From the NCBI RefSeq assembly GCF_022045235.1, contig NW_027266269.1, positions 38,998,001-39,062,000 on the forward strand: a stretch of DNA of 64,000 nucleotides, in the 5' to 3' direction. Shown here one piece after another: positions 1 to 64,000 of the stretch. The translations under genes and the position numbers were made by a program. A model generated the notes under the pieces. That model did no database searches, had not been told where the DNA came from, and saw nothing but the letters and a program-made list of their open reading frames with translations. This stretch comes from Haliotis cracherodii. Its lineage: Eukaryota. How positions within the stretch are numbered: position 1 is the first letter of the stretch; every line of letters begins with the position of its first letter.

Positions 1-2270
1 TCGACGAAATTGGTCTGTCTCACCGTTCTCTCGCTCTCTCTCTACAGTCTGTCTCAAGTCTCTCGTTCTCACGCATTCTCTCTATCGGTCTGTCTCACCG
101 TCTCTCGTTCTCACGCATTCTCTCTATCGGTCTGTCTCACTGTTCTCTCATTCTCTCGCTCTCTCTCTCTCTGTCTGTCTCACCATCTGTTCTCTCGCCT
201 TCTCTCTATCGGTCTGTCTCACCATCTCTCATTATCTCCCTCTATCTATCGGTCTGTCTAACCATCTCTCGTTCTCTCGCTATCGGTCTGTCTCACCGTC
301 TCTCATTCTCTCTCTATTGGTCTGTCTCACCATCTCTCATTCTCTCTCTATCGGTCTGTCTCACCATCTCTCGTTCTCTCTCTATTGGTCTGTCTCACCA
401 TCTCTCATTCTCTCGCTGTCTTTCTATCGGTCTGTCTCACCGTCTCTCGTTCTCTTGCTCTCTATCGGTCTGTCTCACCGTCTCTCATTCTCTCGCTCTC
501 TATCGGTCTGTCTCACCGTCTCTCATTCTCTCGCTCTATCTCTCTATAGGTCTGCCTCACTGACACTCGTTCTCTCGCTCTCTCTCTACAGTCTGTCTCA
601 AGTCTCTCGTTCTCACGCATTCTCTCTATCGGTCTGTCTCACCGTCTCTCGTTCTCACGCATTCTCTCTATCGGTCTGTCTCACTGTTCTCTCATTCTCT
701 CGCTCTCTCTCTCTCTGTCTGTCTCACCATCTGTTCTCTCGCCTTCTCTCTATCGGTCTGTCTCACCATCTCTCATTATCTCCCTCTATCTATCGGTCTG
801 TCTAACCATCTCTCGTTCTCTCGCTATCGGTTTGTCTCACCGTCTCTCATTCTCTCTCTATTGGTCTGTCTCACCATCTCTCATTCTCTCTCTATCGGTC
901 TGTCTCACCATCTCTCGTTCTCTCTCTATTGGTCTGTCTCACCATCTCTCATTCTCTCGCTGTCTTTCTATCGGTCTGTCTCACCGTCTCTCGTTCTCTT
1001 GCTCTCTATCGGTCTGTCTCACCGTCTCTCGTTCTCTCGCTCTCTATCGGTCTGTCTCACCGTCTCTCATTCTCTCGCTCTATCTCTCTATAGGTCTGCC
1101 TCACTGACACTCGTTCTCTCGCTTTCTCTCTGTCGGTCTGTCTCACCGTCTCTCGCTTTCTCTGTCTGTCTCACCATCTCTCGCTCTCTCTCTATCAGTC
1201 TGTCTCACCGTTCTCTTGTTCTCTCAATCAGTCTGTGTCACCATCTCTCGTTCTCTCGCTTTCTCTCTATCGGTCTGTCTCACCGTCTCTCGTTCTCTCG
1301 CCTTCTCTCTATCGGTCTGTCCTGCAGTCTCATTCTCTCGCTCTCTCTATCTGTCTGTCTCACCGTCTCTCGCTCCCTCTCAATCGGTCTGTCTCACCGT
1401 CTCTCGTTCTCTCGCTCCTTCTCTATCGGTCTGTCTCACCATCTCTCACTCTCTCTATCGATCTGTCTCACCGTCTCTCGTTCTCTCGCTCCCTCTCTAT
1501 CGGTCTGTCTCACTGTTTCTCGTTCTCTCGCTCCTTCTCTATCCGTCTGTCTCACCATCTCTCACTCTCTCTATCGATCAGTCTCACCGTCTCTCGTTCT
1601 CTCGCTCCATCTCTATCGGTCTGTCTCACTGTTTCTCGTTCTCTCTCTCTCTCTCTATCGTTCTGTCGCACCGTCTCTCGTTCTCTCGCTCCCTCTCTAT
1701 CGGTCTGTCTCACCGTCTCTCGTTCTCTCGCTCCCTCTCTATCGGTCTGTCTCACCGTCTCTCGTTCTCTCGCTCCTTCTCTATCGGTCTGTCTCACCAT
1801 CTCTCACGATCTGTCTCACCGTCTCTCGTTCTCTCGCTCCCTCTCTATCGGTCTGTCTCACTGTTTCTCGTTCTCTCGCTCTCTCTCTCTATCGGTCTGT
1901 CTCACCGTCTCCCGTTCTCTCACTCCCTCTCTATCGGTCTGTCTCACTGTTTCTCGTTCTCTCGCTCTCTCTCTCTATCGGTCTGTCTCACCGTCTCTCG
2001 TTCTCTCGCTCCTTCTCTATCGGTCTGTCTCACCATCTCTCACTCTCTATCGATCTGTCTCACCGTCTCTCGTTCTCTCGCTCCCTCTCTATCGGTCTGT
2101 CTCACTGTTTCTCGTTCTCTCGCTCTCTCTCTCTATCGGTCTGTCTCACCGTCTCCCGTTCTCTCACTCTCTCTCTATTGGTCTGTCTCACCGTCTCTCG
2201 TGCTCTCGCTCTCTTTTTCGGTCGGTCTCACTGTCTCTCGTTCTCTCGCTTTCTCTCCACCTGTCTCTCT
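1..2270. repeat. CT-rich minisatellite (unit ~TCTCTCTATCGGTCTGTCTCACCGTCTCTCGT) with a ~544-bp internal higher-order duplication
   Basis: Repeats visible directly; ORFs at 317 and 861 start with the same long peptide 544 nt apart. Confidence 0.95.
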
Positions 2271-2309
2271 CATACCGAACCACTGACATACGAGTGCAAA
2301 CCTACTAAC

Positions 2310-2498
2310 CCCTGTCTTCACATGCAGTGGGACACATATCCTGACAGAAGAGGTTACGCTTGCATCCCTCGAGATGCACATAGCTGTATCCCAAGCTGCA
2401 ACACTTGGGCACTGCCACGAGGTTAGTGTCACACTCCCAGTATGCACGGCAGCTGCCCAGAAGGTTGAAGGTCGCAGTGTTGTTGTCCTTGCACTTGT
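2310..2498 (-). CDS. Exon: Pif-type second Cys-rich chitin-binding-like domain, (D)[62 protein letters not shown]
   Basis: Acceptor ttctctccacag|AC, donor AGG G|gttagt, 189 nt, phase 1-1; joins the previous exon as VVCPH-D-KC; not in ORF track. Confidence 0.88.
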
Positions 2499-5400
2499 CT
2501 GTGGAGAGAATGTGCTTGTGTTACAATACTGTGCTTAACATAGAAACATGTGGTGCTGTCGCCTTTGTCCTTGTTAAGGGGATCTTTCCAAACAGTCATA
2601 ACAACGGGACGAGATTTAACTGATCAACGCACATAGTTACGCTCTGGATTGGCCCCGTAAAGATCCGGGTAAGAAAAGGCTTTCAGGAACCCATGCTTGC
2701 TGTAAAGGGCGACTATGCTTGTCGAAAGAGGCGACTAACAGGATCGGGTGGTCAGACTCGCTGACTTGGTTGATGCATGTCATCGTATCCCAATTGCGTT
2801 GATCGATGTTCATGATGTCAATGGCCGCCGTCATATAGCTGGAATATTGCTGCGTGCGGCTTTAAACAACAACCATACTTCTGAGTGACTTTCTTGTTAT
2901 CTGTTAGTGTAACACTAAGGGAGCATCCTTGTACGGTGGTGCGGGGGATTTATATGAAAAAAGAAATTGCCAAGCTGTATCCAACAAACTATATATTTTC
3001 TGAGCACCATCAAACAACATATTCATTTGCACTATTAAAACAATAAGCATTTGTTTCACCATTGCCAACAAAGTAATCATTTTGTGCGTATTTCCGAACA
3101 AACTACTCACTAGAAAACTCTTCCAACCACCTTATAGAAATCAATGGATACTTCCTGACACTTTTAGGTTGTTTGAACGTCCTGAGAGAAGTGAGAACAT
3201 ATGCCTTTCTTTCTATGCTTGAGACTCTGTCCCAGGGAAGTCTCAACGTGGTACTGGACTGTATGCTTTCAACTGACCTGCTTTAAGATTTGAGAATACG
3301 CTTGCTTACCGTGTGGACACACAACCCTCCAGGAATCGTCACATTGGAATGTGACTTGGTTCCAGAATTTACCAAACGGACATCTCCTGTACATAGCAAC
3401 AACGTTGCCATTGGGGTTGTTGTAGCACTGGATGTACTTGTCGCAGTCAGTAGGGTGGTAGCGGTAGCCAATGCCGTCTCGATACGTCATTGACGTACAC
3501 AGACCTGTTGAAGAGACAATAAGTCCTAACATACATGTGTGCAATGAAAGATACTTATCCACTTATCAAGTGCGTCTTAATATACATGCATGCAATGATA
3601 GATACTTATCCACTTATCAAGTGCGTCTTAACATACATGCATGCAATACTAGACTCTTATCCACTTATCAAATGCGTCTTAACATACATGCATGCAATGA
3701 TAATTACTTATCCACTTATCAAATGCGTCTTTACATACATGCATGCATAATAGATTGATGGAGCACAGTCTCCTATAACAGTGGAAGTCCATACCCCCAC
3801 ATTCTGGGAAACTGCAAGGTGTTGATATTGTCTGCAAGACATCCCCGAAACAGCCGTTGCCTCCGTTACTTGGAGGGGGGTTTGTACACGACCTCGACCT
3901 CCTCCTGACCACACTCGGCCCCTGTCCGCACGTGACGCTACACGGAGGTCCTGTCCACTGCGTCCATTGCGTGAAACTGCCATTTACTGGAACTGAACAT
4001 GTGTAAGATGATTACGAGACATCCTTGCTTAATGTAAACTATCTTCACTGAAAAAGCAGTTTGAAGGCTATAGAAAGAGACAAAACATCAAAAAACGATG
4101 TCCATAAGGTTAAATTTGTTGGGTTTTATTGTTGTTTAACGCTGCACTCAGCATTATCCCAGCTATATGACGGCGGTTGGTCTGTAAATAATCGAATCTG
4201 GACCAGACAATCCAGTGAGTGATATCATGAGCATCGATCTACACGATTTTTGGATACGATGACATGCATTAACCAAGTCAAGCGAGTCTGACCACCCGAT
4301 CCCGATAGTCCGCTTACGACCACCATAGTCGCCACCTATGACAAGCATGGGTTGCTGAAGACCTATTCTAACCCGGATTTTCACGGGAACATAAGTTTCA
4401 GTAATAGTATTGGCATTAGGTCGTCGAAAGAATATCACATATCCTTTCTTAATGTAGAAACTTGGAATGTTTAAAGGCTTCTCAATGTCACGGGCCTTCG
4501 GTAGATAGTTATAAAATACCCTTCCGGAATACAGATTGTGATCTAAGAAAGCTACAAGCTATTAATATAGAAATTCGCTCTCGTGTACTGCCAGTTTTAT
4601 TTTAAATCGAGTCCGATACCAGAACTATACACGGGGTTTCATAGAATTGGTATTACACGAGAGCGAGTTTAGTTCTGTATTTATTACTTGCCGTTTATAA
4701 TGTCGTGTGTAATTGAGGCAGACATCTACGCGATGGAAAACATAACCTAAGTTTAACAGATTAATACTTTAAACACGTTGAACACCCATGAATTTGATAT
4801 CATACAGCCGCCCACCTTTAGCATTTAGGGGTCCGTTCCACAAAACTAAAGTAGCGATAAGGTTATCATATCTCCAACACATCCTGTGACGTAATATGTG
4901 AAATTGTGTTGCAAGATACACCAGCGATAGAATGCCTGTGACGTCATCCTAGCAGTAGGGATGCTGGGGGTCATCGAGTTTGCATAAGCTCCTCTCGAGG
5001 ATCTTTCATCCTCTACGCACATGTCATTGAATAAGCCCAGTGATGTTGAGAGTTTTCAATATTTGTTAGTGACACTAGACCCAGCGGTACATAAACACGC
5101 ACCTTGGTATTAAACACTAATGTAATAACAGCTTGATGTTATTAAACAGTGGTATCTTCAACGCGCGAGTAATAAACATAAATGATATATACCCTTCCGT
5201 GTAATCTAGCACAATCACAAATTTGAACATTAAATGAACATGAAACGTTCAATAGGTCATCAATGCTGAAACTGGAGAACGTTCTTACAAAATAATGATG
5301 AATAATGACAGAAGGTTGCTTGTTGTTCCTAGAAACTGAGCATATACAAGAGGTTGTCCGTACCGAGACAAGGGACGTTATCACATGTCTTCTTCACTAC

Positions 5401-8400
5401 CCCCAGCAGAGCTCCAGTACAGTTCAGACCGCCATTGCTGGGAGGTGGGTTTGTGCAGCTCCTGGTTCGAGTCCGAATCACACACGCGCTGCTGCAAGGG
5501 GGGTTGGTCCACTCGGTCCAGAGGGTCAGGCCACCATCCACTGGGGACAAAGATAAATAACATGCTCACATTATCCTGTCTTGCTTGAAACATCTCGCTA
5601 TGGTGGTATATTAAAGAAAGTTATATCCATATATTGTGTCTACTTGGGTCTTGCTTGAGAAGGGTATAAAGGTCTATCTGAAACATTGCTTTGATAGCAT
5701 ATTAAAGAAGTTGTTATGCATAAATTGTCTACTTTGTCACCCGCCAACTTCTATGTAATGCCTATCAAACATTTGAACTCCACACTGTCACAGTCGGTGT
5801 TACAGATTATGAACCGTATGTTGCTGATTTTGGCACACCAGCATCAATCTACGCACTTGGGGTCAACCAAATCAGCGACCCGGGCCACCCATCCCAAAAG
5901 TCACCTCTTACAACAAGCATGGGTTGATGAAGACCAATTCTAACCCGGATCTTCACGGTGGCTCATGCTTATAGTATGTTCTGTCAAATGCCATGAAACA
6001 CTATGAGTGAGAGAATATGGTTTTACGCAGCTTTTAGCAATATTCCAGTAATATCACGGAGGAGGACCCAAAAAATGGGATTCACACATTCTACCCATGT
6101 CTTCAGCGTGACGAGCGAACGCTTTAACCACAAGACTGCCCGACCTCCCCCGAAGCACTATGAAGCATCTGAAGCAAATGTGTTACATAATATGACGCAA
6201 TAACTCAACAAATACACACCTGGACAAGCACTGAAGACACACTGGGTACTCGATGTTTCAAGCGTGTTACCGAAGCATTGTTGTCCGCCGTTACTGGGAG
6301 CAGGGTTGGTGCAGCTTCTGGTTCGTGACCTGACACGGCTGTTGGTGGAGCCACAGGTGATGCCACAGGAAGGTGTAGTCCATTGAGTCCATTCGGTATA
6401 AGTGCCATTCACTGGATATATAATTATTTTGGTTTGTAAGTAATAAATATGGAGAAATTAAATATTTCAATTTACAAATACAGCAAACTACGGTTATAAC
6501 GAACTCAAAGGGACCACTAATTTTAGTTTGTCATAACCGTAGTTCGTTATAAGCATATATACAGCATATATACAACCAATGACCGGGACTAAAAATAAGT
6601 TTGTGATATCCGTTAGTTCGTTAGAAGCATGTTCGTAATAAACGTAGTTTAGTGTATATATATTAAAAGCTTCTTTTCAAATGTTTGCTAAATATTGTTT
6701 TACACCGCAGTAGCAGTTTCATATTTACAACTATTCATATTGAAAACTATTTTTCATAGCTTCATGCAAATAATCGTGTCTGGATCAAAGAAACCAGTGG
6801 TTGATACAATGAGCAATCTCACACAGCGTAACATTGCGATGACAATGTACCAAGACACTGACCATCTGATTTATTAAGAGGGTATTCCATCAAGCACAGG
6901 TTTCTCAGGACCAATTCAATACTTGGCTCCCCACGGGACAAGGTGTGGAAGACGCTACTTACCAACACAAGCGGGGAAGGAACAGGTTTGCTGTGTTATA
7001 TCCAGAAATGGACCGGTGCAGCCTTGTCCACCATTGCTGGGAGGAGGGTTGGTGCAGCTCCTGGTCCGTGTTCGTGTCAAGTCAGTTCTTGTTCCACAAC
7101 TGATGCCGCAAGGTGGATTGGTCCACTGTGTCCAGAGCGTGGGGCCACCGTTCACTAGACAATGACAAACATACTGCTTGCTTAGAAACGTTCAGAGTAT
7201 AATTGTGGGTCAGACCACAGTCCACTAGACAATGACAAACATGCTGCTTGCTTAGAAACGTTCAGAGTATAATTGTGGGTCAGGCCACCGTCCACAAGAC
7301 AATGACAAACATACTGCTTGCTTAGAAACGTTCTGAGTATAATTGTGGGTCAGGCCACCGTCCACTAGACAATGACAAACCTGCAGCTTGCTTAGAAACG
7401 TTCAGAGTATAATTGTTCTTAAATCTTCCACACATTCCAATAATATCACACCTGAGGTGAAGATGACACAAATTTATTAATTTAAAGTATTAAGTATGAC
7501 ACAGATGCCTCTGGCAGAAGCTGAAGATGTATGGTGCCACGAAACGCGTAAAGCATCCTGTGTGCTTTCAAAAATAACAAAGACATCCTCAAGATACTGT
7601 AGCGAATACAAAACGTCAGCGTCAGAGAAATACCACGCTCGTCAGAGAAATACCACGCTCGATTATCCGCCGATACTGATTTCATTGGAATTAAAAGGTT
7701 ACATACCGATGCACATTACATGTGAACGGATCACTGAAAATAAGTGATGACACCAGCCGCTCCCGAAATTGGTAATCGTGTCCCGAACTACTGCTTGTGC
7801 CCATCACTGACGCCACTTGCATAAAAAAGTTTGCTTTTGTTGTCGTACGCCACATGGGAATGAGGCACTTTTTATTCCCCTTTAAGTAAACAACAAGTCA
7901 AAAATATCACGTCGGACATTTTAATTAGACTAAAGACAGAAACACAAACCTTCCTTGCCACACTAACCAAATCCCCCAAAATGAAATATTTCTTTATATT
8001 CAACGAAAGTGAATAATTGACTACTTTCTGTTATAAATTGGATAATGGAAGTTCATTCTAATATTAGCAAAAGCAATCTCCTGACTGGAGCTCTGAGGAC
8101 GTCTTCGTCACACAACGAATAAATGTCAACTAAAAATGTTACTCCGTTCAACGTAGTGGTCTGCTACATCAGCATGACAAAAAAAAGAACATGCGCAACG
8201 GGTGTGTTTGGGCGAGCACTTCCATATTAATCGAGTGTATTTGGATGAGCTATACCAACCCAACCAAGAACAACTGTTTTCTTCTGTTATACCCCCTCCT
8301 TGACAGATTCCTGGCAACACAATACAAACAATATCAACACAATACTAACACTTCTAGCTTTTGCAATGAATTAAAATATAACTGTACCATACTTACAAAA

Positions 8401-11400
8401 TTACTGAAATTATTACAATCCATTACTCCTTGAATATCCATGAATGCTCACATCTCATTTTACAATGTCACAGTTCAAGAGTCATAGATCACAACACATT
8501 TCAGTTTCACGATGTCAATGTTCACGACATCAGTTTCACGATGTCACTGTTCACGACGTCAGTTCACAAAGTCACATTATCCGAAGTCACAATCCCGGAT
8601 CACAGTTCACCACTCCGGCGGACAAATCTTGTTTGCTGCTCTAGTAATCACCAATTGTCTGATCCGTACATCCACCACACGCACATGTCTATCTCTTCCT
8701 GGGTATGTCTCGACAATTCTACCAAGTGGCCACTGTCCCCCTGGAGGGTCAGGAGATATCACTAGCACAACATCATTGATACACAGATCTCTGCTTGGAG
8801 TTCGCCATTTCCGTCTTGGGTTCAGACCTGGGAGCCATTCCTTCATCCAACCCTTCCAAAAGTGCCTCATCAGTTCCTGAATATGTCTCCAGCGCTTCCT
8901 TGGGTGATAATCTGGTGTGTCTATGGATTCCGGAGTCAGAGGAATTGCATCTTGGGATGAGTTGACTGATATGTCAGAAGGTGCGAGATGATCATCGTTT
9001 CAGCTCCGGTGAATGCTGTTTCCAGTTCCTCATCTGTGACGTCACCATTCCCCAGGATAGCGAAGATAGCATGCTTAGCCTATTTCATCATCGTCTCGAA
9101 TACCCCTCCAAAATGCGGCGTGTATGGAGGGTTGAAGTGCCATTTCACTCCTCGATTGGCCATGGAACGTCGAACAGCATCTTGATCCAGCATGTGAAGA
9201 AGTTCCTTGAGTTCTTTGATGGGACCAACAAAGTTTGTTCCATTGTCAGATATGACATCTTGTGGTAGACCTCTTCGATTTACCATTCGGTAAAACGCAT
9301 TTAAGAATGCGCGGGTGTCCAAGCCGTATGCCATCTCTATGTGAACAGCTCTTGTAGTCAAACAGGTGAATAGACACAAATAACGTTTCTGACGTGATTT
9401 TCCTCTGCCTTGGACTGTTATGAAAGGTCCAGCACAGTCAACAGCAGCCTGCCTGAATGCAGGGAAGGATGTTCAAAGTCTCATTTTTGGTAACAGAGCC
9501 ATCATTGGACAGGCAGGTTTTGATTTGTCCCTATGACGCCAAGCACATTCTCTCTCCCATTCACGTATTGCTTCTCGTGCTGAGATAATCCAGTATTAAG
9601 ATGACACTGCAGCCAATGTTTGGTTTGTGCCCAGAACATGTTTACCATCTTTCGGGATACTGTTTTATGATGAGCTTCTACGAGGCAGAATTATGGGAAA
9701 TCGCACTCCAAGTGGCAAACATTCAGCATCACCTAAGCGTCCACTCAATCTCATGACCCCATTTTCATCTATTTGTGGCTGAAGTGTAAGGAGTTTGGAA
9801 CTGGAAGCCAACATCTTACCTGACAACAAAGTTGCATATTCAATTGAAAATGCCTGTGCATCGGCAATGATTCTGTCATTTTGTAATCATCTGACGTGGA
9901 ACAGTTATGCAAGAATCTGAAAATCCAAGCATTCACACGTGTCAATTTTCTCCAGCTGGAGAATCTGGAAGGGTCAAGTCTCCATGTCTCAAGGTCAGGT
10001 TTCTGTATTGAAACTAGAGCAACCTGCTTATTGCTCGTACTTCTTTCATCATCATTGATCATGTCAAGTGAAAATGCTTTATCAGATGGCCATTCAGTTT
10101 CATCTCTGAGCAAAAACGTAGGACCAGACCACCATAACTCATTGTGTATGAGTTGTGAAACAAACAGACCTCTTGTCAAGTAATCTGCAGGATTTTCTTC
10201 AGATGGTATGTGGCGCCATTGGGATGGATTTGTAGTGCTGTGTATTTCTCCAACAAACGGTTTGAAAGTACGACTATTGTTTCTTATCCAACACAAGACA
10301 TTCCTACTATCTGACCAGAAGGTAACTGTTTCAATCTCAATCTGAAGGACTTTGAGAGACAAATCTGTCTGAGTCCAAGTACAGCTGATATCAGTTCAAG
10401 GCGTGGTATGCTACAGTCTTTCGACGGAGCTACATGACTCTTTGCAGCAACTATCCTGCTTGACTTCTTTCCGTCCATGTAAGTATAGACGGCGTAAACA
10501 ACGGTGCCACATGCATCCTGTTATGCATCAACAAAGGTATGAATCGAGACTGAACAAACATCAGCATCAAGGCGCAAACATCTGTGTATCTGAACACCTT
10601 GTACTTCTTTCCATTGTACCAATCATTTTTCTATTTTCTGTTGCAGGTTCTGAGGCAGTTCATCATCCCAATCGTGTCCTGTTAACCACATTTCTTGTAA
10701 CAGAATCTTTGCAGTGATTATAAATGGTCCTATGAATCCAAGGGGATCAAATATTCTTGCAATTTGCCTGAGAAAACCTCTTTTAGTGGTTTCTTCATCA
10801 GGAAACGTACCAACTTTGCATGCGAACATATCTTTTTCAGTAACGCACATTAACCCAAGTGCTTTCGCTGATGGTAAATGGCCTTAACAAAGATCAATTT
10901 CAGAGGCTCTATCTTCTTCAGGAATGTTTTAAGGACATTCAGGGAATTGGACAACCATTTCCGAGCATGCATTGAAGCACTGGACCATAACTGAGTTAAT
11001 TGGTTGTACAGTTCTATACCTTCATCCTCATTCTCTACCGAGTCCATACTGTCATCCATGTATGTGGCATTTATGACAGTTTCTGCAGCCATAGGCAGAT
11101 CTACAAGATGTGCCTTAGCAGGTTCCTGGGTAACATACTGAGCCAAGAAAGGGGAAGAGGTGTTCCCGAATACAAGACGAGTGAACCGGTATACCTCAGG
11201 AGGCATATCTGTATTCATGGATCTCCAGAAAAATCTGTGTTAAGGTCTATCTCCCGGTGATATTTTGATCTGCAAGAACATCTCTGCTATATCACAAATG
11301 AGAGCTACTGGTTTTCTCCTGAACCATATCAGCCGACAAAGAGCTCACTATGAAGCTTCGGACCTGGACTGATTACATCATTCAATGATGTGTCCTGATA

Positions 11401-14400
11401 CTTTGCCGAAGCATCAAAAACAATACGGACCTTCGTTGTGGTCTTCTCTGGCTGCAATATCAGGAAATGGGGAAGATAGCACACATCTTCCCTCGATTCC
11501 TCATGATCTACTTTTAGGATATAACCTTTTTCAACATACTGCAAGATGATATTGTCATAGGCTAGTGCCGTGTCCTGGTCTTTGGATAACCTCTTTTCAG
11601 TGCTAAGCAGCCTACGAAATGCCATGGCATAGTCATTTGGAAATGATGGAACGTTCTTCCAAGGAATACCAATCTGGTATAGGCCATTCATCAGGCCAAA
11701 TGTCTTTCTGAATGCATGGCTCACTTCCCGCAGCCTGTTGTTCAGGTCTATACAATCTATTGCGTCTCCTACTTGACACGGAACTCCCATCTGACCTATT
11801 ATCTAAGTGACATTGTGCCTGTTGAACTACAGCATTAGTTTCATCCTCAACATGACTAATCTCTCGTTCAGTTTTAGTGACATTTTCACCTTGCTGACTC
11901 TTTGCAAAAGCCAGAGTGAGTTGTGTCATAACATTTTAATTAGACTTAAGACAGAAACACAAACCTTCCACACTGACCAAATCCCCCCAAAATGAAATGT
12001 TTCTATATATTCAACGAAAGTGAATAATTGACCACTTTCTGTTATAAAGTGGATAATGGAAGTTCAATCTAATATTAGCAAAAGCAATCTCCTGACTGGA
12101 GCTCTGAGGACGAACGAATAAATGTCAACTAAAAAATGTTACTCCGTTCAACGTAGTGGTCTGCTACATCAGCATGACACGCACAAGATTTACAAAAAAA
12201 AGAACATCCGCAATGGGTGTGTTTGGGCGAACACTTCCATATTAATCGAGTGTATTTGGATGAGCTATACCAACGCAACCAAGAACAATTGTTTCCTTCT
12301 GTTCACCACACGTCAGTCCACCTGCCACTTAATGACCGCATATAAACCAAAAGGTGGGCTAGTGCATTTTTAGAGTTCTTTCTAGAGACCAGGGCTCCAT
12401 TCCACAAAGCGAGCTAAGACGATTGTCATTCGCATCCTTTTACATAGACTTACGACAGTCGTAGCGCAATACGGCCTGGGATCGAACCCCGGACCTTCCG
12501 CTCTCGGGGCAGGCGCTCTACCCTAGACCACGGAGGAGGATGTCTTAGACTGTTTCACAGAAACGCTCACCTGGACAAGAATTAAAGATGCATGGCTGAG
12601 CCGATGTTTGTACTCTGTCTCCAGAACATAACTGACCGCCATTACTGGGAACAGGGTTTGTGCAGCTTCTGGACCTGGATCTGACAAGGCTGTTAGCGGA
12701 ACCACAGGTGATGGTACAAGTAGGATTGGTCCATTGCGTCCACTGGGTTAACCCTCCATTTACCGTAGCTGTAAACATTGGAATATCATTTTAATTGTTA
12801 TTGAAAAGTATGATAATTAAATAATGCTTTGATTTTTTAACTGGGCATTGGATTAATTATCAGTTGCATCGTCCACAGTACAGACCAGTGGTGTAGTGGC
12901 TAATGCATGAGCTTGTCATTCTCTGGTTATGGTTCGGTTCCCATTTGTATGAAGCTCTTTTCTGGTGTTGCTGGGCACATTGCTGGAATATCTCGTAACG
13001 TAAAACACGTTCATTCACCTGCAGCTTGCTTGGATTTTGTTAGTGCCAGTTTTTTTGTGAAGCATTTATTTTAATATAATGAATGTCTTACCAACGCAGG
13101 GAGAGAGGACACAGTTCTTTGCTATCACCTCCACTAAAGTGCCAGAACAGTCTTGTCCTCCGCCGCTTGGGACCGGGCGCGTGCAGGTCCTGAATCTTGA
13201 ACGTGAAACGTCTCCCGTCCCGCATGTGACGCCGCAAGGTGGATCGGTCCATTGAGACCAGGTTGTTAAGCCACCGTTTATGACAACTGTTGCAAAAAGG
13301 AAAATAATAAGATTTGTCTCATTTTTAGTTGTGACGTACTTTCGACAAAGGCGAAAGAACAATGAAATTAAGATCATAATGTATTTGAAAATAAGCCAAA
13401 GTTCATATTTTATTCCACTTTTTCTCAATAAAAACTGATTGATTTGTATTTAGTGATATAAAATATGTGACTATTTATTCTCGTATTTCGCTCGTGATTC
13501 TGAATATATATCTAGTGTGTTTTTAATTCATCTTTATGAAGCCCCCTTTGTGGTGTGGAGGTATGGCGCCATAGAAGAATCCTGACTTGTATTGATTAAG
13601 ACGTAATGCTTACAATGCTCTTGATATCTTGCATTCAATGGTAATAAATTAATTGATGTTATTTCATTTTAACTACACACACTTTATATACACACGTGTG
13701 AAAGAATAATTACATGACAGACACATGGCACCATTCACACTTTTTCAAACACTTTGTTGTTTAAAACCTTTTTTACAGCATATAACTTAACAACTATTAT
13801 ACTGTAGTTTTGAACTACTCTCAATGTGATGATTGCCATCTGAAATATTGTCTGAACGTTGTCCAATGCTATGGAGGTAAAGGGTGCCTCCTTTCAGATT
13901 TCACCAGTTCTAAATCTGTTCGTATTTTTGACTGATAGAAAAGGATAACGTTTTCGAAATGTTCGCGTTAAATGGTGGTGTGTAACTTGTTAGGATTTAC
14001 CCCGGTTTGAGAACGAAAGTGAGATTGCCATTTTTAAACTGTGACGAGCAGATGTAGTTATGTGTAAACATTCATTTGAATGTTCAAATTACTATCACCA
14101 AGAACTATGGTACACTATTTCCAAATAAACACATTGCTATTAGTAGTAACACAATTATCGAAACTTTCTCTAATATTTTTCTGAGTTCGAATCCAGATTC
14201 TCTCCGATTGATTCTAAATTAGTCAGTACCATACCCGTGCGCATGGGTTTTACCAAATAGGTCTTCAGCAACCCCTGCTTGTTGTGAAAGGCGACTATGC
14301 TTGTCGTGAAAGGCGACTATGCTTGTCGTAAGAGGCGAGTAACGGGTGGTTAGGCTCGCTGACTTTGTTGGTGCATGTCATCGTATCCCAATTGTGCGAA

Positions 14401-15895
14401 TCGATGCTCATGATGTCAATCACTGGATTATCTGGTCCAGACTCGATTATTTTTCAGACTGCCGTCATATAGCTGGAATATTGCTGAGTGCGGCGTTAAA
14501 CAACAAACACACAAAACACAAACTGTACACAGTTGATGTAGCGCGGTTGGTTATGGTTGTGTAAGTAGTGTAGTACTGATCTATCTTTAACTGTCTGAAA
14601 ACATATATTAATAATTCTAAAACACATTAATCACAGTAGGAAACATAAGGGTATATATTTGTTTATCGAAGATATAACACAACACGCATAAGACAACAGC
14701 TCTATAAAACCACTAAAACTCATGTCTGAAGTATTTGTTGTACATGGCGCACACCATCAGCAATCCCTGACAATCACTCACTTGCGCAGGTACTGACGAC
14801 ACGCGACTTCAACAACGTCTCAACGACATCTGGCATACCATAGTGACACACATTCACGCCCATTAAAATGCTTACCTTGGCAGGGGGCGAAGACACAAGA
14901 TTGAGACGACGTTTCAGTTGTATTTCCAAAGCACTGTTGTCCGCCATTACTGGCAACGGGGTTTCTGCAGCTTCTTGTTCGCTGCCTGACAAGGCTGTTG
15001 GTGGAGCCACAGGTGATTCCGCAGGACGGGCTGGTCCATTGGGTCCACTGAGTAAAACTTCCATTAACTGGAAATGTAAACAAAGTACTACAGAACATGG
15101 AGCAGAGTGTAAATGAGTAATTCTTTACCATCCTTCATTTCCCACCAGAGTTGCAGGAGGATTGAGAGATTTGAATTATTTCACTGCATGACATACCTCC
15201 TGGACAAGAGTTTAAATCATCCCTAACCCTAACCCTACCCTACCCTACCCTACCCTAACGCTAACCCTAACCCTAACCCTAATGACATGAGTATTTGGAT
15301 GACCTACCGCCACATGGTTCGAACACACAGGTCATAGGCAACACCTCAACCGATGAGCCAACGCAGCTTTGTCCGCCATTGCTGGGTGCAGGGCTGGTGC
15401 AGGTTCTTGTTCGAGTTCGGATCACACTTGATGTTGTTCCACAACTGATGCCACAGGTTGCATTTGTCCACTCAGTCCAAAGTGTGAATCCTCCATTGAC
15501 TACAAAGCACAAAATATCAGATTCAGATTGATTTTTCAATTGAAATGAGTTAGCTGTGATAATGTCTCCTGTCCTGTACTATTCCACTTTTGATCGTCAT
15601 ATTCTTATCGTCCAATGATACAGAAAACCGATTCTCATAATATGTCAAGTGTGCCGCCTGCGAGATAGAGTTCATCAGAAGCAGTCGGAAAAGACTGAAC
15701 GTCAAGTGTGTCTTTAAATAGAATGACATATCAGATTGTTCCTATCAAAAGTGGAGTGGTATATTTTCTTGGTTGCTGATTGGTCTTGATGCTACTGGAT
15801 TGATTTGAAAATAGAAGTGTTGCAGCAAATACCGCAAATAAATATTTGTGTAAATTTGATGATTGGACCTCCTGAAGAAAAATGTATTGTGGGTT

Positions 15896-15928
<33 letters not shown>

Positions 15929-18900
15929 GAACGAGAGAAATGCCACTTTGGATGATTTTTAATGAATACGTTTACGTAAATACCGAGACATGGTGAAAGG
16001 CTGCAAGGTCGTGCCAATGTTTGTATCCTGTCTCCAACACAAGCGGTTCCTCCGTTACTGGGTGGAGGGTTTGAGCACGCCCTGGTCCTCATCCTCACAA
16101 CGCTGGATCCAGTTCCACACGTGATGCTGCACGACGGATTGGTCCATTGTGTCCACTGGGTAAAGCCGCCATTAACTACAACTGAGAATGGTTTAAAGGG
16201 TGTTGCTATTAATCATCTCAGTGTTAACAAAGTCGTCACATTAAGAGAGTGGTGTGTTGTCTACTTCAAGTCGTGATTCGAATTGGAAATAAGACATAGT
16301 GTTTGAAAACAGAGCAACCATTAACGTCTATGTGGAAATATACTGACATACAATAAAAACAGAGCAACCATTAACGTCTATGTGGAAACATACTGACACA
16401 CAATGAAAACAGAGCAACCATTAACGTCTATGTAGAAATATACTGACACACAATGAAAACGCATCATCTTGTTTCCAACCATCGCACATGATGCGTATTG
16501 TGCTGAAATCAATATCGAAACTCAACGAATGAGATTCGAAACCGAACGGTGACATTTTTGTGTTTGGCTACCACATGTCTAAATACACAGAATATCTTAA
16601 GTTGATTTCTGTTGCCATTTTGTTGCGTTTTTTAAGTGTTTCATATTATGATTATAACATAACTGTAAGACAATGCAGTGGGCTGAAGAGGGTTAAAGTC
16701 GTCTTTCACGAAATCAAAACTATATCATAATAAAATACAGAGGGGTAGTAAAATCGAAATTAATGTTTCCAATATTTGCACATGTGCATTTCAGCAATTG
16801 TCGACTCTGGCGCGGTTGGACCCAAGGACATAATTTAACATTTCTTTATTGTTTAAAATGTTAGGCTATGACATCATCCATTGTTCTCCACGTTGTAGAT
16901 TACGTCACTTAAACAATAGGTTTAAAGTGTCTGTTCGTCACGAATGAAAGCTGTTCGTCCCACGCCAAGGGCAGATGATGCGGAAAATAATGTTGCTCGC
17001 AGAATAATCGCCAATTCTAAATGCTGCAGTTCATTAATATAGAGACATTATTCCATGTCAATAGTTGCATACTTTAATAAGACTTACCAAAACAAGGTGC
17101 GAAAACACAGTTTCTCTGCAAAAACTCCACAAAAGGACCAGTGCATGTTTGTCCACCATTGCTGGCAGGAGGGTTGGTGCAGCTTCTGGTGCGTGTACGT
17201 ATGACGTCATTTCTTCTTCCACAAGTGATCCCACAAATTGGTTCCGTCCATTGGGTCCAGGCTGTGAGACCGCCGTTCACTAAAATAGTATAGTATGTTT
17301 GTTCAGAAAGTAAGTGTCTTAATAGGCAAACTTATCTAATTGGATTACAGAAGTTCCATGTCTCCCCACACGTTTTGTAAAAACAAACCTACACACAATG
17401 TTGCTAAATACTTCTGAGTTCAGAAAGAGTCTTCTTTATGCAAACGATCATGCATTCGAATCCAAGATATTTCTGGATTGTCAGCACCATAGTGGTAAAC
17501 GTCTAAAACATGGGCATTGACCATAAGAAAGAGAATTTTTGGATGTCAACGTCTTTATTATGAGGAACACAACGTTTTGGAGTATATGCTTACTCCTTCA
17601 TCAGGTGAATGAATGTTATGACGCAGAGCGCATATATATGTACACGTAAGAACAACAAAAGTAATAAGATACAAAAGGTGGAAACTTAACAAGGGAAGCC
17701 AACAGTTAGCTGGCGCTGATAGGTGATAAGCAATACAGAGTGAAAGCCAACACTTTACAATAGTTAGCGCTGATAGTTATGGACAGCTGGAAGCCAGGAC
17801 TAAATTATCACTGATTGGTAATTGACAATGGACAATTGGCACACGGGAGGTCGGGGGTAATTAGCACTGATAAGTAAAAGAATAGAAATAGCAATGGGCC
17901 AATGGAAGCCAGCTAGATAATAGGCACCGACAAAGATCAATGCAGTAATCCCAAGCACTAGGCAGATAGGTTCCCTGGTCACGCCTCGTAACTATGTTTT
18001 GACAAAGACGTAAGACAGAAGCAGCGGGCACCTGCATCAGTTCAGGCTTTCCCCCGACATGAAGCTGACACGATGTGGTGTAACTGAACTACTGTCACCC
18101 TTCCGACCAACTTATAACTGGTGACCTTGTAAAATGCATTACGATTCCACGACCCTCAGTTTTAACACAATCAGATTATTTGGTGCTGATTCTCTGTTGA
18201 AATGTTGTTACCAATCATTTAACAATCTATTTATCAAACACCTACCTGTGCAGGCATTGAAGACACATTGTTTAAGCACTGTTTGGACTGTGTCGTTAAA
18301 GCACTGCTGCCCACCGAACCTTGGAGTGGGGTTGGTGCAGCTTCTGCTCCGTAACCTGTACACGCTGAACGTGGAGCCGCATGTGATACCACAGGGTGGG
18401 TTAGTCCATTGATTCCACTGGGTTAGTCCTCCGTTAATTGGAGCTGAATCGATGAGGAAAGAAATTATGCAACAATAGAAATGGTTGTGGCATACAATAT
18501 TTGTATCTCAAAGGCGACTGACGGGATCGGGTGGTCAGTCTCGCTGACTTGATTGAAGCATGTCATCGATCGCAATTGCGTGGATTGATGCTCATGATAC
18601 CAATCACTGGATAGCCTGGCCAAGATTCGATTATTTACAGACTGCCGTCACATACCTGGAATATTACTGAGTGTGGCGTAAAACAAAAAACAAAACAAAA
18701 AAAGCAAACAATTTTTAAGACAATTCTTAAATATCACTTGGGATCTACTTACTATCACAAGCAGGGAACACACAGCTTTTCGGTACTGTCTCAACTAAAG
18801 TTCCTGTGCAAGCTTGTCCTCCATTGCTGGGCGGGGGGTTGGTGCAGCTCCTGGATCGTGTAAGTGCCACATCAGTTCTCGTTCCACAAGTGATGCCACA

Positions 18901-21900
18901 AGAAGCATTCGTCCACACACTCCAACCCGTTAGGCCACCATTTACTAAAAGACACGCATATGACAAGTTCCAAGTAGTTTTAGCTCTAATACATACACAA
19001 CAAACATGATTGAAACTAATACATGTTCTTTTAATGCAACATATATGAATACATATGTCAAAGCGGGAAAAATTAGCATTTCTGATTAAATGCAATGTTT
19101 TAATACTTACTTGACGCTAAACAGTGCTTTAGCTTCCCTACCTTAGACACACAGACAGTAATGGAACGAAGAGACAGTTTAAACAGACTACAATCCGTGC
19201 CTTGGCATCCACCAGTTATTCCCCTTGGCCCCTAATCCTCATATTCTTCACTGGATGACATCAGACGTATAGTACACAGTGGCGCCAACGGTAAGGCGGA
19301 GGAGGAGGACGGAGTCCGGGTGGGCCTATAGGTGTAGCGTCAGGTGAGTATAAAACCATTGCATTGCGGGCGTTGGTCAGCTGCTGGGCCAGGACAAGTG
19401 GACCAAAGATATGTGTACCCGCGACGTCCTCCACGGATAATGGCTGGCGAAGATAGTAGTAGATAACCAGAAGCACCCCTCCATGAGGGATCAAACGGAG
19501 ACGTTAGCATGGAGGGCCAGCGAAGAAGACAGGGAATGGATCTCACGTGGATTGGAGGCTGTAGGTGGTGGTAAGTCAGCACGACGATAAACCCTTAGGA
19601 TAGCAGAACGAAGCCAGAGGGAGACTGTATTCCGAGAGATCTCTGCAGAGCTATGGCTGGAAAGAGGGATGAACAGTCGCTGGCGCTTCTTGCGATGTTG
19701 CTGAGACACCTGAAGATAACGCTGGAGGGCCCGACTTCTTTTTTCTCGGCAGTGGGCGAGCTACAGGTCATCATCAGGGCCAACGATCTCCAAAAGAGAC
19801 GGGATGTGAAATTGCCGATCGTGTTGGCCGGGCAGTTGGTTTTTGGCGATAAAGTCCCAACAAAGGCCAAGGTGAACCAAACTGTGAGGACGCTGGTCGA
19901 ATCGGACACGGGTCACATCCAGGGCATGAAGTTGCTAACCCTGGCAGCTGTTGCAAGGGCCAGGAGAAAGCAAGTCTTCAAGGTGAGATCTTCAAACGAG
20001 ACAGACACAAGTGGCTCATACGGAGCCTGGCGTAAACCCTGCAGAACAACATCGAGATCACAAGCTGGAGGGCGGAACTTCTTAGTCTGGTCCTCCAGTC
20101 GAAAACCTCGGATCATGGCAGAAAGAGCCAGGACCGATGATAGCTTGAAACCTATAGCGATCTTGAGGAGAGAAATGAGCGCAGCAGGATAGGTCGCAAT
20201 CTTGGAACCAGCTAAGTGACGGGATTGGCGAAGGAAAACAAAAAAATCAGCCACTTGGCTAATGGTGGCCTCCACTGGAATTAAAAGCCTGGACAAGCAG
20301 AAGGCTTGGAACAACCGCCACTTGTCATCATATAGGGATCGAGTAGAGGGACAATGAGCTCTGGAAACAGCTGTCGCAGCAAGAGCTGAAAGCCTTTGAA
20401 GGATCTTGGGAAACTAAATCTGGGATGGCCAATAATGTGCAACCAAAAGCAGATCCAGAGGACAGGTCCGGGTAGCCTTCCGAATGACCTGGGGGAGAAG
20501 AACTGGGTGGAAAAGCGTACACACTACTTCCAAAGCAGCTGGGTCCGGAACCGGAGACACGTACACCGGCAATGGAATGTGATGGGCTCGTATCAGAAGA
20601 AGAAGACTGTCGGACAGATGAAACAGGCGAAAGGCCACTTCCAGGAGAGAAGCAGATCGAGTCAATCCTTGCTTGTTGATGTAATACTCTGTTGTGGAGT
20701 TGTCCGAGGCGACCATGAGATAACTGTTGCGGAGGATCTGACGCCAATGACGAACGTTCCGCAGGAGTCCAAAGACCGGAGGCCGTTTCCAGGAGAAGGT
20801 GGGCGCCCCATTCTTGGAAAGACGCGTCCACGAAGAGATGGTGAGTGGCCTCAAAACTTGTCATAGAGGAACCACTCAAGACGTTTGATGGGACTAGCCA
20901 TCACTCCAGGAATGTACGCAATTCTCTTGGCAGAGGAAGATGGGGACCGACAGGTCTGAGCGCAAAAATGTCAGGAGAAACCTTGAAGGGGACGCAGTTG
21001 AAAACGACCTCTGGACGTTAGATCCTGAGCTGAGGTCAACAGCCGGAGAAGACTCTGCCACTGGCAGAGATCGAGAGGTTGAGAGAGGGCTCTCCTGAAC
21101 CCGGATTGTATCTCTGCTAACCGATCCGGAGGAACTTGTATCAAGGATAGGTCTGTCAGAAAGAGACCGCCTATGAAGGTGAGATGGCGAGAAGGAGTCA
21201 GATCCGATTTCTCCCTGTTGATGATCCAACCCAACTGATGGAGGAGTTGAAGGGTGAAATCCTGCTGAAGAATCAAGGTTTGATGGACGCCATGACCAAG
21301 GATGCAGTCGTCAAGGTAGGCCCCGAACCGAATCCCCCTGCGGTAAAGAAAGGCCACGATGGGATGGGTTATACGTGTGAATAACCACGGGGCCGTGGAA
21401 ATGCCAAATGCGAAAGTGCTGGCCCTGGAAGATGAAGCGGAGGAAATGACGATGTGTTGCCTGAATGGGAACGTGCAGGTAGGCAACCTGGAGATCCTGA
21501 CTGATGAGGTAGTCCATCGGTTGAAGGATGTGGCACAGAGAACGGATGGAGATCATCTGGAAATGTGGCGAAGGCGCGACATAATGGAGGTTGAATAGCG
21601 CCAGAGTGTTGATCATTCGAAGGTGGGATGAACCCTTCTTTGGCACCAGGAAGATTGGAGAATAAAATCCTCTAGTGATTGAATCTGTGTCCAGGTGTTC
21701 TTGGCGATCAGGAGATTGATATTGGCCTGAAGATCCGGCACATCGTGAGGCCAATATGGAGGTTACAAGGGAGTAGTAGTCAGAGAAGTAACAGCTCGGA
21801 GCTGCAGGCGGTAACCGTGACGGAGGATCTGGGTAACAAACGGATCCTTGAGCAGCTGCCAATTCCTCCAGTAGGTCTGAAGTCTCCGTCCTACTGCAGA

Positions 21901-24900
21901 CGGATGAACAGGGACAACTGGCAGAAGGAGATGCCAGTTGTCGAACGCCCGAAGAAAGTCACTTCCGTCGCCGATCACAGCCGGAAAAGCGTCCACGGCG
22001 AGGAGGCTTGGAGGACCAACCTTTGCTGGGGGACTGGCGTTTGGCCTGAAAAGAAGCGGATTTCCTCTTCAAACTGGTCCTCTTCCCGACATAAGATTTC
22101 CTCTGCTGAGAAAATTGGGAAGAAATGAGACGGTCCATGTTGTTAAGGAGTCGGAACTGTTGCTGATGAGCATCCCAACTCTGGGCCTCTTTAGCCACAG
22201 ACGGGATCTGGCCCTTGGAGAGCGTCGACCCAGACCAGGGTTGGCGCATCAGTTGCATCTTGAATGACGGGCCCCAGGGGGACTGCTTGAGTAGAGACGA
22301 ACGTCTAGCTATGCTGAGAGAACCAAGACAGAACTGAATGTAAGTCGACATGTGTACCAGTTGGTTCTGTTGCCAATCCAGGACCAAGAGGAGCAGGTCA
22401 TTGGCCTCTGAGGGATACTTGTCCAAACAGTCCTGGATGGCCGAGTTGGCAGAAGCAACCGCCGACAGTGGGTAAAGAGTGTGATGTACTGGGCCGGGAG
22501 GATCCTACAAGCAACCATACGGCCTCATCAACAGGAGGACAAATGTTGGCGAAGTCCATGGAGTGGAAAGGATACTGGTTTTTCCGGAATCTGGGCACTT
22601 GGATGGATGGCCTGACCAGTAGAGTCGTAAAGGCTGTGTCTAAGGACCTGGCCACATCAGCCACCAACTGATCCCGTGGAAGGAGGAAGTTATATAATGG
22701 GGGCCCCGGACGATGGACGGCGAGACAAGAAGACAGGCGAAAGCTGGCGACGCGGAGAACGATGGCGACGCGGCGAACGATGGCGACGGCCTGGCGATAT
22801 CTGGCAATCCAGCGAACGCTGATGACGTCCGGGCGATAGCTTGCGACGGTCTGGTGATAACTGGCAACACGCGAGCGCTGGCAACAGCCTGACAATATCT
22901 GGCGTTACACGTAAATGCTGACGAAGGTTTGGCGATTGCTGACGAACCAGGGAGCGCTGGTGATGGTCTGGCGACAGCTGGCGATGATCTAGCAAGCTCT
23001 GGCGACAGCTGGCAACGATTCAGCGAAAGCTGGTGACTTGGCGATTGCTGGTGATGGCCAGACGATAGCTGACGACAATTTGATGAAACGAGGCGATGGT
23101 CTGACGCCGGGTGGTGATGAGCCGGTGATGCCTGAAGACGATCGAGGGACAACTGGTGACACTGTCCCGGCGATAGTGTCGATGGCAATTGATCTTAGAG
23201 GATTCAGTAGTGGAGTTGTCAGGAGTATGAGATCAGCGACATAGACCAGAAGCATGCCAGGATGAAGTATCGTACGAATCGCGGGAACGACGATCTGGCG
23301 ACGGGTGGGAACTGGCTAGATCTGAGCTGACGGGAGGCAAAAGCAGGTCGGCTAGACGGTGTTGAAGTAGTTGTTCCCAAAATGCACGAATCGCTGTAGG
23401 ATTCATAAAATCAAGCGGCGCAGAAGGGGAGGAGCATCTGAAGGACCAGTCGTTGTCATAGTCGGATCCGAAGTCGGAGGGGACGGATTCGACGGAGGAG
23501 TGGTTGGTGAAGTATCAGGCATCTTCCTCTGAACAGGAAGTTGTTTCTGGCGACGAAGAAGAGCTTTTCTGTAACAATTAAAGTTTGTAATTGACAAGAG
23601 CGCACGAACAGAGCAGTGATGATCAAACAAGCACGCAGACTTGCAGTAGGGGCAAAGCTGATCAGGGTCTTTCCCTGCCTTTTACATAAAGCACAACGCA
23701 TAGAATACATTCTGCAAAAAATGTAAACAGCGCATAAGTGAAACTAGCAGAAGCACATATGCAGCAAAACACATTATTGGATAGTATGGGAACCAAGCGC
23801 TCAAACACACAAGTTTACCACGTGTGAGGCTCGCTTGGAGCAATTCTAAAACATAATACTCCTAAATAATAGGAATTATGTCACTAGAAAGTCATAAATC
23901 ACAGAATAAATGAGAATTCAACAATAGTTTACAAAAACTATAGCAAAAAGGTATATTAATGCGCTACCTCGCAAACACGAGACGCAGTAAAACCAAGGCG
24001 CGAAACACGCAGTTATGCAGTCGAGAGAAAAATTCGAATTACAAGCTGTAAACCGCAAACGAGCGGATATAAGGTAAGTAGAACTCTTGTTCCGTACACG
24101 TCTGTACACATCGGACAGACAGAGAAGAATATGAGGCATAGGGGCCAAGGGGGATAACTGGTGGATGCCGAGGCACGGGCTGTAGTCTGTTTAAACTGTC
24201 TCTTTGTTCCATTATTGTCTGTTTGTATAAGGTAGGGAAGCTAAAGCACTGTTTAGCGTCAGGTAAGGTAAAACATACTTCTTTTGAAGAATTATGAATA
24301 TGAATTATTATGAACTGTGAACTGTTATAATAAACTATCATAAACTACCGGTCAAATGAAAGTACACACGCATGTTTGATAGACAAACAGGAACTAATGG
24401 ATATTCGATGTTGATGTATTTGATAGGGGTATCATAGTTGTGTTTTGACCTTATATTTGCAGTGTTTTCAGGCTAGTAACGTTTTGATTTTTTGGGTCAA
24501 ATCCAATTTCCCAGTGAATACTTTTTTTTGACCATCAGTTTATGTTTTACAGAGAAGTTCAATAAAACTTCATTACCAGGACAGGGGGTGAAAACACAGC
24601 TCTTCTGCAAACTCTCCACCATTAATCCAGTGCATGCCATCCCTCCGTTGCGGGGGGCTGGGTTGGTACAGCTCCTGGTACGTGTTCGTACCACGTTGGA
24701 TCTCGTTCCACAAGTGATGCCACAAGAAGCATTCGTCCACTGAGACCATAATGTCAGGCCACCGTTCACTAGCAAGATAGTTTACCATGTCTCATCATTT
24801 GAATGCAGAAAATCTTTCAATCGCTCCAAACGTTATTGCATACACATAGTAGATACAAGCATGTTTTTATATCATAGAAAAAAGTGTTATCTGTTTTTTT

Positions 24901-27900
24901 TAGACAATACCCATCTCTTCAAGTTAGCAAGGGCTCAATATGCCTTAAATACAGCCTGAAATATCGTTGCAAGTGTACAGAAACATGTCAAAACACACCT
25001 GGGCAAGGATTAAAGACACATGGCTCTGACACAGTTTCAAGTGCTCCTCCAATGCATTGCTGTCCACCAAACCTAGGAAGAGGGTTGGTGCAGCTTCTGG
25101 TTCGTGACCTGACAAGGCTGTTGGTGGAGCCACAGGTGATGCCACAGGAAGGGGTGGTCCATTGAGTCCACTCGGTGAATCCTCCATTTATGCTTTGCCC
25201 ACCTACAAAACAATATCATGTTGCAACAGTAGCTCGATAGCTTACACCCTGAAGTACCGGTGATTGAAGAAATTCTTTTTGTTTAAGACTGAATATATAT
25301 TCAAGACAAACAGTTGTTTTTCCTGACAGGCGCTGAATAGTTTGAGAACACCAAACACATGTTTCATAAAAGCCAGCATGTTGCGCATGTGATATTTTGT
25401 TGTTGTCGTAAAATCCCATTATGTTCCAGCATTTTCGGGAGCAGATTATTTAAAAGTGTTTTTACACTTACTATTACAAGCTGGGAAAACACAAATTTTT
25501 GGCCCAGTTTCAACCAAGTTTCCAGTACAGCCTTGTCCTCCATTGCTGGGCGGGGGGTTGTCGCAGCTCCTGGTGCGGCTACGTACAACATCTGTTCTGT
25601 TTCCACAAGTGATGCCACAAGAAGCATTCGTCCACTGAGACCATAATGTCAGGCCACCGTTCACTAGCAAGATAGTTTACCATGTCTCATCATTTGAAGA
25701 CAGAAAATCTTTTAATCGCTCCAAACGTTATTGCATACACATAGTAGATACACGCATGTTTTTATATCATAGAAATAAGTGTTATCTGTTTTTTTAAGAC
25801 AATACCCATCTTTTCAAGTTAGCAAGGGATTAATATGTCTTACATACAACTTAGATATGGCTTAGCAATTACACGTCTATTTTTCCCCTAAAAAATGATA
25901 TATAACAAGAGCCTGAAATATCGTTGCAAGTGTACAGAAACATGTCAAAACACACCTGGGCAAGGATTAAAGACACATGGCTGTGCCACAGTTTCAAGTG
26001 TTCCTCCAATGCATTGCTGTCCACCAAACCTAGGAAGAGGGTTGGTGCAGCTTCTGGTTCGTGACCTGACAAGGCTGTTGGTGGAGCCACAGGTGATGCC
26101 ACAGGAAGGGGTGGTCCATTGAGTCCACTCGGTGAATCCTCCATTTATCGGAACTGAAAATCATTCATATTATAAATTGCCCACCTTCAAATCAATATCA
26201 TGTTGCAACAGTAGCTCGATAGCTTACACCCTGAAGTGCCGGTGATTGAAGAAATTCTTTTTGTTTAAGACTGAATATATATTTAAGACAAACAGTTGTT
26301 TTCCTGATAGGCGCTGAATAGTTTGTGAACACCCAACAAATATGTTTCACAAAAGCCAGCCTGTTGCGCATGTGATATTTTGTTGTTGTCGTAAAATCCC
26401 ATTATGTTCCAGCATTTTCGGGAGCAGATTATTTAAAAGTGTTTCTACACTTACTATCACAAGCTGGGAAAACACAGCTTATTGGCACATTCTCTATCAA
26501 CGCTCCAGTACAGCCTTGTCCTCCATTGCTGGGCAGGGGATTGGTGCAGCTCCTGGTGCGGCTACGTACAACATCAGTTCTCGTTCCACAAGTGATGCCA
26601 CAAGTAGCATTCGTCCACTGAGTCCATAGTGTGAGACCACCGTTCACTGTTAATCAAACGTAAGAGGTGTGGGTTTAATACAAGCTGCTTTTAGCAATAT
26701 TCCAGCTATTTCCCGATGGGGGTAGGGGGCACCAGAAATGGGGCCTCACACATTGCACCAAGGTAAGACGTCCATGTACTGAAAGACATGCGTATGATTG
26801 TGTAATTAGAAATAGAGTCGTCTACACTACGTATTCGACAAGAATACACTGTGTACACTGTGGGACAACAGAAAATGTTCACTTGAAAATTGCATTTGAC
26901 AGTCGCCTTATCAAATACCCTTATCAAATACATGGCCGTCGAATTCATTTCAAGCCAGGATCCAACATGGGTTTACAATTCCTTTGCTCTTCAGTCTATA
27001 TGTAATATCCACATACTCTGACCACTGAGACCTGTTTATATATACAATGGACATTAATGTAAATATTTGGAATACAACGGAATGCATTGAAACAACTTGT
27101 ATCGCTGCAACACTATTCCATTTAACGATTTGGATAAATGGAAGGTTTACCGGGACAAGGTGTGAAGGAACAGTTTTGAGGTAGCACGTCAACGATAGGT
27201 CCACTGCAGGGCAAGCCGCCATTGCTGGGAGCGGGGTTGGAGCAGCTTCTGGTCCGTGTACGTGCTAGATCGGTTCTGATTCCACACGTGATGCCACAAA
27301 GTGGATTGGTCCACTGGGTCCATTGTGTAAGGCTACCGTTCACTGGTATGATGAAAACATAATCTTTAAGTACACTATTAATATCATTGAAGTTGATTGA
27401 CACTGTTGTTCTCTGCCAAAAGCAACATTCTTTCATCGTTGTTATGTAATTGCGGATCGTTTTAGACGTTTCGAAATACACAGACATGTTTTAACAATTT
27501 TAACCACCTTTTTTATCCTTTTGTTCTGTAGAAATTTTTAAAAAAATCAAAATGATACACAACCACCTTCATTGTAAATATACAAAAGAGACACGCACCT
27601 GGGCAGGGATTAAAAACACACTGTTTAAGGGTAGTCTGGACTCTTTCCCCAAAGCATTGCTGTCCACCAAACCTAGGAACAGGGTTTGTGCAGCTTCTGC
27701 TTCGTGACCTGACAAAGCTGTTGGTGGAGCCACAGGAGATACCACAGGAAGGGGTGGTCCATTGGGTCCACTGGGTTAATCCTCCATTTATCGGAGCTGA
27801 AAATGATTCATATTATGACTGACATGCTTTAAATGCGTGAGTGGTTTATGTTTTACAATCTTTTTTAAACTGTATACGAGTACTATAACTGTTTTAAAAT

Positions 27901-30900
27901 TAACGTGGGAGGAAAGAATGGGATGATGCAAGGCTAAGCTGTTCACCTCTTTATTGAAGAGAGATAAGGTGCTGACATTTTATGATGCCAACCCACCATC
28001 ACAGGATAATGACGTCCCTAACGGACTAAGCCTTGTGAAACAAGACATGCTTCTGTGGTTTGTTGGTTGTTTTACGCCATATTCAGCAATATTCCAGCTA
28101 TATGACAACGGTCTGTAAATAATCGAGTCTGGACCAGATAGTCCCGTGATTGACATCATGAACACCGATCAACGTAATTGGGATCGATTACATGCATCAA
28201 CCAAGTGAGCGAGTCTGACCACCCGATCCTGTTAGTCGCCTTTTACGACAAGCATAGTCGCCTTTTAAGGCAAGCTTGGGTTGCTGAAGACCTATTCTAC
28301 CCCTGGGCCCGGGATCATGAAAGTGGTCTTAGCTCAAATTTTGCTAAGCACGAATTTTGTCTTAAGTTTTTAAGATTTTGCTTAGCTAAGATTCGGCCTA
28401 AGACTGGATCTTGAAACGGTCTCAGCAAAATCTTAGCTAAGTCTAAGTCTAAGACCGTCGTCATAGGGACACGCTCACGTAATATCGCACTACGATAATC
28501 ATTGGATGCCGAGGTTATTTTTCTGACACACATTTTCCTAAGATCGGAAAAGAGAAGGTTGTGCGAGAATTGCGCTCACTCGGCACTGGATCTACCTCTG
28601 GCTATAAAATTAGGCAGTGATGTAGAATATTAAATTTACTATCTGATGGTGTAAATTTAACTGTAAATATTAAACCGGTTTGAAAAAAAGACGCTTCTAA
28701 GTTTTGTCCGAGAATTTATTCTGCGTCGAAAAACAGGAAATTTCTCTGCTTTTAGCGTACACCAATAAACGTACTGTGCGGCAAAAAAAATTATTTAGCA
28801 GCTTTACCGAAACTGTGAGCGAACAAAATACTGCCTCATATTTGAACGACATAAATATATATCAAATAGAGTTATATGAGTATGTATAACGACATAAATT
28901 CAATACAAAAAATAGCCTGCCGTAAATGACGAAAACTGATTTACCGCTATGACGTCAAAAGGCGACAGAGAGGTTACACGCGTTCAAAGGAAAGGGGGCA
29001 TAACTCCGCCATGCTTAGCACTAGTTTATTGTAACTAGGGTCACTTGGTGAGAATTAGCTGTGGGTAAGGACAGTGTATTTTCGTGGTGTTTTGTTCACG
29101 AGGAACCAAAATATTCCAACACAAATATTGATATTGAAACTGTATACGTTTAGGCATAAAAAACCCATCAGAAATTATGAAATTATACTTCATAAAAAAT
29201 GAGTGATAGCGAAATGGATGGCCCTATGTAAACCATAAATTAGTCCTTAAATTCCAACATTCTCCTGATTGTGCAAGTGTAATTTGATTAAAGTTGCACC
29301 TATCTAAATGGATCACTAGCAGTATCATCAAATGTAATTAATTACTAAGAAAATGACTCAATTCTATTTGACGTCATGGCTGCTTGTTTGTCTTTGATAA
29401 CGTCGGAGAAAGACGACACTGGTATTTTGATTGATATATATCTCCCCTAATTTTCGTTCATGATATGGAAAAAGTCCATGTGTTTAAAACGGAATTTGAC
29501 GCCTTTTCGACTCAACATAAAAAGACTGCGTTTACCATGTAAATAATGTCTTGAATAGATAAACAATTCGATAATGTACAGTGTATCTTTATTGGACAAG
29601 ACATGCACCTGTTTGGCATCAATTTTACGTAATCATGCAAGTACTCAAAAAATTATTTCGAACCAAACAAAATTATTATTCAATACTGTACATGTATTTG
29701 TTCATTATTATGTATTAATATTTCTCATCAGCTTGTCTCAAAATTATACCATAAAAGATGCGAAAAAGCTCTCTTGGTATAGAATTAACAGGATAATCGT
29801 ATAAGGATAATCGTCCACCTACGGGGTACATGGCACGGGTTATATTTTAAAACTTTTTACAATTCTTGTAGAAATATAGTAAACAGTTTCATATCTTGTG
29901 GTCAAAATATTTGATAAAGGATGAACCTATTGATTATATAATGCAAAACTAGAGAAATAATTCTTAAGTCGTTTGCGACTAACGCGCACCTGGCGAATCG
30001 TTAGATATCACTGTTCTGTATATCAAACGGCATAAAAAAAATTTCAAGACAAGGACAATTCTTCTAGAAATTTGTGCATATATTTTAACGAAAAATAATA
30101 TCAATTTTCTTTAAGTTATATCTTCAGTTTAGTTATACAGCTATTCGTGGACACTGTTTATATGAACTTATAATATTGACTATTACACTCCCTATAAATA
30201 CATACATGTTGCAGTTGCATTTACATTTCATCTAGTATCACTTGTCCAAAATAAAGAAATATCGTATACGACACTATAAACTTATCAATTTCATGTGTAA
30301 ACATTGTTCAAACAAACAGGATATTATTAAAGCTTCATACATGTTGTGGCCTTTATCTACTTATGATATCATATTGAACATTGATTAATATCCAAAGTGA
30401 AATTAAATGTGTGAAAAAATGTACACAAGACATGCACGATCTACATCATAATTGAAACTGTAAATAGCCTGCTAGGACACAATGATCGTGTGTACTTTCA
30501 TTCAAGGACCTTCACCTCAAAGAAATTACCTAATATGTACAACATATGTTGACGTATGACATCACTACCGGTGACCGACTTTTACAAAATGGCGTGTTCA
30601 CTGTCAACAGTACGCGGGATTTTACAAGGGGACTTTCGTTGATTCAGGGATCGTATATACATAAAAGTGACTTGTAAGTAATCAGACCCATTCTTACAAT
30701 CTGTGTACTGTTATTTGTTGTTTTATTTTTCATTGAAACCAACGGAAATTCCGATAAATACTGATAAATACCGTTGTCTTTATGCGTGATTTTGCGTCAG
30801 TCATGGCGTCACACTGGACAAGTTCTGTTGAAAATATCAAATCATTGCAATGTATATATTCCCTAATTCTCCCTACGATTCTTTCCCGTGTTTATTCTGA

Positions 30901-33900
30901 AAATGCTGAGCCAATGTACTCAACGAAAAGACGAATGGCTTTGTTTACATTTCCAACAAGTGCACTTTTTTCAGCGTTCGTTTTCACGACTCATTTATTT
31001 TGCTTCATTACATCTAGACAATTTGTATTGGTGACAAAGACCATTTGGCATTTGATTCTAAAATGTATGAGGAATTCAAGGATGTAGGTATCGCAGCTGA
31101 TTTTGAAATATACGTGATGGTATTTGCGTCTCATTACCGGTGTACGTATAACGTGATTTTGTAAACACTATCCAATATGGCTGACACAAAGCGACTGAGC
31201 AACTGAAGGTGAAAAGCCCAAATAGCAAAAAACTGAAGGAATATCAAAACTTGAATAATAGGTGGGAGACTGTGGGAACGCTGAGTGGGGTAGAATCTAT
31301 GCCAGTTCATCACCGGTTATACCAACGATAAAAAAAATGGTAGGACGACGAAATCTATATCTCTCAAAGAGCTCTTCGTCGTTGTACAGATCAAGATGGT
31401 TGAATCGGTCTCGAAATGTCCGATGATTTGCTATTTTGTCCTTTTTAGCCCCTAGGCAACGCATGAGGCGAACAACCCCCGCCATCTTTCTTGCTACAAA
31501 TTTTGTCTTAAGTCTACTCAGGGGCAGTCTTAGGATTTAAGATCAAATTTTGTCTTAGACTTAAGATATTCTCAGTGATTGAGCTTCGTGATCCCCAATT
31601 TAAGACAAAATTTGGTCTTAAGTCTAAAACTTAAGAGTTAAGACAAAATATGATCTTAAGTTAGTTTCATGATCCCGGGCCCAGATCTTCAAGGATCTTT
31701 CACTTAAGTAATCTCATCACTTTTGTTGTATTTACATCTACATATATGCTCTCCGCATCCTGGCACGCATTCATTCACCTGATGAAGGAGTAAGCATAAA
31801 ATCCGAAACGTTGTGTTCCTGATAATATAGAAGTTGACATCCATACATTCTCATGATTACATATTATATCACAGGAGTGTGTCAAGGAAAGACAACTCCA
31901 GTCTGTCTAGATGAGTGAGTGAGTGATTTCGATCCCACAATCATAGGTTTCTGGCGTGCCCAAGGGACGCACGTCTGCCACCCGTGCCCCCCTGTCTATA
32001 TGACATAAGCGAAAAGTTCAGTACTTTGCAATAAGACTTTCTCCCTTTGTGAACAGTGATGTAAAGGCTGTTCCAATTCTACTTGTTTAACAAGGGTATT
32101 TAAGAGCCTTGCCACATGTCACTAACGGCCAACTCCCTTCACAGGCAGGGAAGACTATCTTCATTGTAACAGGTGCGTGTGCAACGACTGGTCAAGCAAC
32201 CCAGGCTCCAACTTATTTCATTTTTATCAACCGTAATCGTACTAGTGATTCAACCTATATTATATATAAGGGCCCTCTTACTATCACAGGCAGGGAAAAC
32301 ACAGCTTATTGGCACATTCTCTATCAACGTTCCACTACAGACTTGTCCTCCATTTCTGGGCGGGGGGTTGGTGCAGCTCCTGGTGCGGCTACGTACAATG
32401 TCAATTCTGGTTCCACAAGTGATGCCACAAGAAGCATCCGTCCACTGAGTCCATAGTGTGAGGCCACCGTCCACTGTTAATCAAAGGTAAAATTTGACTT
32501 TAGCAATATTCCAGCTATTTCCTGGTTGGCGACATTAGCAATATGCCTCTCACATTGCACCTAGGTGAGACGACCATTATGCGTATGATTGTGTTGTAAC
32601 AAATGGAGTTTTCTAACTATGTATACGACAAGAGGAAGTCCATATGTGAGGCCTGCGTTCACTGTTAATCAAATGGTAAATTTAAATCATGGTTTTAAGG
32701 GAAATGAATTTCGCAAAAGTCAACGTGGATGGGAAAACCTTTACTACATTTAAACAGCATATGTATAATGTACCGTTTTTATATACATGGTTATACGACC
32801 TAAAGGGCAAGTTCACACGGAAATGAACCATTTTTTCTTGTACTTTTTCCACATTAAAAGTGTTAACATAGAAGTGTCATAGACAAAAATATAAAAACAT
32901 CATATTTAATTAACATATTTTTTGCACTAAAACGATTCATATTTTTCACATTTACCAAGTGTTCTATTTCCATAACAAAAACACCATGGCTTATGCCCCT
33001 TGCAATATGACGTCATTGGTGCCAATTGATAAACATTATGACGTCATCATGCTTTGTTAGAGCCGCTTCACGTGGTGTAGGTACAGTTTTGTGATTCTAG
33101 CATCTCAGATGCCAGCCAGAATTGTGTTATGCTGAGACACCACTGCGCCGGAGTGTGTCGTAGACCATGTTGTTTTACCGCAAACTGGTCCTTGATATCT
33201 TTTGCGTTGAGAATAGACAGGGACCCAGTTGAATTGGCACCAATTACGTCATAATCTAAGGGGGATAACTCAGGCCTATTTCGCTCGTAAAACGAAGGCC
33301 TCATAACGGCATATCACTTTCACACTATTGTGAGCTTCCTACTTTCACTGTGAAAAAAATGAGTGTATATTTTCAAACACAGATACTAACTAATTCTAAA
33401 ATTGCGTTTTGTTTAGAAAAAGAAAGAAAGTGATTTTTGCGTGTACACTTCCCCTTTAATCATCTTGTATAAATACTTTGTTTTTGGGCACAAAAATAGG
33501 CATACTATTAACCACGTTTGTCTAATACTCTCAGAAGCGTAAGTGCATCGGCTTATTTATCCAACTAAGTATTTGCGAGCAAACATATTTTGTAAACAGT
33601 AAAAAAAGCATTACCTGGACATGGAGAGAACGAACATTGTGTCGTTTGTGAATCCAGTACAGAACCGTTGCACGACTGTCCTCCATTGCTTGGGGCGGGG
33701 TTGGTGCAGCTCCTCGTTCTTGTACGTGTGACATCAGTACGTGATCCGCACGTGATGCCGCACGGTGGGTTGGTCCACTGAGTCCACAGTGTGAAGCCAC
33801 CGTTCACTAGAAAGTACATGCAGAAGCTATTTACTACAAAGTTAGTTGTCATTTTCGCTGCCATACGTGTACATACTACTCAAAAGAAGTTCAGGAACAC

Positions 33901-36900
33901 CCGATACTCTCATAGTTAATCTGTCATGCCAATATAGTGATATGAAAGAATACGGTGGTCCTTAAATTTGTTTTCGTTGTAGATCTGTTATGAAAACTCA
34001 CTAATCCAGAGAAGTCATCCAATTTAACGATTTTAAAAGAAAATATATAAATGCACATATCGTTGGTCCAAACAAACTTCATGCGGAATGTGTGATTAAG
34101 GAAATGATGACATTATCCAAATACATCACTGTTCACTGTCATAATGTGTGAACTGTTACTGGACAGTGGACTGCATGATATGTGAGTGAGTGAGTGAGGA
34201 AGTGAGTTGGAGTTTAACGCCGGTTTGAACAGTATTCCAGTAATGGCACGGCGTGTCAGCTTAATGATGTTTCCGGCGTGTACAAGGGACGCAACTATGC
34301 GTTAGGCGACTGGTCCACCCGCGCGCAGCCCCAGCCTCCAAATAGGGAGCCGATGTGTCAGCTGATACCAGGCAGCTTGTTTTATTGTGAACCTCCAAAT
34401 GTTGTTGAGAGCTCTACATCATCACGCAGTCTTTTTATCTTTCTCACGTATATTTTATTGCTATGACATGGGTATGATGATATGATGTTATGATATGAAG
34501 GGTCGGACGTTGTACAACTGACTGGATACACTGACTAAAAATATAAGCATATGGACTTTGCCTAACATTAAGCATTGAACTGGTATGTGCATTTTAAGTA
34601 GCTATATCCGCCCAATATCCTGTCACTCCCAGCCCCGACACCATACCCACACCCTATTCCACACACATGCACGAGCGCAGAAACGCACCATCACCCGCGC
34701 ACGCACGCACTCACACGCATACCCACACCACACCCATGCACGCACGCACAACAACACCCACACCCACGCACGCACACACTCCACTCAAGTTCCCCATCCA
34801 CCAAATGTCCTCTACAAACTAACGGAATTCAGATATATGTGACAATTACCCTTTTAACTGCTCCCTCATGACGGACAAATGACAACACACACTTCTGCGC
34901 ATGTTCATGACCTCACATTATTGCACCAGTATAGAACGTAAACCTATTGTACTCCCACACACTCTAAGCAGTACTCCGACAGACTCTTGTAACTATCAAT
35001 GCACACGAGATACCAATGAGCGGTGCCAGCACATGATGCTACATCATAAGAAGCACTTACCCGGACATGCACTCAACACGCACGACTTCAGGATCGTTTC
35101 AACTGTATTTCCAAAGCATTGTTGTCCACCGTTACTAGGAGCAGGGTTGGTGCAGCTTCTCGTTCGTGACCTGACAAGGCTGTCGATGGAGCCACAGGTG
35201 ATGCCACACGCAGGATTCGTCCAATTAGTCCATTGAGTCAAACCACCATTGACTGTAAACATAGTGAGTGTGTAAGTTGTCTATTACTTTGCTACTCTCC
35301 ACAGGTCTGTATGACAAGAGGGTTCACTTCAACTGTCAAATAGTCAACTTTCCCATTTTTTGTCACTCTGAATCTTTTGCATAGTTATGAATACGAAACA
35401 CACGAGTCAGTTTCACTGGTCTCCAGACAAAACATATTCAACACGTTAGACGACTGGACCCACCGTGCCCCCTTTTGTGAAGTATTAACCCAAATATAAG
35501 ATGGTGAAAAGTACATCTTACAAAGAGTCCAATCCACACACTGTCGACAGTGGTTCAATTATCTTTGAAACGTTGAACGTACCAACACAAGGGGAGAAAG
35601 CACATGGTTTTTGTGCAGTCTCAACAAAAGGCCCATTACAGGCAAGTCCACCATTGCTCGGGGCCGGGTTGCTGCAGCTTCTACTTCTTGTGCGCAGGAC
35701 ATCGGTTCTTGTTCCACAAATGATGCCACAAGGAGGCTCGGTCCACAGGGTCCATTGTGTGAGGCCACCATTCACTGCGCAATGAGAGAATATGTATTAA
35801 TCTATTGACTAAACATTCCAGGTTTGTAGTGGACGTCCTAGCTACCATTAAAATTAAACTATGTCTGTATTCTATAGTTACAACAAATTATGTAAGCTGT
35901 ATTTCTCTCAGTGTACTTCTGAGGGAAGACGTCTATGACGTCATGCACAGAGAGATAGTACACCCACAATCGAACGAGTGTATTGGACTAGAGACACAAG
36001 TAAACACATGAAACAACAATCACCAGCACACACCATGCTATTTAAACCTCTCACCTGGACAGGGACTAAAGACACAAGTCTGAATCAACGTCTCAACTCG
36101 ATCTCCAGTGCAGGATTGGCCTCCGTTACTGGCTACAGGATTTGTGCAGCTTCTGTCCCGTGACCTAACAACACTGTTAGTGGAACCACAGCTGATGCCA
36201 CAGGTAGGGTTAGTCCATTGACTCCACTGGGTGAATCCTCCATTGACTGGAAATGATTGTTGTGATTTAAAAATATACTACTCAAAATTTGATAAGGATC
36301 ACTAGGTGATATGTGTGTAAGTTACCACAAACATAACAAAAGACATGACTCTGACTCAGAAACGTGTTTAATCATGTTATGAATGAAAATTCATGAACGG
36401 CATGAACTTGTATCAATATGGAATGTTTGAAATCTGCAAACACCAAAAGGCATTTCATGAAAAATGTTAACAGCAAACAAGAGAAAGAATAACACAGTTA
36501 TGAGGGATAGTCCATCATTACACTTAGTCGATGAAGTGTCAATATCGAGTATGACCTCCCCTTGCATCAATGACGGCCTGACAACGTCGAGATATGCTGT
36601 CAATAAGCACCCGGATGTTCCCAATGGGAAGGTTGTTCCACTCTTCCACGAGGGCATGTCCGAGCTCTGCCAAAGTCGTGGGTTGTGCTCTACGGCGTGA
36701 AAGGGCAACCTGCAGCATGTTCCAGACATGCTCAATCGGGTTCAAGTCCGGCGAGCGCGCTGGCCAATCTATGCGGACAATTGTCTCAACCACCAGCGTA
36801 GGGTCTGACGTACACATCGAGGATCTCATCCCGGTACCTCACCCCCGTCATTGTTCCTCTCTCCAGGACATGAAGATCTGTACTTCCATCTCTGTTGATT

Positions 36901-39900
36901 CCACCCCAGACCATGATGGAACCACTACCATAACGGTCATGTTCACTGATGTTGGCATCATGGAAACGTTCACGTTGTCGTCGCCACACCCGCTGCCTCC
37001 TGTCTGTAAAGTCCAAACAATACCTGGACTCATCGGTGAACAGAACTGGAACCCAATCGTTCCGTGTCCAAGTGACATGATCTTCAGCCCATTCCAATCG
37101 CTCCCGCCGGTGTCGAACAGTCAGGGGGATTCGGACACATGCCCTTCTCGAGTAGAGACCTGCATTGTGAAGACGATTCCGTATCGTCTGAGTGGACACA
37201 TTCACCCCCGAGGCGTTCAGGAGGTCGTTACGTAGGCTGGTTGCTGTCCAGAAGGGATGACGTCGTGCCTGAAGAGCCACAAAATGATCTTGGCGTTGGG
37301 TTGTCGACCTCTGACGACCACCCCCATGTCGGTGTGCTGCTGTACCAAACTTTTGCAGTCGGGACCAGGCCCTGCTTACAACGCTCTGGCTGACGTTTAG
37401 TGCACTGGCAACGTCACGTTGTGAATAGCCAGCATCAAGCATTCCAATACATCTGCCCAGTTGTTCTGTCGTCAGGCGACGCCTTACACGTTGAGGGGGC
37501 ATTGCGTAGATAAACGTAGTGTAAACACTCAATTGAGTTTACAGTTTCAGAATGAATCAGACACCGTTGCCTGATTGGAAATCGTGCAATGGTAGCACAA
37601 GCATGAACTGTGATGTGAAACGCATTTCCCATGGCATGAAATGCACGTGCATGTGTGTTGGAGACGTTTTTGATTTCACTTGAACACAATATTGCCAGTT
37701 ATGCAGTTATTTTGTTTTTTTATTCAGAAAAATATCTACGATCCTTATCAAATTTTGAGTAGTATATATTGTCCATATATATATTGTCTAAATCCACACC
37801 TTAAGTCACACCCAAAGCTCCAATATAGTTAAGTACCATCACATTTTGTGTTGCATTAGTAGGTCGAGATGTTCTATATATACTCTGCCACAAATATCAT
37901 TTTAATGTTCACAGTCATATTCATGATTAAATGCTGTAATTGATGTGACAAGGATACATTCAGACATCAAATGTTCTTTTCAAATGTTGTACAAATATAT
38001 TGCCGACGTAAATAAGACGTTTCACTAGAACTTTACAAAGAGAAAACGAATTGTTATAATGAATTTACAATAATGGAAGTTTGCATTAAAAAAATCCAAT
38101 TCCTGTTGGGTGCATGCATCTTTCACACAATTATAATTAAACTTGCATTATTTCAATAATAAGATTTGTGTGAGAATCTTCTCCAGTAACAAAAGAAAAC
38201 AGCGAGAATACATGATCCTTTGGACCTTACCGGCACAGGGTGAGAATGAACATGTCTGGGCTAAAACCTCAACGAAAGGACCAGTGCAGAATTGTCCTCC
38301 GTTAGCTGGAGCAGGGTTGGTGCAGGTCCTGTCCCTTGTTCTGCTGACAGAGGCTCCCACCCCACACGTGATGCCACACCCGGGATTGGTCCACGTGGTC
38401 CACTGGGTCAGTCCACCATTCACTGGGGCTAACATCAAAGAGACATGACGATTCAAATGAATTCTATTTTTCATTAAGATACAGCTGTTATCTGCTATCT
38501 GGAGATTATCTGTTACGAATTGACAGTTTACTTACCTATCTTCAAATTCTCAGCTCATGAATTAAATGTAAGAACATGCATTACGAATGTACTGGCTATA
38601 ACTATAAAATCGCACAAAATACACGTAGACTACGAATATACGGGTTAGGTCAAATTAAGCTTGGATATCGAAGCACATAGTTTCATGTATAACGAATGTG
38701 CTGCTTGAATGTTCCGTGCTGCATATTTGTGCTGTATTTGATTTCAGACTGTATCTGTTTACGCAATATTTGTTACTTTTCTGCGGTATTCTAAGTCAGA
38801 TAGTACACGTATCATACATTCAATATCTAGCTTATCATAGTGTCACACATTAACGCCCAAATAGATGTTTACCTCGGCAGGCACTAAAGACACAAGGCTG
38901 AGACAACGTTTCAATTGTATTTCCAATGCATTGTTGTCCACCATTACTGGCTACGGGATTGGTGCAGCTTCTAGTTCGTGACCTGACAAGGCTGTTGGTG
39001 GAGCCACAGGTGATGCCACAGGAAGGGGTGGTCCATTGAGCCCATTGGGTGAATGCTCCGTTGACAGCGACTGGGAAAATTTCGTATTTTATATTGATTC
39101 CATTCAGCAGAACTAGCATTTACTGAAACTGTTGGACAACAGCCATGTCTCTACCACAGCAGTAAGATGTAAACAGTGTTTGGAGATAAGTGGTCTTAAA
39201 GTATAAATGAAATTTCATCTCAAACTGAACATAATTGTCAGATTATTTTCACAAATATATGATATATGTATGCAACATAAAATAACGAACAATACCCTTT
39301 ATGTTGTGATTGGTCATTTAATGTTATAACAGGCATAATCTTGTGAGGTATCTTATTACATCACTTACCAACACAAGGAGTGAAATCACAGCTTTTTGGT
39401 AAAATATCTATGATAGGACCGGAACAGGGTGTCCCTCCATTGCTGGGGGCAGGGTTGGTGCAGCTTCTGGTTCGTGTGCGTATTTCAGTCCTTCTTCCAC
39501 AGGTGATGCCGCACGGTGGGTTGGTCCACTGTGTCCACAGTGTGAAGCCGCCGTTCACTAGGAAGTACATGCAGAAGCTATTTACTACAAAGTTGGATTA
39601 CCTTTTCGTTGTAATACATGTACATATTACTCATACACCCGATACTTTCATATGACTATAGTTAATCTGCCATGCCACTACAATAATATGAAAGAATCGG
39701 GTTGTCCTTAACTTTGTTTTCATTGTAGATCTCCAATAATCAAGATGGTACATTTTACAATTTGTGAGTGAGTATGGTTTTATGCCGCTTTTAGCAATAT
39801 TCCAGCAATATCACGGCGGCGGACACCAGAAATGGGCTTCACACATTGTACCCATGTCAGGGATGGAATCCGAGTCTTCAGCGTGACGAGCGAACGCTCT

Positions 39901-42900
39901 TATCACTAGGCTACTCGACCACCCCAACTTTTCAAGGGAAATCATCTGATCTAACGATTTTCAAGAAAATAAGTAAATGCAAATATCGTTGGTCGAAACA
40001 GACGTCATGCGGAATTTGTGATTGATGATGAAATGATGATATTGGCCAAATCTATCACTGCGCTACCGTGCAACTGTAAATGATGCAACAAAGACAAAAA
40101 CCTTTCCATAATCATAAGAGTCATTAGAGTCCATTGTCTGACTCCCTACAGCCTAAGGATGTGATGAAAGTGATGATACAAGATGTTCGAGGGAGGATGC
40201 ACCCCATCCACGCCCCCTCACCTATGACAAGCATGTCTACTGAAATTAACTTGATTAATCTTACATTAGAAACTATGAATGAATAACGGGATACATTAGG
40301 AGGAGACCCAGCATCACCATTCACGAACTAACCAAAGCGCCAATCTTCAGCACACATGTCGTAAGAAGCTACTAACGGGATGTCATCGTATCTCAATTGA
40401 TTACATCGATGCTCATAATGCCAATCGCTGGATTGTTTGGACCAGACCCGATTATTTACAGACCGCCGTCATGGTCGATTGCTGAGTGCAGTGTTAAACA
40501 CAAACAAACAAACCTTGTGGAAAATCATTTAAAGAAGTTCTGTTTCTTTCTTTTTCAGTGAATATAATATACATTAAGTAAGGATGTTTCGTAATCTTTT
40601 ACGTTAAACACAAACAGACAAACGGAAAAACAAACAAACAAACAAACAAACAAACAAACCAACCAATGCAAGCAGCAAAGTCACAGTTTCTCGGTTCGAC
40701 CCCAACTAAAAGACCAGCGCAGCCTTGTCCACCATTGCTGGGAGGAGGGTTGGTGCAGCTCCTGGTCCGTGTTCGTGTCAAGTCAGTTCTTGTTCCACAA
40801 CTGATGCCGCAAGGTGGATTAGTCCACTGTGTCCAGAACGTCAGGCCACCGTCAACTAGACAATGACAAACATGTTGCTTGCTTACAATGGTTCTGTGTA
40901 TAACTTTGGGTCAGGCCACTGTCCAGCAGACAATGACAAACATGCTGCTTGCTTAGAAACGTTCTGTGTATAATTGTGGGTCAGGCCACCGTCCACTAGA
41001 CAATGACAAACATGCTGCTTGCTTAGAAACGTTCTGTGTATAATTGTGGGTCAGGCCACCGTCCACTAGACAATGACAAACATGTTGCTTGCTTAGAAAC
41101 GTTCTGTGTATAATTGTGGGTCAGGCCACCATCCACTAGACAATGACAAACATGTTGCTTGCTTAGAAACGTTCTGTGTATAATTGTGGGTCAGGCCACC
41201 ATCCACTATGCAAATAAGAAAAATGTTAATTATTATTTAAATCATGTGGATTACAGTACATTATCTGTTCCCCACTACCTGCTGACCAGCATCATGTTGC
41301 AGTGACATTGTCAAATTAGGATTATAATCCGAGATAGGAAACTTATAGGTCCATCTGTGTAGTGAGTGAGTGAGTATGGTTTTACGCCGCTTTTAGCAAT
41401 ATTCCAGCAATATCACGGCGGGGGACACCAGAAATGGGCTCCAGACATTGTACCCACGTCGGGAATCGAACCCGGGTCTTTGGCGTGACGAGCTAACGCT
41501 TTAACCACTAGGCTACCCGACGGCCCCCCATCTGTGTAATATGTATGCTTTGGTGTATGCTCTGCCGAATCTGTAAGTATATCGTAATGATTTAATATAT
41601 GCTATGCTCCTTATGTATAAAAGTAAAAGCAATTCGAGAGTACAGTCCAATATACTTAAATCGAATACAACACACAACACTGAATACGTTCCCCAACATG
41701 TTTCATTGTTATCAGTGAGTGAGTGAGTTGGGTTTAACATCCAGCGTGCAATTGATAGAAATAATGTTTTTCCACTATTTTCTGTAACAAGAAGTGTCAA
41801 GTGGTTTGTACCTAAGAAATACACAAACTCACCCGGGCACGCTGGGAAGACACACGTCTTGACAAATGTTTCAACACTATCCCCGGAGCACTGCAGGCCG
41901 CCATTAGTGGGGATGGGGTCGGTGCAGCTTCTTGTCCTTGACCTAAACACACTGCTGGAGGAGCCACAGGTGATGCCACAGGAAGGGTTAGTCCACTGCG
42001 TCCACTGAGTGAATCCTCCATTGACAGGGACTGGAAATATATTTATTGACGTATGAAAGGGCTTTGTTATTGCATGGACGATTAAGATAAAGAAAGCTAC
42101 ATCCAAATATAGCACTCAATAGAGGTTAAGGAACACCCGATATTTCATATGACTATACTTAATGTTTCATGGCCATAGTCATATGAACATATCTGTGTTC
42201 TTGAACTTTTGAATACAGTAAACTACGGTTATAACAAACATGCTCATAACAAACTAACGGATATATCGAACTTATTTTTTTGTCCCGACTATTTGCTGTA
42301 GTTATGCTGTATATATGCTTATAACGAACTACAGTTATAACGTACTAAAACTAGTAGTCCCAAAAAGTTCCCCCCGCAGTAAACTGATAAGTCCTGATAT
42401 AACAAAATACTGTTCAGATGGACGGAACACACAGCAAACGCACTACTACAGCGGCATTTAGTCCAACACTCTCGCTCAACGTACCGACACACGAAGCTTT
42501 AACTTCAACGAAGGGTTCGGTGCAGTTCAGTCCGCCATTACGGGGGGCAGGGTTGGTGCAGCTTCTGGTTCTGGTTCTAACCACATCGTTCTTAGCTCCA
42601 CAGGTCAAGTTACAAGGTGGTCCACTCCACTGGGACCATGGCGTCAAACCACCATTCACTGTCGACAATATACACAAATATCAACTCACCTTAACTGTCG
42701 ACATTGCACACAAATATCAAGCCGACGCCCACTGTCGACAGTATACACAATTACTAAGATCTCGTTTATGTATTTTATATGCCAATTCGTGTGAGAGCAA
42801 AATACACAAGCATTGACATAGACACTACAAACACATATCCGATACCTATTTAAATGATACTATTTATTTATGTAGTATATAATTTAGTACCAAATTGTAT

Positions 42901-45900
42901 AGAATCGAATAAAACTAAATACTGATTGGCAAGTTCAAATGTCTCGGTCACTTGGTTGATTATGTGTCATAAACACCAGATGGCTTTGGGTGTGGTTCAT
43001 GGTATCGATCACTGGTTTATCGACTCAACTTTTCACAGACCTGTCATACAGCAGGAATATTGCTGCAGCGTATTAGTTAGGCTATAAACAATAATCAAAC
43101 AAAGAAAAACTGTGTAAGCAGCCAGTGCATAACGGTGCATCGTACCAACACATGCGGGGAAGAAACAGGTTTTCTGCAAAATCTCCACCAAAGACCCCGT
43201 GCAGTCACGTCCTCCATTGCTGGGGAGTGGATTGGAACAGCTCCTGGTACGTGTCCGCATGACATCTGATCGTTGTCCACACGTGATGCCACATGATGGA
43301 TCGGTCCACTGAGTCCAAGCTGTTAGTCCACCATTCACTGATGAAAGACCACATTTACATCATGAAACCAGCAAACTGATTAACTTTATTGTTGAAGAAA
43401 CACACATGTCCTGCAATTTATGTTCAGGATGTAAACGAGACAAGTAGATTTTCCACATATAAAAGATACATTCCATAGTGTTTAGTTCCCTTCACATTCT
43501 ACATCAACAACAGGAGCGGTGGGATAATGTAGTTCTTAACGCTCGACTCGCCACAGGAGAGGTGGAAATCCTTGTAAGGCGGAGCTCACCACAGGAGAGG
43601 TGGGATAACTTGGTAAGGCGAGGCACGCCAAAGGAGAGGTGGGAAAAACTTGTAAGGCGGGGCTCGCCACAGGGGAGGTGGGAAAACCTTGTTAGGCGAG
43701 GCTAGCCACAGGGGAGGTGGGATAACCTGGTAAGGCGAGACTCACCACAGGAGAGATGGTATAACCTAGTAAGGCGAGACTCACCACAGGAGAGGTGGGA
43801 TAACCTTGTTAAGTGAGGCTTGCCACTTGAGAGATGGGGTAACATGGTAAAGCGAGACTCACCACAAGAGAGGTGGGATAATCTAGTAAGGCGGGGAATA
43901 AGTAATGTAACACTCATTGATAGGAAACCATTGATTAAGATAACTTTGGAAAATGAATGACGCCAATGAGATAAAAATAAATACATACTCAAGAAAATGT
44001 GAGTTGACGAAAATAATAATATTTGATTAATGAAAGGATAAAGAGAAGAGAATGAAATAATATCGACCTTGACCCTAACAGGTTACACTAAAACACTCAC
44101 CTCGACAAGCAGGGAAGCTACACGTCTTGACAGACGTCTGCACTACATCCCCAAAACATGGCAGTCCGCCATTACTGGGAACAGGGTTTGTGCAGCTTCT
44201 GGTTCGTGACCTGATGACACCGTCGGTGGAGCCACAGGTGATGCCACAGGAAGGGTCAGTCCATTCAGACCACAGGGAAAGCCCGCCGTTTACAGGTCCT
44301 GTAATGCGTTTTGAAGAACTGTAAACCATGTCAGGTATTTGTATACCATGTCAGGTCTTTGTATACCATGTCAGGTCTTTGTATACCATGTCAGGTCTTT
44401 GTATACCATGTCAGGTCTTTGTATACCATGTCAGGTCTTTGTATACCATGTCACTAAATCAGTAGATATTAATCACGGTCTTTATTGCAACATATCGATG
44501 TTTGTGTTAACACTTCAACAGATACTACCGTCATTGTACAAAACATCACCACGAGTCTTGGTAACCATTGTACAAACAAGCTTAAAGGGGAACTAGGTTA
44601 GCATGCTTAAATGGGGACTAGGTACGTTGGTAAACACCTTATAAACATTCTTACAGGGGAACTTGGCACTTTATTACCCATATTATTGACATGCTTAAAT
44701 GGGATTTTGGTACTTTCGTAGCCATGTTGTAAAGACGATGAAAGGGGAACCAGTTTAACATGCTTAAAGGGGGACCTGAGCAATTTGGCAGCCCAACAAG
44801 ATTCATATCGTTGTAAAACCACACTTTGTTAGTCTGCTAACGGACTTTATATTATTTGTGCAATTAAAGATTACCTTAATTACACAAATACAATGGCCAA
44901 GTTTCACACCAATTACAACGTCTCCCCTAGTCTCCACTAGTCTCGCCCTTGACTCCCCCGGTCTCCCCTATTCTCCACTGGACTCCCCTAGTCTCCCCTG
45001 GACGCCCCTAGCCTCCCATAGTCTCCCCTAGTCTCACCCTTGACTCCCCTGGTCTCCCATGGTATCCCCTGTTCACCCCTTGACTCCCCTGGCCTCCCCT
45101 GGCCTCCCCCTTCACTCCCATGGTCTCCCTCTGGAATCCCCTAGTCTCCCCTGCCTCCCCTTGACTCCCCCTGGAATCCCCTACTCTTCCCTGACTCCCC
45201 TGGTCTCCACTAGTCTTCCATGGTCTCCCCTGGTCTCCACTAGTCTCCCCTGGCCTCCCCTAGTCTCCCCCTTGACTCCCATGGTCTCCCTCTGGAATCC
45301 CCTAGTCTCCCCCTTGACTCCCATGGTCTCCCCCTGGAATCCCCTAGTCTCCCCCTTGACTCCCATGGTCTCCCCTGGAATCCCCTACTCTTCCCAGACT
45401 CCCCTGGTCTCCCCTAGTCTTCCCTGGTCTCCCCTAGTCTCCCCTGGTCTCCCCTGGTCTCCCCTAGTCTTCCCTGGTCTCCCCTAGTCTCCGCTGGTCT
45501 CCCCTAGTCTTCCCTGACTCCCCTGGTCTCCCCTACTCTCCCCTAGTCTCCACTACTCTTCCCTGACTCCCCTGGTCTTCCCTGGCCTCCCCTACACTTC
45601 CCTGACCTCCCCTAGTCTTCTCTGACTCCCCTGGTCTCCCCTAGTCTTCCCTGACTCCCCTGGAATCCCCTAGTCTCCCCTGGCCTCCCCTACTCTTCCC
45701 TGACTCCCCTGGTCTTCCCTGACTCCCCTGGAATCCCCTAGTCTCCCCTGGTCTCCCCTAGTCTTCCCTGACCCCCCTGGTCTCCCCTAGTCTTCCCTGA
45801 CTCCCCTAGTCTCCCCTGGCCTCCCCTAGTCTCCCCCTTGACTCCCTCTGGAATCCCCTAGTCTCCCCTTGACTCCCATGGTCTCCCTCTGGAATCCCCT

Positions 45901-46155
45901 AGTCTCCCCTGGTCTCCTCTAGTCTCCCCTGGACTCCCCTAGTCTCCCCTGGCCTCCCCTGGTCTCTCTGGTCGTACCTACCCACGCAAGCAGACATAAC
46001 TTCCACAAACGACCCAGTACAGTTGAGTCCTTCATTGCTGGGAGGTGGGTTGGAGCAGCTTCTTGTTCGCGTCCGCATCACATCCGTTCTTGTTTCGCAA
46101 GCAACGCCACAAGGTAGACCAGTCCAGTCGGTCCACTGCGAGAATCCACCATTGA
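2310..46155 (-). CDS. Spliced gene span: Pif/BMSP-like chitin-binding extracellular protein with 33 tandem TSR (TSP1) domains followed by two chitin-binding-type domains; continues beyond left edge; 5' end unresolved
   Basis: 35 open, GT-AG flanked, phase 1-1 exons read by hand on the minus strand; they join in one frame with no stops. Confidence 0.9.
2654..2872 (+). mobile_element. SINE family A copy (cccgtgaagatccggg...gctggaatattgctg...aaacaa tail)
   Basis: Matches about ten other copies in the window. Confidence 0.8.
3310..3504 (-). CDS. Exon: chitin-binding type-2 (peritrophin-A/CBM14) domain, [64 protein letters not shown]
   Basis: Six-Cys spacing with HPxDCxKYxxC and CPxGxxW motifs; caacag|GT acceptor, G|gtaag donor; 195 nt. 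Confidence 0.93.
3526..3750. repeat. 51-bp tandem repeat, ~4.4 copies
   Basis: taacatacatgcatgcaatgatagatacttatccacttatcaagtgcgtct repeated. Confidence 0.9.
3795..3986 (-). CDS. TSR exon 33 ([21 protein letters not shown]...CSFPECG); alternative in-frame acceptor at 3992
   Basis: WxxW, CxxTCG, RxRxC, 6 Cys; GT-AG, phase 1-1. Confidence 0.9.
4118..4387 (-). mobile_element. SINE family A copy
   Basis: Similarity to other copies. Confidence 0.8.
5364..5540 (-). CDS. TSR exon 32 (shortened loop, CSSAC)
   Basis: 177 nt, cag|TG acceptor, G|gtacg donor. Confidence 0.9.
6003..6150 (-). mobile_element. SINE family B (tRNA-derived head, TCAC-type tail), degenerate
   Basis: Similar to 41362-41528. 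Confidence 0.7.
6220..6411 (-). CDS. TSR exon 31
   Basis: 192 nt, GT-AG, TSR motifs. Confidence 0.92.
6481..6654. mobile_element. Tc1/mariner-type (pogo-like) MITE with TA TSD; second copy near 42216-42365
   Basis: ta|cagcaaactacggttataacgaac ... gttcgtaataaacgtagtttagtg|ta inverted ends. Confidence 0.7.
6963..7154 (-). CDS. TSR exon 30
   Basis: 192 nt, ctag|TG, G|gtaag. Confidence 0.92.
7155..7416. repeat. 70-bp tandem repeat that copies the exon-30 splice acceptor plus its first codons
   Basis: Units at 7154, 7224, 7294, 7364. Confidence 0.9.
7855..12305 (-). mobile_element. BEL/Pao LTR retrotransposon, degenerate; 3' LTR 7855-8289, truncated 5' LTR 11931-12305
   Basis: ~370-bp direct repeats; CCACA TSD at 7850-7854 and 12306-12310; PPT AGGAGGGGG; RT YMDD, Pao RNase H (SIPRLEL, FWSDS), integrase ([22 protein letters not shown]), C-terminal WPLGRI motif. 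Confidence 0.93.
8607..11929 (-). pseudogene. Frameshifted BEL/Pao pol (RT-RH-IN) with a short gag N-terminal remnant
   Basis: Motif-bearing ORF fragments in several frames. Confidence 0.9.
12571..12768 (-). CDS. TSR exon 29
   Basis: 198 nt, tttacag|CT, G|gtgag. Confidence 0.92.
13092..13286 (-). CDS. TSR exon 28
   Basis: 195 nt, GT-AG. Confidence 0.9.
14255..14512 (+). mobile_element. SINE family A copy
   Basis: Similarity to other copies. Confidence 0.8.
14876..15067 (-). CDS. TSR exon 27
   Basis: 192 nt, tttccag|TT, G|gtaag. Confidence 0.92.
15221..15282. repeat. Interstitial telomere-like (CCCTAA/CCCTA)n tract
   Basis: Seen directly. Confidence 0.85.
15308..15499 (-). CDS. TSR exon 26
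   Basis: 192 nt, GT-AG. Confidence 0.92.
15984..16175 (-). CDS. TSR exon 25 (alternative in-frame acceptor at 16181)
   Basis: 192/198 nt, GT-AG. Confidence 0.9.
16305..16460. repeat. ~51-bp tandem repeat x3
   Basis: aaaacagagcaaccattaacgtctatgtggaaatatactgacacacaat repeated. Confidence 0.9.
17088..17279 (-). CDS. TSR exon 24
   Basis: 192 nt, GT-AG. Confidence 0.92.
17535..17690 (-). mobile_element. Penelope-like element terminal fragment with hammerhead-like motif (17568-17607)
   Basis: CAC-CTGATGA-A-GGAGTA...TACTCC-aAAAC-GTT-GTG; homologous to 31710-31845. Confidence 0.65.
18246..18443 (-). CDS. TSR exon 23 (PRFGG class)
   Basis: 198 nt, hand-translated open; not in minus-strand ORF track. 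Confidence 0.92.
18510..18702 (+). mobile_element. SINE family A copy, 5' truncated
   Basis: Similarity to other copies. Confidence 0.75.
18753..18944 (-). CDS. TSR exon 22
   Basis: 192 nt, A|gtaag donor. Confidence 0.92.
19088..24277 (-). mobile_element. DIRS-type tyrosine-recombinase retrotransposon, near full length, degenerate ORFs
   Basis: ~150-bp ITRs (19095-19249 / 24123-24276); RT AYLHVPI and YLDD; RNase H SDNSTT..YINKQG.TRS; methyltransferase-like YAFPP; [20 protein letters not shown]; ICR-like segment 19335-19365. Confidence 0.92.
24577..24768 (-). CDS. TSR exon 21
   Basis: 192 nt, GT-AG. Confidence 0.92.
24999..25202 (-). CDS. TSR exon 20 (PRFGG class) using a newly formed acceptor
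   Basis: ttttgtag|GT GGG CAA AGC ATA AAT GGA in frame; 204 nt. Confidence 0.8.
25472..25663 (-). CDS. TSR exon 19 (chimeric)
   Basis: 192 nt, GT-AG. Confidence 0.92.
25956..26153 (-). CDS. TSR exon 18 (PRFGG class)
   Basis: 198 nt, ttttcag|TT. Confidence 0.92.
26455..26646 (-). CDS. TSR exon 17
   Basis: 192 nt, GT-AG. Confidence 0.92.
27151..27342 (-). CDS. TSR exon 16
   Basis: 192 nt, GT-AG. Confidence 0.92.
27599..27796 (-). CDS. TSR exon 15 (PRFGG class)
   Basis: 198 nt, hand-translated open; not in ORF track. Confidence 0.92.
28056..28305 (-). mobile_element. SINE family A copy split by the Harbinger insertion (resumes at ~31682)
   Basis: Consensus ttctaccc..gatcttcac is interrupted at 28305/31682. 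Confidence 0.8.
28503..31182. mobile_element. Truncated copy of the non-autonomous piggyBac-like element seen at 50658-55271
   Basis: Collinear similarity over ~2.7 kb. Confidence 0.85.
31200..31485 (-). pseudogene. HARBI1-like transposase N-terminal fragment with internal stop
   Basis: [24 protein letters not shown]...[24 protein letters not shown]. Confidence 0.75.
31776..31815 (+). ncRNA. Penelope-associated minimal type-I hammerhead ribozyme-like motif
   Basis: CAC CTGATGA A GGA-loop-TCC GAAAC GTT GTG: core intact, stem I CAC/GTG, palindromic stem III. Confidence 0.6.
32282..32473 (-). CDS. TSR exon 14
   Basis: 192 nt, GT-AG. Confidence 0.92.
32804..33455. mobile_element. Kolobok-like MITE
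   Basis: ctaa|agggcaagttcacacg ... cgtgtacacttcccct|ttaa. Confidence 0.65.
33615..33806 (-). CDS. TSR exon 13
   Basis: 192 nt, GT-AG. Confidence 0.92.
35061..35252 (-). CDS. TSR exon 12
   Basis: 192 nt, GT-AG. Confidence 0.92.
35583..35774 (-). CDS. TSR exon 11
   Basis: 192 nt, GT-AG. Confidence 0.92.
36055..36246 (-). CDS. TSR exon 10
   Basis: 192 nt, hand-translated open; not in minus-strand ORF track. Confidence 0.92.
36276..37764 (-). mobile_element. Tc1 DNA transposon
   Basis: Perfect TIR tactactcaaaatttgataaggatc; TA TSD on both sides. Confidence 0.95.
36539..37502 (-). pseudogene. Tc1 transposase with an internal deletion/frameshift removing the second catalytic Asp segment
   Basis: [18 protein letters not shown], then frame change to [13 protein letters not shown]. 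Confidence 0.9.
38231..38422 (-). CDS. TSR exon 9 (alternative in-frame acceptor at 38428)
   Basis: 192/198 nt, GT-AG. Confidence 0.9.
38873..39070 (-). CDS. TSR exon 8
   Basis: 198 nt, GT-AG. Confidence 0.92.
39369..39557 (-). CDS. TSR exon 7
   Basis: 189 nt, GT-AG. Confidence 0.92.
39764..39926 (-). mobile_element. SINE family B copy
   Basis: Similar to 41362-41528; absent from the paralogous intron at ~33990. Confidence 0.8.
40664..40855 (-). CDS. TSR exon 6
   Basis: 192 nt, ctag|TT, G|gttgg. Confidence 0.9.
40856..41208. repeat. 70-bp acceptor-containing tandem repeat (same family as 7155-7416), ~5 copies
   Basis: Units at 40855, ~40925, 40995, 41065, 41135, 41205. Confidence 0.9.
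41362..41528 (-). mobile_element. SINE family B, full length (tRNA-derived head with A/B boxes)
   Basis: Minus strand: tagcctagtggttaaagcgtt...gggttcgattccc; TCAC-repeat tail. Confidence 0.85.
41833..42030 (-). CDS. TSR exon 5
   Basis: 198 nt, GT-AG. Confidence 0.92.
42485..42658 (-). CDS. TSR exon 4 (short, 5 Cys)
   Basis: 174 nt, ends EVKASCV G|gtacg. Confidence 0.85.
43146..43337 (-). CDS. TSR exon 3
   Basis: 192 nt, GT-AG. Confidence 0.92.
43510..43895. repeat. ~39-bp minisatellite (ccacaggagaggtgggataacctggtaaggcgagactca) x~10
   Basis: Seen directly. Confidence 0.9.
44101..44298 (-). CDS. TSR exon 2
   Basis: 198 nt, ttacag|GA, G|gtgag. Confidence 0.92.
44321..44453. repeat. 20-bp tandem repeat (gtataccatgtcaggtcttt) x~6.5
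   Basis: Seen directly. Confidence 0.95.
44920..45972. repeat. ~10-bp C-rich minisatellite (gtctccccta/g); G-run rich on the transcribed strand
   Basis: Seen directly. Confidence 0.95.
45982..46155 (-). CDS. TSR exon 1 (short, 5 Cys)
   Basis: 174 nt, ends EVMSACV G|gtagg. Confidence 0.85.
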
Positions 46156-46255
46156 CTATAGGACGTTTGAAAAATATGCATACTGCTATATAAAATGCCA
46201 AAGAAAAATCAGTGTCGAGTAACTGCCGAGACAGACCCCACTGGGCGTAAAATGA

Positions 46256-46530
46256 TTGTTTGTTTGTTTGTTTGTTTGTTGTTTAACGTCGCACTCAGCA
46301 ATATTACAGCTATATGACGGCGGTCTGTAAATAATCGAGTCTGGATCACACAATCCAGAGATTGACATCATGAGCATCGATCCATGCAATTGGGATCGAT
46401 GACATGCATCAACCAAGTCAGCGAGCCTGATCACCCGATCCCGTTAGTCGCCTTTTACGACAAGCATGGTCACCTTTTACGGCAAGCTTGGGTTGCTGAA
46501 GACCTATTCTATCCCGGAATCTTCACGGGT
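46256..46530 (-). mobile_element. SINE family A copy abutting the truncated Ig exon
   Basis: Full-length match to other copies. Confidence 0.85.
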
Positions 46531-46618
46531 CGAGTCTGAGATAGGGTGGCCTGTAGTGTGACAGTGCCCCCAGTATTGATTGTCTGGGGGGTTAGTCCAC
46601 TCACAACACTTACGGCTC
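46531..46618 (-). pseudogene. Truncated Ig exon paralog (AVSVVSGLTPQTINTGGTVTLQATLSQT)
   Basis: Nucleotide similarity to 56005-56070; intact tttttaag acceptor; remainder missing beyond the SINE. Confidence 0.8.
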
Positions 46619-46789
46619 CTTAAAAATAATGGAATAATGATATAAACAATTAAATACTTCATCTTGAAAACGTAGCAATAAAGGTTTACCATTATATAGC
46701 TATCTAAAAACTGGCTGTAATAATATAACATAAAATACCTAATTTTACAAAATATGGCAATAAGGATACCAACATTGAATGCCTTTTGT

Positions 46790-47292
46790 TGCGTAAATGG
46801 CAATAATGATATAAACATTGAATACCTTATCTTGAAAATATAGCATTATTGATATAAACATTGAATATGTTATCTTGAAAATATGGCAATATTGATATAA
46901 ACATTGAATATCTTATCTTGAATATATGGCAATATTGATATTAACATTGAATATCATACCTTGAAAATGTGGCAATATTGATGTAATCATTGAATATCTT
47001 ATCTTACAATCGTGGCAATATTGATATAAACATTGAATACCTTATCTTGAAAATATGGCAATATTGATATAAACATTGAAGATCTTATCTTGAAGATATG
47101 GCAACAGTGATAGAAACATTGAATATCTTATCTTACAAATATGGCAGTAGTGACATACACATTGAATACCTAATGTTGAAAATATGACTTAAATGATATA
47201 ATCATTGCATACCTTATCTTGAAATTATGGCAATAGTGACATAAACATTGTATACCTTATCTTCAATAGCTTATCTTACAAATATGGCAACA
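46790..47292. repeat. ~42-bp minisatellite (aatatggcaatattgatataaacattgaatatcttatcttga)
   Basis: Seen directly. Confidence 0.9.
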
Positions 47293-47896
47293 TTGTGTTT
47301 TCGTTGTTGTAACGTTGTGGTAACGTTGGTGACGTTACGTCCACATAACGTTATTCTGTGTTGTCACAACGTCATGGCCTAACGTTGTGTTACGCCATAT
47401 TCACGTCGACACAACGTTGTGATGACGTTGTATTTTACGTTGTATTTTTACGTTGAGGGAACGTTGTATTTGACGTTGTGGTAATGTTGTATTTTACGTT
47501 TTGGCAATGTTATAATAATGCGTCCCTTCAACATTATTCTGTGTACTACCACGGACGCTGTCACAACGACGTGAAATAACTGTGTTTCAAGGATGAAATT
47601 CGTTGTGACCATTCCCCACTAAAATATTGTAAAAACGACCCAAAAAACATCTTCCGGAAATGTTTTAGAATATGCTTTAGTCACGTGAATGTGTATGATT
47701 CGAGATATCTTTTGCCAATATTTTAAATCCAGGGCGTCGAATAGCCCAGTTAACAGTTAGATCGTGTTTTGCTGACAATGTTCAAAATGTAAAATCTCAG
47801 CTGTTAACTAGATACATATGACTATAACAAAGTCAGGCACCATTACCCTTTAGGCAAGTACTGCAGGAAACAAAATAAGAATGACAGACATTATAA

Positions 47897-48182
47897 GGGG
47901 TTGACCATATAATATTTTCTGGGGAGGGTCGGGTCCTGGAATTTTATCGACAAAATATAATGTCACCGAAAATTCTTGACAAAAATATTTACGGTTCAGA
48001 CTGGTGAAAAAAATGCCTGCCACAAAAATGGACATAGATCTAGTTGCAAGTTGCTTATCTTCAGGTTCATAGAATTAAATAAAATCCTATATCTGCTTTT
48101 ATTTGCTGTGACCGAAAACATATGTAATCTCCATAGAAAAGTTCCAGGTCCCCACCTCCTTGAATATTAAATGGTCGGTCTC
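47897..48182. mobile_element. Small MITE, Harbinger-like with TAA flanks
   Basis: taa|ggggttgaccatataatatt ... aatattaaatggtcggtctc|taa. Confidence 0.5.
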
Positions 48183-51100
48183 TAATCAAGTCCATATAGT
48201 ATACTTCAACTTTCAGTCATGGGACGTCACCATTCAACAAAGAACTCCAAGACACATTTGTGTTCACCTTTTAATATTTTTAGATAACTGAAAATTTATA
48301 CACTTTTGGGTAATTATTGAATGCCAGAATCGCCCATCTTTGTTGTTCACTTCCAGTTCCCTGAAATACAAACAGCTTAATAAATCTCGAGCAGGTATTT
48401 GAAACATACTATATGACGAGAAACATTCATTTGGAGATAAGGCTTTATCAATATTCAAACAATAATGTATAATGCAAGTGTCTGATAGACAATGGAATGT
48501 AACTGTAAACAATTGTACTTACGTTAACATAATTCACAGCCCAGGGTTTATTTGGTGTGTTCCTCAATGATTCAACATTCTTGATTTTATCTCCTGGAAT
48601 GGTCGTGTAACATTTTCCCCCTTGCTGCAACGAAAACATAAAAAAAAGTCAAAACTAGAACTATATTCAATAAGCATAGACTTAGATCTATAGTCTATCC
48701 AAAAAGATAACATACATTGTATAATTACCTAGAAAAAACCCTGTAAATCTAAAGGCTACAGATATAAGTAACAAAATTATGAGTGCCATCATAAAAAAAA
48801 CCCATCACCTTATGTAATTTGGTTTCCATAAACACCGGTCTGACAAATCGGTCAGGAAAACCAGTGATTGTTATAGTGAGCCACGTCTCACAACCTCTGT
48901 CAGAGTGCAATGACACACAATCATGTTAGTACAGACATGGTTTGTTGGGGACCTTTTCTAAACCGGAATCCAAACGGGAACAGATATATTAGACAGGCAT
49001 TGTAGCTAATTACGACTCACATCTTCATCGCGGTACGATTTTGTAGCGACTACTAGCACTTACTCGTTCCGTTTTCGATCACCATTGTATTCTCTCTCAT
49101 TGTCAAAAAGTTTCAGAGAACCAAGTATCATATGAAATTTATTTGTTACTACGTTAATTATCACAATACAGTTCAAGATCGTTAAATGAAATTCTGTAGT
49201 ATGGTAGCCTACGTGGCAACATATGGAGATCGAAAACCGAACGAATATGGTTGCTATCAATTCCATTGTATTTTTCATTGGTGCACATTGGCTACACCTA
49301 TCTCACCTTAATAATCAACAAACGATGACCAACTCACTGACAATATATGGTGATATTCAACTTTCGACCATCGACCAGCTTATCACCAGCGAGGACAATA
49401 CCACAAACACCCCGTTATAGCGCGCGACGAGAGGCTCGTTTTACTTTTGCTCGTTTTCATGAGGAAGTCGGACATAGATCTAGTTATCGGAAAATGATGA
49501 ATTGGTTCTTTTTTGGAAATATTAGAAATACACATGATAAGCGCCTTGCTACAATAAAACTTTATAGACAACACCAACAATCAGATGACCCACATTTAGG
49601 CTACTTCAGTCAGTGCTAATTAGGCCTTTTCGGAAACAACAAGAAAATACAATTTTTCATAACATCATTGAGCGCTTTAGACTAGGGCTATAACTAGCAG
49701 CCTACAGAGAGTCGATCTGAAAATACTTCCATTGTTTTGATTCCCTCTCTTCGCAGTATAGGAGAAATCTACTCAACCTTTCCCATGGCCTGAATGAGCC
49801 ACATTGTTTCACAAGAATCAAAGTCAGAAGATTAGTACGTGTAAACTTTAAATAGTAATGATTTCACAAAAAAACAAGGAAGAAATGGCGATAACTGTCA
49901 GTGGTCAGTAGGCGATGCATAAGTTTGGCCTATTTACAGACCTATACTCTTACGATCGAAACCCGAACATAATATGACGGCCACAAAACGCCGCCAGACT
50001 GAATTCTGGTCAAACATATGCTGCTTGCGCTTGTAATTTACCCTTGGTATCCATAAAATACTAATATGGAAAAAAGTCTTGGGCCTCCTTCACCTCTACA
50101 TACATCATATTCTGTGTATCAAATATTAATATCAGCACTGACGCTCAGTGAAAGTGACCGGCAAACTGCATTCTGAACCCCGACACTTCTGAATAATACG
50201 ATACATTTAAATCATTTGACTATCTGCATGTACATAAACATATCAACAAGCGGAGACAGCTTTTGAAAAATAACTTACCTCATCCGAATTCACAGATCAT
50301 CTCTCCAATCCCAGTTGCTGCACAATCACTTGGTTGTAATATGTCCAGACTGAGCTTGAACTAAGATGGCTGGTGACAACAAATCTTCCGCGACAATGTG
50401 ACGTCATTCTTACGTCACTTCACGAGGCAACAGGCTAAACTTTTCAGCAGTCGCTCTCACGCCGCAAAAAATGCGCGCCAATTGTTTTTTACTGTAATAT
50501 TGCTTGTGACAACATTTAGTAGACAGACAACTTCGTTAATAGATATATATGTTTAAAAAAAATAAAACTAAGAGATGGTAGATCTACAAATGGTTTCCTA
50601 AACATCATTTACAAAAAGTGTTGTAATGTTCAAAGCACAACGTTATCACAACGTTAACCCTCTGGATGCCGAGATTTTTTTCTGACGCACATTTTCCTAA
50701 GATCGGAAAAGTGAAGGTTGTGCGAGAGTTGCGCTCACGCGGCAGTGGATCTATCTCTGGCTATAAAATAACGCACAGGTGGAGAATATTAAATTTCCTT
50801 TTTGATGGTTTGAATTAAACTGCAAATATTAAACCGGTTTTATAAAAAGACACTTCTAAATGTTGTCCGAGAATATATTCTGTGTTGAAAAACAGTAAAT
50901 TTCTCCGCTTTTTATCGTACATCGGTAAAAGTACTGTGCGACCTTCTTTTTTATTCAGAAACTGTGAGCGAACAAAATACTGCCTAATATCTAAAAGACA
51001 TAACTACATATCAAATGCGTATGTATAATGCGAGTTGTATGCGTATGTATAACGATATACATTCAATGCCAAAAATAACATGACGTTAATGACGAAAACT

Positions 51101-51780
51101 GAATTTTCTCTATGACGTCAAAAGGCGACAGAGAGTTTACACACGTACAACGAAAAGGGGGCATAACTCCTATGCATAGCACTAGTTTATTGTAACTCAG
51201 GTAAATTGGTGAGAATTAGCTGTGGTTTAGGACAACATATTTTCGTGGTGTATTGTTCACGAGGAACCGAACAATTCCAACACAAATAACGATATTAAAA
51301 CTGTATACGTTTAGTTTTTTTTAAAAATCCCATAAGAAATGATGAAATCGTACTTCATAGAAAAGAGGTAATAGAGAAATGGATGGCCCTAAACCTAGGA
51401 CTAAACCTATAACTTAGTCCTGAGATTCCAACATTATCCTGATTGTGTAAGTGTAATTTGACTTATGCTGCACCATTATTTATGGAGCACTAGCCTTATC
51501 ATCAAATGTAATGAAATATCCAAAAATAACACCATTCCTTTTGACGCCATGGCTGGTTTTATGTCTTTGATAACGTCGGAGAAGGACGACACTGGTATTT
51601 TGATTAATATATATCTCCCCTAATTTTCATTCATGGTATAGAAAATCTCGATTAATACAACGGAATTTGACGCTTTTTCGACACAACATAAAATGACTGC
51701 TTTCATCAAGTAAATCGTATGAGGTTGAACCAACGGAGTACCCGGCATGGGTTTTGTTTTTATACTTTTTACAATTACTG

Positions 51781-52999
51781 GGCCCACTTGCACAAAGCGA
51801 TCTTAGCGCTACAATTATTGTAAATCCTTAAGATCGCGATCTTAGGCTTTGGCTACAATCGTCATCCACTTGCACAAAGCGGTTGTAGGCTAAGATCATT
51901 TTAAGCTTCAATCGAAACTTACAATTGGCCCGGACCAATCTTAAGTAGCTAAGATCGCTGTAGTCCCTGACAAAATGGCGTGCAAGACAGGCGTTGTAGA
52001 ACCGCCGAGCTCCCCCTGTGTCGCTTATTTTGTCTTTAGTTTATCATTAAATTAATCTACAAGTGAAAAATAGTTGAAGTGCAAAATCATACGTTTAAAC
52101 CTTAAATCGAGTGGGACGGGCACGACCGGTTGTAATATCTAAATTTATAAGAAACAAATACAAATATTCATCAAACAAGCAAATACAAATGAGACATTTG
52201 AAATTTGGGTAACATATCCCATAAAAGTAAAATTCACACTTTTTAAGAAATATAATTAATAGCCAGTGAATATATATTAAACAACTGCTTTCTTGAATCA
52301 TTATTCTTATTTCCTGTCCATGCATTCTTGAAATCTCCCGTCTTACTGTGTTTTGAAAAAGTAGGCATAACATCCCTTGTTATAGCGCTGAAACTAAAAC
52401 ATGAAGGATATACATATATTTACGATTTTACGAAAAACTCCTCCAAATAGATTACGATCATACATTTACCTGTTATGTTATTAGGACATATTATTATTTT
52501 CTATTTTTATTTTCATAATAAGTATGTCACTAAATCTAAAGCCAAATCTACTAATGTATTTATTTGTATTTGAATGTATTTATTCGTATTTCAATACTTT
52601 CCAGAAAACAATTCCTAAATCACGACAGTATTATAGCCGAAAAAAATATATGCCATCATTCTAGAAATAGTTTCCTTCAAATAATTGGGACCTTTCAGCT
52701 GTGCAAGGTGCGATGGAGGGAGGTTCGTGTTATATGTTGTAACCGGTTCCACACGTTGTATGCGAAGCAAGATTTGCGAGTTTGCAAACAACCGTAGACA
52801 GTCGAGTTTTAAGATATTTGTACCTCCACCATTGAAGATTTTAATCTTAGTTAAGATTGCGAACTTAAATCCAAGCCGTCTTACAATCGCGTTAAGATCG
52901 GTTTGTGCGAGTGGAATATGACAATTGTATGGTAATTGCAAAGTTGATAGTAGGCGCCTAAGATCAATTGTAACTAAGATTGTTCTGTGCAAGTGGGCC
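51781..52999. mobile_element. Harbinger-type MITE nested in the piggyBac-like element
   Basis: TIR ggcccacttgcaca; perfect CTG TSD; absent from the paralogous copy. Confidence 0.88.
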
Positions 53000-54297
53000 C
53001 TGGAGTTTAATATCATGTGATCACAAGACTGAACAAAGAATGAACCCAGTGATTATATAATGCAAAACGAGAGCAATAATTTGTAAATTGTTTGTGACTA
53101 AAGCGCACCTGGATTCGTTAGATATCACTATTCTGTGTATCAAACGACATAAAAAACAATTCCAAAACCAAGAATTTTCTTTCAGAAAAATATGTTCTAT
53201 TTTGTTGAAGTAATATATTCAGTTTTAATTATAAAATAAAATGAAACGGTTATTCATGGACATTGGTTATATGAACTTATAATATTGACTATTACACATC
53301 CCAAGAAATACGTACATGCTGCAGTTACATTTACACTTCATCTCGTAACACTTGTCCAAAGGAAAGAAATATCGTATTCGACACTCTAAACCTATCAATT
53401 GTTATGTAAACAATGTTCAAACAAACAGGAGATTATCATAGGTTCGTTATTACATGTTGTCGCCTATATTTACGTATGATATCATTTTGAACATTGACAA
53501 ATATCCAAAGTGGAATTAATTGTGTGAAGAAAATGTATAAAAGATATGTAAAATCTACATCATAACTGAAACTGTAAACATCATGGTACAATGATCGTGT
53601 TCAAGGACCTTCACCTCAAAGAAATTACCAAATATGTACAACAATGTTGACATATGACACAACTACAGGTGACCGACTTTTACAAAATGGCGTGTTCACT
53701 GTCAACAGTACGCGGGATTTTACGAGGGGACTTTCGTTGATTCAGGGATCGTATATACATAAATGTGACATGTAAGTAATCAGAAACATTCTGACAATCC
53801 ATGTACTGTTATTTGTTGTTATAATTTTCATTGGAACCAACGGAAATAGTCCGAAATTCCGATAAATACCGTTGTCGTTGTGCGTGATTTAGCGTCAGTC
53901 ATGGCGTCACACAGGACGGTAACTTTGACAATTTCTGTTGAAAATATCAAATCATTGCAATGTATCTATTTTAAATTCCCTAATTCTTCCTACAGTTCTC
54001 TTCCCATGCATATTCTGAAAATGTTGAGCCAATATCTTGAACGAATAGACCATTGGATAGCTCAAAATAGGAGAAAATGCTACACTGTGTAAAATCTGTA
54101 TTTTGCTTTGCTTACATTTCAAACAAGTGCAGTTTTTCGACCACCGCGTTCATTTTCACACCTAACTTATTTTGCTTGATTTCATCTAGCCACTTTGTAT
54201 TGGTGACAAAGACCATTTGTCATTTGATTCTAAAATGTATGAGAAATTCAAGGATTTATGTATCGCAGCTAAGTTTGAAATATGTGTGATGTAACCG

Positions 54298-54779
54298 CAA
54301 TCTCATTAAAATCAGATCTTAGTTCTCGCTATCGCTAAACAAAGATCTGAGGACATCCCATTACGGGTCACGTCAGACCGACCTTGCACGAACTTTGACC
54401 GACCAATGGAATGACCAATCAGAAGGCAGCTCTCTCGTGCTTTACGGCACAAATTTCAAATTGGCGACTACGCTTCAAAACATATTTTGACAAATTACAA
54501 ATTTGAAACCTGAACAAAAAAACATTCTGGAATGGCTAATCGACGGTCTAGATTGTATGGATTCAGTCGTTAAAGCCGTAACTATCGTTCGGAATACCCC
54601 ATGCTAAAGTTTTGGAGATTGCATGATTAGAAATCACATTCCGACTGTCTCTTTCATAATCTGGTAAGCGACGCACTGATTGGTCGGATGAAAGGTCGTT
54701 CTGACGTGACCCTTATTGGGATGTCCTCAGATCTTTGTTTAGCGGTAGCGAGAACTAAGGTCTGATTTTAATGAGATTG
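54298..54779. mobile_element. Long-TIR MITE, Academ-like, with a RecQ-helicase-like remnant
   Basis: ~90-bp TIRs caatctcattaaaatcag...; CCG TSD; internal NLKPEQKNILEWLIDGLDCM. Confidence 0.7.
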
Positions 54780-55812
54780 CCGATCTACGTGAAACATGAT
54801 TTTGTAAACACTATCCAATATGGCGGAAAGTTCACCTTGGCGTTCGTGACTGCGTATTTTCCAAAACATTCGAAACGATTCTAGGGTTATCGGAGACATT
54901 TTGGAATGATCATTGGTGATTTGATAAAAGACAGATAACCGTGATCACTGATATGCTATTTTTGAAATGCATTTCTCCGAGTAAATATCCGATATTTAGA
55001 TTTCAAAACATGCTGTAAATAACGCCGTGAGTAGTGATTTAGTAAAGTGTTAAATATGGCGACATTTACGATGTACCTAATTTTCAGAGGTCATTTTGAG
55101 CACTTTTGCTTGGCCTAAAATGCCAGTGGATAATATCACAGAACAGAGCATGTCCCACCTTATTCAAAATTGTGAAGTATATTTGTGTGGATGATGTATT
55201 TTGAACTTTATTCGAAGTGAAAATGAGGGTTGTAGAGGAGGGACATATATGTCCCTGTGGCATCCAGGCGGTTAATTTGCAACGTTGTTGTTACGTTGTG
55301 GAATAACGTTACAATGTAACGTAATACTAACGTTGTCATAGAGATACGCAATTACGTTCTGGTATTAAGAGATGAAAATTCAAATGCCGAATATACAGAA
55401 AGGTAATGCATTACTGCCTTGGTATTCTGACAAATTCATGTTGATTTTGATAAAGCAGTTCTATTCCTTTATGAGTATCGAGAAGCAAACTCTATAACGT
55501 TTCACCGACGTTTGAGAAACGTATTAACAAAACGTTGTGTGATGTCCGATGCACAACGTTTTCACAACGTGAATGTGCAACGTTGTTATAACGTTGCACG
55601 TTGACGTTATAATAACGTTGTGACAACGTTATATCACGATATTACCACAACGTTTGACAACGTCGTGTGTCAGCTAGCATGAAAAATACTCTGCGACAGG
55701 AACAGTTGATATTGGCAAAGGAACATTGCAGTTTAAATAAATAACAAATAACTGTTTCTGGTATAAATGATTCGTGTAATATCGTGGCCACGCTTTGTCT
55801 TCATATACCCAC

Positions 55813-56073
55813 CTATTGGAACATTAACTGTGAGAAGCGGGCTTGTGGATAGTCCATTAACTCTGTATTCATACATGGCCCCATCCGAAGTCTGGACATT
55901 TGATATGCTCAGAATCTGAGATTGCCCATTCACAAACGTCTGTATGCGAACGTTGGTCGTCAATACCGCCCCGTTCTTATACCACTGTCCTGTTTGGATG
56001 TTACTCTGAAATAGGGTGGCCTGTATGATGACAGTACTCCCAGTATTGACTGTCTGGGGGGTTAGTCCCCTTA
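55813..56073 (-). CDS. Exon: I-set Ig-like domain lacking both canonical Cys
   Basis: GLTPQTVNTGSTVIIQAT...QWYKNG...LSISNVQTSDGAMYEYRV; donor ATA G|gtggg; weak aaag acceptor; 261 nt, phase 1-1. Confidence 0.7.
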
Positions 56074-56587
56074 CTTTGTTAAATGAATATATGCTATTCT
56101 CCTTCATGTTCACCTACCTTGTTGGTGAGACAAGTCAATGTGACACGCCAGTATACACAGACAGAACAAAAGGACACGTCCGATCATTCCTGGTTCTTAG
56201 CTGAGAACCTGCAACATACAAATATAACTCTGGGTCAGTTTGCCGCTTCGAAAGTGTCCGGACGTTGTACCACGAGGGGATTTAAACCCAGACTTCAGCC
56301 TGATGGAACGACGAGTGACACTTTAACTACCACTGGGCTACCCTACAACAACAGCAACATAATACTGCCACAAAAAAGTGGACATATTTTCAAAGAAAGT
56401 ATTACAGCTCAGTGTAAACAGAGCGGAACCTGTGCTAGTAGTCAGTGAAACGTCAGTAAAATCAACACACATTACATTGCTGGTGATATGTGCAACTGCT
56501 GCTATTTTTTTGGAACAATGATTTTATTGTTAGACGTGGCGTTTTGCAGGTCACAACGGCTTACAATTTATTACAGATGGAAAAATG

Positions 56588-56820
56588 TCAAGTCACAGAG
56601 ACATTTGCGACATTAATCTGTATGTGGGCAGTTGGTTGGGAGAATTGGTATTTCAGGATTCTGTGGTACATCTGTGTAGGGTTACTTCCCTTTGCCGTGT
56701 CAGGGTCTGCTGAACACTGGTTCGAATTTTTCGTTTCGCCTTGATCATGATCAACACCACACTCATGATCGTGGATTTCATCACAACTGAGATCCTCGGT
56801 GACCTGCTGCAGTGACGCTA
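56588..56820 (-). CDS. Probable terminal coding exon of an upstream gene (ASLQQVTEDLSCDEIHDHECG...AHIQINVANVSVT*)
   Basis: gctgtttcag acceptor, 76 open codons, TGA stop; product unknown. Confidence 0.5.
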
Positions 56821-56973
56821 CTGAAACAGCGGCACCCGGGACATACAGTGATGTGTATTGGTGTTATTTTCGTTGGCTTGTTTGTTGTTTGTTGTTTAAC
56901 ACCGCACTCAGTAACGAGAGGCGGCGGTTAAGATTCTGATGGAAAGTGTGATTGTATGTACGTTATCACGAAC

Positions 56974-57237
56974 TATTGCTGAAAGTTGAAATATTGCTGA
57001 AAGTTGAAATATTGCTAAAGGCTGAAATATTGCTGAAGGCTGAGATATTGCTAGATCTAAAATATTGCTGAAGGCTGAAGTATTGCTAAAGGCTGAAGTA
57101 TTGCTGAAGGCTGAAATATTGCTGAAGGCTGAAGTATTGTTTAAGGCTGAAGTATTGCTAAAGGCTGAAGTATTGCTGAAGACTGAAATATTGCTAAATC
57201 TGAAATATTGCTGAAGGCTAAATATTGCTGAAGGCTG
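56974..57237. repeat. 18-bp minisatellite (aatattgctgaaggctga)
   Basis: Seen directly. Confidence 0.9.
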
Positions 57238-57605
57238 CGTTAACAATACCTACTGACGCAAAATGATTAATAGAGGAACTAGAAACCAGAATTTTATGTT
57301 GGATGTATATTCGACGACGCTGCCCAAGGCGACATCTGACCTCACGCTCTGAGGACGCTATGTTGTAAAGAAAAGCCATTGTGCGTTAAGACAGGAAGAC
57401 CTAAAGTCTTCCACGTGACCTAACTTCTTCCACGTGACCTAACAATGTCACAGTGGAATATTCCGGTGTAACTACACTGACATCAATAGTTTCTAAAGTC
57501 TACTAACTTAGTTAGTGAATTTCACTGTGCACTCAGACACTTACATGTTAGTAGACTTTACTAATCAGTTAGTATTTGTGATACCACGCGGCGTATCGTC
57601 ACTAG

Positions 57606-57862
57606 CTTGGTTTGTTTGTTGTTTAACGCCGCACTCAGCAATATTCCAGCTATATGACGGCCGTCTGTAAATAATCGAGTCTGGACCAGACAATCCAGTG
57701 ACTGACATCATGGGCATCAATCCACGCAATTGGGATACGATGACATGCATCAACCAAGTAAGCAAGCATGACCACCCGATCCCGTCAGTCGCCTCTTACA
57801 AGCATAGTCGCCTTTTATGGCAAGCATGGGTTGCTGGAGAGCTATTCTATCCCAGATCGTGA
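57606..57862 (-). mobile_element. SINE family A copy
   Basis: Similarity to other copies. Confidence 0.85.
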
Positions 57863-58846
57863 AAATTCCAAAGATTTGTTTTTATAATTCTCATATTCCC
57901 TGACGCCTTCTGCACATTCAGGGTCGTACCATGGAAGGACCAGAGCGAAGACTGCACACCAAAAACATCACCCCACTCCACCATGTCGCTTATGATACCG
58001 TGTTTTTGCCAAAGCTGGGCATCCACTGACAGAGCGTTGGACAGTCCCATTAATATCATTTCATAATCTACATTTAATTTCGATGCATTTTGAAGCAAAA
58101 TCCCACATTGACGATTTCGAGTGGGAAGTGACTGGTCCTGTAGGAAATAGAAGATGTACGTTACAAGACTAGACTTACCTTCATGAAAGCGAAAGAGGGG
58201 CGAACGGAGTTGTGGAGGGACTAGCTTGAACCACACCCCTTCCTGTTCTGGTTCAACGCCAGACTGGGCTCCAAACTCCACGTTCTCCAAGTATTCAACC
58301 CTCGATGAATGGGATGACCCAAGGGGCGGAATGCGTGTATCCCATTCCCACAGTTCAACATAGGTCAGTGCATCTATTCATTCACTTACATGTACGTTCA
58401 CTAAGATCCCCCAAGTCTGTGTATCTATTGTATGTTCAGCAAGTCTTTAGGTAGGCTCCACGCTGAAGTTGCTTTGAAAGGATTCTGTTGGTGTTTGACT
58501 GAGAAGGTGCAATGTGTTTTGCCAACTTGTGACGTATCGCTTTAGGTGTCCTGCAGGCTTCTCGCTCCAGAGTATGCAGGGTAGGTCTTCTTTCGCTCCA
58601 GTGATCACCCCCTCCTTCTCATGTTACCCAATGTTCCCGGGAGTGGGCGGCCAAACCCACTCATCTAATCTATGCCATGTGGGCTGGATCCTGGTTAATG
58701 CGATGTCATCGGATATATGTCAACTTCGAACTTTTATCTCGATATCTCAGCTGCACCGATAGAATGGACAAGTTTATTGTAGCATTTTGTCGGTCACTTC
58801 TTTCGAACTTTGGATAACTTTTAGGAAGTCGACAGAACACTTCAAA

Positions 58847-59043
58847 GTACTGTAGTACCAGTTGCGCACTCCGGTTGTTTCGAACTGTGGATAACTCGAC
58901 AGTATGCTAAACAGTACTATAGCATCATTTCCGCACTCCGGTTGTTTTGAACTGTAGATACCTCGACAGTATGCTTAACAGTACTATATCATCAGTTCCG
59001 CACTCCGGTTGTTTCGAACTGTAGATATCTCGACAGTATGCTT
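58847..59043. repeat. ~66-bp tandem repeat x3
   Basis: cgcactccggttgtttcgaactgt...ctcgacagtatgct repeated. Confidence 0.85.
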
Positions 59044-59295
59044 GTCACTCTGCAAACACAAAAACGTCGTGTTTTCCCGTATATGGTCATTGGACGGAAA
59101 AACAACGTTATTTGGACTTTTTCAAACCATCATTTTTCCGTCCAAATAACGTTCTTGTTTGACATTGTCAATCTCATTAATGCATTCATGCGCGGCATTC
59201 TCTACCTCAAGAAGATCATGTAGTTAACATGCTTATCCAACTCCAACTACCATCCCGCTCAAGATGAATGTTTTATGTAATATCAAATTTACATT

Positions 59296-59421
59296 TACAC
59301 ACACACGCTCGCACACGCACACACAAGCAAACGCACAAGCGCACGCACACACGCACGCACACGCACACGCACACACACACACACACGCACACGCACACGC
59401 ACACACACACGCACACACACA
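59296..59421. repeat. (CA)n/(CACG)n microsatellite
   Basis: Seen directly. Confidence 0.95.
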
Positions 59422-59569
59422 CTTTGAGGCACCGTATCGCAAGCACACAAAGTCAGCGATCTAACCCAGCCACCGAACAAAAAATAAAGTCCAACAACTG
59501 TTAGTCCAGATCACGTACTTTGTGTACCCCTCTGACAAGTGAAAAATGACATGACTTGATCTCCTCAAA

Positions 59570-59745
59570 GGCACGAGCTTCAGACCACATTCCTGGAGTC
59601 TTCTGAAAACAATCTCTAGACGTTGAACATGTTCCTCATAAGTCTTGGAAAAGATTATAAGGTCATCGAGGTAGATGAGGCAGATCTTCAAATGGAGCCC
59701 CGCATGAGGACCATAGTCGCCATGTAAGGAACGACATAGATCGCC
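59570..59745 (-). pseudogene. Gypsy reverse-transcriptase fragment
   Basis: ICLIYLDDLIIFSKTYEEHVQRLEIVFRRLQECGLKL. Confidence 0.85.
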
Positions 59746-62700
59746 AGCAACATCCACTTTTGATGATTTCTTTGAAGTGACCTTTGTGTGACTTTGGACA
59801 CTGTCACGTGACATTTGTGTGTTTATTGTGACTTTTCCAGCATTGGGTATTGCTACTTCAGCTTGGACATTGAATTCAATTCATGGACATTCTGAACATG
59901 TGAATCCCCATGATGTATCAATTCATCGTAAAAATGTTATATCCTTTGCTAGCTAGCATTGAACTTTAAATTTATTTTGTACCTGGCGCCAGTTCAATTA
60001 AGTTCTGTAAACTGTGACTTTGTTTACGTCACATATTTCGTATTTTGTTCATGTACTAAGTTTGTATTACAGTAGACTTCTTTGTCAGCTACTTCTCATT
60101 ATCCTTTTGGTACCAACATTGTCTACATAGCTACAGGTCCTTTTGTGATGTCCTGTGTTTAGTTTAGTTTAGTTCTGTTTGGTATTGTTAAGGTTAGCTT
60201 AGCTTAGTATATTTTTATTTTAGTTAGTTTACTTATATAACGGTACTCAGGGTGTATGTGTGTATGAAAATGGCCTGATTTCATTTCCACTTTCTCTCCT
60301 TGTTTAATAAAAAAGGTTAGCAAATACAAACTCATTGTATAAATAAAATGTAAGCTAAACATGTCTTAATTTACTGACTGTATGACGACAGACTTTTGCA
60401 CTTTCTTTGAACATTTCACCTTTTGTTACTAACATCCCCTTCCCCTCCCTCTGTGTTGTCTGTAGATACTAGATAGATAAATACATGACAAATCCATTGG
60501 CGGAATAAACGTCTCTCACCCATAGCGTGTGTTTGCCTATCACTCATTCACTGCCCTGCTACAAATATTATTCAGTTTTATTTCAACAAAAACGGGGAAA
60601 AAATCGGATCCTACTTATTTTGTGGACACCATAACAATATATCAAACTAACAGATCGTTTGAGCTGGCATGAATATAAAAAATAATTAGCAAGTCGATAG
60701 TCATAATTCCCTCTGTTGGTCCCACGTGAAATGTTCTTCATGAATACTGTAAATCATGAAATTAACGCAATAAAAAGTCAGCAAATTAATGCGATTATAG
60801 AACCCTGGCCATGACATTTATAAGAGTAGCCTTGCAAAAATCACTGAAGACTCACAATTCAATAATGTAGTATTGGCTGATAGACCTTCGACCGAATAAT
60901 ATCATTTGCTAACTTCAAATGTTCATCTAATTTCCATTTATGTACGTTACATAGTTAATATGTTCATGGGCTTCTTCACTGAATGTATAGTGTGGAGGAC
61001 TACTTCACTTGAGGATAAGTAACATAAATAATGATGATATTATTATGATATTATTGTCATTATTATTCCTTCAGATTATTAAAAAAAAGTTATGTTTTCA
61101 TATTAAACATAGAGAAAGAGGTGTGGAGATTGTGGAGATTATTTTTTAGCATCGGAATTGTTAATAAAAATCTTAAATGTAGTATGTTTTGTTTGTTCGT
61201 TGTTTAATGCAGCACTCAGCAACTTAAGGATATTGCAACATACATACATTGAGGTTCAGTTGTATTTTTAAATTTGTATTATTTTGCAAATGTTACAGAC
61301 ACCTGATAAGTGATATAATAATGTATAGTCGCTATTCTTAAAAGTAAGAATATGTTAGATTTATCAACTAGAAATATTGCACACTAAAAGGATCATCATA
61401 TTACATGACACTATTCTACGTCGAAGTCAACGATATTTGTGTATGCCATTGCTACATGATTGGTTATGACACGGATACGTCATGATAAAGCAATGAGAAA
61501 TTGTTGACGTTTGATTATACAAGATAGCTACGCAATAAATCGCAAAGAACAAAGAAGGAAGCGATATTTATTTCACGATAAAACATTGTTCTATCATGAC
61601 GTCATTTATGGAGATTCGAACATGTACTCGCAACTTGAGGACGCCGCAAATTTGACGTTATTTGTGAGCGGCAAGTGTCTAGTGAGATGTAACTGGGGAA
61701 GGTAGATAAACCTAGTGCCCGAACAATCACATCTGAAAGTGAGAGCGATATGACAATCGGTATTGGGAGAAAAGGTACAGATAATCGACGAGAAAATTGT
61801 GAGAAAATGCGGGTGAGACCAAATTCAAACCCTCCAGTTCATAAAAGGAATTTCTCTGGCATGGCCCCGGTCGGATTCCATTCAAGGAGTCATCATTATT
61901 TAAGTACGGGTAAATATTTTAATGCGTGTACTTTTAACATATCTCATATAGAAATAAACGAGTCGTGGTCGTTGTTTATCGTACAATAAACAACCACAAA
62001 CACATGCAAAGGCAAGCCAATTGATCGACCAAAAAGGCAGAGAATTGCATCAGATATTATTTTGGTCGCGCACCAAACCTATACCTATATCTACGATATA
62101 CATGCTGCTCTTACTTAAAACAACTATTGGGTTAACAAGATACTTATATTAAAGTGCCATGCTTTCCTGATGTGCTATCATTCTAATTTGAAATAGTGAT
62201 ATAAATAGTTAACACTCATCTTTCAATATTTTTCAAGGTTGGGTTAATCACAAACATATTTGAATATATACAACAGCTATACTTACTTATCTTTATACTT
62301 AAAGGCATCAGGTTTGTCTGCCACATTTGGACCCCGAAACAAATATGTCCAATACAGCCCAATATTTGGCAAAATGAAGAAAGTCTCTTGGCTCCTTTTT
62401 ATTATATCTATTACTATTGTTTAACAACTGTTTTTTTTCTCTGTAAAATACACTACTGCCGAGAAGTTCATTCCCCTAACACGCGTTAAATACACGTGTA
62501 CCAAGCATGTGACACGGGTGCTCAACGGGTTGCACACACATGTGCCATGCATGTAACACGGTCGAGTTTCAGTTGAATTTGACAAATATATCAAATGAAT
62601 AGTGAGGAAAAACAAAACAGTGAGATGTGAATCTTGAGTTAATGAGGAGCCATTGACCTGTGTTCACCAGACCATAAACACAAGGTCGACCCGTCTTAAT

Positions 62701-63221
62701 TAGTGTTCGGTTGCTGGACTTTTATGGCATGAACCATTCCACTAGGGTCCAGTCTAGCCATTGTGGCTAGCCGAGAGTAGAACAGTACTGAATTTAGATG
62801 AGAGTTTATTGCTAGGATAACCCCCGAGTTGACACGGTTGTCGCGGGTTGGTAAATGATCACCATTAATAAAGTGATTGTTTGTGGATTGCGGATATATT
62901 CGTTTTGAATGGGGCACTAATCTAAAGCAATTCCCCGGAGCTGGTTGTTGCCTTTGTTATTGTTTTCCCCCGTGAGTACCCGGATGATATAGCAGAAATC
63001 TAGACTAGTTCGCGACTTGTGCTACGCAATTCGGAAGCGCCTTTGTCACTTTTATTGATAGTATAAGGGCGTATGGTTACATTGATCAACAAAATGAAAT
63101 ACATTTTTGGAAATAATAAGGACATGTAGGTATCTCTGTGGGTTATATATATTCACTTATTATATTCAGTTATTTCATAAATTGACTGAAAAATATGTCA
63201 ATCTGTATTGTTATGATAACG

Positions 63222-63386
63222 TTTTTGGTTTTGGTTTGTTCTTTTACGCCGCACTCAGCAATATTCCAGCTATATGACGGCGGTCTGTAAATAATCGAGT
63301 CTGGACCAGACAATCCAGTGATTGACAGCATGAACGTCTATCCACGCAATTGGGATCGATGACATGTATCAACCAAGTCAGCGAGT
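63222..63386 (-). mobile_element. SINE family A partial copy
   Basis: Similarity to other copies. Confidence 0.8.
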
Positions 63387-64000
63387 TATGATAACGAATT
63401 CCAAACATATTTTCATGTTTCAAGAGACTGAAAATGTTAGGATTAAAAGTACATTTCTATATTGTTTGGCTTCTTATCCTAGCATAATTAATCTATTGTG
63501 GTGCTCTAAAGCCCTGTTGGCCGTCTAAATCATTTAAATAAATGGACAGCATTTTCAGTCAAAATGAATGAAATATTTAGACATTTTTCTAAATTGCCTG
63601 ACAGAATCACATTTTACAAATTGGCTGTAATATATGCACGCTTACAGAGGAAAAGACTTGTGAAAACAACGTGAATAGCGCATCGAAGAACTTCCCAACC
63701 AAGACGTAGAGGAACAAGAATGAATCTGTTCAATGCCACAGCAAATGAAGGAAAACAAAATGCAAAAATCATAATAACAACCAACCAAATTTATATGTAT
63801 AATTTTGGGCAGCTTTCTTGTTCGAGGAATGTATCCCTGAATATCAACATAAAGGATAAACAACTGATCACTCAGTTTTTTTCAGGTGTTTCATATCGGT
63901 TTCAAGTCTCAAAGGTCAGTTGAAAAAGCCCGCGTGACAACTATTTTCATAATGTCCACGGTTCTTAAAACAATCCATTAGATAGATAGTTAGATTAAAA

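What the first reader, a model, noticed from the sequence alone, without database searches (positions are those of the whole stretch)
2310..46155. Giant Pif-like chitin-binding protein with a 33-TSR rod upstream of the chitin-binding domains
Seen: 33 intact TSR exons (~2,110 aa) splice in frame into ChtBD2 plus a second Cys-rich domain (CPHDKC...CRAYWEC...PKCC...GC...C.D.CP). Known: this ChtBD tandem characterises molluscan Pif/BMSP-like shell-matrix proteins, which usually carry vWA domains upstream and a LamG/ConA-like domain downstream. Inference: here a very long TSR array (possibly headed by an Ig) occupies the upstream position. At ~5 nm per TSR this would be a rod over 100 nm long anchored to chitin, a candidate spacer or tether in shell, radula or periostracum matrix. 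No stop or frameshift was seen in any exon despite heavy TE load in the introns.
Basis: partly seen in the sequence, partly recalled or inferred. Interest (0 to 1): 0.85.

Follow-up and report, generated by a model that had tools for sequence, protein, structure and literature searches.

The report
Abalone TSR-array protein with Pif-type tail
This is a real, expressed black-abalone gene, already in RefSeq as "SCO-spondin-like", that encodes a secreted 2,513-residue protein made of 33 thrombospondin repeats followed by the chitin-binding and lectin-like tail typical of Pif shell proteins; it is a new domain combination, its tissue and function are untested, and it is not a new kind of system.

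Summary
On the minus strand there are 33 open TSR exons, all phase 1-1, at 46155-3795. They splice in frame to a CBM14 exon (3504-3310) and a second Cys-rich exon (2498-2309).

The window is Haliotis cracherodii. Every exon matches RefSeq XP_071098977.1 ("SCO-spondin-like", 2,513 aa). RNA contigs from two runs join TSR31-32-33 to both chitin-binding exons and run on past them.

The gene continues left of the window, across a 2.2-kb satellite.

The 371-aa tail aligns end to end with VWA-bearing "protein PIF-like" sequences (E 1e-84 to 9e-48), so "Pif-like tail" holds. The protein has no VWA domain, no Pif80-type acidic region and no working Ig exon; only two broken Ig remnants are left. The tandem paralogue 31 kb away has six Ig domains.

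Large proteins with this tail were found only in Haliotis. They carry mixed Ig, TSR and VWA arrays.

A shell-matrix role is untested, and a published abalone shell proteome shows no such protein. I rate this a new variant of a known kind, of moderate interest.

The parts
56119..56187 (-). First coding exon: ATG and signal peptide (residues 1-23), donor in phase 1
   Evidence: Exact match to P0039 residues 1-23; sequence read
55808..56074 (-). Ig I-set exon remnant: 3' part with its donor but no usable acceptor, starting 45 nt after the signal-peptide donor; skipped in the RefSeq model
   Evidence: 87-89% identical to the Ig repeats of the paralogue product P0038; sequence
46530..46619 (-). Ig exon remnant: acceptor plus the first ~30 codons, then cut off by a repeat insertion
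   Evidence: 73-77% identical to P0038 Ig repeats; sequence
45982..46155 (-). TSR exon 1 (five Cys, short C-terminal end)
   Evidence: Phase 1-1; equals P0039 25-81
44101..44298 (-). TSR exon 2
   Evidence: Phase 1-1; P0039 83-147; Pfam TSP_1 E 2e-6
43146..43337 (-). TSR exon 3
   Evidence: P0039 149-211
42485..42658 (-). TSR exon 4 (five Cys, short C-terminal end)
   Evidence: P0039 213-269; TSP_1 E 4e-6
41833..42030 (-). TSR exon 5
   Evidence: P0039 271-335
40664..40855 (-). TSR exon 6
   Evidence: P0039 337-399
39369..39557 (-). TSR exon 7
   Evidence: P0039 401-462
38873..39070 (-). TSR exon 8
   Evidence: P0039 464-528
38231..38428 (-). TSR exon 9 (RefSeq acceptor lies 6 nt upstream of my first call)
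   Evidence: P0039 530-594
36055..36246 (-). TSR exon 10
   Evidence: P0039 596-658
35583..35774 (-). TSR exon 11
   Evidence: P0039 660-722
35061..35252 (-). TSR exon 12
   Evidence: P0039 724-786
33615..33806 (-). TSR exon 13
   Evidence: P0039 788-850
32282..32473 (-). TSR exon 14
   Evidence: P0039 852-914
27599..27796 (-). TSR exon 15
   Evidence: P0039 916-980
27151..27342 (-). TSR exon 16
   Evidence: P0039 982-1044
26455..26646 (-). TSR exon 17
   Evidence: P0039 1046-1108
25956..26153 (-). TSR exon 18
   Evidence: P0039 1110-1174; TSP_1 E 1e-4
25472..25663 (-). TSR exon 19 (part of a two-TSR block that the paralogue lacks)
   Evidence: P0039 1176-1238
24999..25202 (-). TSR exon 20 (unusual upstream acceptor that adds GQS)
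   Evidence: P0039 1240-1306
24577..24768 (-). TSR exon 21
   Evidence: P0039 1308-1370
18753..18944 (-). TSR exon 22
   Evidence: P0039 1372-1434
18246..18443 (-). TSR exon 23
   Evidence: P0039 1436-1500
17088..17279 (-). TSR exon 24
   Evidence: P0039 1502-1564
15984..16181 (-). TSR exon 25 (weak donor G|gtattt; RefSeq acceptor 6 nt upstream of my first call)
   Evidence: P0039 1566-1630; TSP_1 E 1e-8
15308..15499 (-). TSR exon 26
   Evidence: P0039 1632-1694
14876..15067 (-). TSR exon 27
   Evidence: P0039 1696-1758
13092..13286 (-). TSR exon 28
   Evidence: P0039 1760-1823
12571..12768 (-). TSR exon 29
   Evidence: P0039 1825-1889
6963..7154 (-). TSR exon 30
   Evidence: P0039 1891-1953; RNA contig X1 record 3 joins it to TSR31
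6220..6411 (-). TSR exon 31
   Evidence: P0039 1955-2017; RNA joint 5540|6220 in runs X1 and X3
5364..5540 (-). TSR exon 32 (5-residue loop deletion, six Cys kept)
   Evidence: P0039 2019-2076; TSP_1 E 2e-4; in RNA contig X3 record 21
3795..3992 (-). TSR exon 33
   Evidence: P0039 2078-2142; RNA pieces 3793-3992 in X1 and X3; TSP_1 E 1e-7
3310..3504 (-). Chitin-binding exon 1: CBM_14 / peritrophin-A (ChtBD2), six Cys
   Evidence: Pfam CBM_14 E 1e-8; P0039 2144-2207; in the spliced RNA contigs of X1 and X3
2309..2498 (-). Chitin-binding-like exon 2 (divergent CBM14); spliced onward at G|gttagt and not ended at the in-frame TAG three codons later
   Evidence: No Pfam hit. HMMER hits to the same unit of PIF-like proteins. 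RNA joint 2498|3310, and contigs that leave the genome exactly at 2310
24..2272 (.). Satellite of ~42-bp units (about 56 copies) filling the intron between chitin-binding-like exon 2 and the next exon left of the window
   Evidence: only ~400 bp long in the paralogue

Best explanation
The finding is the Haliotis cracherodii gene behind RefSeq XP_071098977.1 ('SCO-spondin-like'). It has 41 coding exons on the minus strand. They run from the ATG at window 56187 to a stop about 3.8 kb left of the window.

The product is a secreted protein of about 264 kDa. It has a signal peptide, then 33 back-to-back thrombospondin type-1 repeats with 0-4 linker residues between them. It ends in a 371-residue Pif/BMSP-type tail: one CBM14 unit, two divergent CBM14-like Cys-rich units and a ConA-like/LamG jelly roll.

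Shown: the gene structure, the splicing of its 3' part, the domain identities, homology of the tail to Pif-like proteins, and purifying selection.

Inferred: the tail anchors the protein to chitin, and perhaps to another glycan through the lectin-like domain. The TSR array extends up to roughly 150 nm as a spacer or cross-linker. It offers repeated W/R-ladder surfaces, which in other TSR proteins bind sulfated glycans and matrix partners. The protein would then tie a chitinous extracellular matrix to other matrix or cell-surface components.

The tissue is unknown. I lean towards a chitin-containing epithelial or cuticular matrix over the mineralised shell.
For: Gene identity:
- All exon peptides are exact, ordered substrings of P0039 = XP_071098977.1.

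Expression and splicing:
- RNA contig X1 (0 mismatches) joins 3992-3793 | 3502-3310 | 2498-2310 and has 507 nt more beyond 2310.
- RNA contig X3 joins TSR31-32-33-CBM14-CBM14-like.

Domains and tail:
- Pfam finds only TSP_1 (E 6e-79) and CBM_14.
- Tail residues 2143-2513 align end to end with VWA-bearing PIF-like proteins: Gigantopelta 36.6% identity, E 1e-84; Saccostrea E 9e-48.
- The tail groups inside a gastropod clade with the Gigantopelta PIF-like protein (support 96/95).
- An AF2 model of a tail-only homologue has pLDDT 83.8 and pTM 0.83. Its Foldseek hits are dominated by ConA-like jelly rolls such as legume lectins.
- Weak Laminin_G_2 or Laminin_G_3 Pfam hits fall at the same position in four relatives. 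ESM Atlas neighbours are Laminin_G_3 clusters.

Selection:
- Against the tandem paralogue, exons are about 95.6% identical, with dS 0.088, dN 0.034 and dN/dS 0.38. Collinear introns are about 85-88% identical.
- The H. rufescens orthologue is collinear and 95.3% identical in protein.

Secretion and shape:
- There is a hydrophobic N-terminal signal, 33 WxxW and 33 RxRxR motifs, and no furin-type site.

Context:
- In H. iris, chitin-binding 'SCO-spondin-like' genes are up in pigmented foot epithelium that also stains for chitin (PMC13544226).
Against: Chitin binding was not tested for this protein. The second and third Cys-rich units and the ConA-like domain get no Pfam hit in this protein itself.

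The fold evidence comes from a homologue only 37.7% identical (P0023), and the TM-scores are modest (0.45-0.52 on the target).

The tissue of the two RNA runs is unknown because the ids are coded. The signal-peptide-to-TSR1 junction rests on the RefSeq model only.

The rod length and stiffness are extrapolated from general knowledge of TSR dimensions, not computed here. The H. iris genes were not shown to be orthologues of this one.
Confidence: 0.62

Rival explanations
1. It is a true shell-matrix framework protein that does the job of Pif/BMSP. It would be secreted by the mantle, anchored to the chitin sheets of nacre or the prismatic layer, with the TSR array acting as an interlamellar spacer.
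For: The tail is homologous to Pif-like proteins over its whole length. Pif/BMSP proteins with VWA, CB and LG domains are shell-matrix proteins, and a subfamily with long CCP arrays in front of the CB domains is found in shells (PMC11291548). The H. laevigata shell holds low-abundance 'IG, chitin-bd_II' and 'chitin-bd_II (2x); ConA_like' proteins, which may be relatives.
Against: There is no VWA domain and no acidic aragonite-binding Pif80-type region; the protein ends right after the ConA-like domain. A search of the H. laevigata shell proteome tables found TSP1 only in unrelated entries: one with fibrinogen, a CUB metalloprotease and a peroxidase. None also has chitin-binding domains. The only expression lead for chitin-binding SCO-spondin-like genes in abalone is pigmented foot epithelium.
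Confidence: 0.2
2. It is a soluble immune or mucosal pattern-recognition protein. The tail would bind the chitin of fungi, parasites or food particles, and the TSR array would bind microbes or host cells. This is comparable to the Ig plus chitin-binding VCBPs of protochordates, or to TSR-rich mucus and adhesive proteins.
For: The family is expanded and diversified within Haliotis with swapped Ig and TSR arrays, a pattern often seen in immune-type gene families. Unspecified 'SCO-spondin-like' proteins rise in abalone haemocytes after Vibrio challenge (PMC11250055). TSP1-repeat and chitin-binding proteins occur in limpet pedal mucus, though as separate proteins (PMC7333891).
Against: The proteins in those papers are not tied to this gene. 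dN/dS of 0.38 shows constraint, not the diversifying selection typical of recognition molecules. The closest relatives of the tail are matrix proteins.
Confidence: 0.12
3. Gene A is a young, degenerating duplicate of the Ig-bearing neighbour, or an over-extended automated model, and makes no functional full-length protein.
For: It has lost its Ig exons and keeps two broken remnants. Its tail nests inside the clade of the Ig-bearing paralogue. Two TSRs have an odd number of Cys. All the exons are symmetrical, so many could be skipped without notice; a RefSeq isoform in H. rufescens skips two.
Against: All 41 exons are open with usable splice sites. The same Ig-less 2,512-aa gene is kept in H. 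rufescens at 95.3% identity. Exons are better conserved than introns, and dN/dS is 0.38. Spliced RNA contigs exist in two runs. The five-Cys TSRs are shared with the paralogue.
Confidence: 0.05

Closest known systems
Pif / BMSP family of molluscan shell-matrix proteins (Pinctada Pif 97/80, Mytilus BMSP; classification of Shimizu et al. 2024, PMC11291548)
   Same: The C-terminal order is the same: CBM_14, then CBM_14-like units, then a laminin-G/ConA-like domain. The 371-aa tail aligns end to end with RefSeq 'protein PIF-like' sequences that carry VWA.
   Different: There is no VWA domain, which is the domain used to define the family. There is no acidic Pif80-type region and no dibasic cleavage site. 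The upstream position is filled by 33 TSRs. Presence in shell is not shown.
[quoted passage not shown]
   Same: A long array of small disulfide-rich repeats sits directly upstream of the CB-LG tail.
   Different: The repeats here are TSRs, not CCPs. VWA is absent. The lineage is Haliotis, not bivalves.
SCO-spondin (the source of the RefSeq name)
   Same: A long run of TSRs in a large secreted protein.
   Different: None of the vWD, C8, TIL, LDLrA or CTCK domains of SCO-spondin is present; Pfam finds only TSP_1 and CBM_14. The name reflects TSR similarity only.
Haliotis paralogues with the same tail ('hemicentin-1-like', 'obscurin-like', 'SCO-spondin-like', uncharacterised; for example XP_071098978.1, the tandem neighbour)
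   Same: The tail is the same, at 37-95% identity. The building blocks are the same: Ig I-set, TSR, and sometimes VWA.
   Different: This gene, with its H. rufescens orthologue, is the form with TSRs only: no Ig, no VWA, and two more TSRs than the neighbour.
VCBPs of amphioxus and Ciona (Ig V domains plus a chitin-binding domain)
   Same: A recognition or adhesion array is fused to a C-terminal chitin-binding domain. This comparison is from general knowledge and was not tested here.
   Different: VCBPs are small, carry Ig rather than TSR domains, have no LamG-like domain, and come from a different phylum. No sequence relationship was tested.

Membership tests
Pif/BMSP family | N-terminal VWA domain falling in the Pif/BMSP VWA clade (the criterion of PMC11291548) | tested here: not met
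   Pfam scan of the full product finds only TSP_1 and CBM_14. Relatives P0010, P0026, P0028 and P0034 do have VWA.
Pif/BMSP family | CBM_14 (peritrophin-A) domain downstream, followed by CBM_14-like units | tested here: met
   CBM_14 at E 1e-8 on the exon at 3504-3310. The second unit is homologous to that of PIF-like proteins and is scored as a second CBM_14 stretch in relatives P0023 and P0026. A third Cys-rich unit lies left of the window.
Pif/BMSP family | Laminin-G / ConA-like domain after the chitin-binding units | tested here: met
   Exons left of the window encode it. The AF2 model of homologue P0023 gives hits dominated by ConA-like jelly rolls. Laminin_G_2 or Laminin_G_3 hits, all below Pfam's cut-off, fall at the same position in P0026, P0031, P0014 and P0011. 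There is no direct Pfam hit in this protein itself.
Pif/BMSP family | Acidic, low-complexity CaCO3-binding region (Pif 80) released at a dibasic site | tested here: not met
   The protein ends right after the ConA-like domain, and no R-x-K/R-R site is present.
Pif/BMSP family | Presence in the shell organic matrix | tested here: inconclusive
   The text and tables of the H. laevigata shell proteome show no TSP1 plus chitin-binding entry. That is a different species with a fragmentary transcriptome database, and no proteome of this species was available.
Thrombospondin type-1 repeat (TSR) proteins | Repeats of about 60 residues with WxxW, an RxRxR ladder and six Cys | tested here: met
   33 repeats; Pfam TSP_1 at E 6e-79; 33 WxxW motifs in the repeats (a 34th lies in the tail) and 33 RxRxR motifs; 31 of 33 repeats have six Cys.
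SCO-spondin | vWD, C8, TIL, LDLrA and CTCK domains together with TSRs | tested here: not met
   None of these domains was found by Pfam.
CBM14 / peritrophin-A chitin-binding domain | Six-Cys spacing CX13-20CX5-6CX9-19CX10-14CX4-14C with conserved aromatic residues (consensus from general knowledge) | tested here: met
   Spacing of 17, 5, 14, 12 and 7 residues, with Y, F and W between the Cys, read directly from the exon at 3504-3310; Pfam hit. Chitin binding itself cannot be tested with these tools.

The most novel reading that the evidence does not exclude
Abalones (Haliotis) carry a lineage-specific radiation in which the Pif/BMSP chitin-binding/LamG tail has been coupled to interchangeable giant Ig and TSR arrays, with or without VWA. 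This gene is the extreme TSR-only form. Its chitin-anchored filament of about 150 nm would organise a non-shell chitinous matrix, for example the melanin-bearing foot or epipodial epidermis, rather than nacre. That would extend the Pif toolkit beyond biomineralisation.
Probability: 0.3. Interest if true: 0.6.

Novelty: new variant of a known kind. Interest (0 to 1): 0.4.

Why it matters
Pif/BMSP proteins are the best-studied link between chitin and mineral in mollusc shells, and the family is defined by its VWA domain. This gene shows that the family's chitin-binding/LamG tail also works as a separate module.

In abalones the tail has been joined to very long TSR and Ig arrays, and this gene has no VWA at all. 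This suggests that domain shuffling on a conserved chitin anchor produces new matrix proteins. It also warns that names such as "SCO-spondin-like", "hemicentin-like" and "obscurin-like" in mollusc annotations hide a single family.

If the protein is an extended chitin-anchored tether, it is a tractable candidate for measuring how spacing is set in chitinous matrices. The practical value is modest until tissue and binding data exist.

Tried and rejected
- **Word-indexed protein search with the Gigantopelta PIF-like protein.** It returned only the query. The same search with the Saccostrea tail returned bivalve PIF-like proteins but not Pinctada Pif itself. So the link to canonical Pif rests on RefSeq names and on the published domain scheme, not on a direct alignment.
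- **Pfam on the second Cys-rich exon, the third Cys-rich exon and the ConA-like exon of this gene, up to E = 10.** No hits. Their identity rests on homologues and on a fold model.
- **Runs X19 and X20.** They turned out to be unspliced DNA of related abalones and say nothing about expression. Their huge depths at 2618-2945, 4094-4421 and 5898-6717 are interspersed repeats.
- **ORFs of 180 aa or more in the introns.** Only one, a Tc1/mariner transposase remnant, has a family hit.
- **Reading the exon at 2498-2309 as the last coding exon, ending at the TAG at 2307-2305.** Rejected. RNA contigs leave the genome at 2310, and the RefSeq protein continues.
- **The 2.2-kb satellite at 24-2272 as coding low-complexity sequence.** Rejected. 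It is intronic and is only about 400 bp long in the paralogue.
- **ESM Atlas with the full product.** I repeated it with the tail of the H. rubra orthologue, and treat the result as a lead only.
- **Searching a self-joined spliced model.** Left out. Exons were searched one by one by reference, and whole-protein work used the RefSeq sequence that the tools returned (P0039).
- **Botulinum and tetanus neurotoxin binding domains among the Foldseek hits.** They share only the common ConA-like jelly roll. Nothing suggests a toxin.

Full report
**Where the window is.** The window is G000 contig 6, 38,998,001-39,062,000. The contig length, 40,864,218, equals that of the contig carrying two RefSeq proteins of Haliotis cracherodii (black abalone): XP_071098977.1 and XP_071098978.1. 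All exon peptides of the finding are exact substrings of the first one. The organism and the gene are therefore identified.

**Checking the observation.** A six-frame motif scan found 33 minus-strand open segments with the TSR signature between 46155 and 3795, and none elsewhere in the window.
- Each has an AG acceptor just before the V/I-N/D-G-G start and a GT donor just after the last Cys-x-G.
- All 33 exons are phase 1-1, with lengths divisible by three, mostly 192 or 198 nt.
- Of eight sampled exons, six hit Pfam TSP_1 above threshold, one was sub-threshold and TSR1 gave no hit. The whole protein scores E 6e-79.
- Thirty-one repeats have six Cys. TSR1 and TSR4 lack a short C-terminal segment and have five. 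TSR32 has a short loop deletion. All three features are shared with the paralogue, so they are not recent damage.

The next exon, 3504-3310, is in the same phase and is a CBM_14/peritrophin-A domain (E 1e-8). The exon at 2498-2309 follows in phase and encodes a second Cys-rich unit without a Pfam hit.

**Transcripts.** Of the runs found for 2290-7200, two proved to be RNA when laid on the stretch.
- Contig 1 of run X1 has no mismatches. It joins 3992-3793, 3502-3310 and 2498-2310, and carries 507 further bases beyond 2310.
- Other X1 contigs join TSR32 to TSR31 and TSR31 to TSR30.
- Contig 21 of run X3 (a close relative, about 98% identical) joins TSR31, TSR32, TSR33 and both chitin-binding exons.
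- The joints have GT..AG ends on the minus strand.

The contigs also leave the genome exactly at the donor G|gttagt at 2309/2310. They do not run on into the TAG three codons later, so the gene continues. Runs X19 and X20 are unspliced DNA of related species.

**The rest of the gene.** I fetched the flanks. The 2.2 kb to the left, window 24-2272, is a satellite of ~42-bp units. Beyond it lie five more exons that match the RefSeq protein exactly:

| Exon | Position | Content |
|---|---|---|
| X | L004 9934-9791 | third Cys-rich unit |
| Y | L004 9318-8969 | beta-rich |
| Z1 | about window -1819 to -1923 | |
| Z2 | about window -3166 to -3258 | |
| Z3 | about window -3731 to -3769 | followed by the stop |

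Upstream, the signal-peptide exon is at 56187-56119. The gene therefore spans about 60 kb with 41 coding exons and encodes 2,513 residues. The mature protein is about 264 kDa with pI 8.6. It has 0-4 residues between repeats and no furin-type site.

**The Ig question.** The tandem neighbour runs from window ~87,850 to ~153,700, also on the minus strand, and encodes XP_071098978.1 (2,932 aa). That protein has six Ig I-set domains, then 31 TSRs, then the same tail. The gene in the window keeps only two Ig fragments:
- a 3' part at 56074-55808, which starts 45 nt after the signal-peptide donor and has no workable acceptor;
- a 5' part at 46619-46530, which is cut off by a repeat insertion.

The RefSeq model splices the signal peptide directly to TSR1. 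The H. rufescens orthologue (2,512 aa, 95.3% identical, collinear) does the same. So this gene is the Ig-less, TSR-only form.

**Is it under selection?** The two tandem genes are collinear over exons and introns.
- Exons are about 95.6% identical: dS 0.088, dN 0.034 and dN/dS 0.38 over 7.3 kb.
- Aligned introns are about 85-88% identical.

With the conserved orthologue and the RNA contigs, this argues against a decaying duplicate. Gene A has two more TSRs than gene B (residues 1167-1298). A RefSeq isoform in H. rufescens skips a two-TSR block at about the same place. That fits the cassette-like behaviour expected of symmetrical exons.

**What the tail is.** A full HMMER search of 1.8 billion representatives with the second Cys-rich exon gave 37 hits. 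In most long hits the match is followed by about 240 further residues. Named members include 'protein PIF-like' of Gigantopelta, Littorina, Saccostrea and Octopus. They also include many Haliotis proteins called SCO-spondin-like, hemicentin-1-like or obscurin-like.
- The 371-residue tail of this gene aligns end to end with the VWA-bearing PIF-like proteins: Gigantopelta at 36.6% identity and E 1e-84, Saccostrea at E 9e-48.
- The C-terminal ~200 residues have no Pfam hit in this protein. The equivalent region gives weak Laminin_G_3 or Laminin_G_2 hits in four relatives.
- An AlphaFold2 model of a tail-only homologue (P0023, 37.7% identical; pLDDT 83.8, pTM 0.83) has three small beta-rich units followed by a large beta sandwich.
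- Its Foldseek matches are dominated by ConA-like jelly rolls: legume lectins, a lectin-like domain of an arabinanase, and the lectin-like subdomain of clostridial neurotoxin binding domains. These share only the fold.
- ESM Atlas neighbours are Laminin_G_3 clusters, which I treat as a lead only.

**Comparison with the literature.** Shimizu et al. 2024 (PMC11291548) define the Pif/BMSP family by a clade of VWA domains. They describe the usual downstream order as CBM_14, CBM_14-like 1, CBM_14-like 2 and laminin G, which is the order seen here.
- They describe a bivalve subfamily (PifCCP) with many CCP repeats between VWA and CB.
- Their main text has no mention of TSR or Ig forms, and they did not sample Haliotis.
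- By their criterion this protein cannot be placed in the family, because it has no VWA. It also lacks a Pif80-type acidic region.

It carries the family's tail and probably shares its chitin-anchoring mode, but it is not a Pif. The RefSeq name SCO-spondin-like is also misleading, because none of SCO-spondin's vWD, C8, TIL, LDLrA or CTCK domains is present.

**The family in abalones.** A search restricted to the tail found 16 proteins of 1,469-4,191 residues, all from Haliotis rufescens, rubra, asinina or cracherodii. They combine Ig I-set, TSP_1 and often VWA with CBM_14. In a maximum-likelihood tree of the tail (39 rows, 371 columns):
- all Haliotis members, with Gigantopelta and Littorina PIF-like, form a gastropod clade (96/95);
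- bivalve PIF-like proteins lie outside it;
- within Haliotis, VWA-bearing and VWA-less proteins are interleaved;
- this gene pairs with its H. rufescens orthologue (100/99), inside the clade of the Ig-plus-TSR neighbour.

The simplest reading is a recent tandem duplication followed by loss of the Ig exons. It would fall after the split from the H. rubra/H. asinina lineage and before the split of H. cracherodii from H. rufescens. The tree has no outgroup lacking the LamG-like domain and has several long branches, so deep relationships are not secure.

**How it most likely works.** The following are shown: it is a secreted protein with an uninterrupted TSR array and a chitin-binding/lectin-like tail, it is conserved and it is transcribed. 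The following are inferred:
- The CBM14 unit has canonical Cys spacing and aromatic residues, so it should bind chitin. The ConA-like domain may bind another glycan or protein.
- The 33 TSRs, at roughly 4.5-5.5 nm each (general knowledge of TSR crystal structures), would reach about 150-180 nm if extended. They would present repeated Trp/Arg ladder surfaces, which in other TSR proteins bind sulfated glycans and matrix proteins.
- The two five-Cys repeats near the N-terminus leave two unpaired Cys that could form inter-chain disulfides.

Where it acts is open. The H. laevigata shell proteome lists 'IG, chitin-bd_II' and 'chitin-bd_II (2x); ConA_like' proteins at low abundance, but no TSP1 plus chitin-binding entry. 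A 2026 H. iris study reports chitin-binding 'SCO-spondin-like' genes up-regulated in pigmented foot epithelium that also stains for chitin (PMC13544226); orthology with this gene is not shown. I therefore rank a chitinous epithelial or cuticular matrix somewhat above the mineralised shell, and an immune or mucosal recognition role below both.

**Verdict.**
- It is wrong on the Ig head for this gene, and untested on location and mechanics.
- The architecture already exists as automated RefSeq models in four abalone species.
- My searches of the paper library found no description of TSR arrays on a Pif tail.
- I rate it a new variant of a known kind, interest 0.4.

Noticed in passing
window 24-2272: A satellite of ~42-bp units (about 56 copies, with higher-order periods of 116 and 158 bp) fills the intron after the second chitin-binding exon. 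The same intron in the tandem paralogue holds only about 400 bp of it, so the array expanded about fivefold after the duplication.
   Followed up: partly
window 7143-7416 and 40840-41208: Tandem repeats of 70 bp (3.9 and 5.3 copies, 93-94% matches) start inside the 5' ends of TSR exons 30 and 6 and run into the upstream intron. Each copy repeats the acceptor site and the first bases of the exon, giving several tandem pseudo-acceptors. A similar threefold repeat of the acceptor 'tttctgacag' precedes the ConA-like exon at L004 9320-9460.
   Followed up: no
G000:C6 about 39,085,850-39,151,700 (window coordinates ~87,850-153,700; loci L008-L015): A tandem paralogue on the same strand encodes XP_071098978.1: six Ig I-set domains, 31 TSRs and the same tail. 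Some of its Ig and TSR exons are identical copies of one another, which points to very recent exon duplication or conversion.
   Followed up: partly
window 45982-46155 and 42485-42658: TSR1 and TSR4 each lack one of the last two Cys, leaving two unpaired Cys near the N-terminus. The feature is conserved in the paralogue and could serve inter-chain disulfide bonding.
   Followed up: no
window 36789-37532 (-): A Tc1/mariner-type transposase remnant (HTH_Tnp_Tc3_2, E 5e-19) lies in the intron between TSR9 and TSR10.
   Followed up: partly
window 2654-2878, 4094-4421, 5898-6717 and other places: A SINE-like interspersed repeat has many copies across the genome (71 matches reported, a lower bound). 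It gives enormous contig depth in every run that was laid. Its translation shows the recurring ...[18 protein letters not shown]... string.
   Followed up: no
window 44920-45966: A microsatellite-like array of 10-bp units (GTCTCCCCTG, about 104 copies) lies in the intron between TSR1 and TSR2. It accounts for the strong GC and AT skew there.
   Followed up: no
window 19000-24000: A GC-rich block (about 51% GC against about 41% around it) in the 5.6-kb intron between TSR21 and TSR22 holds three ORFs of ~183 aa with no Pfam hit. It is probably a repeat element.
   Followed up: partly
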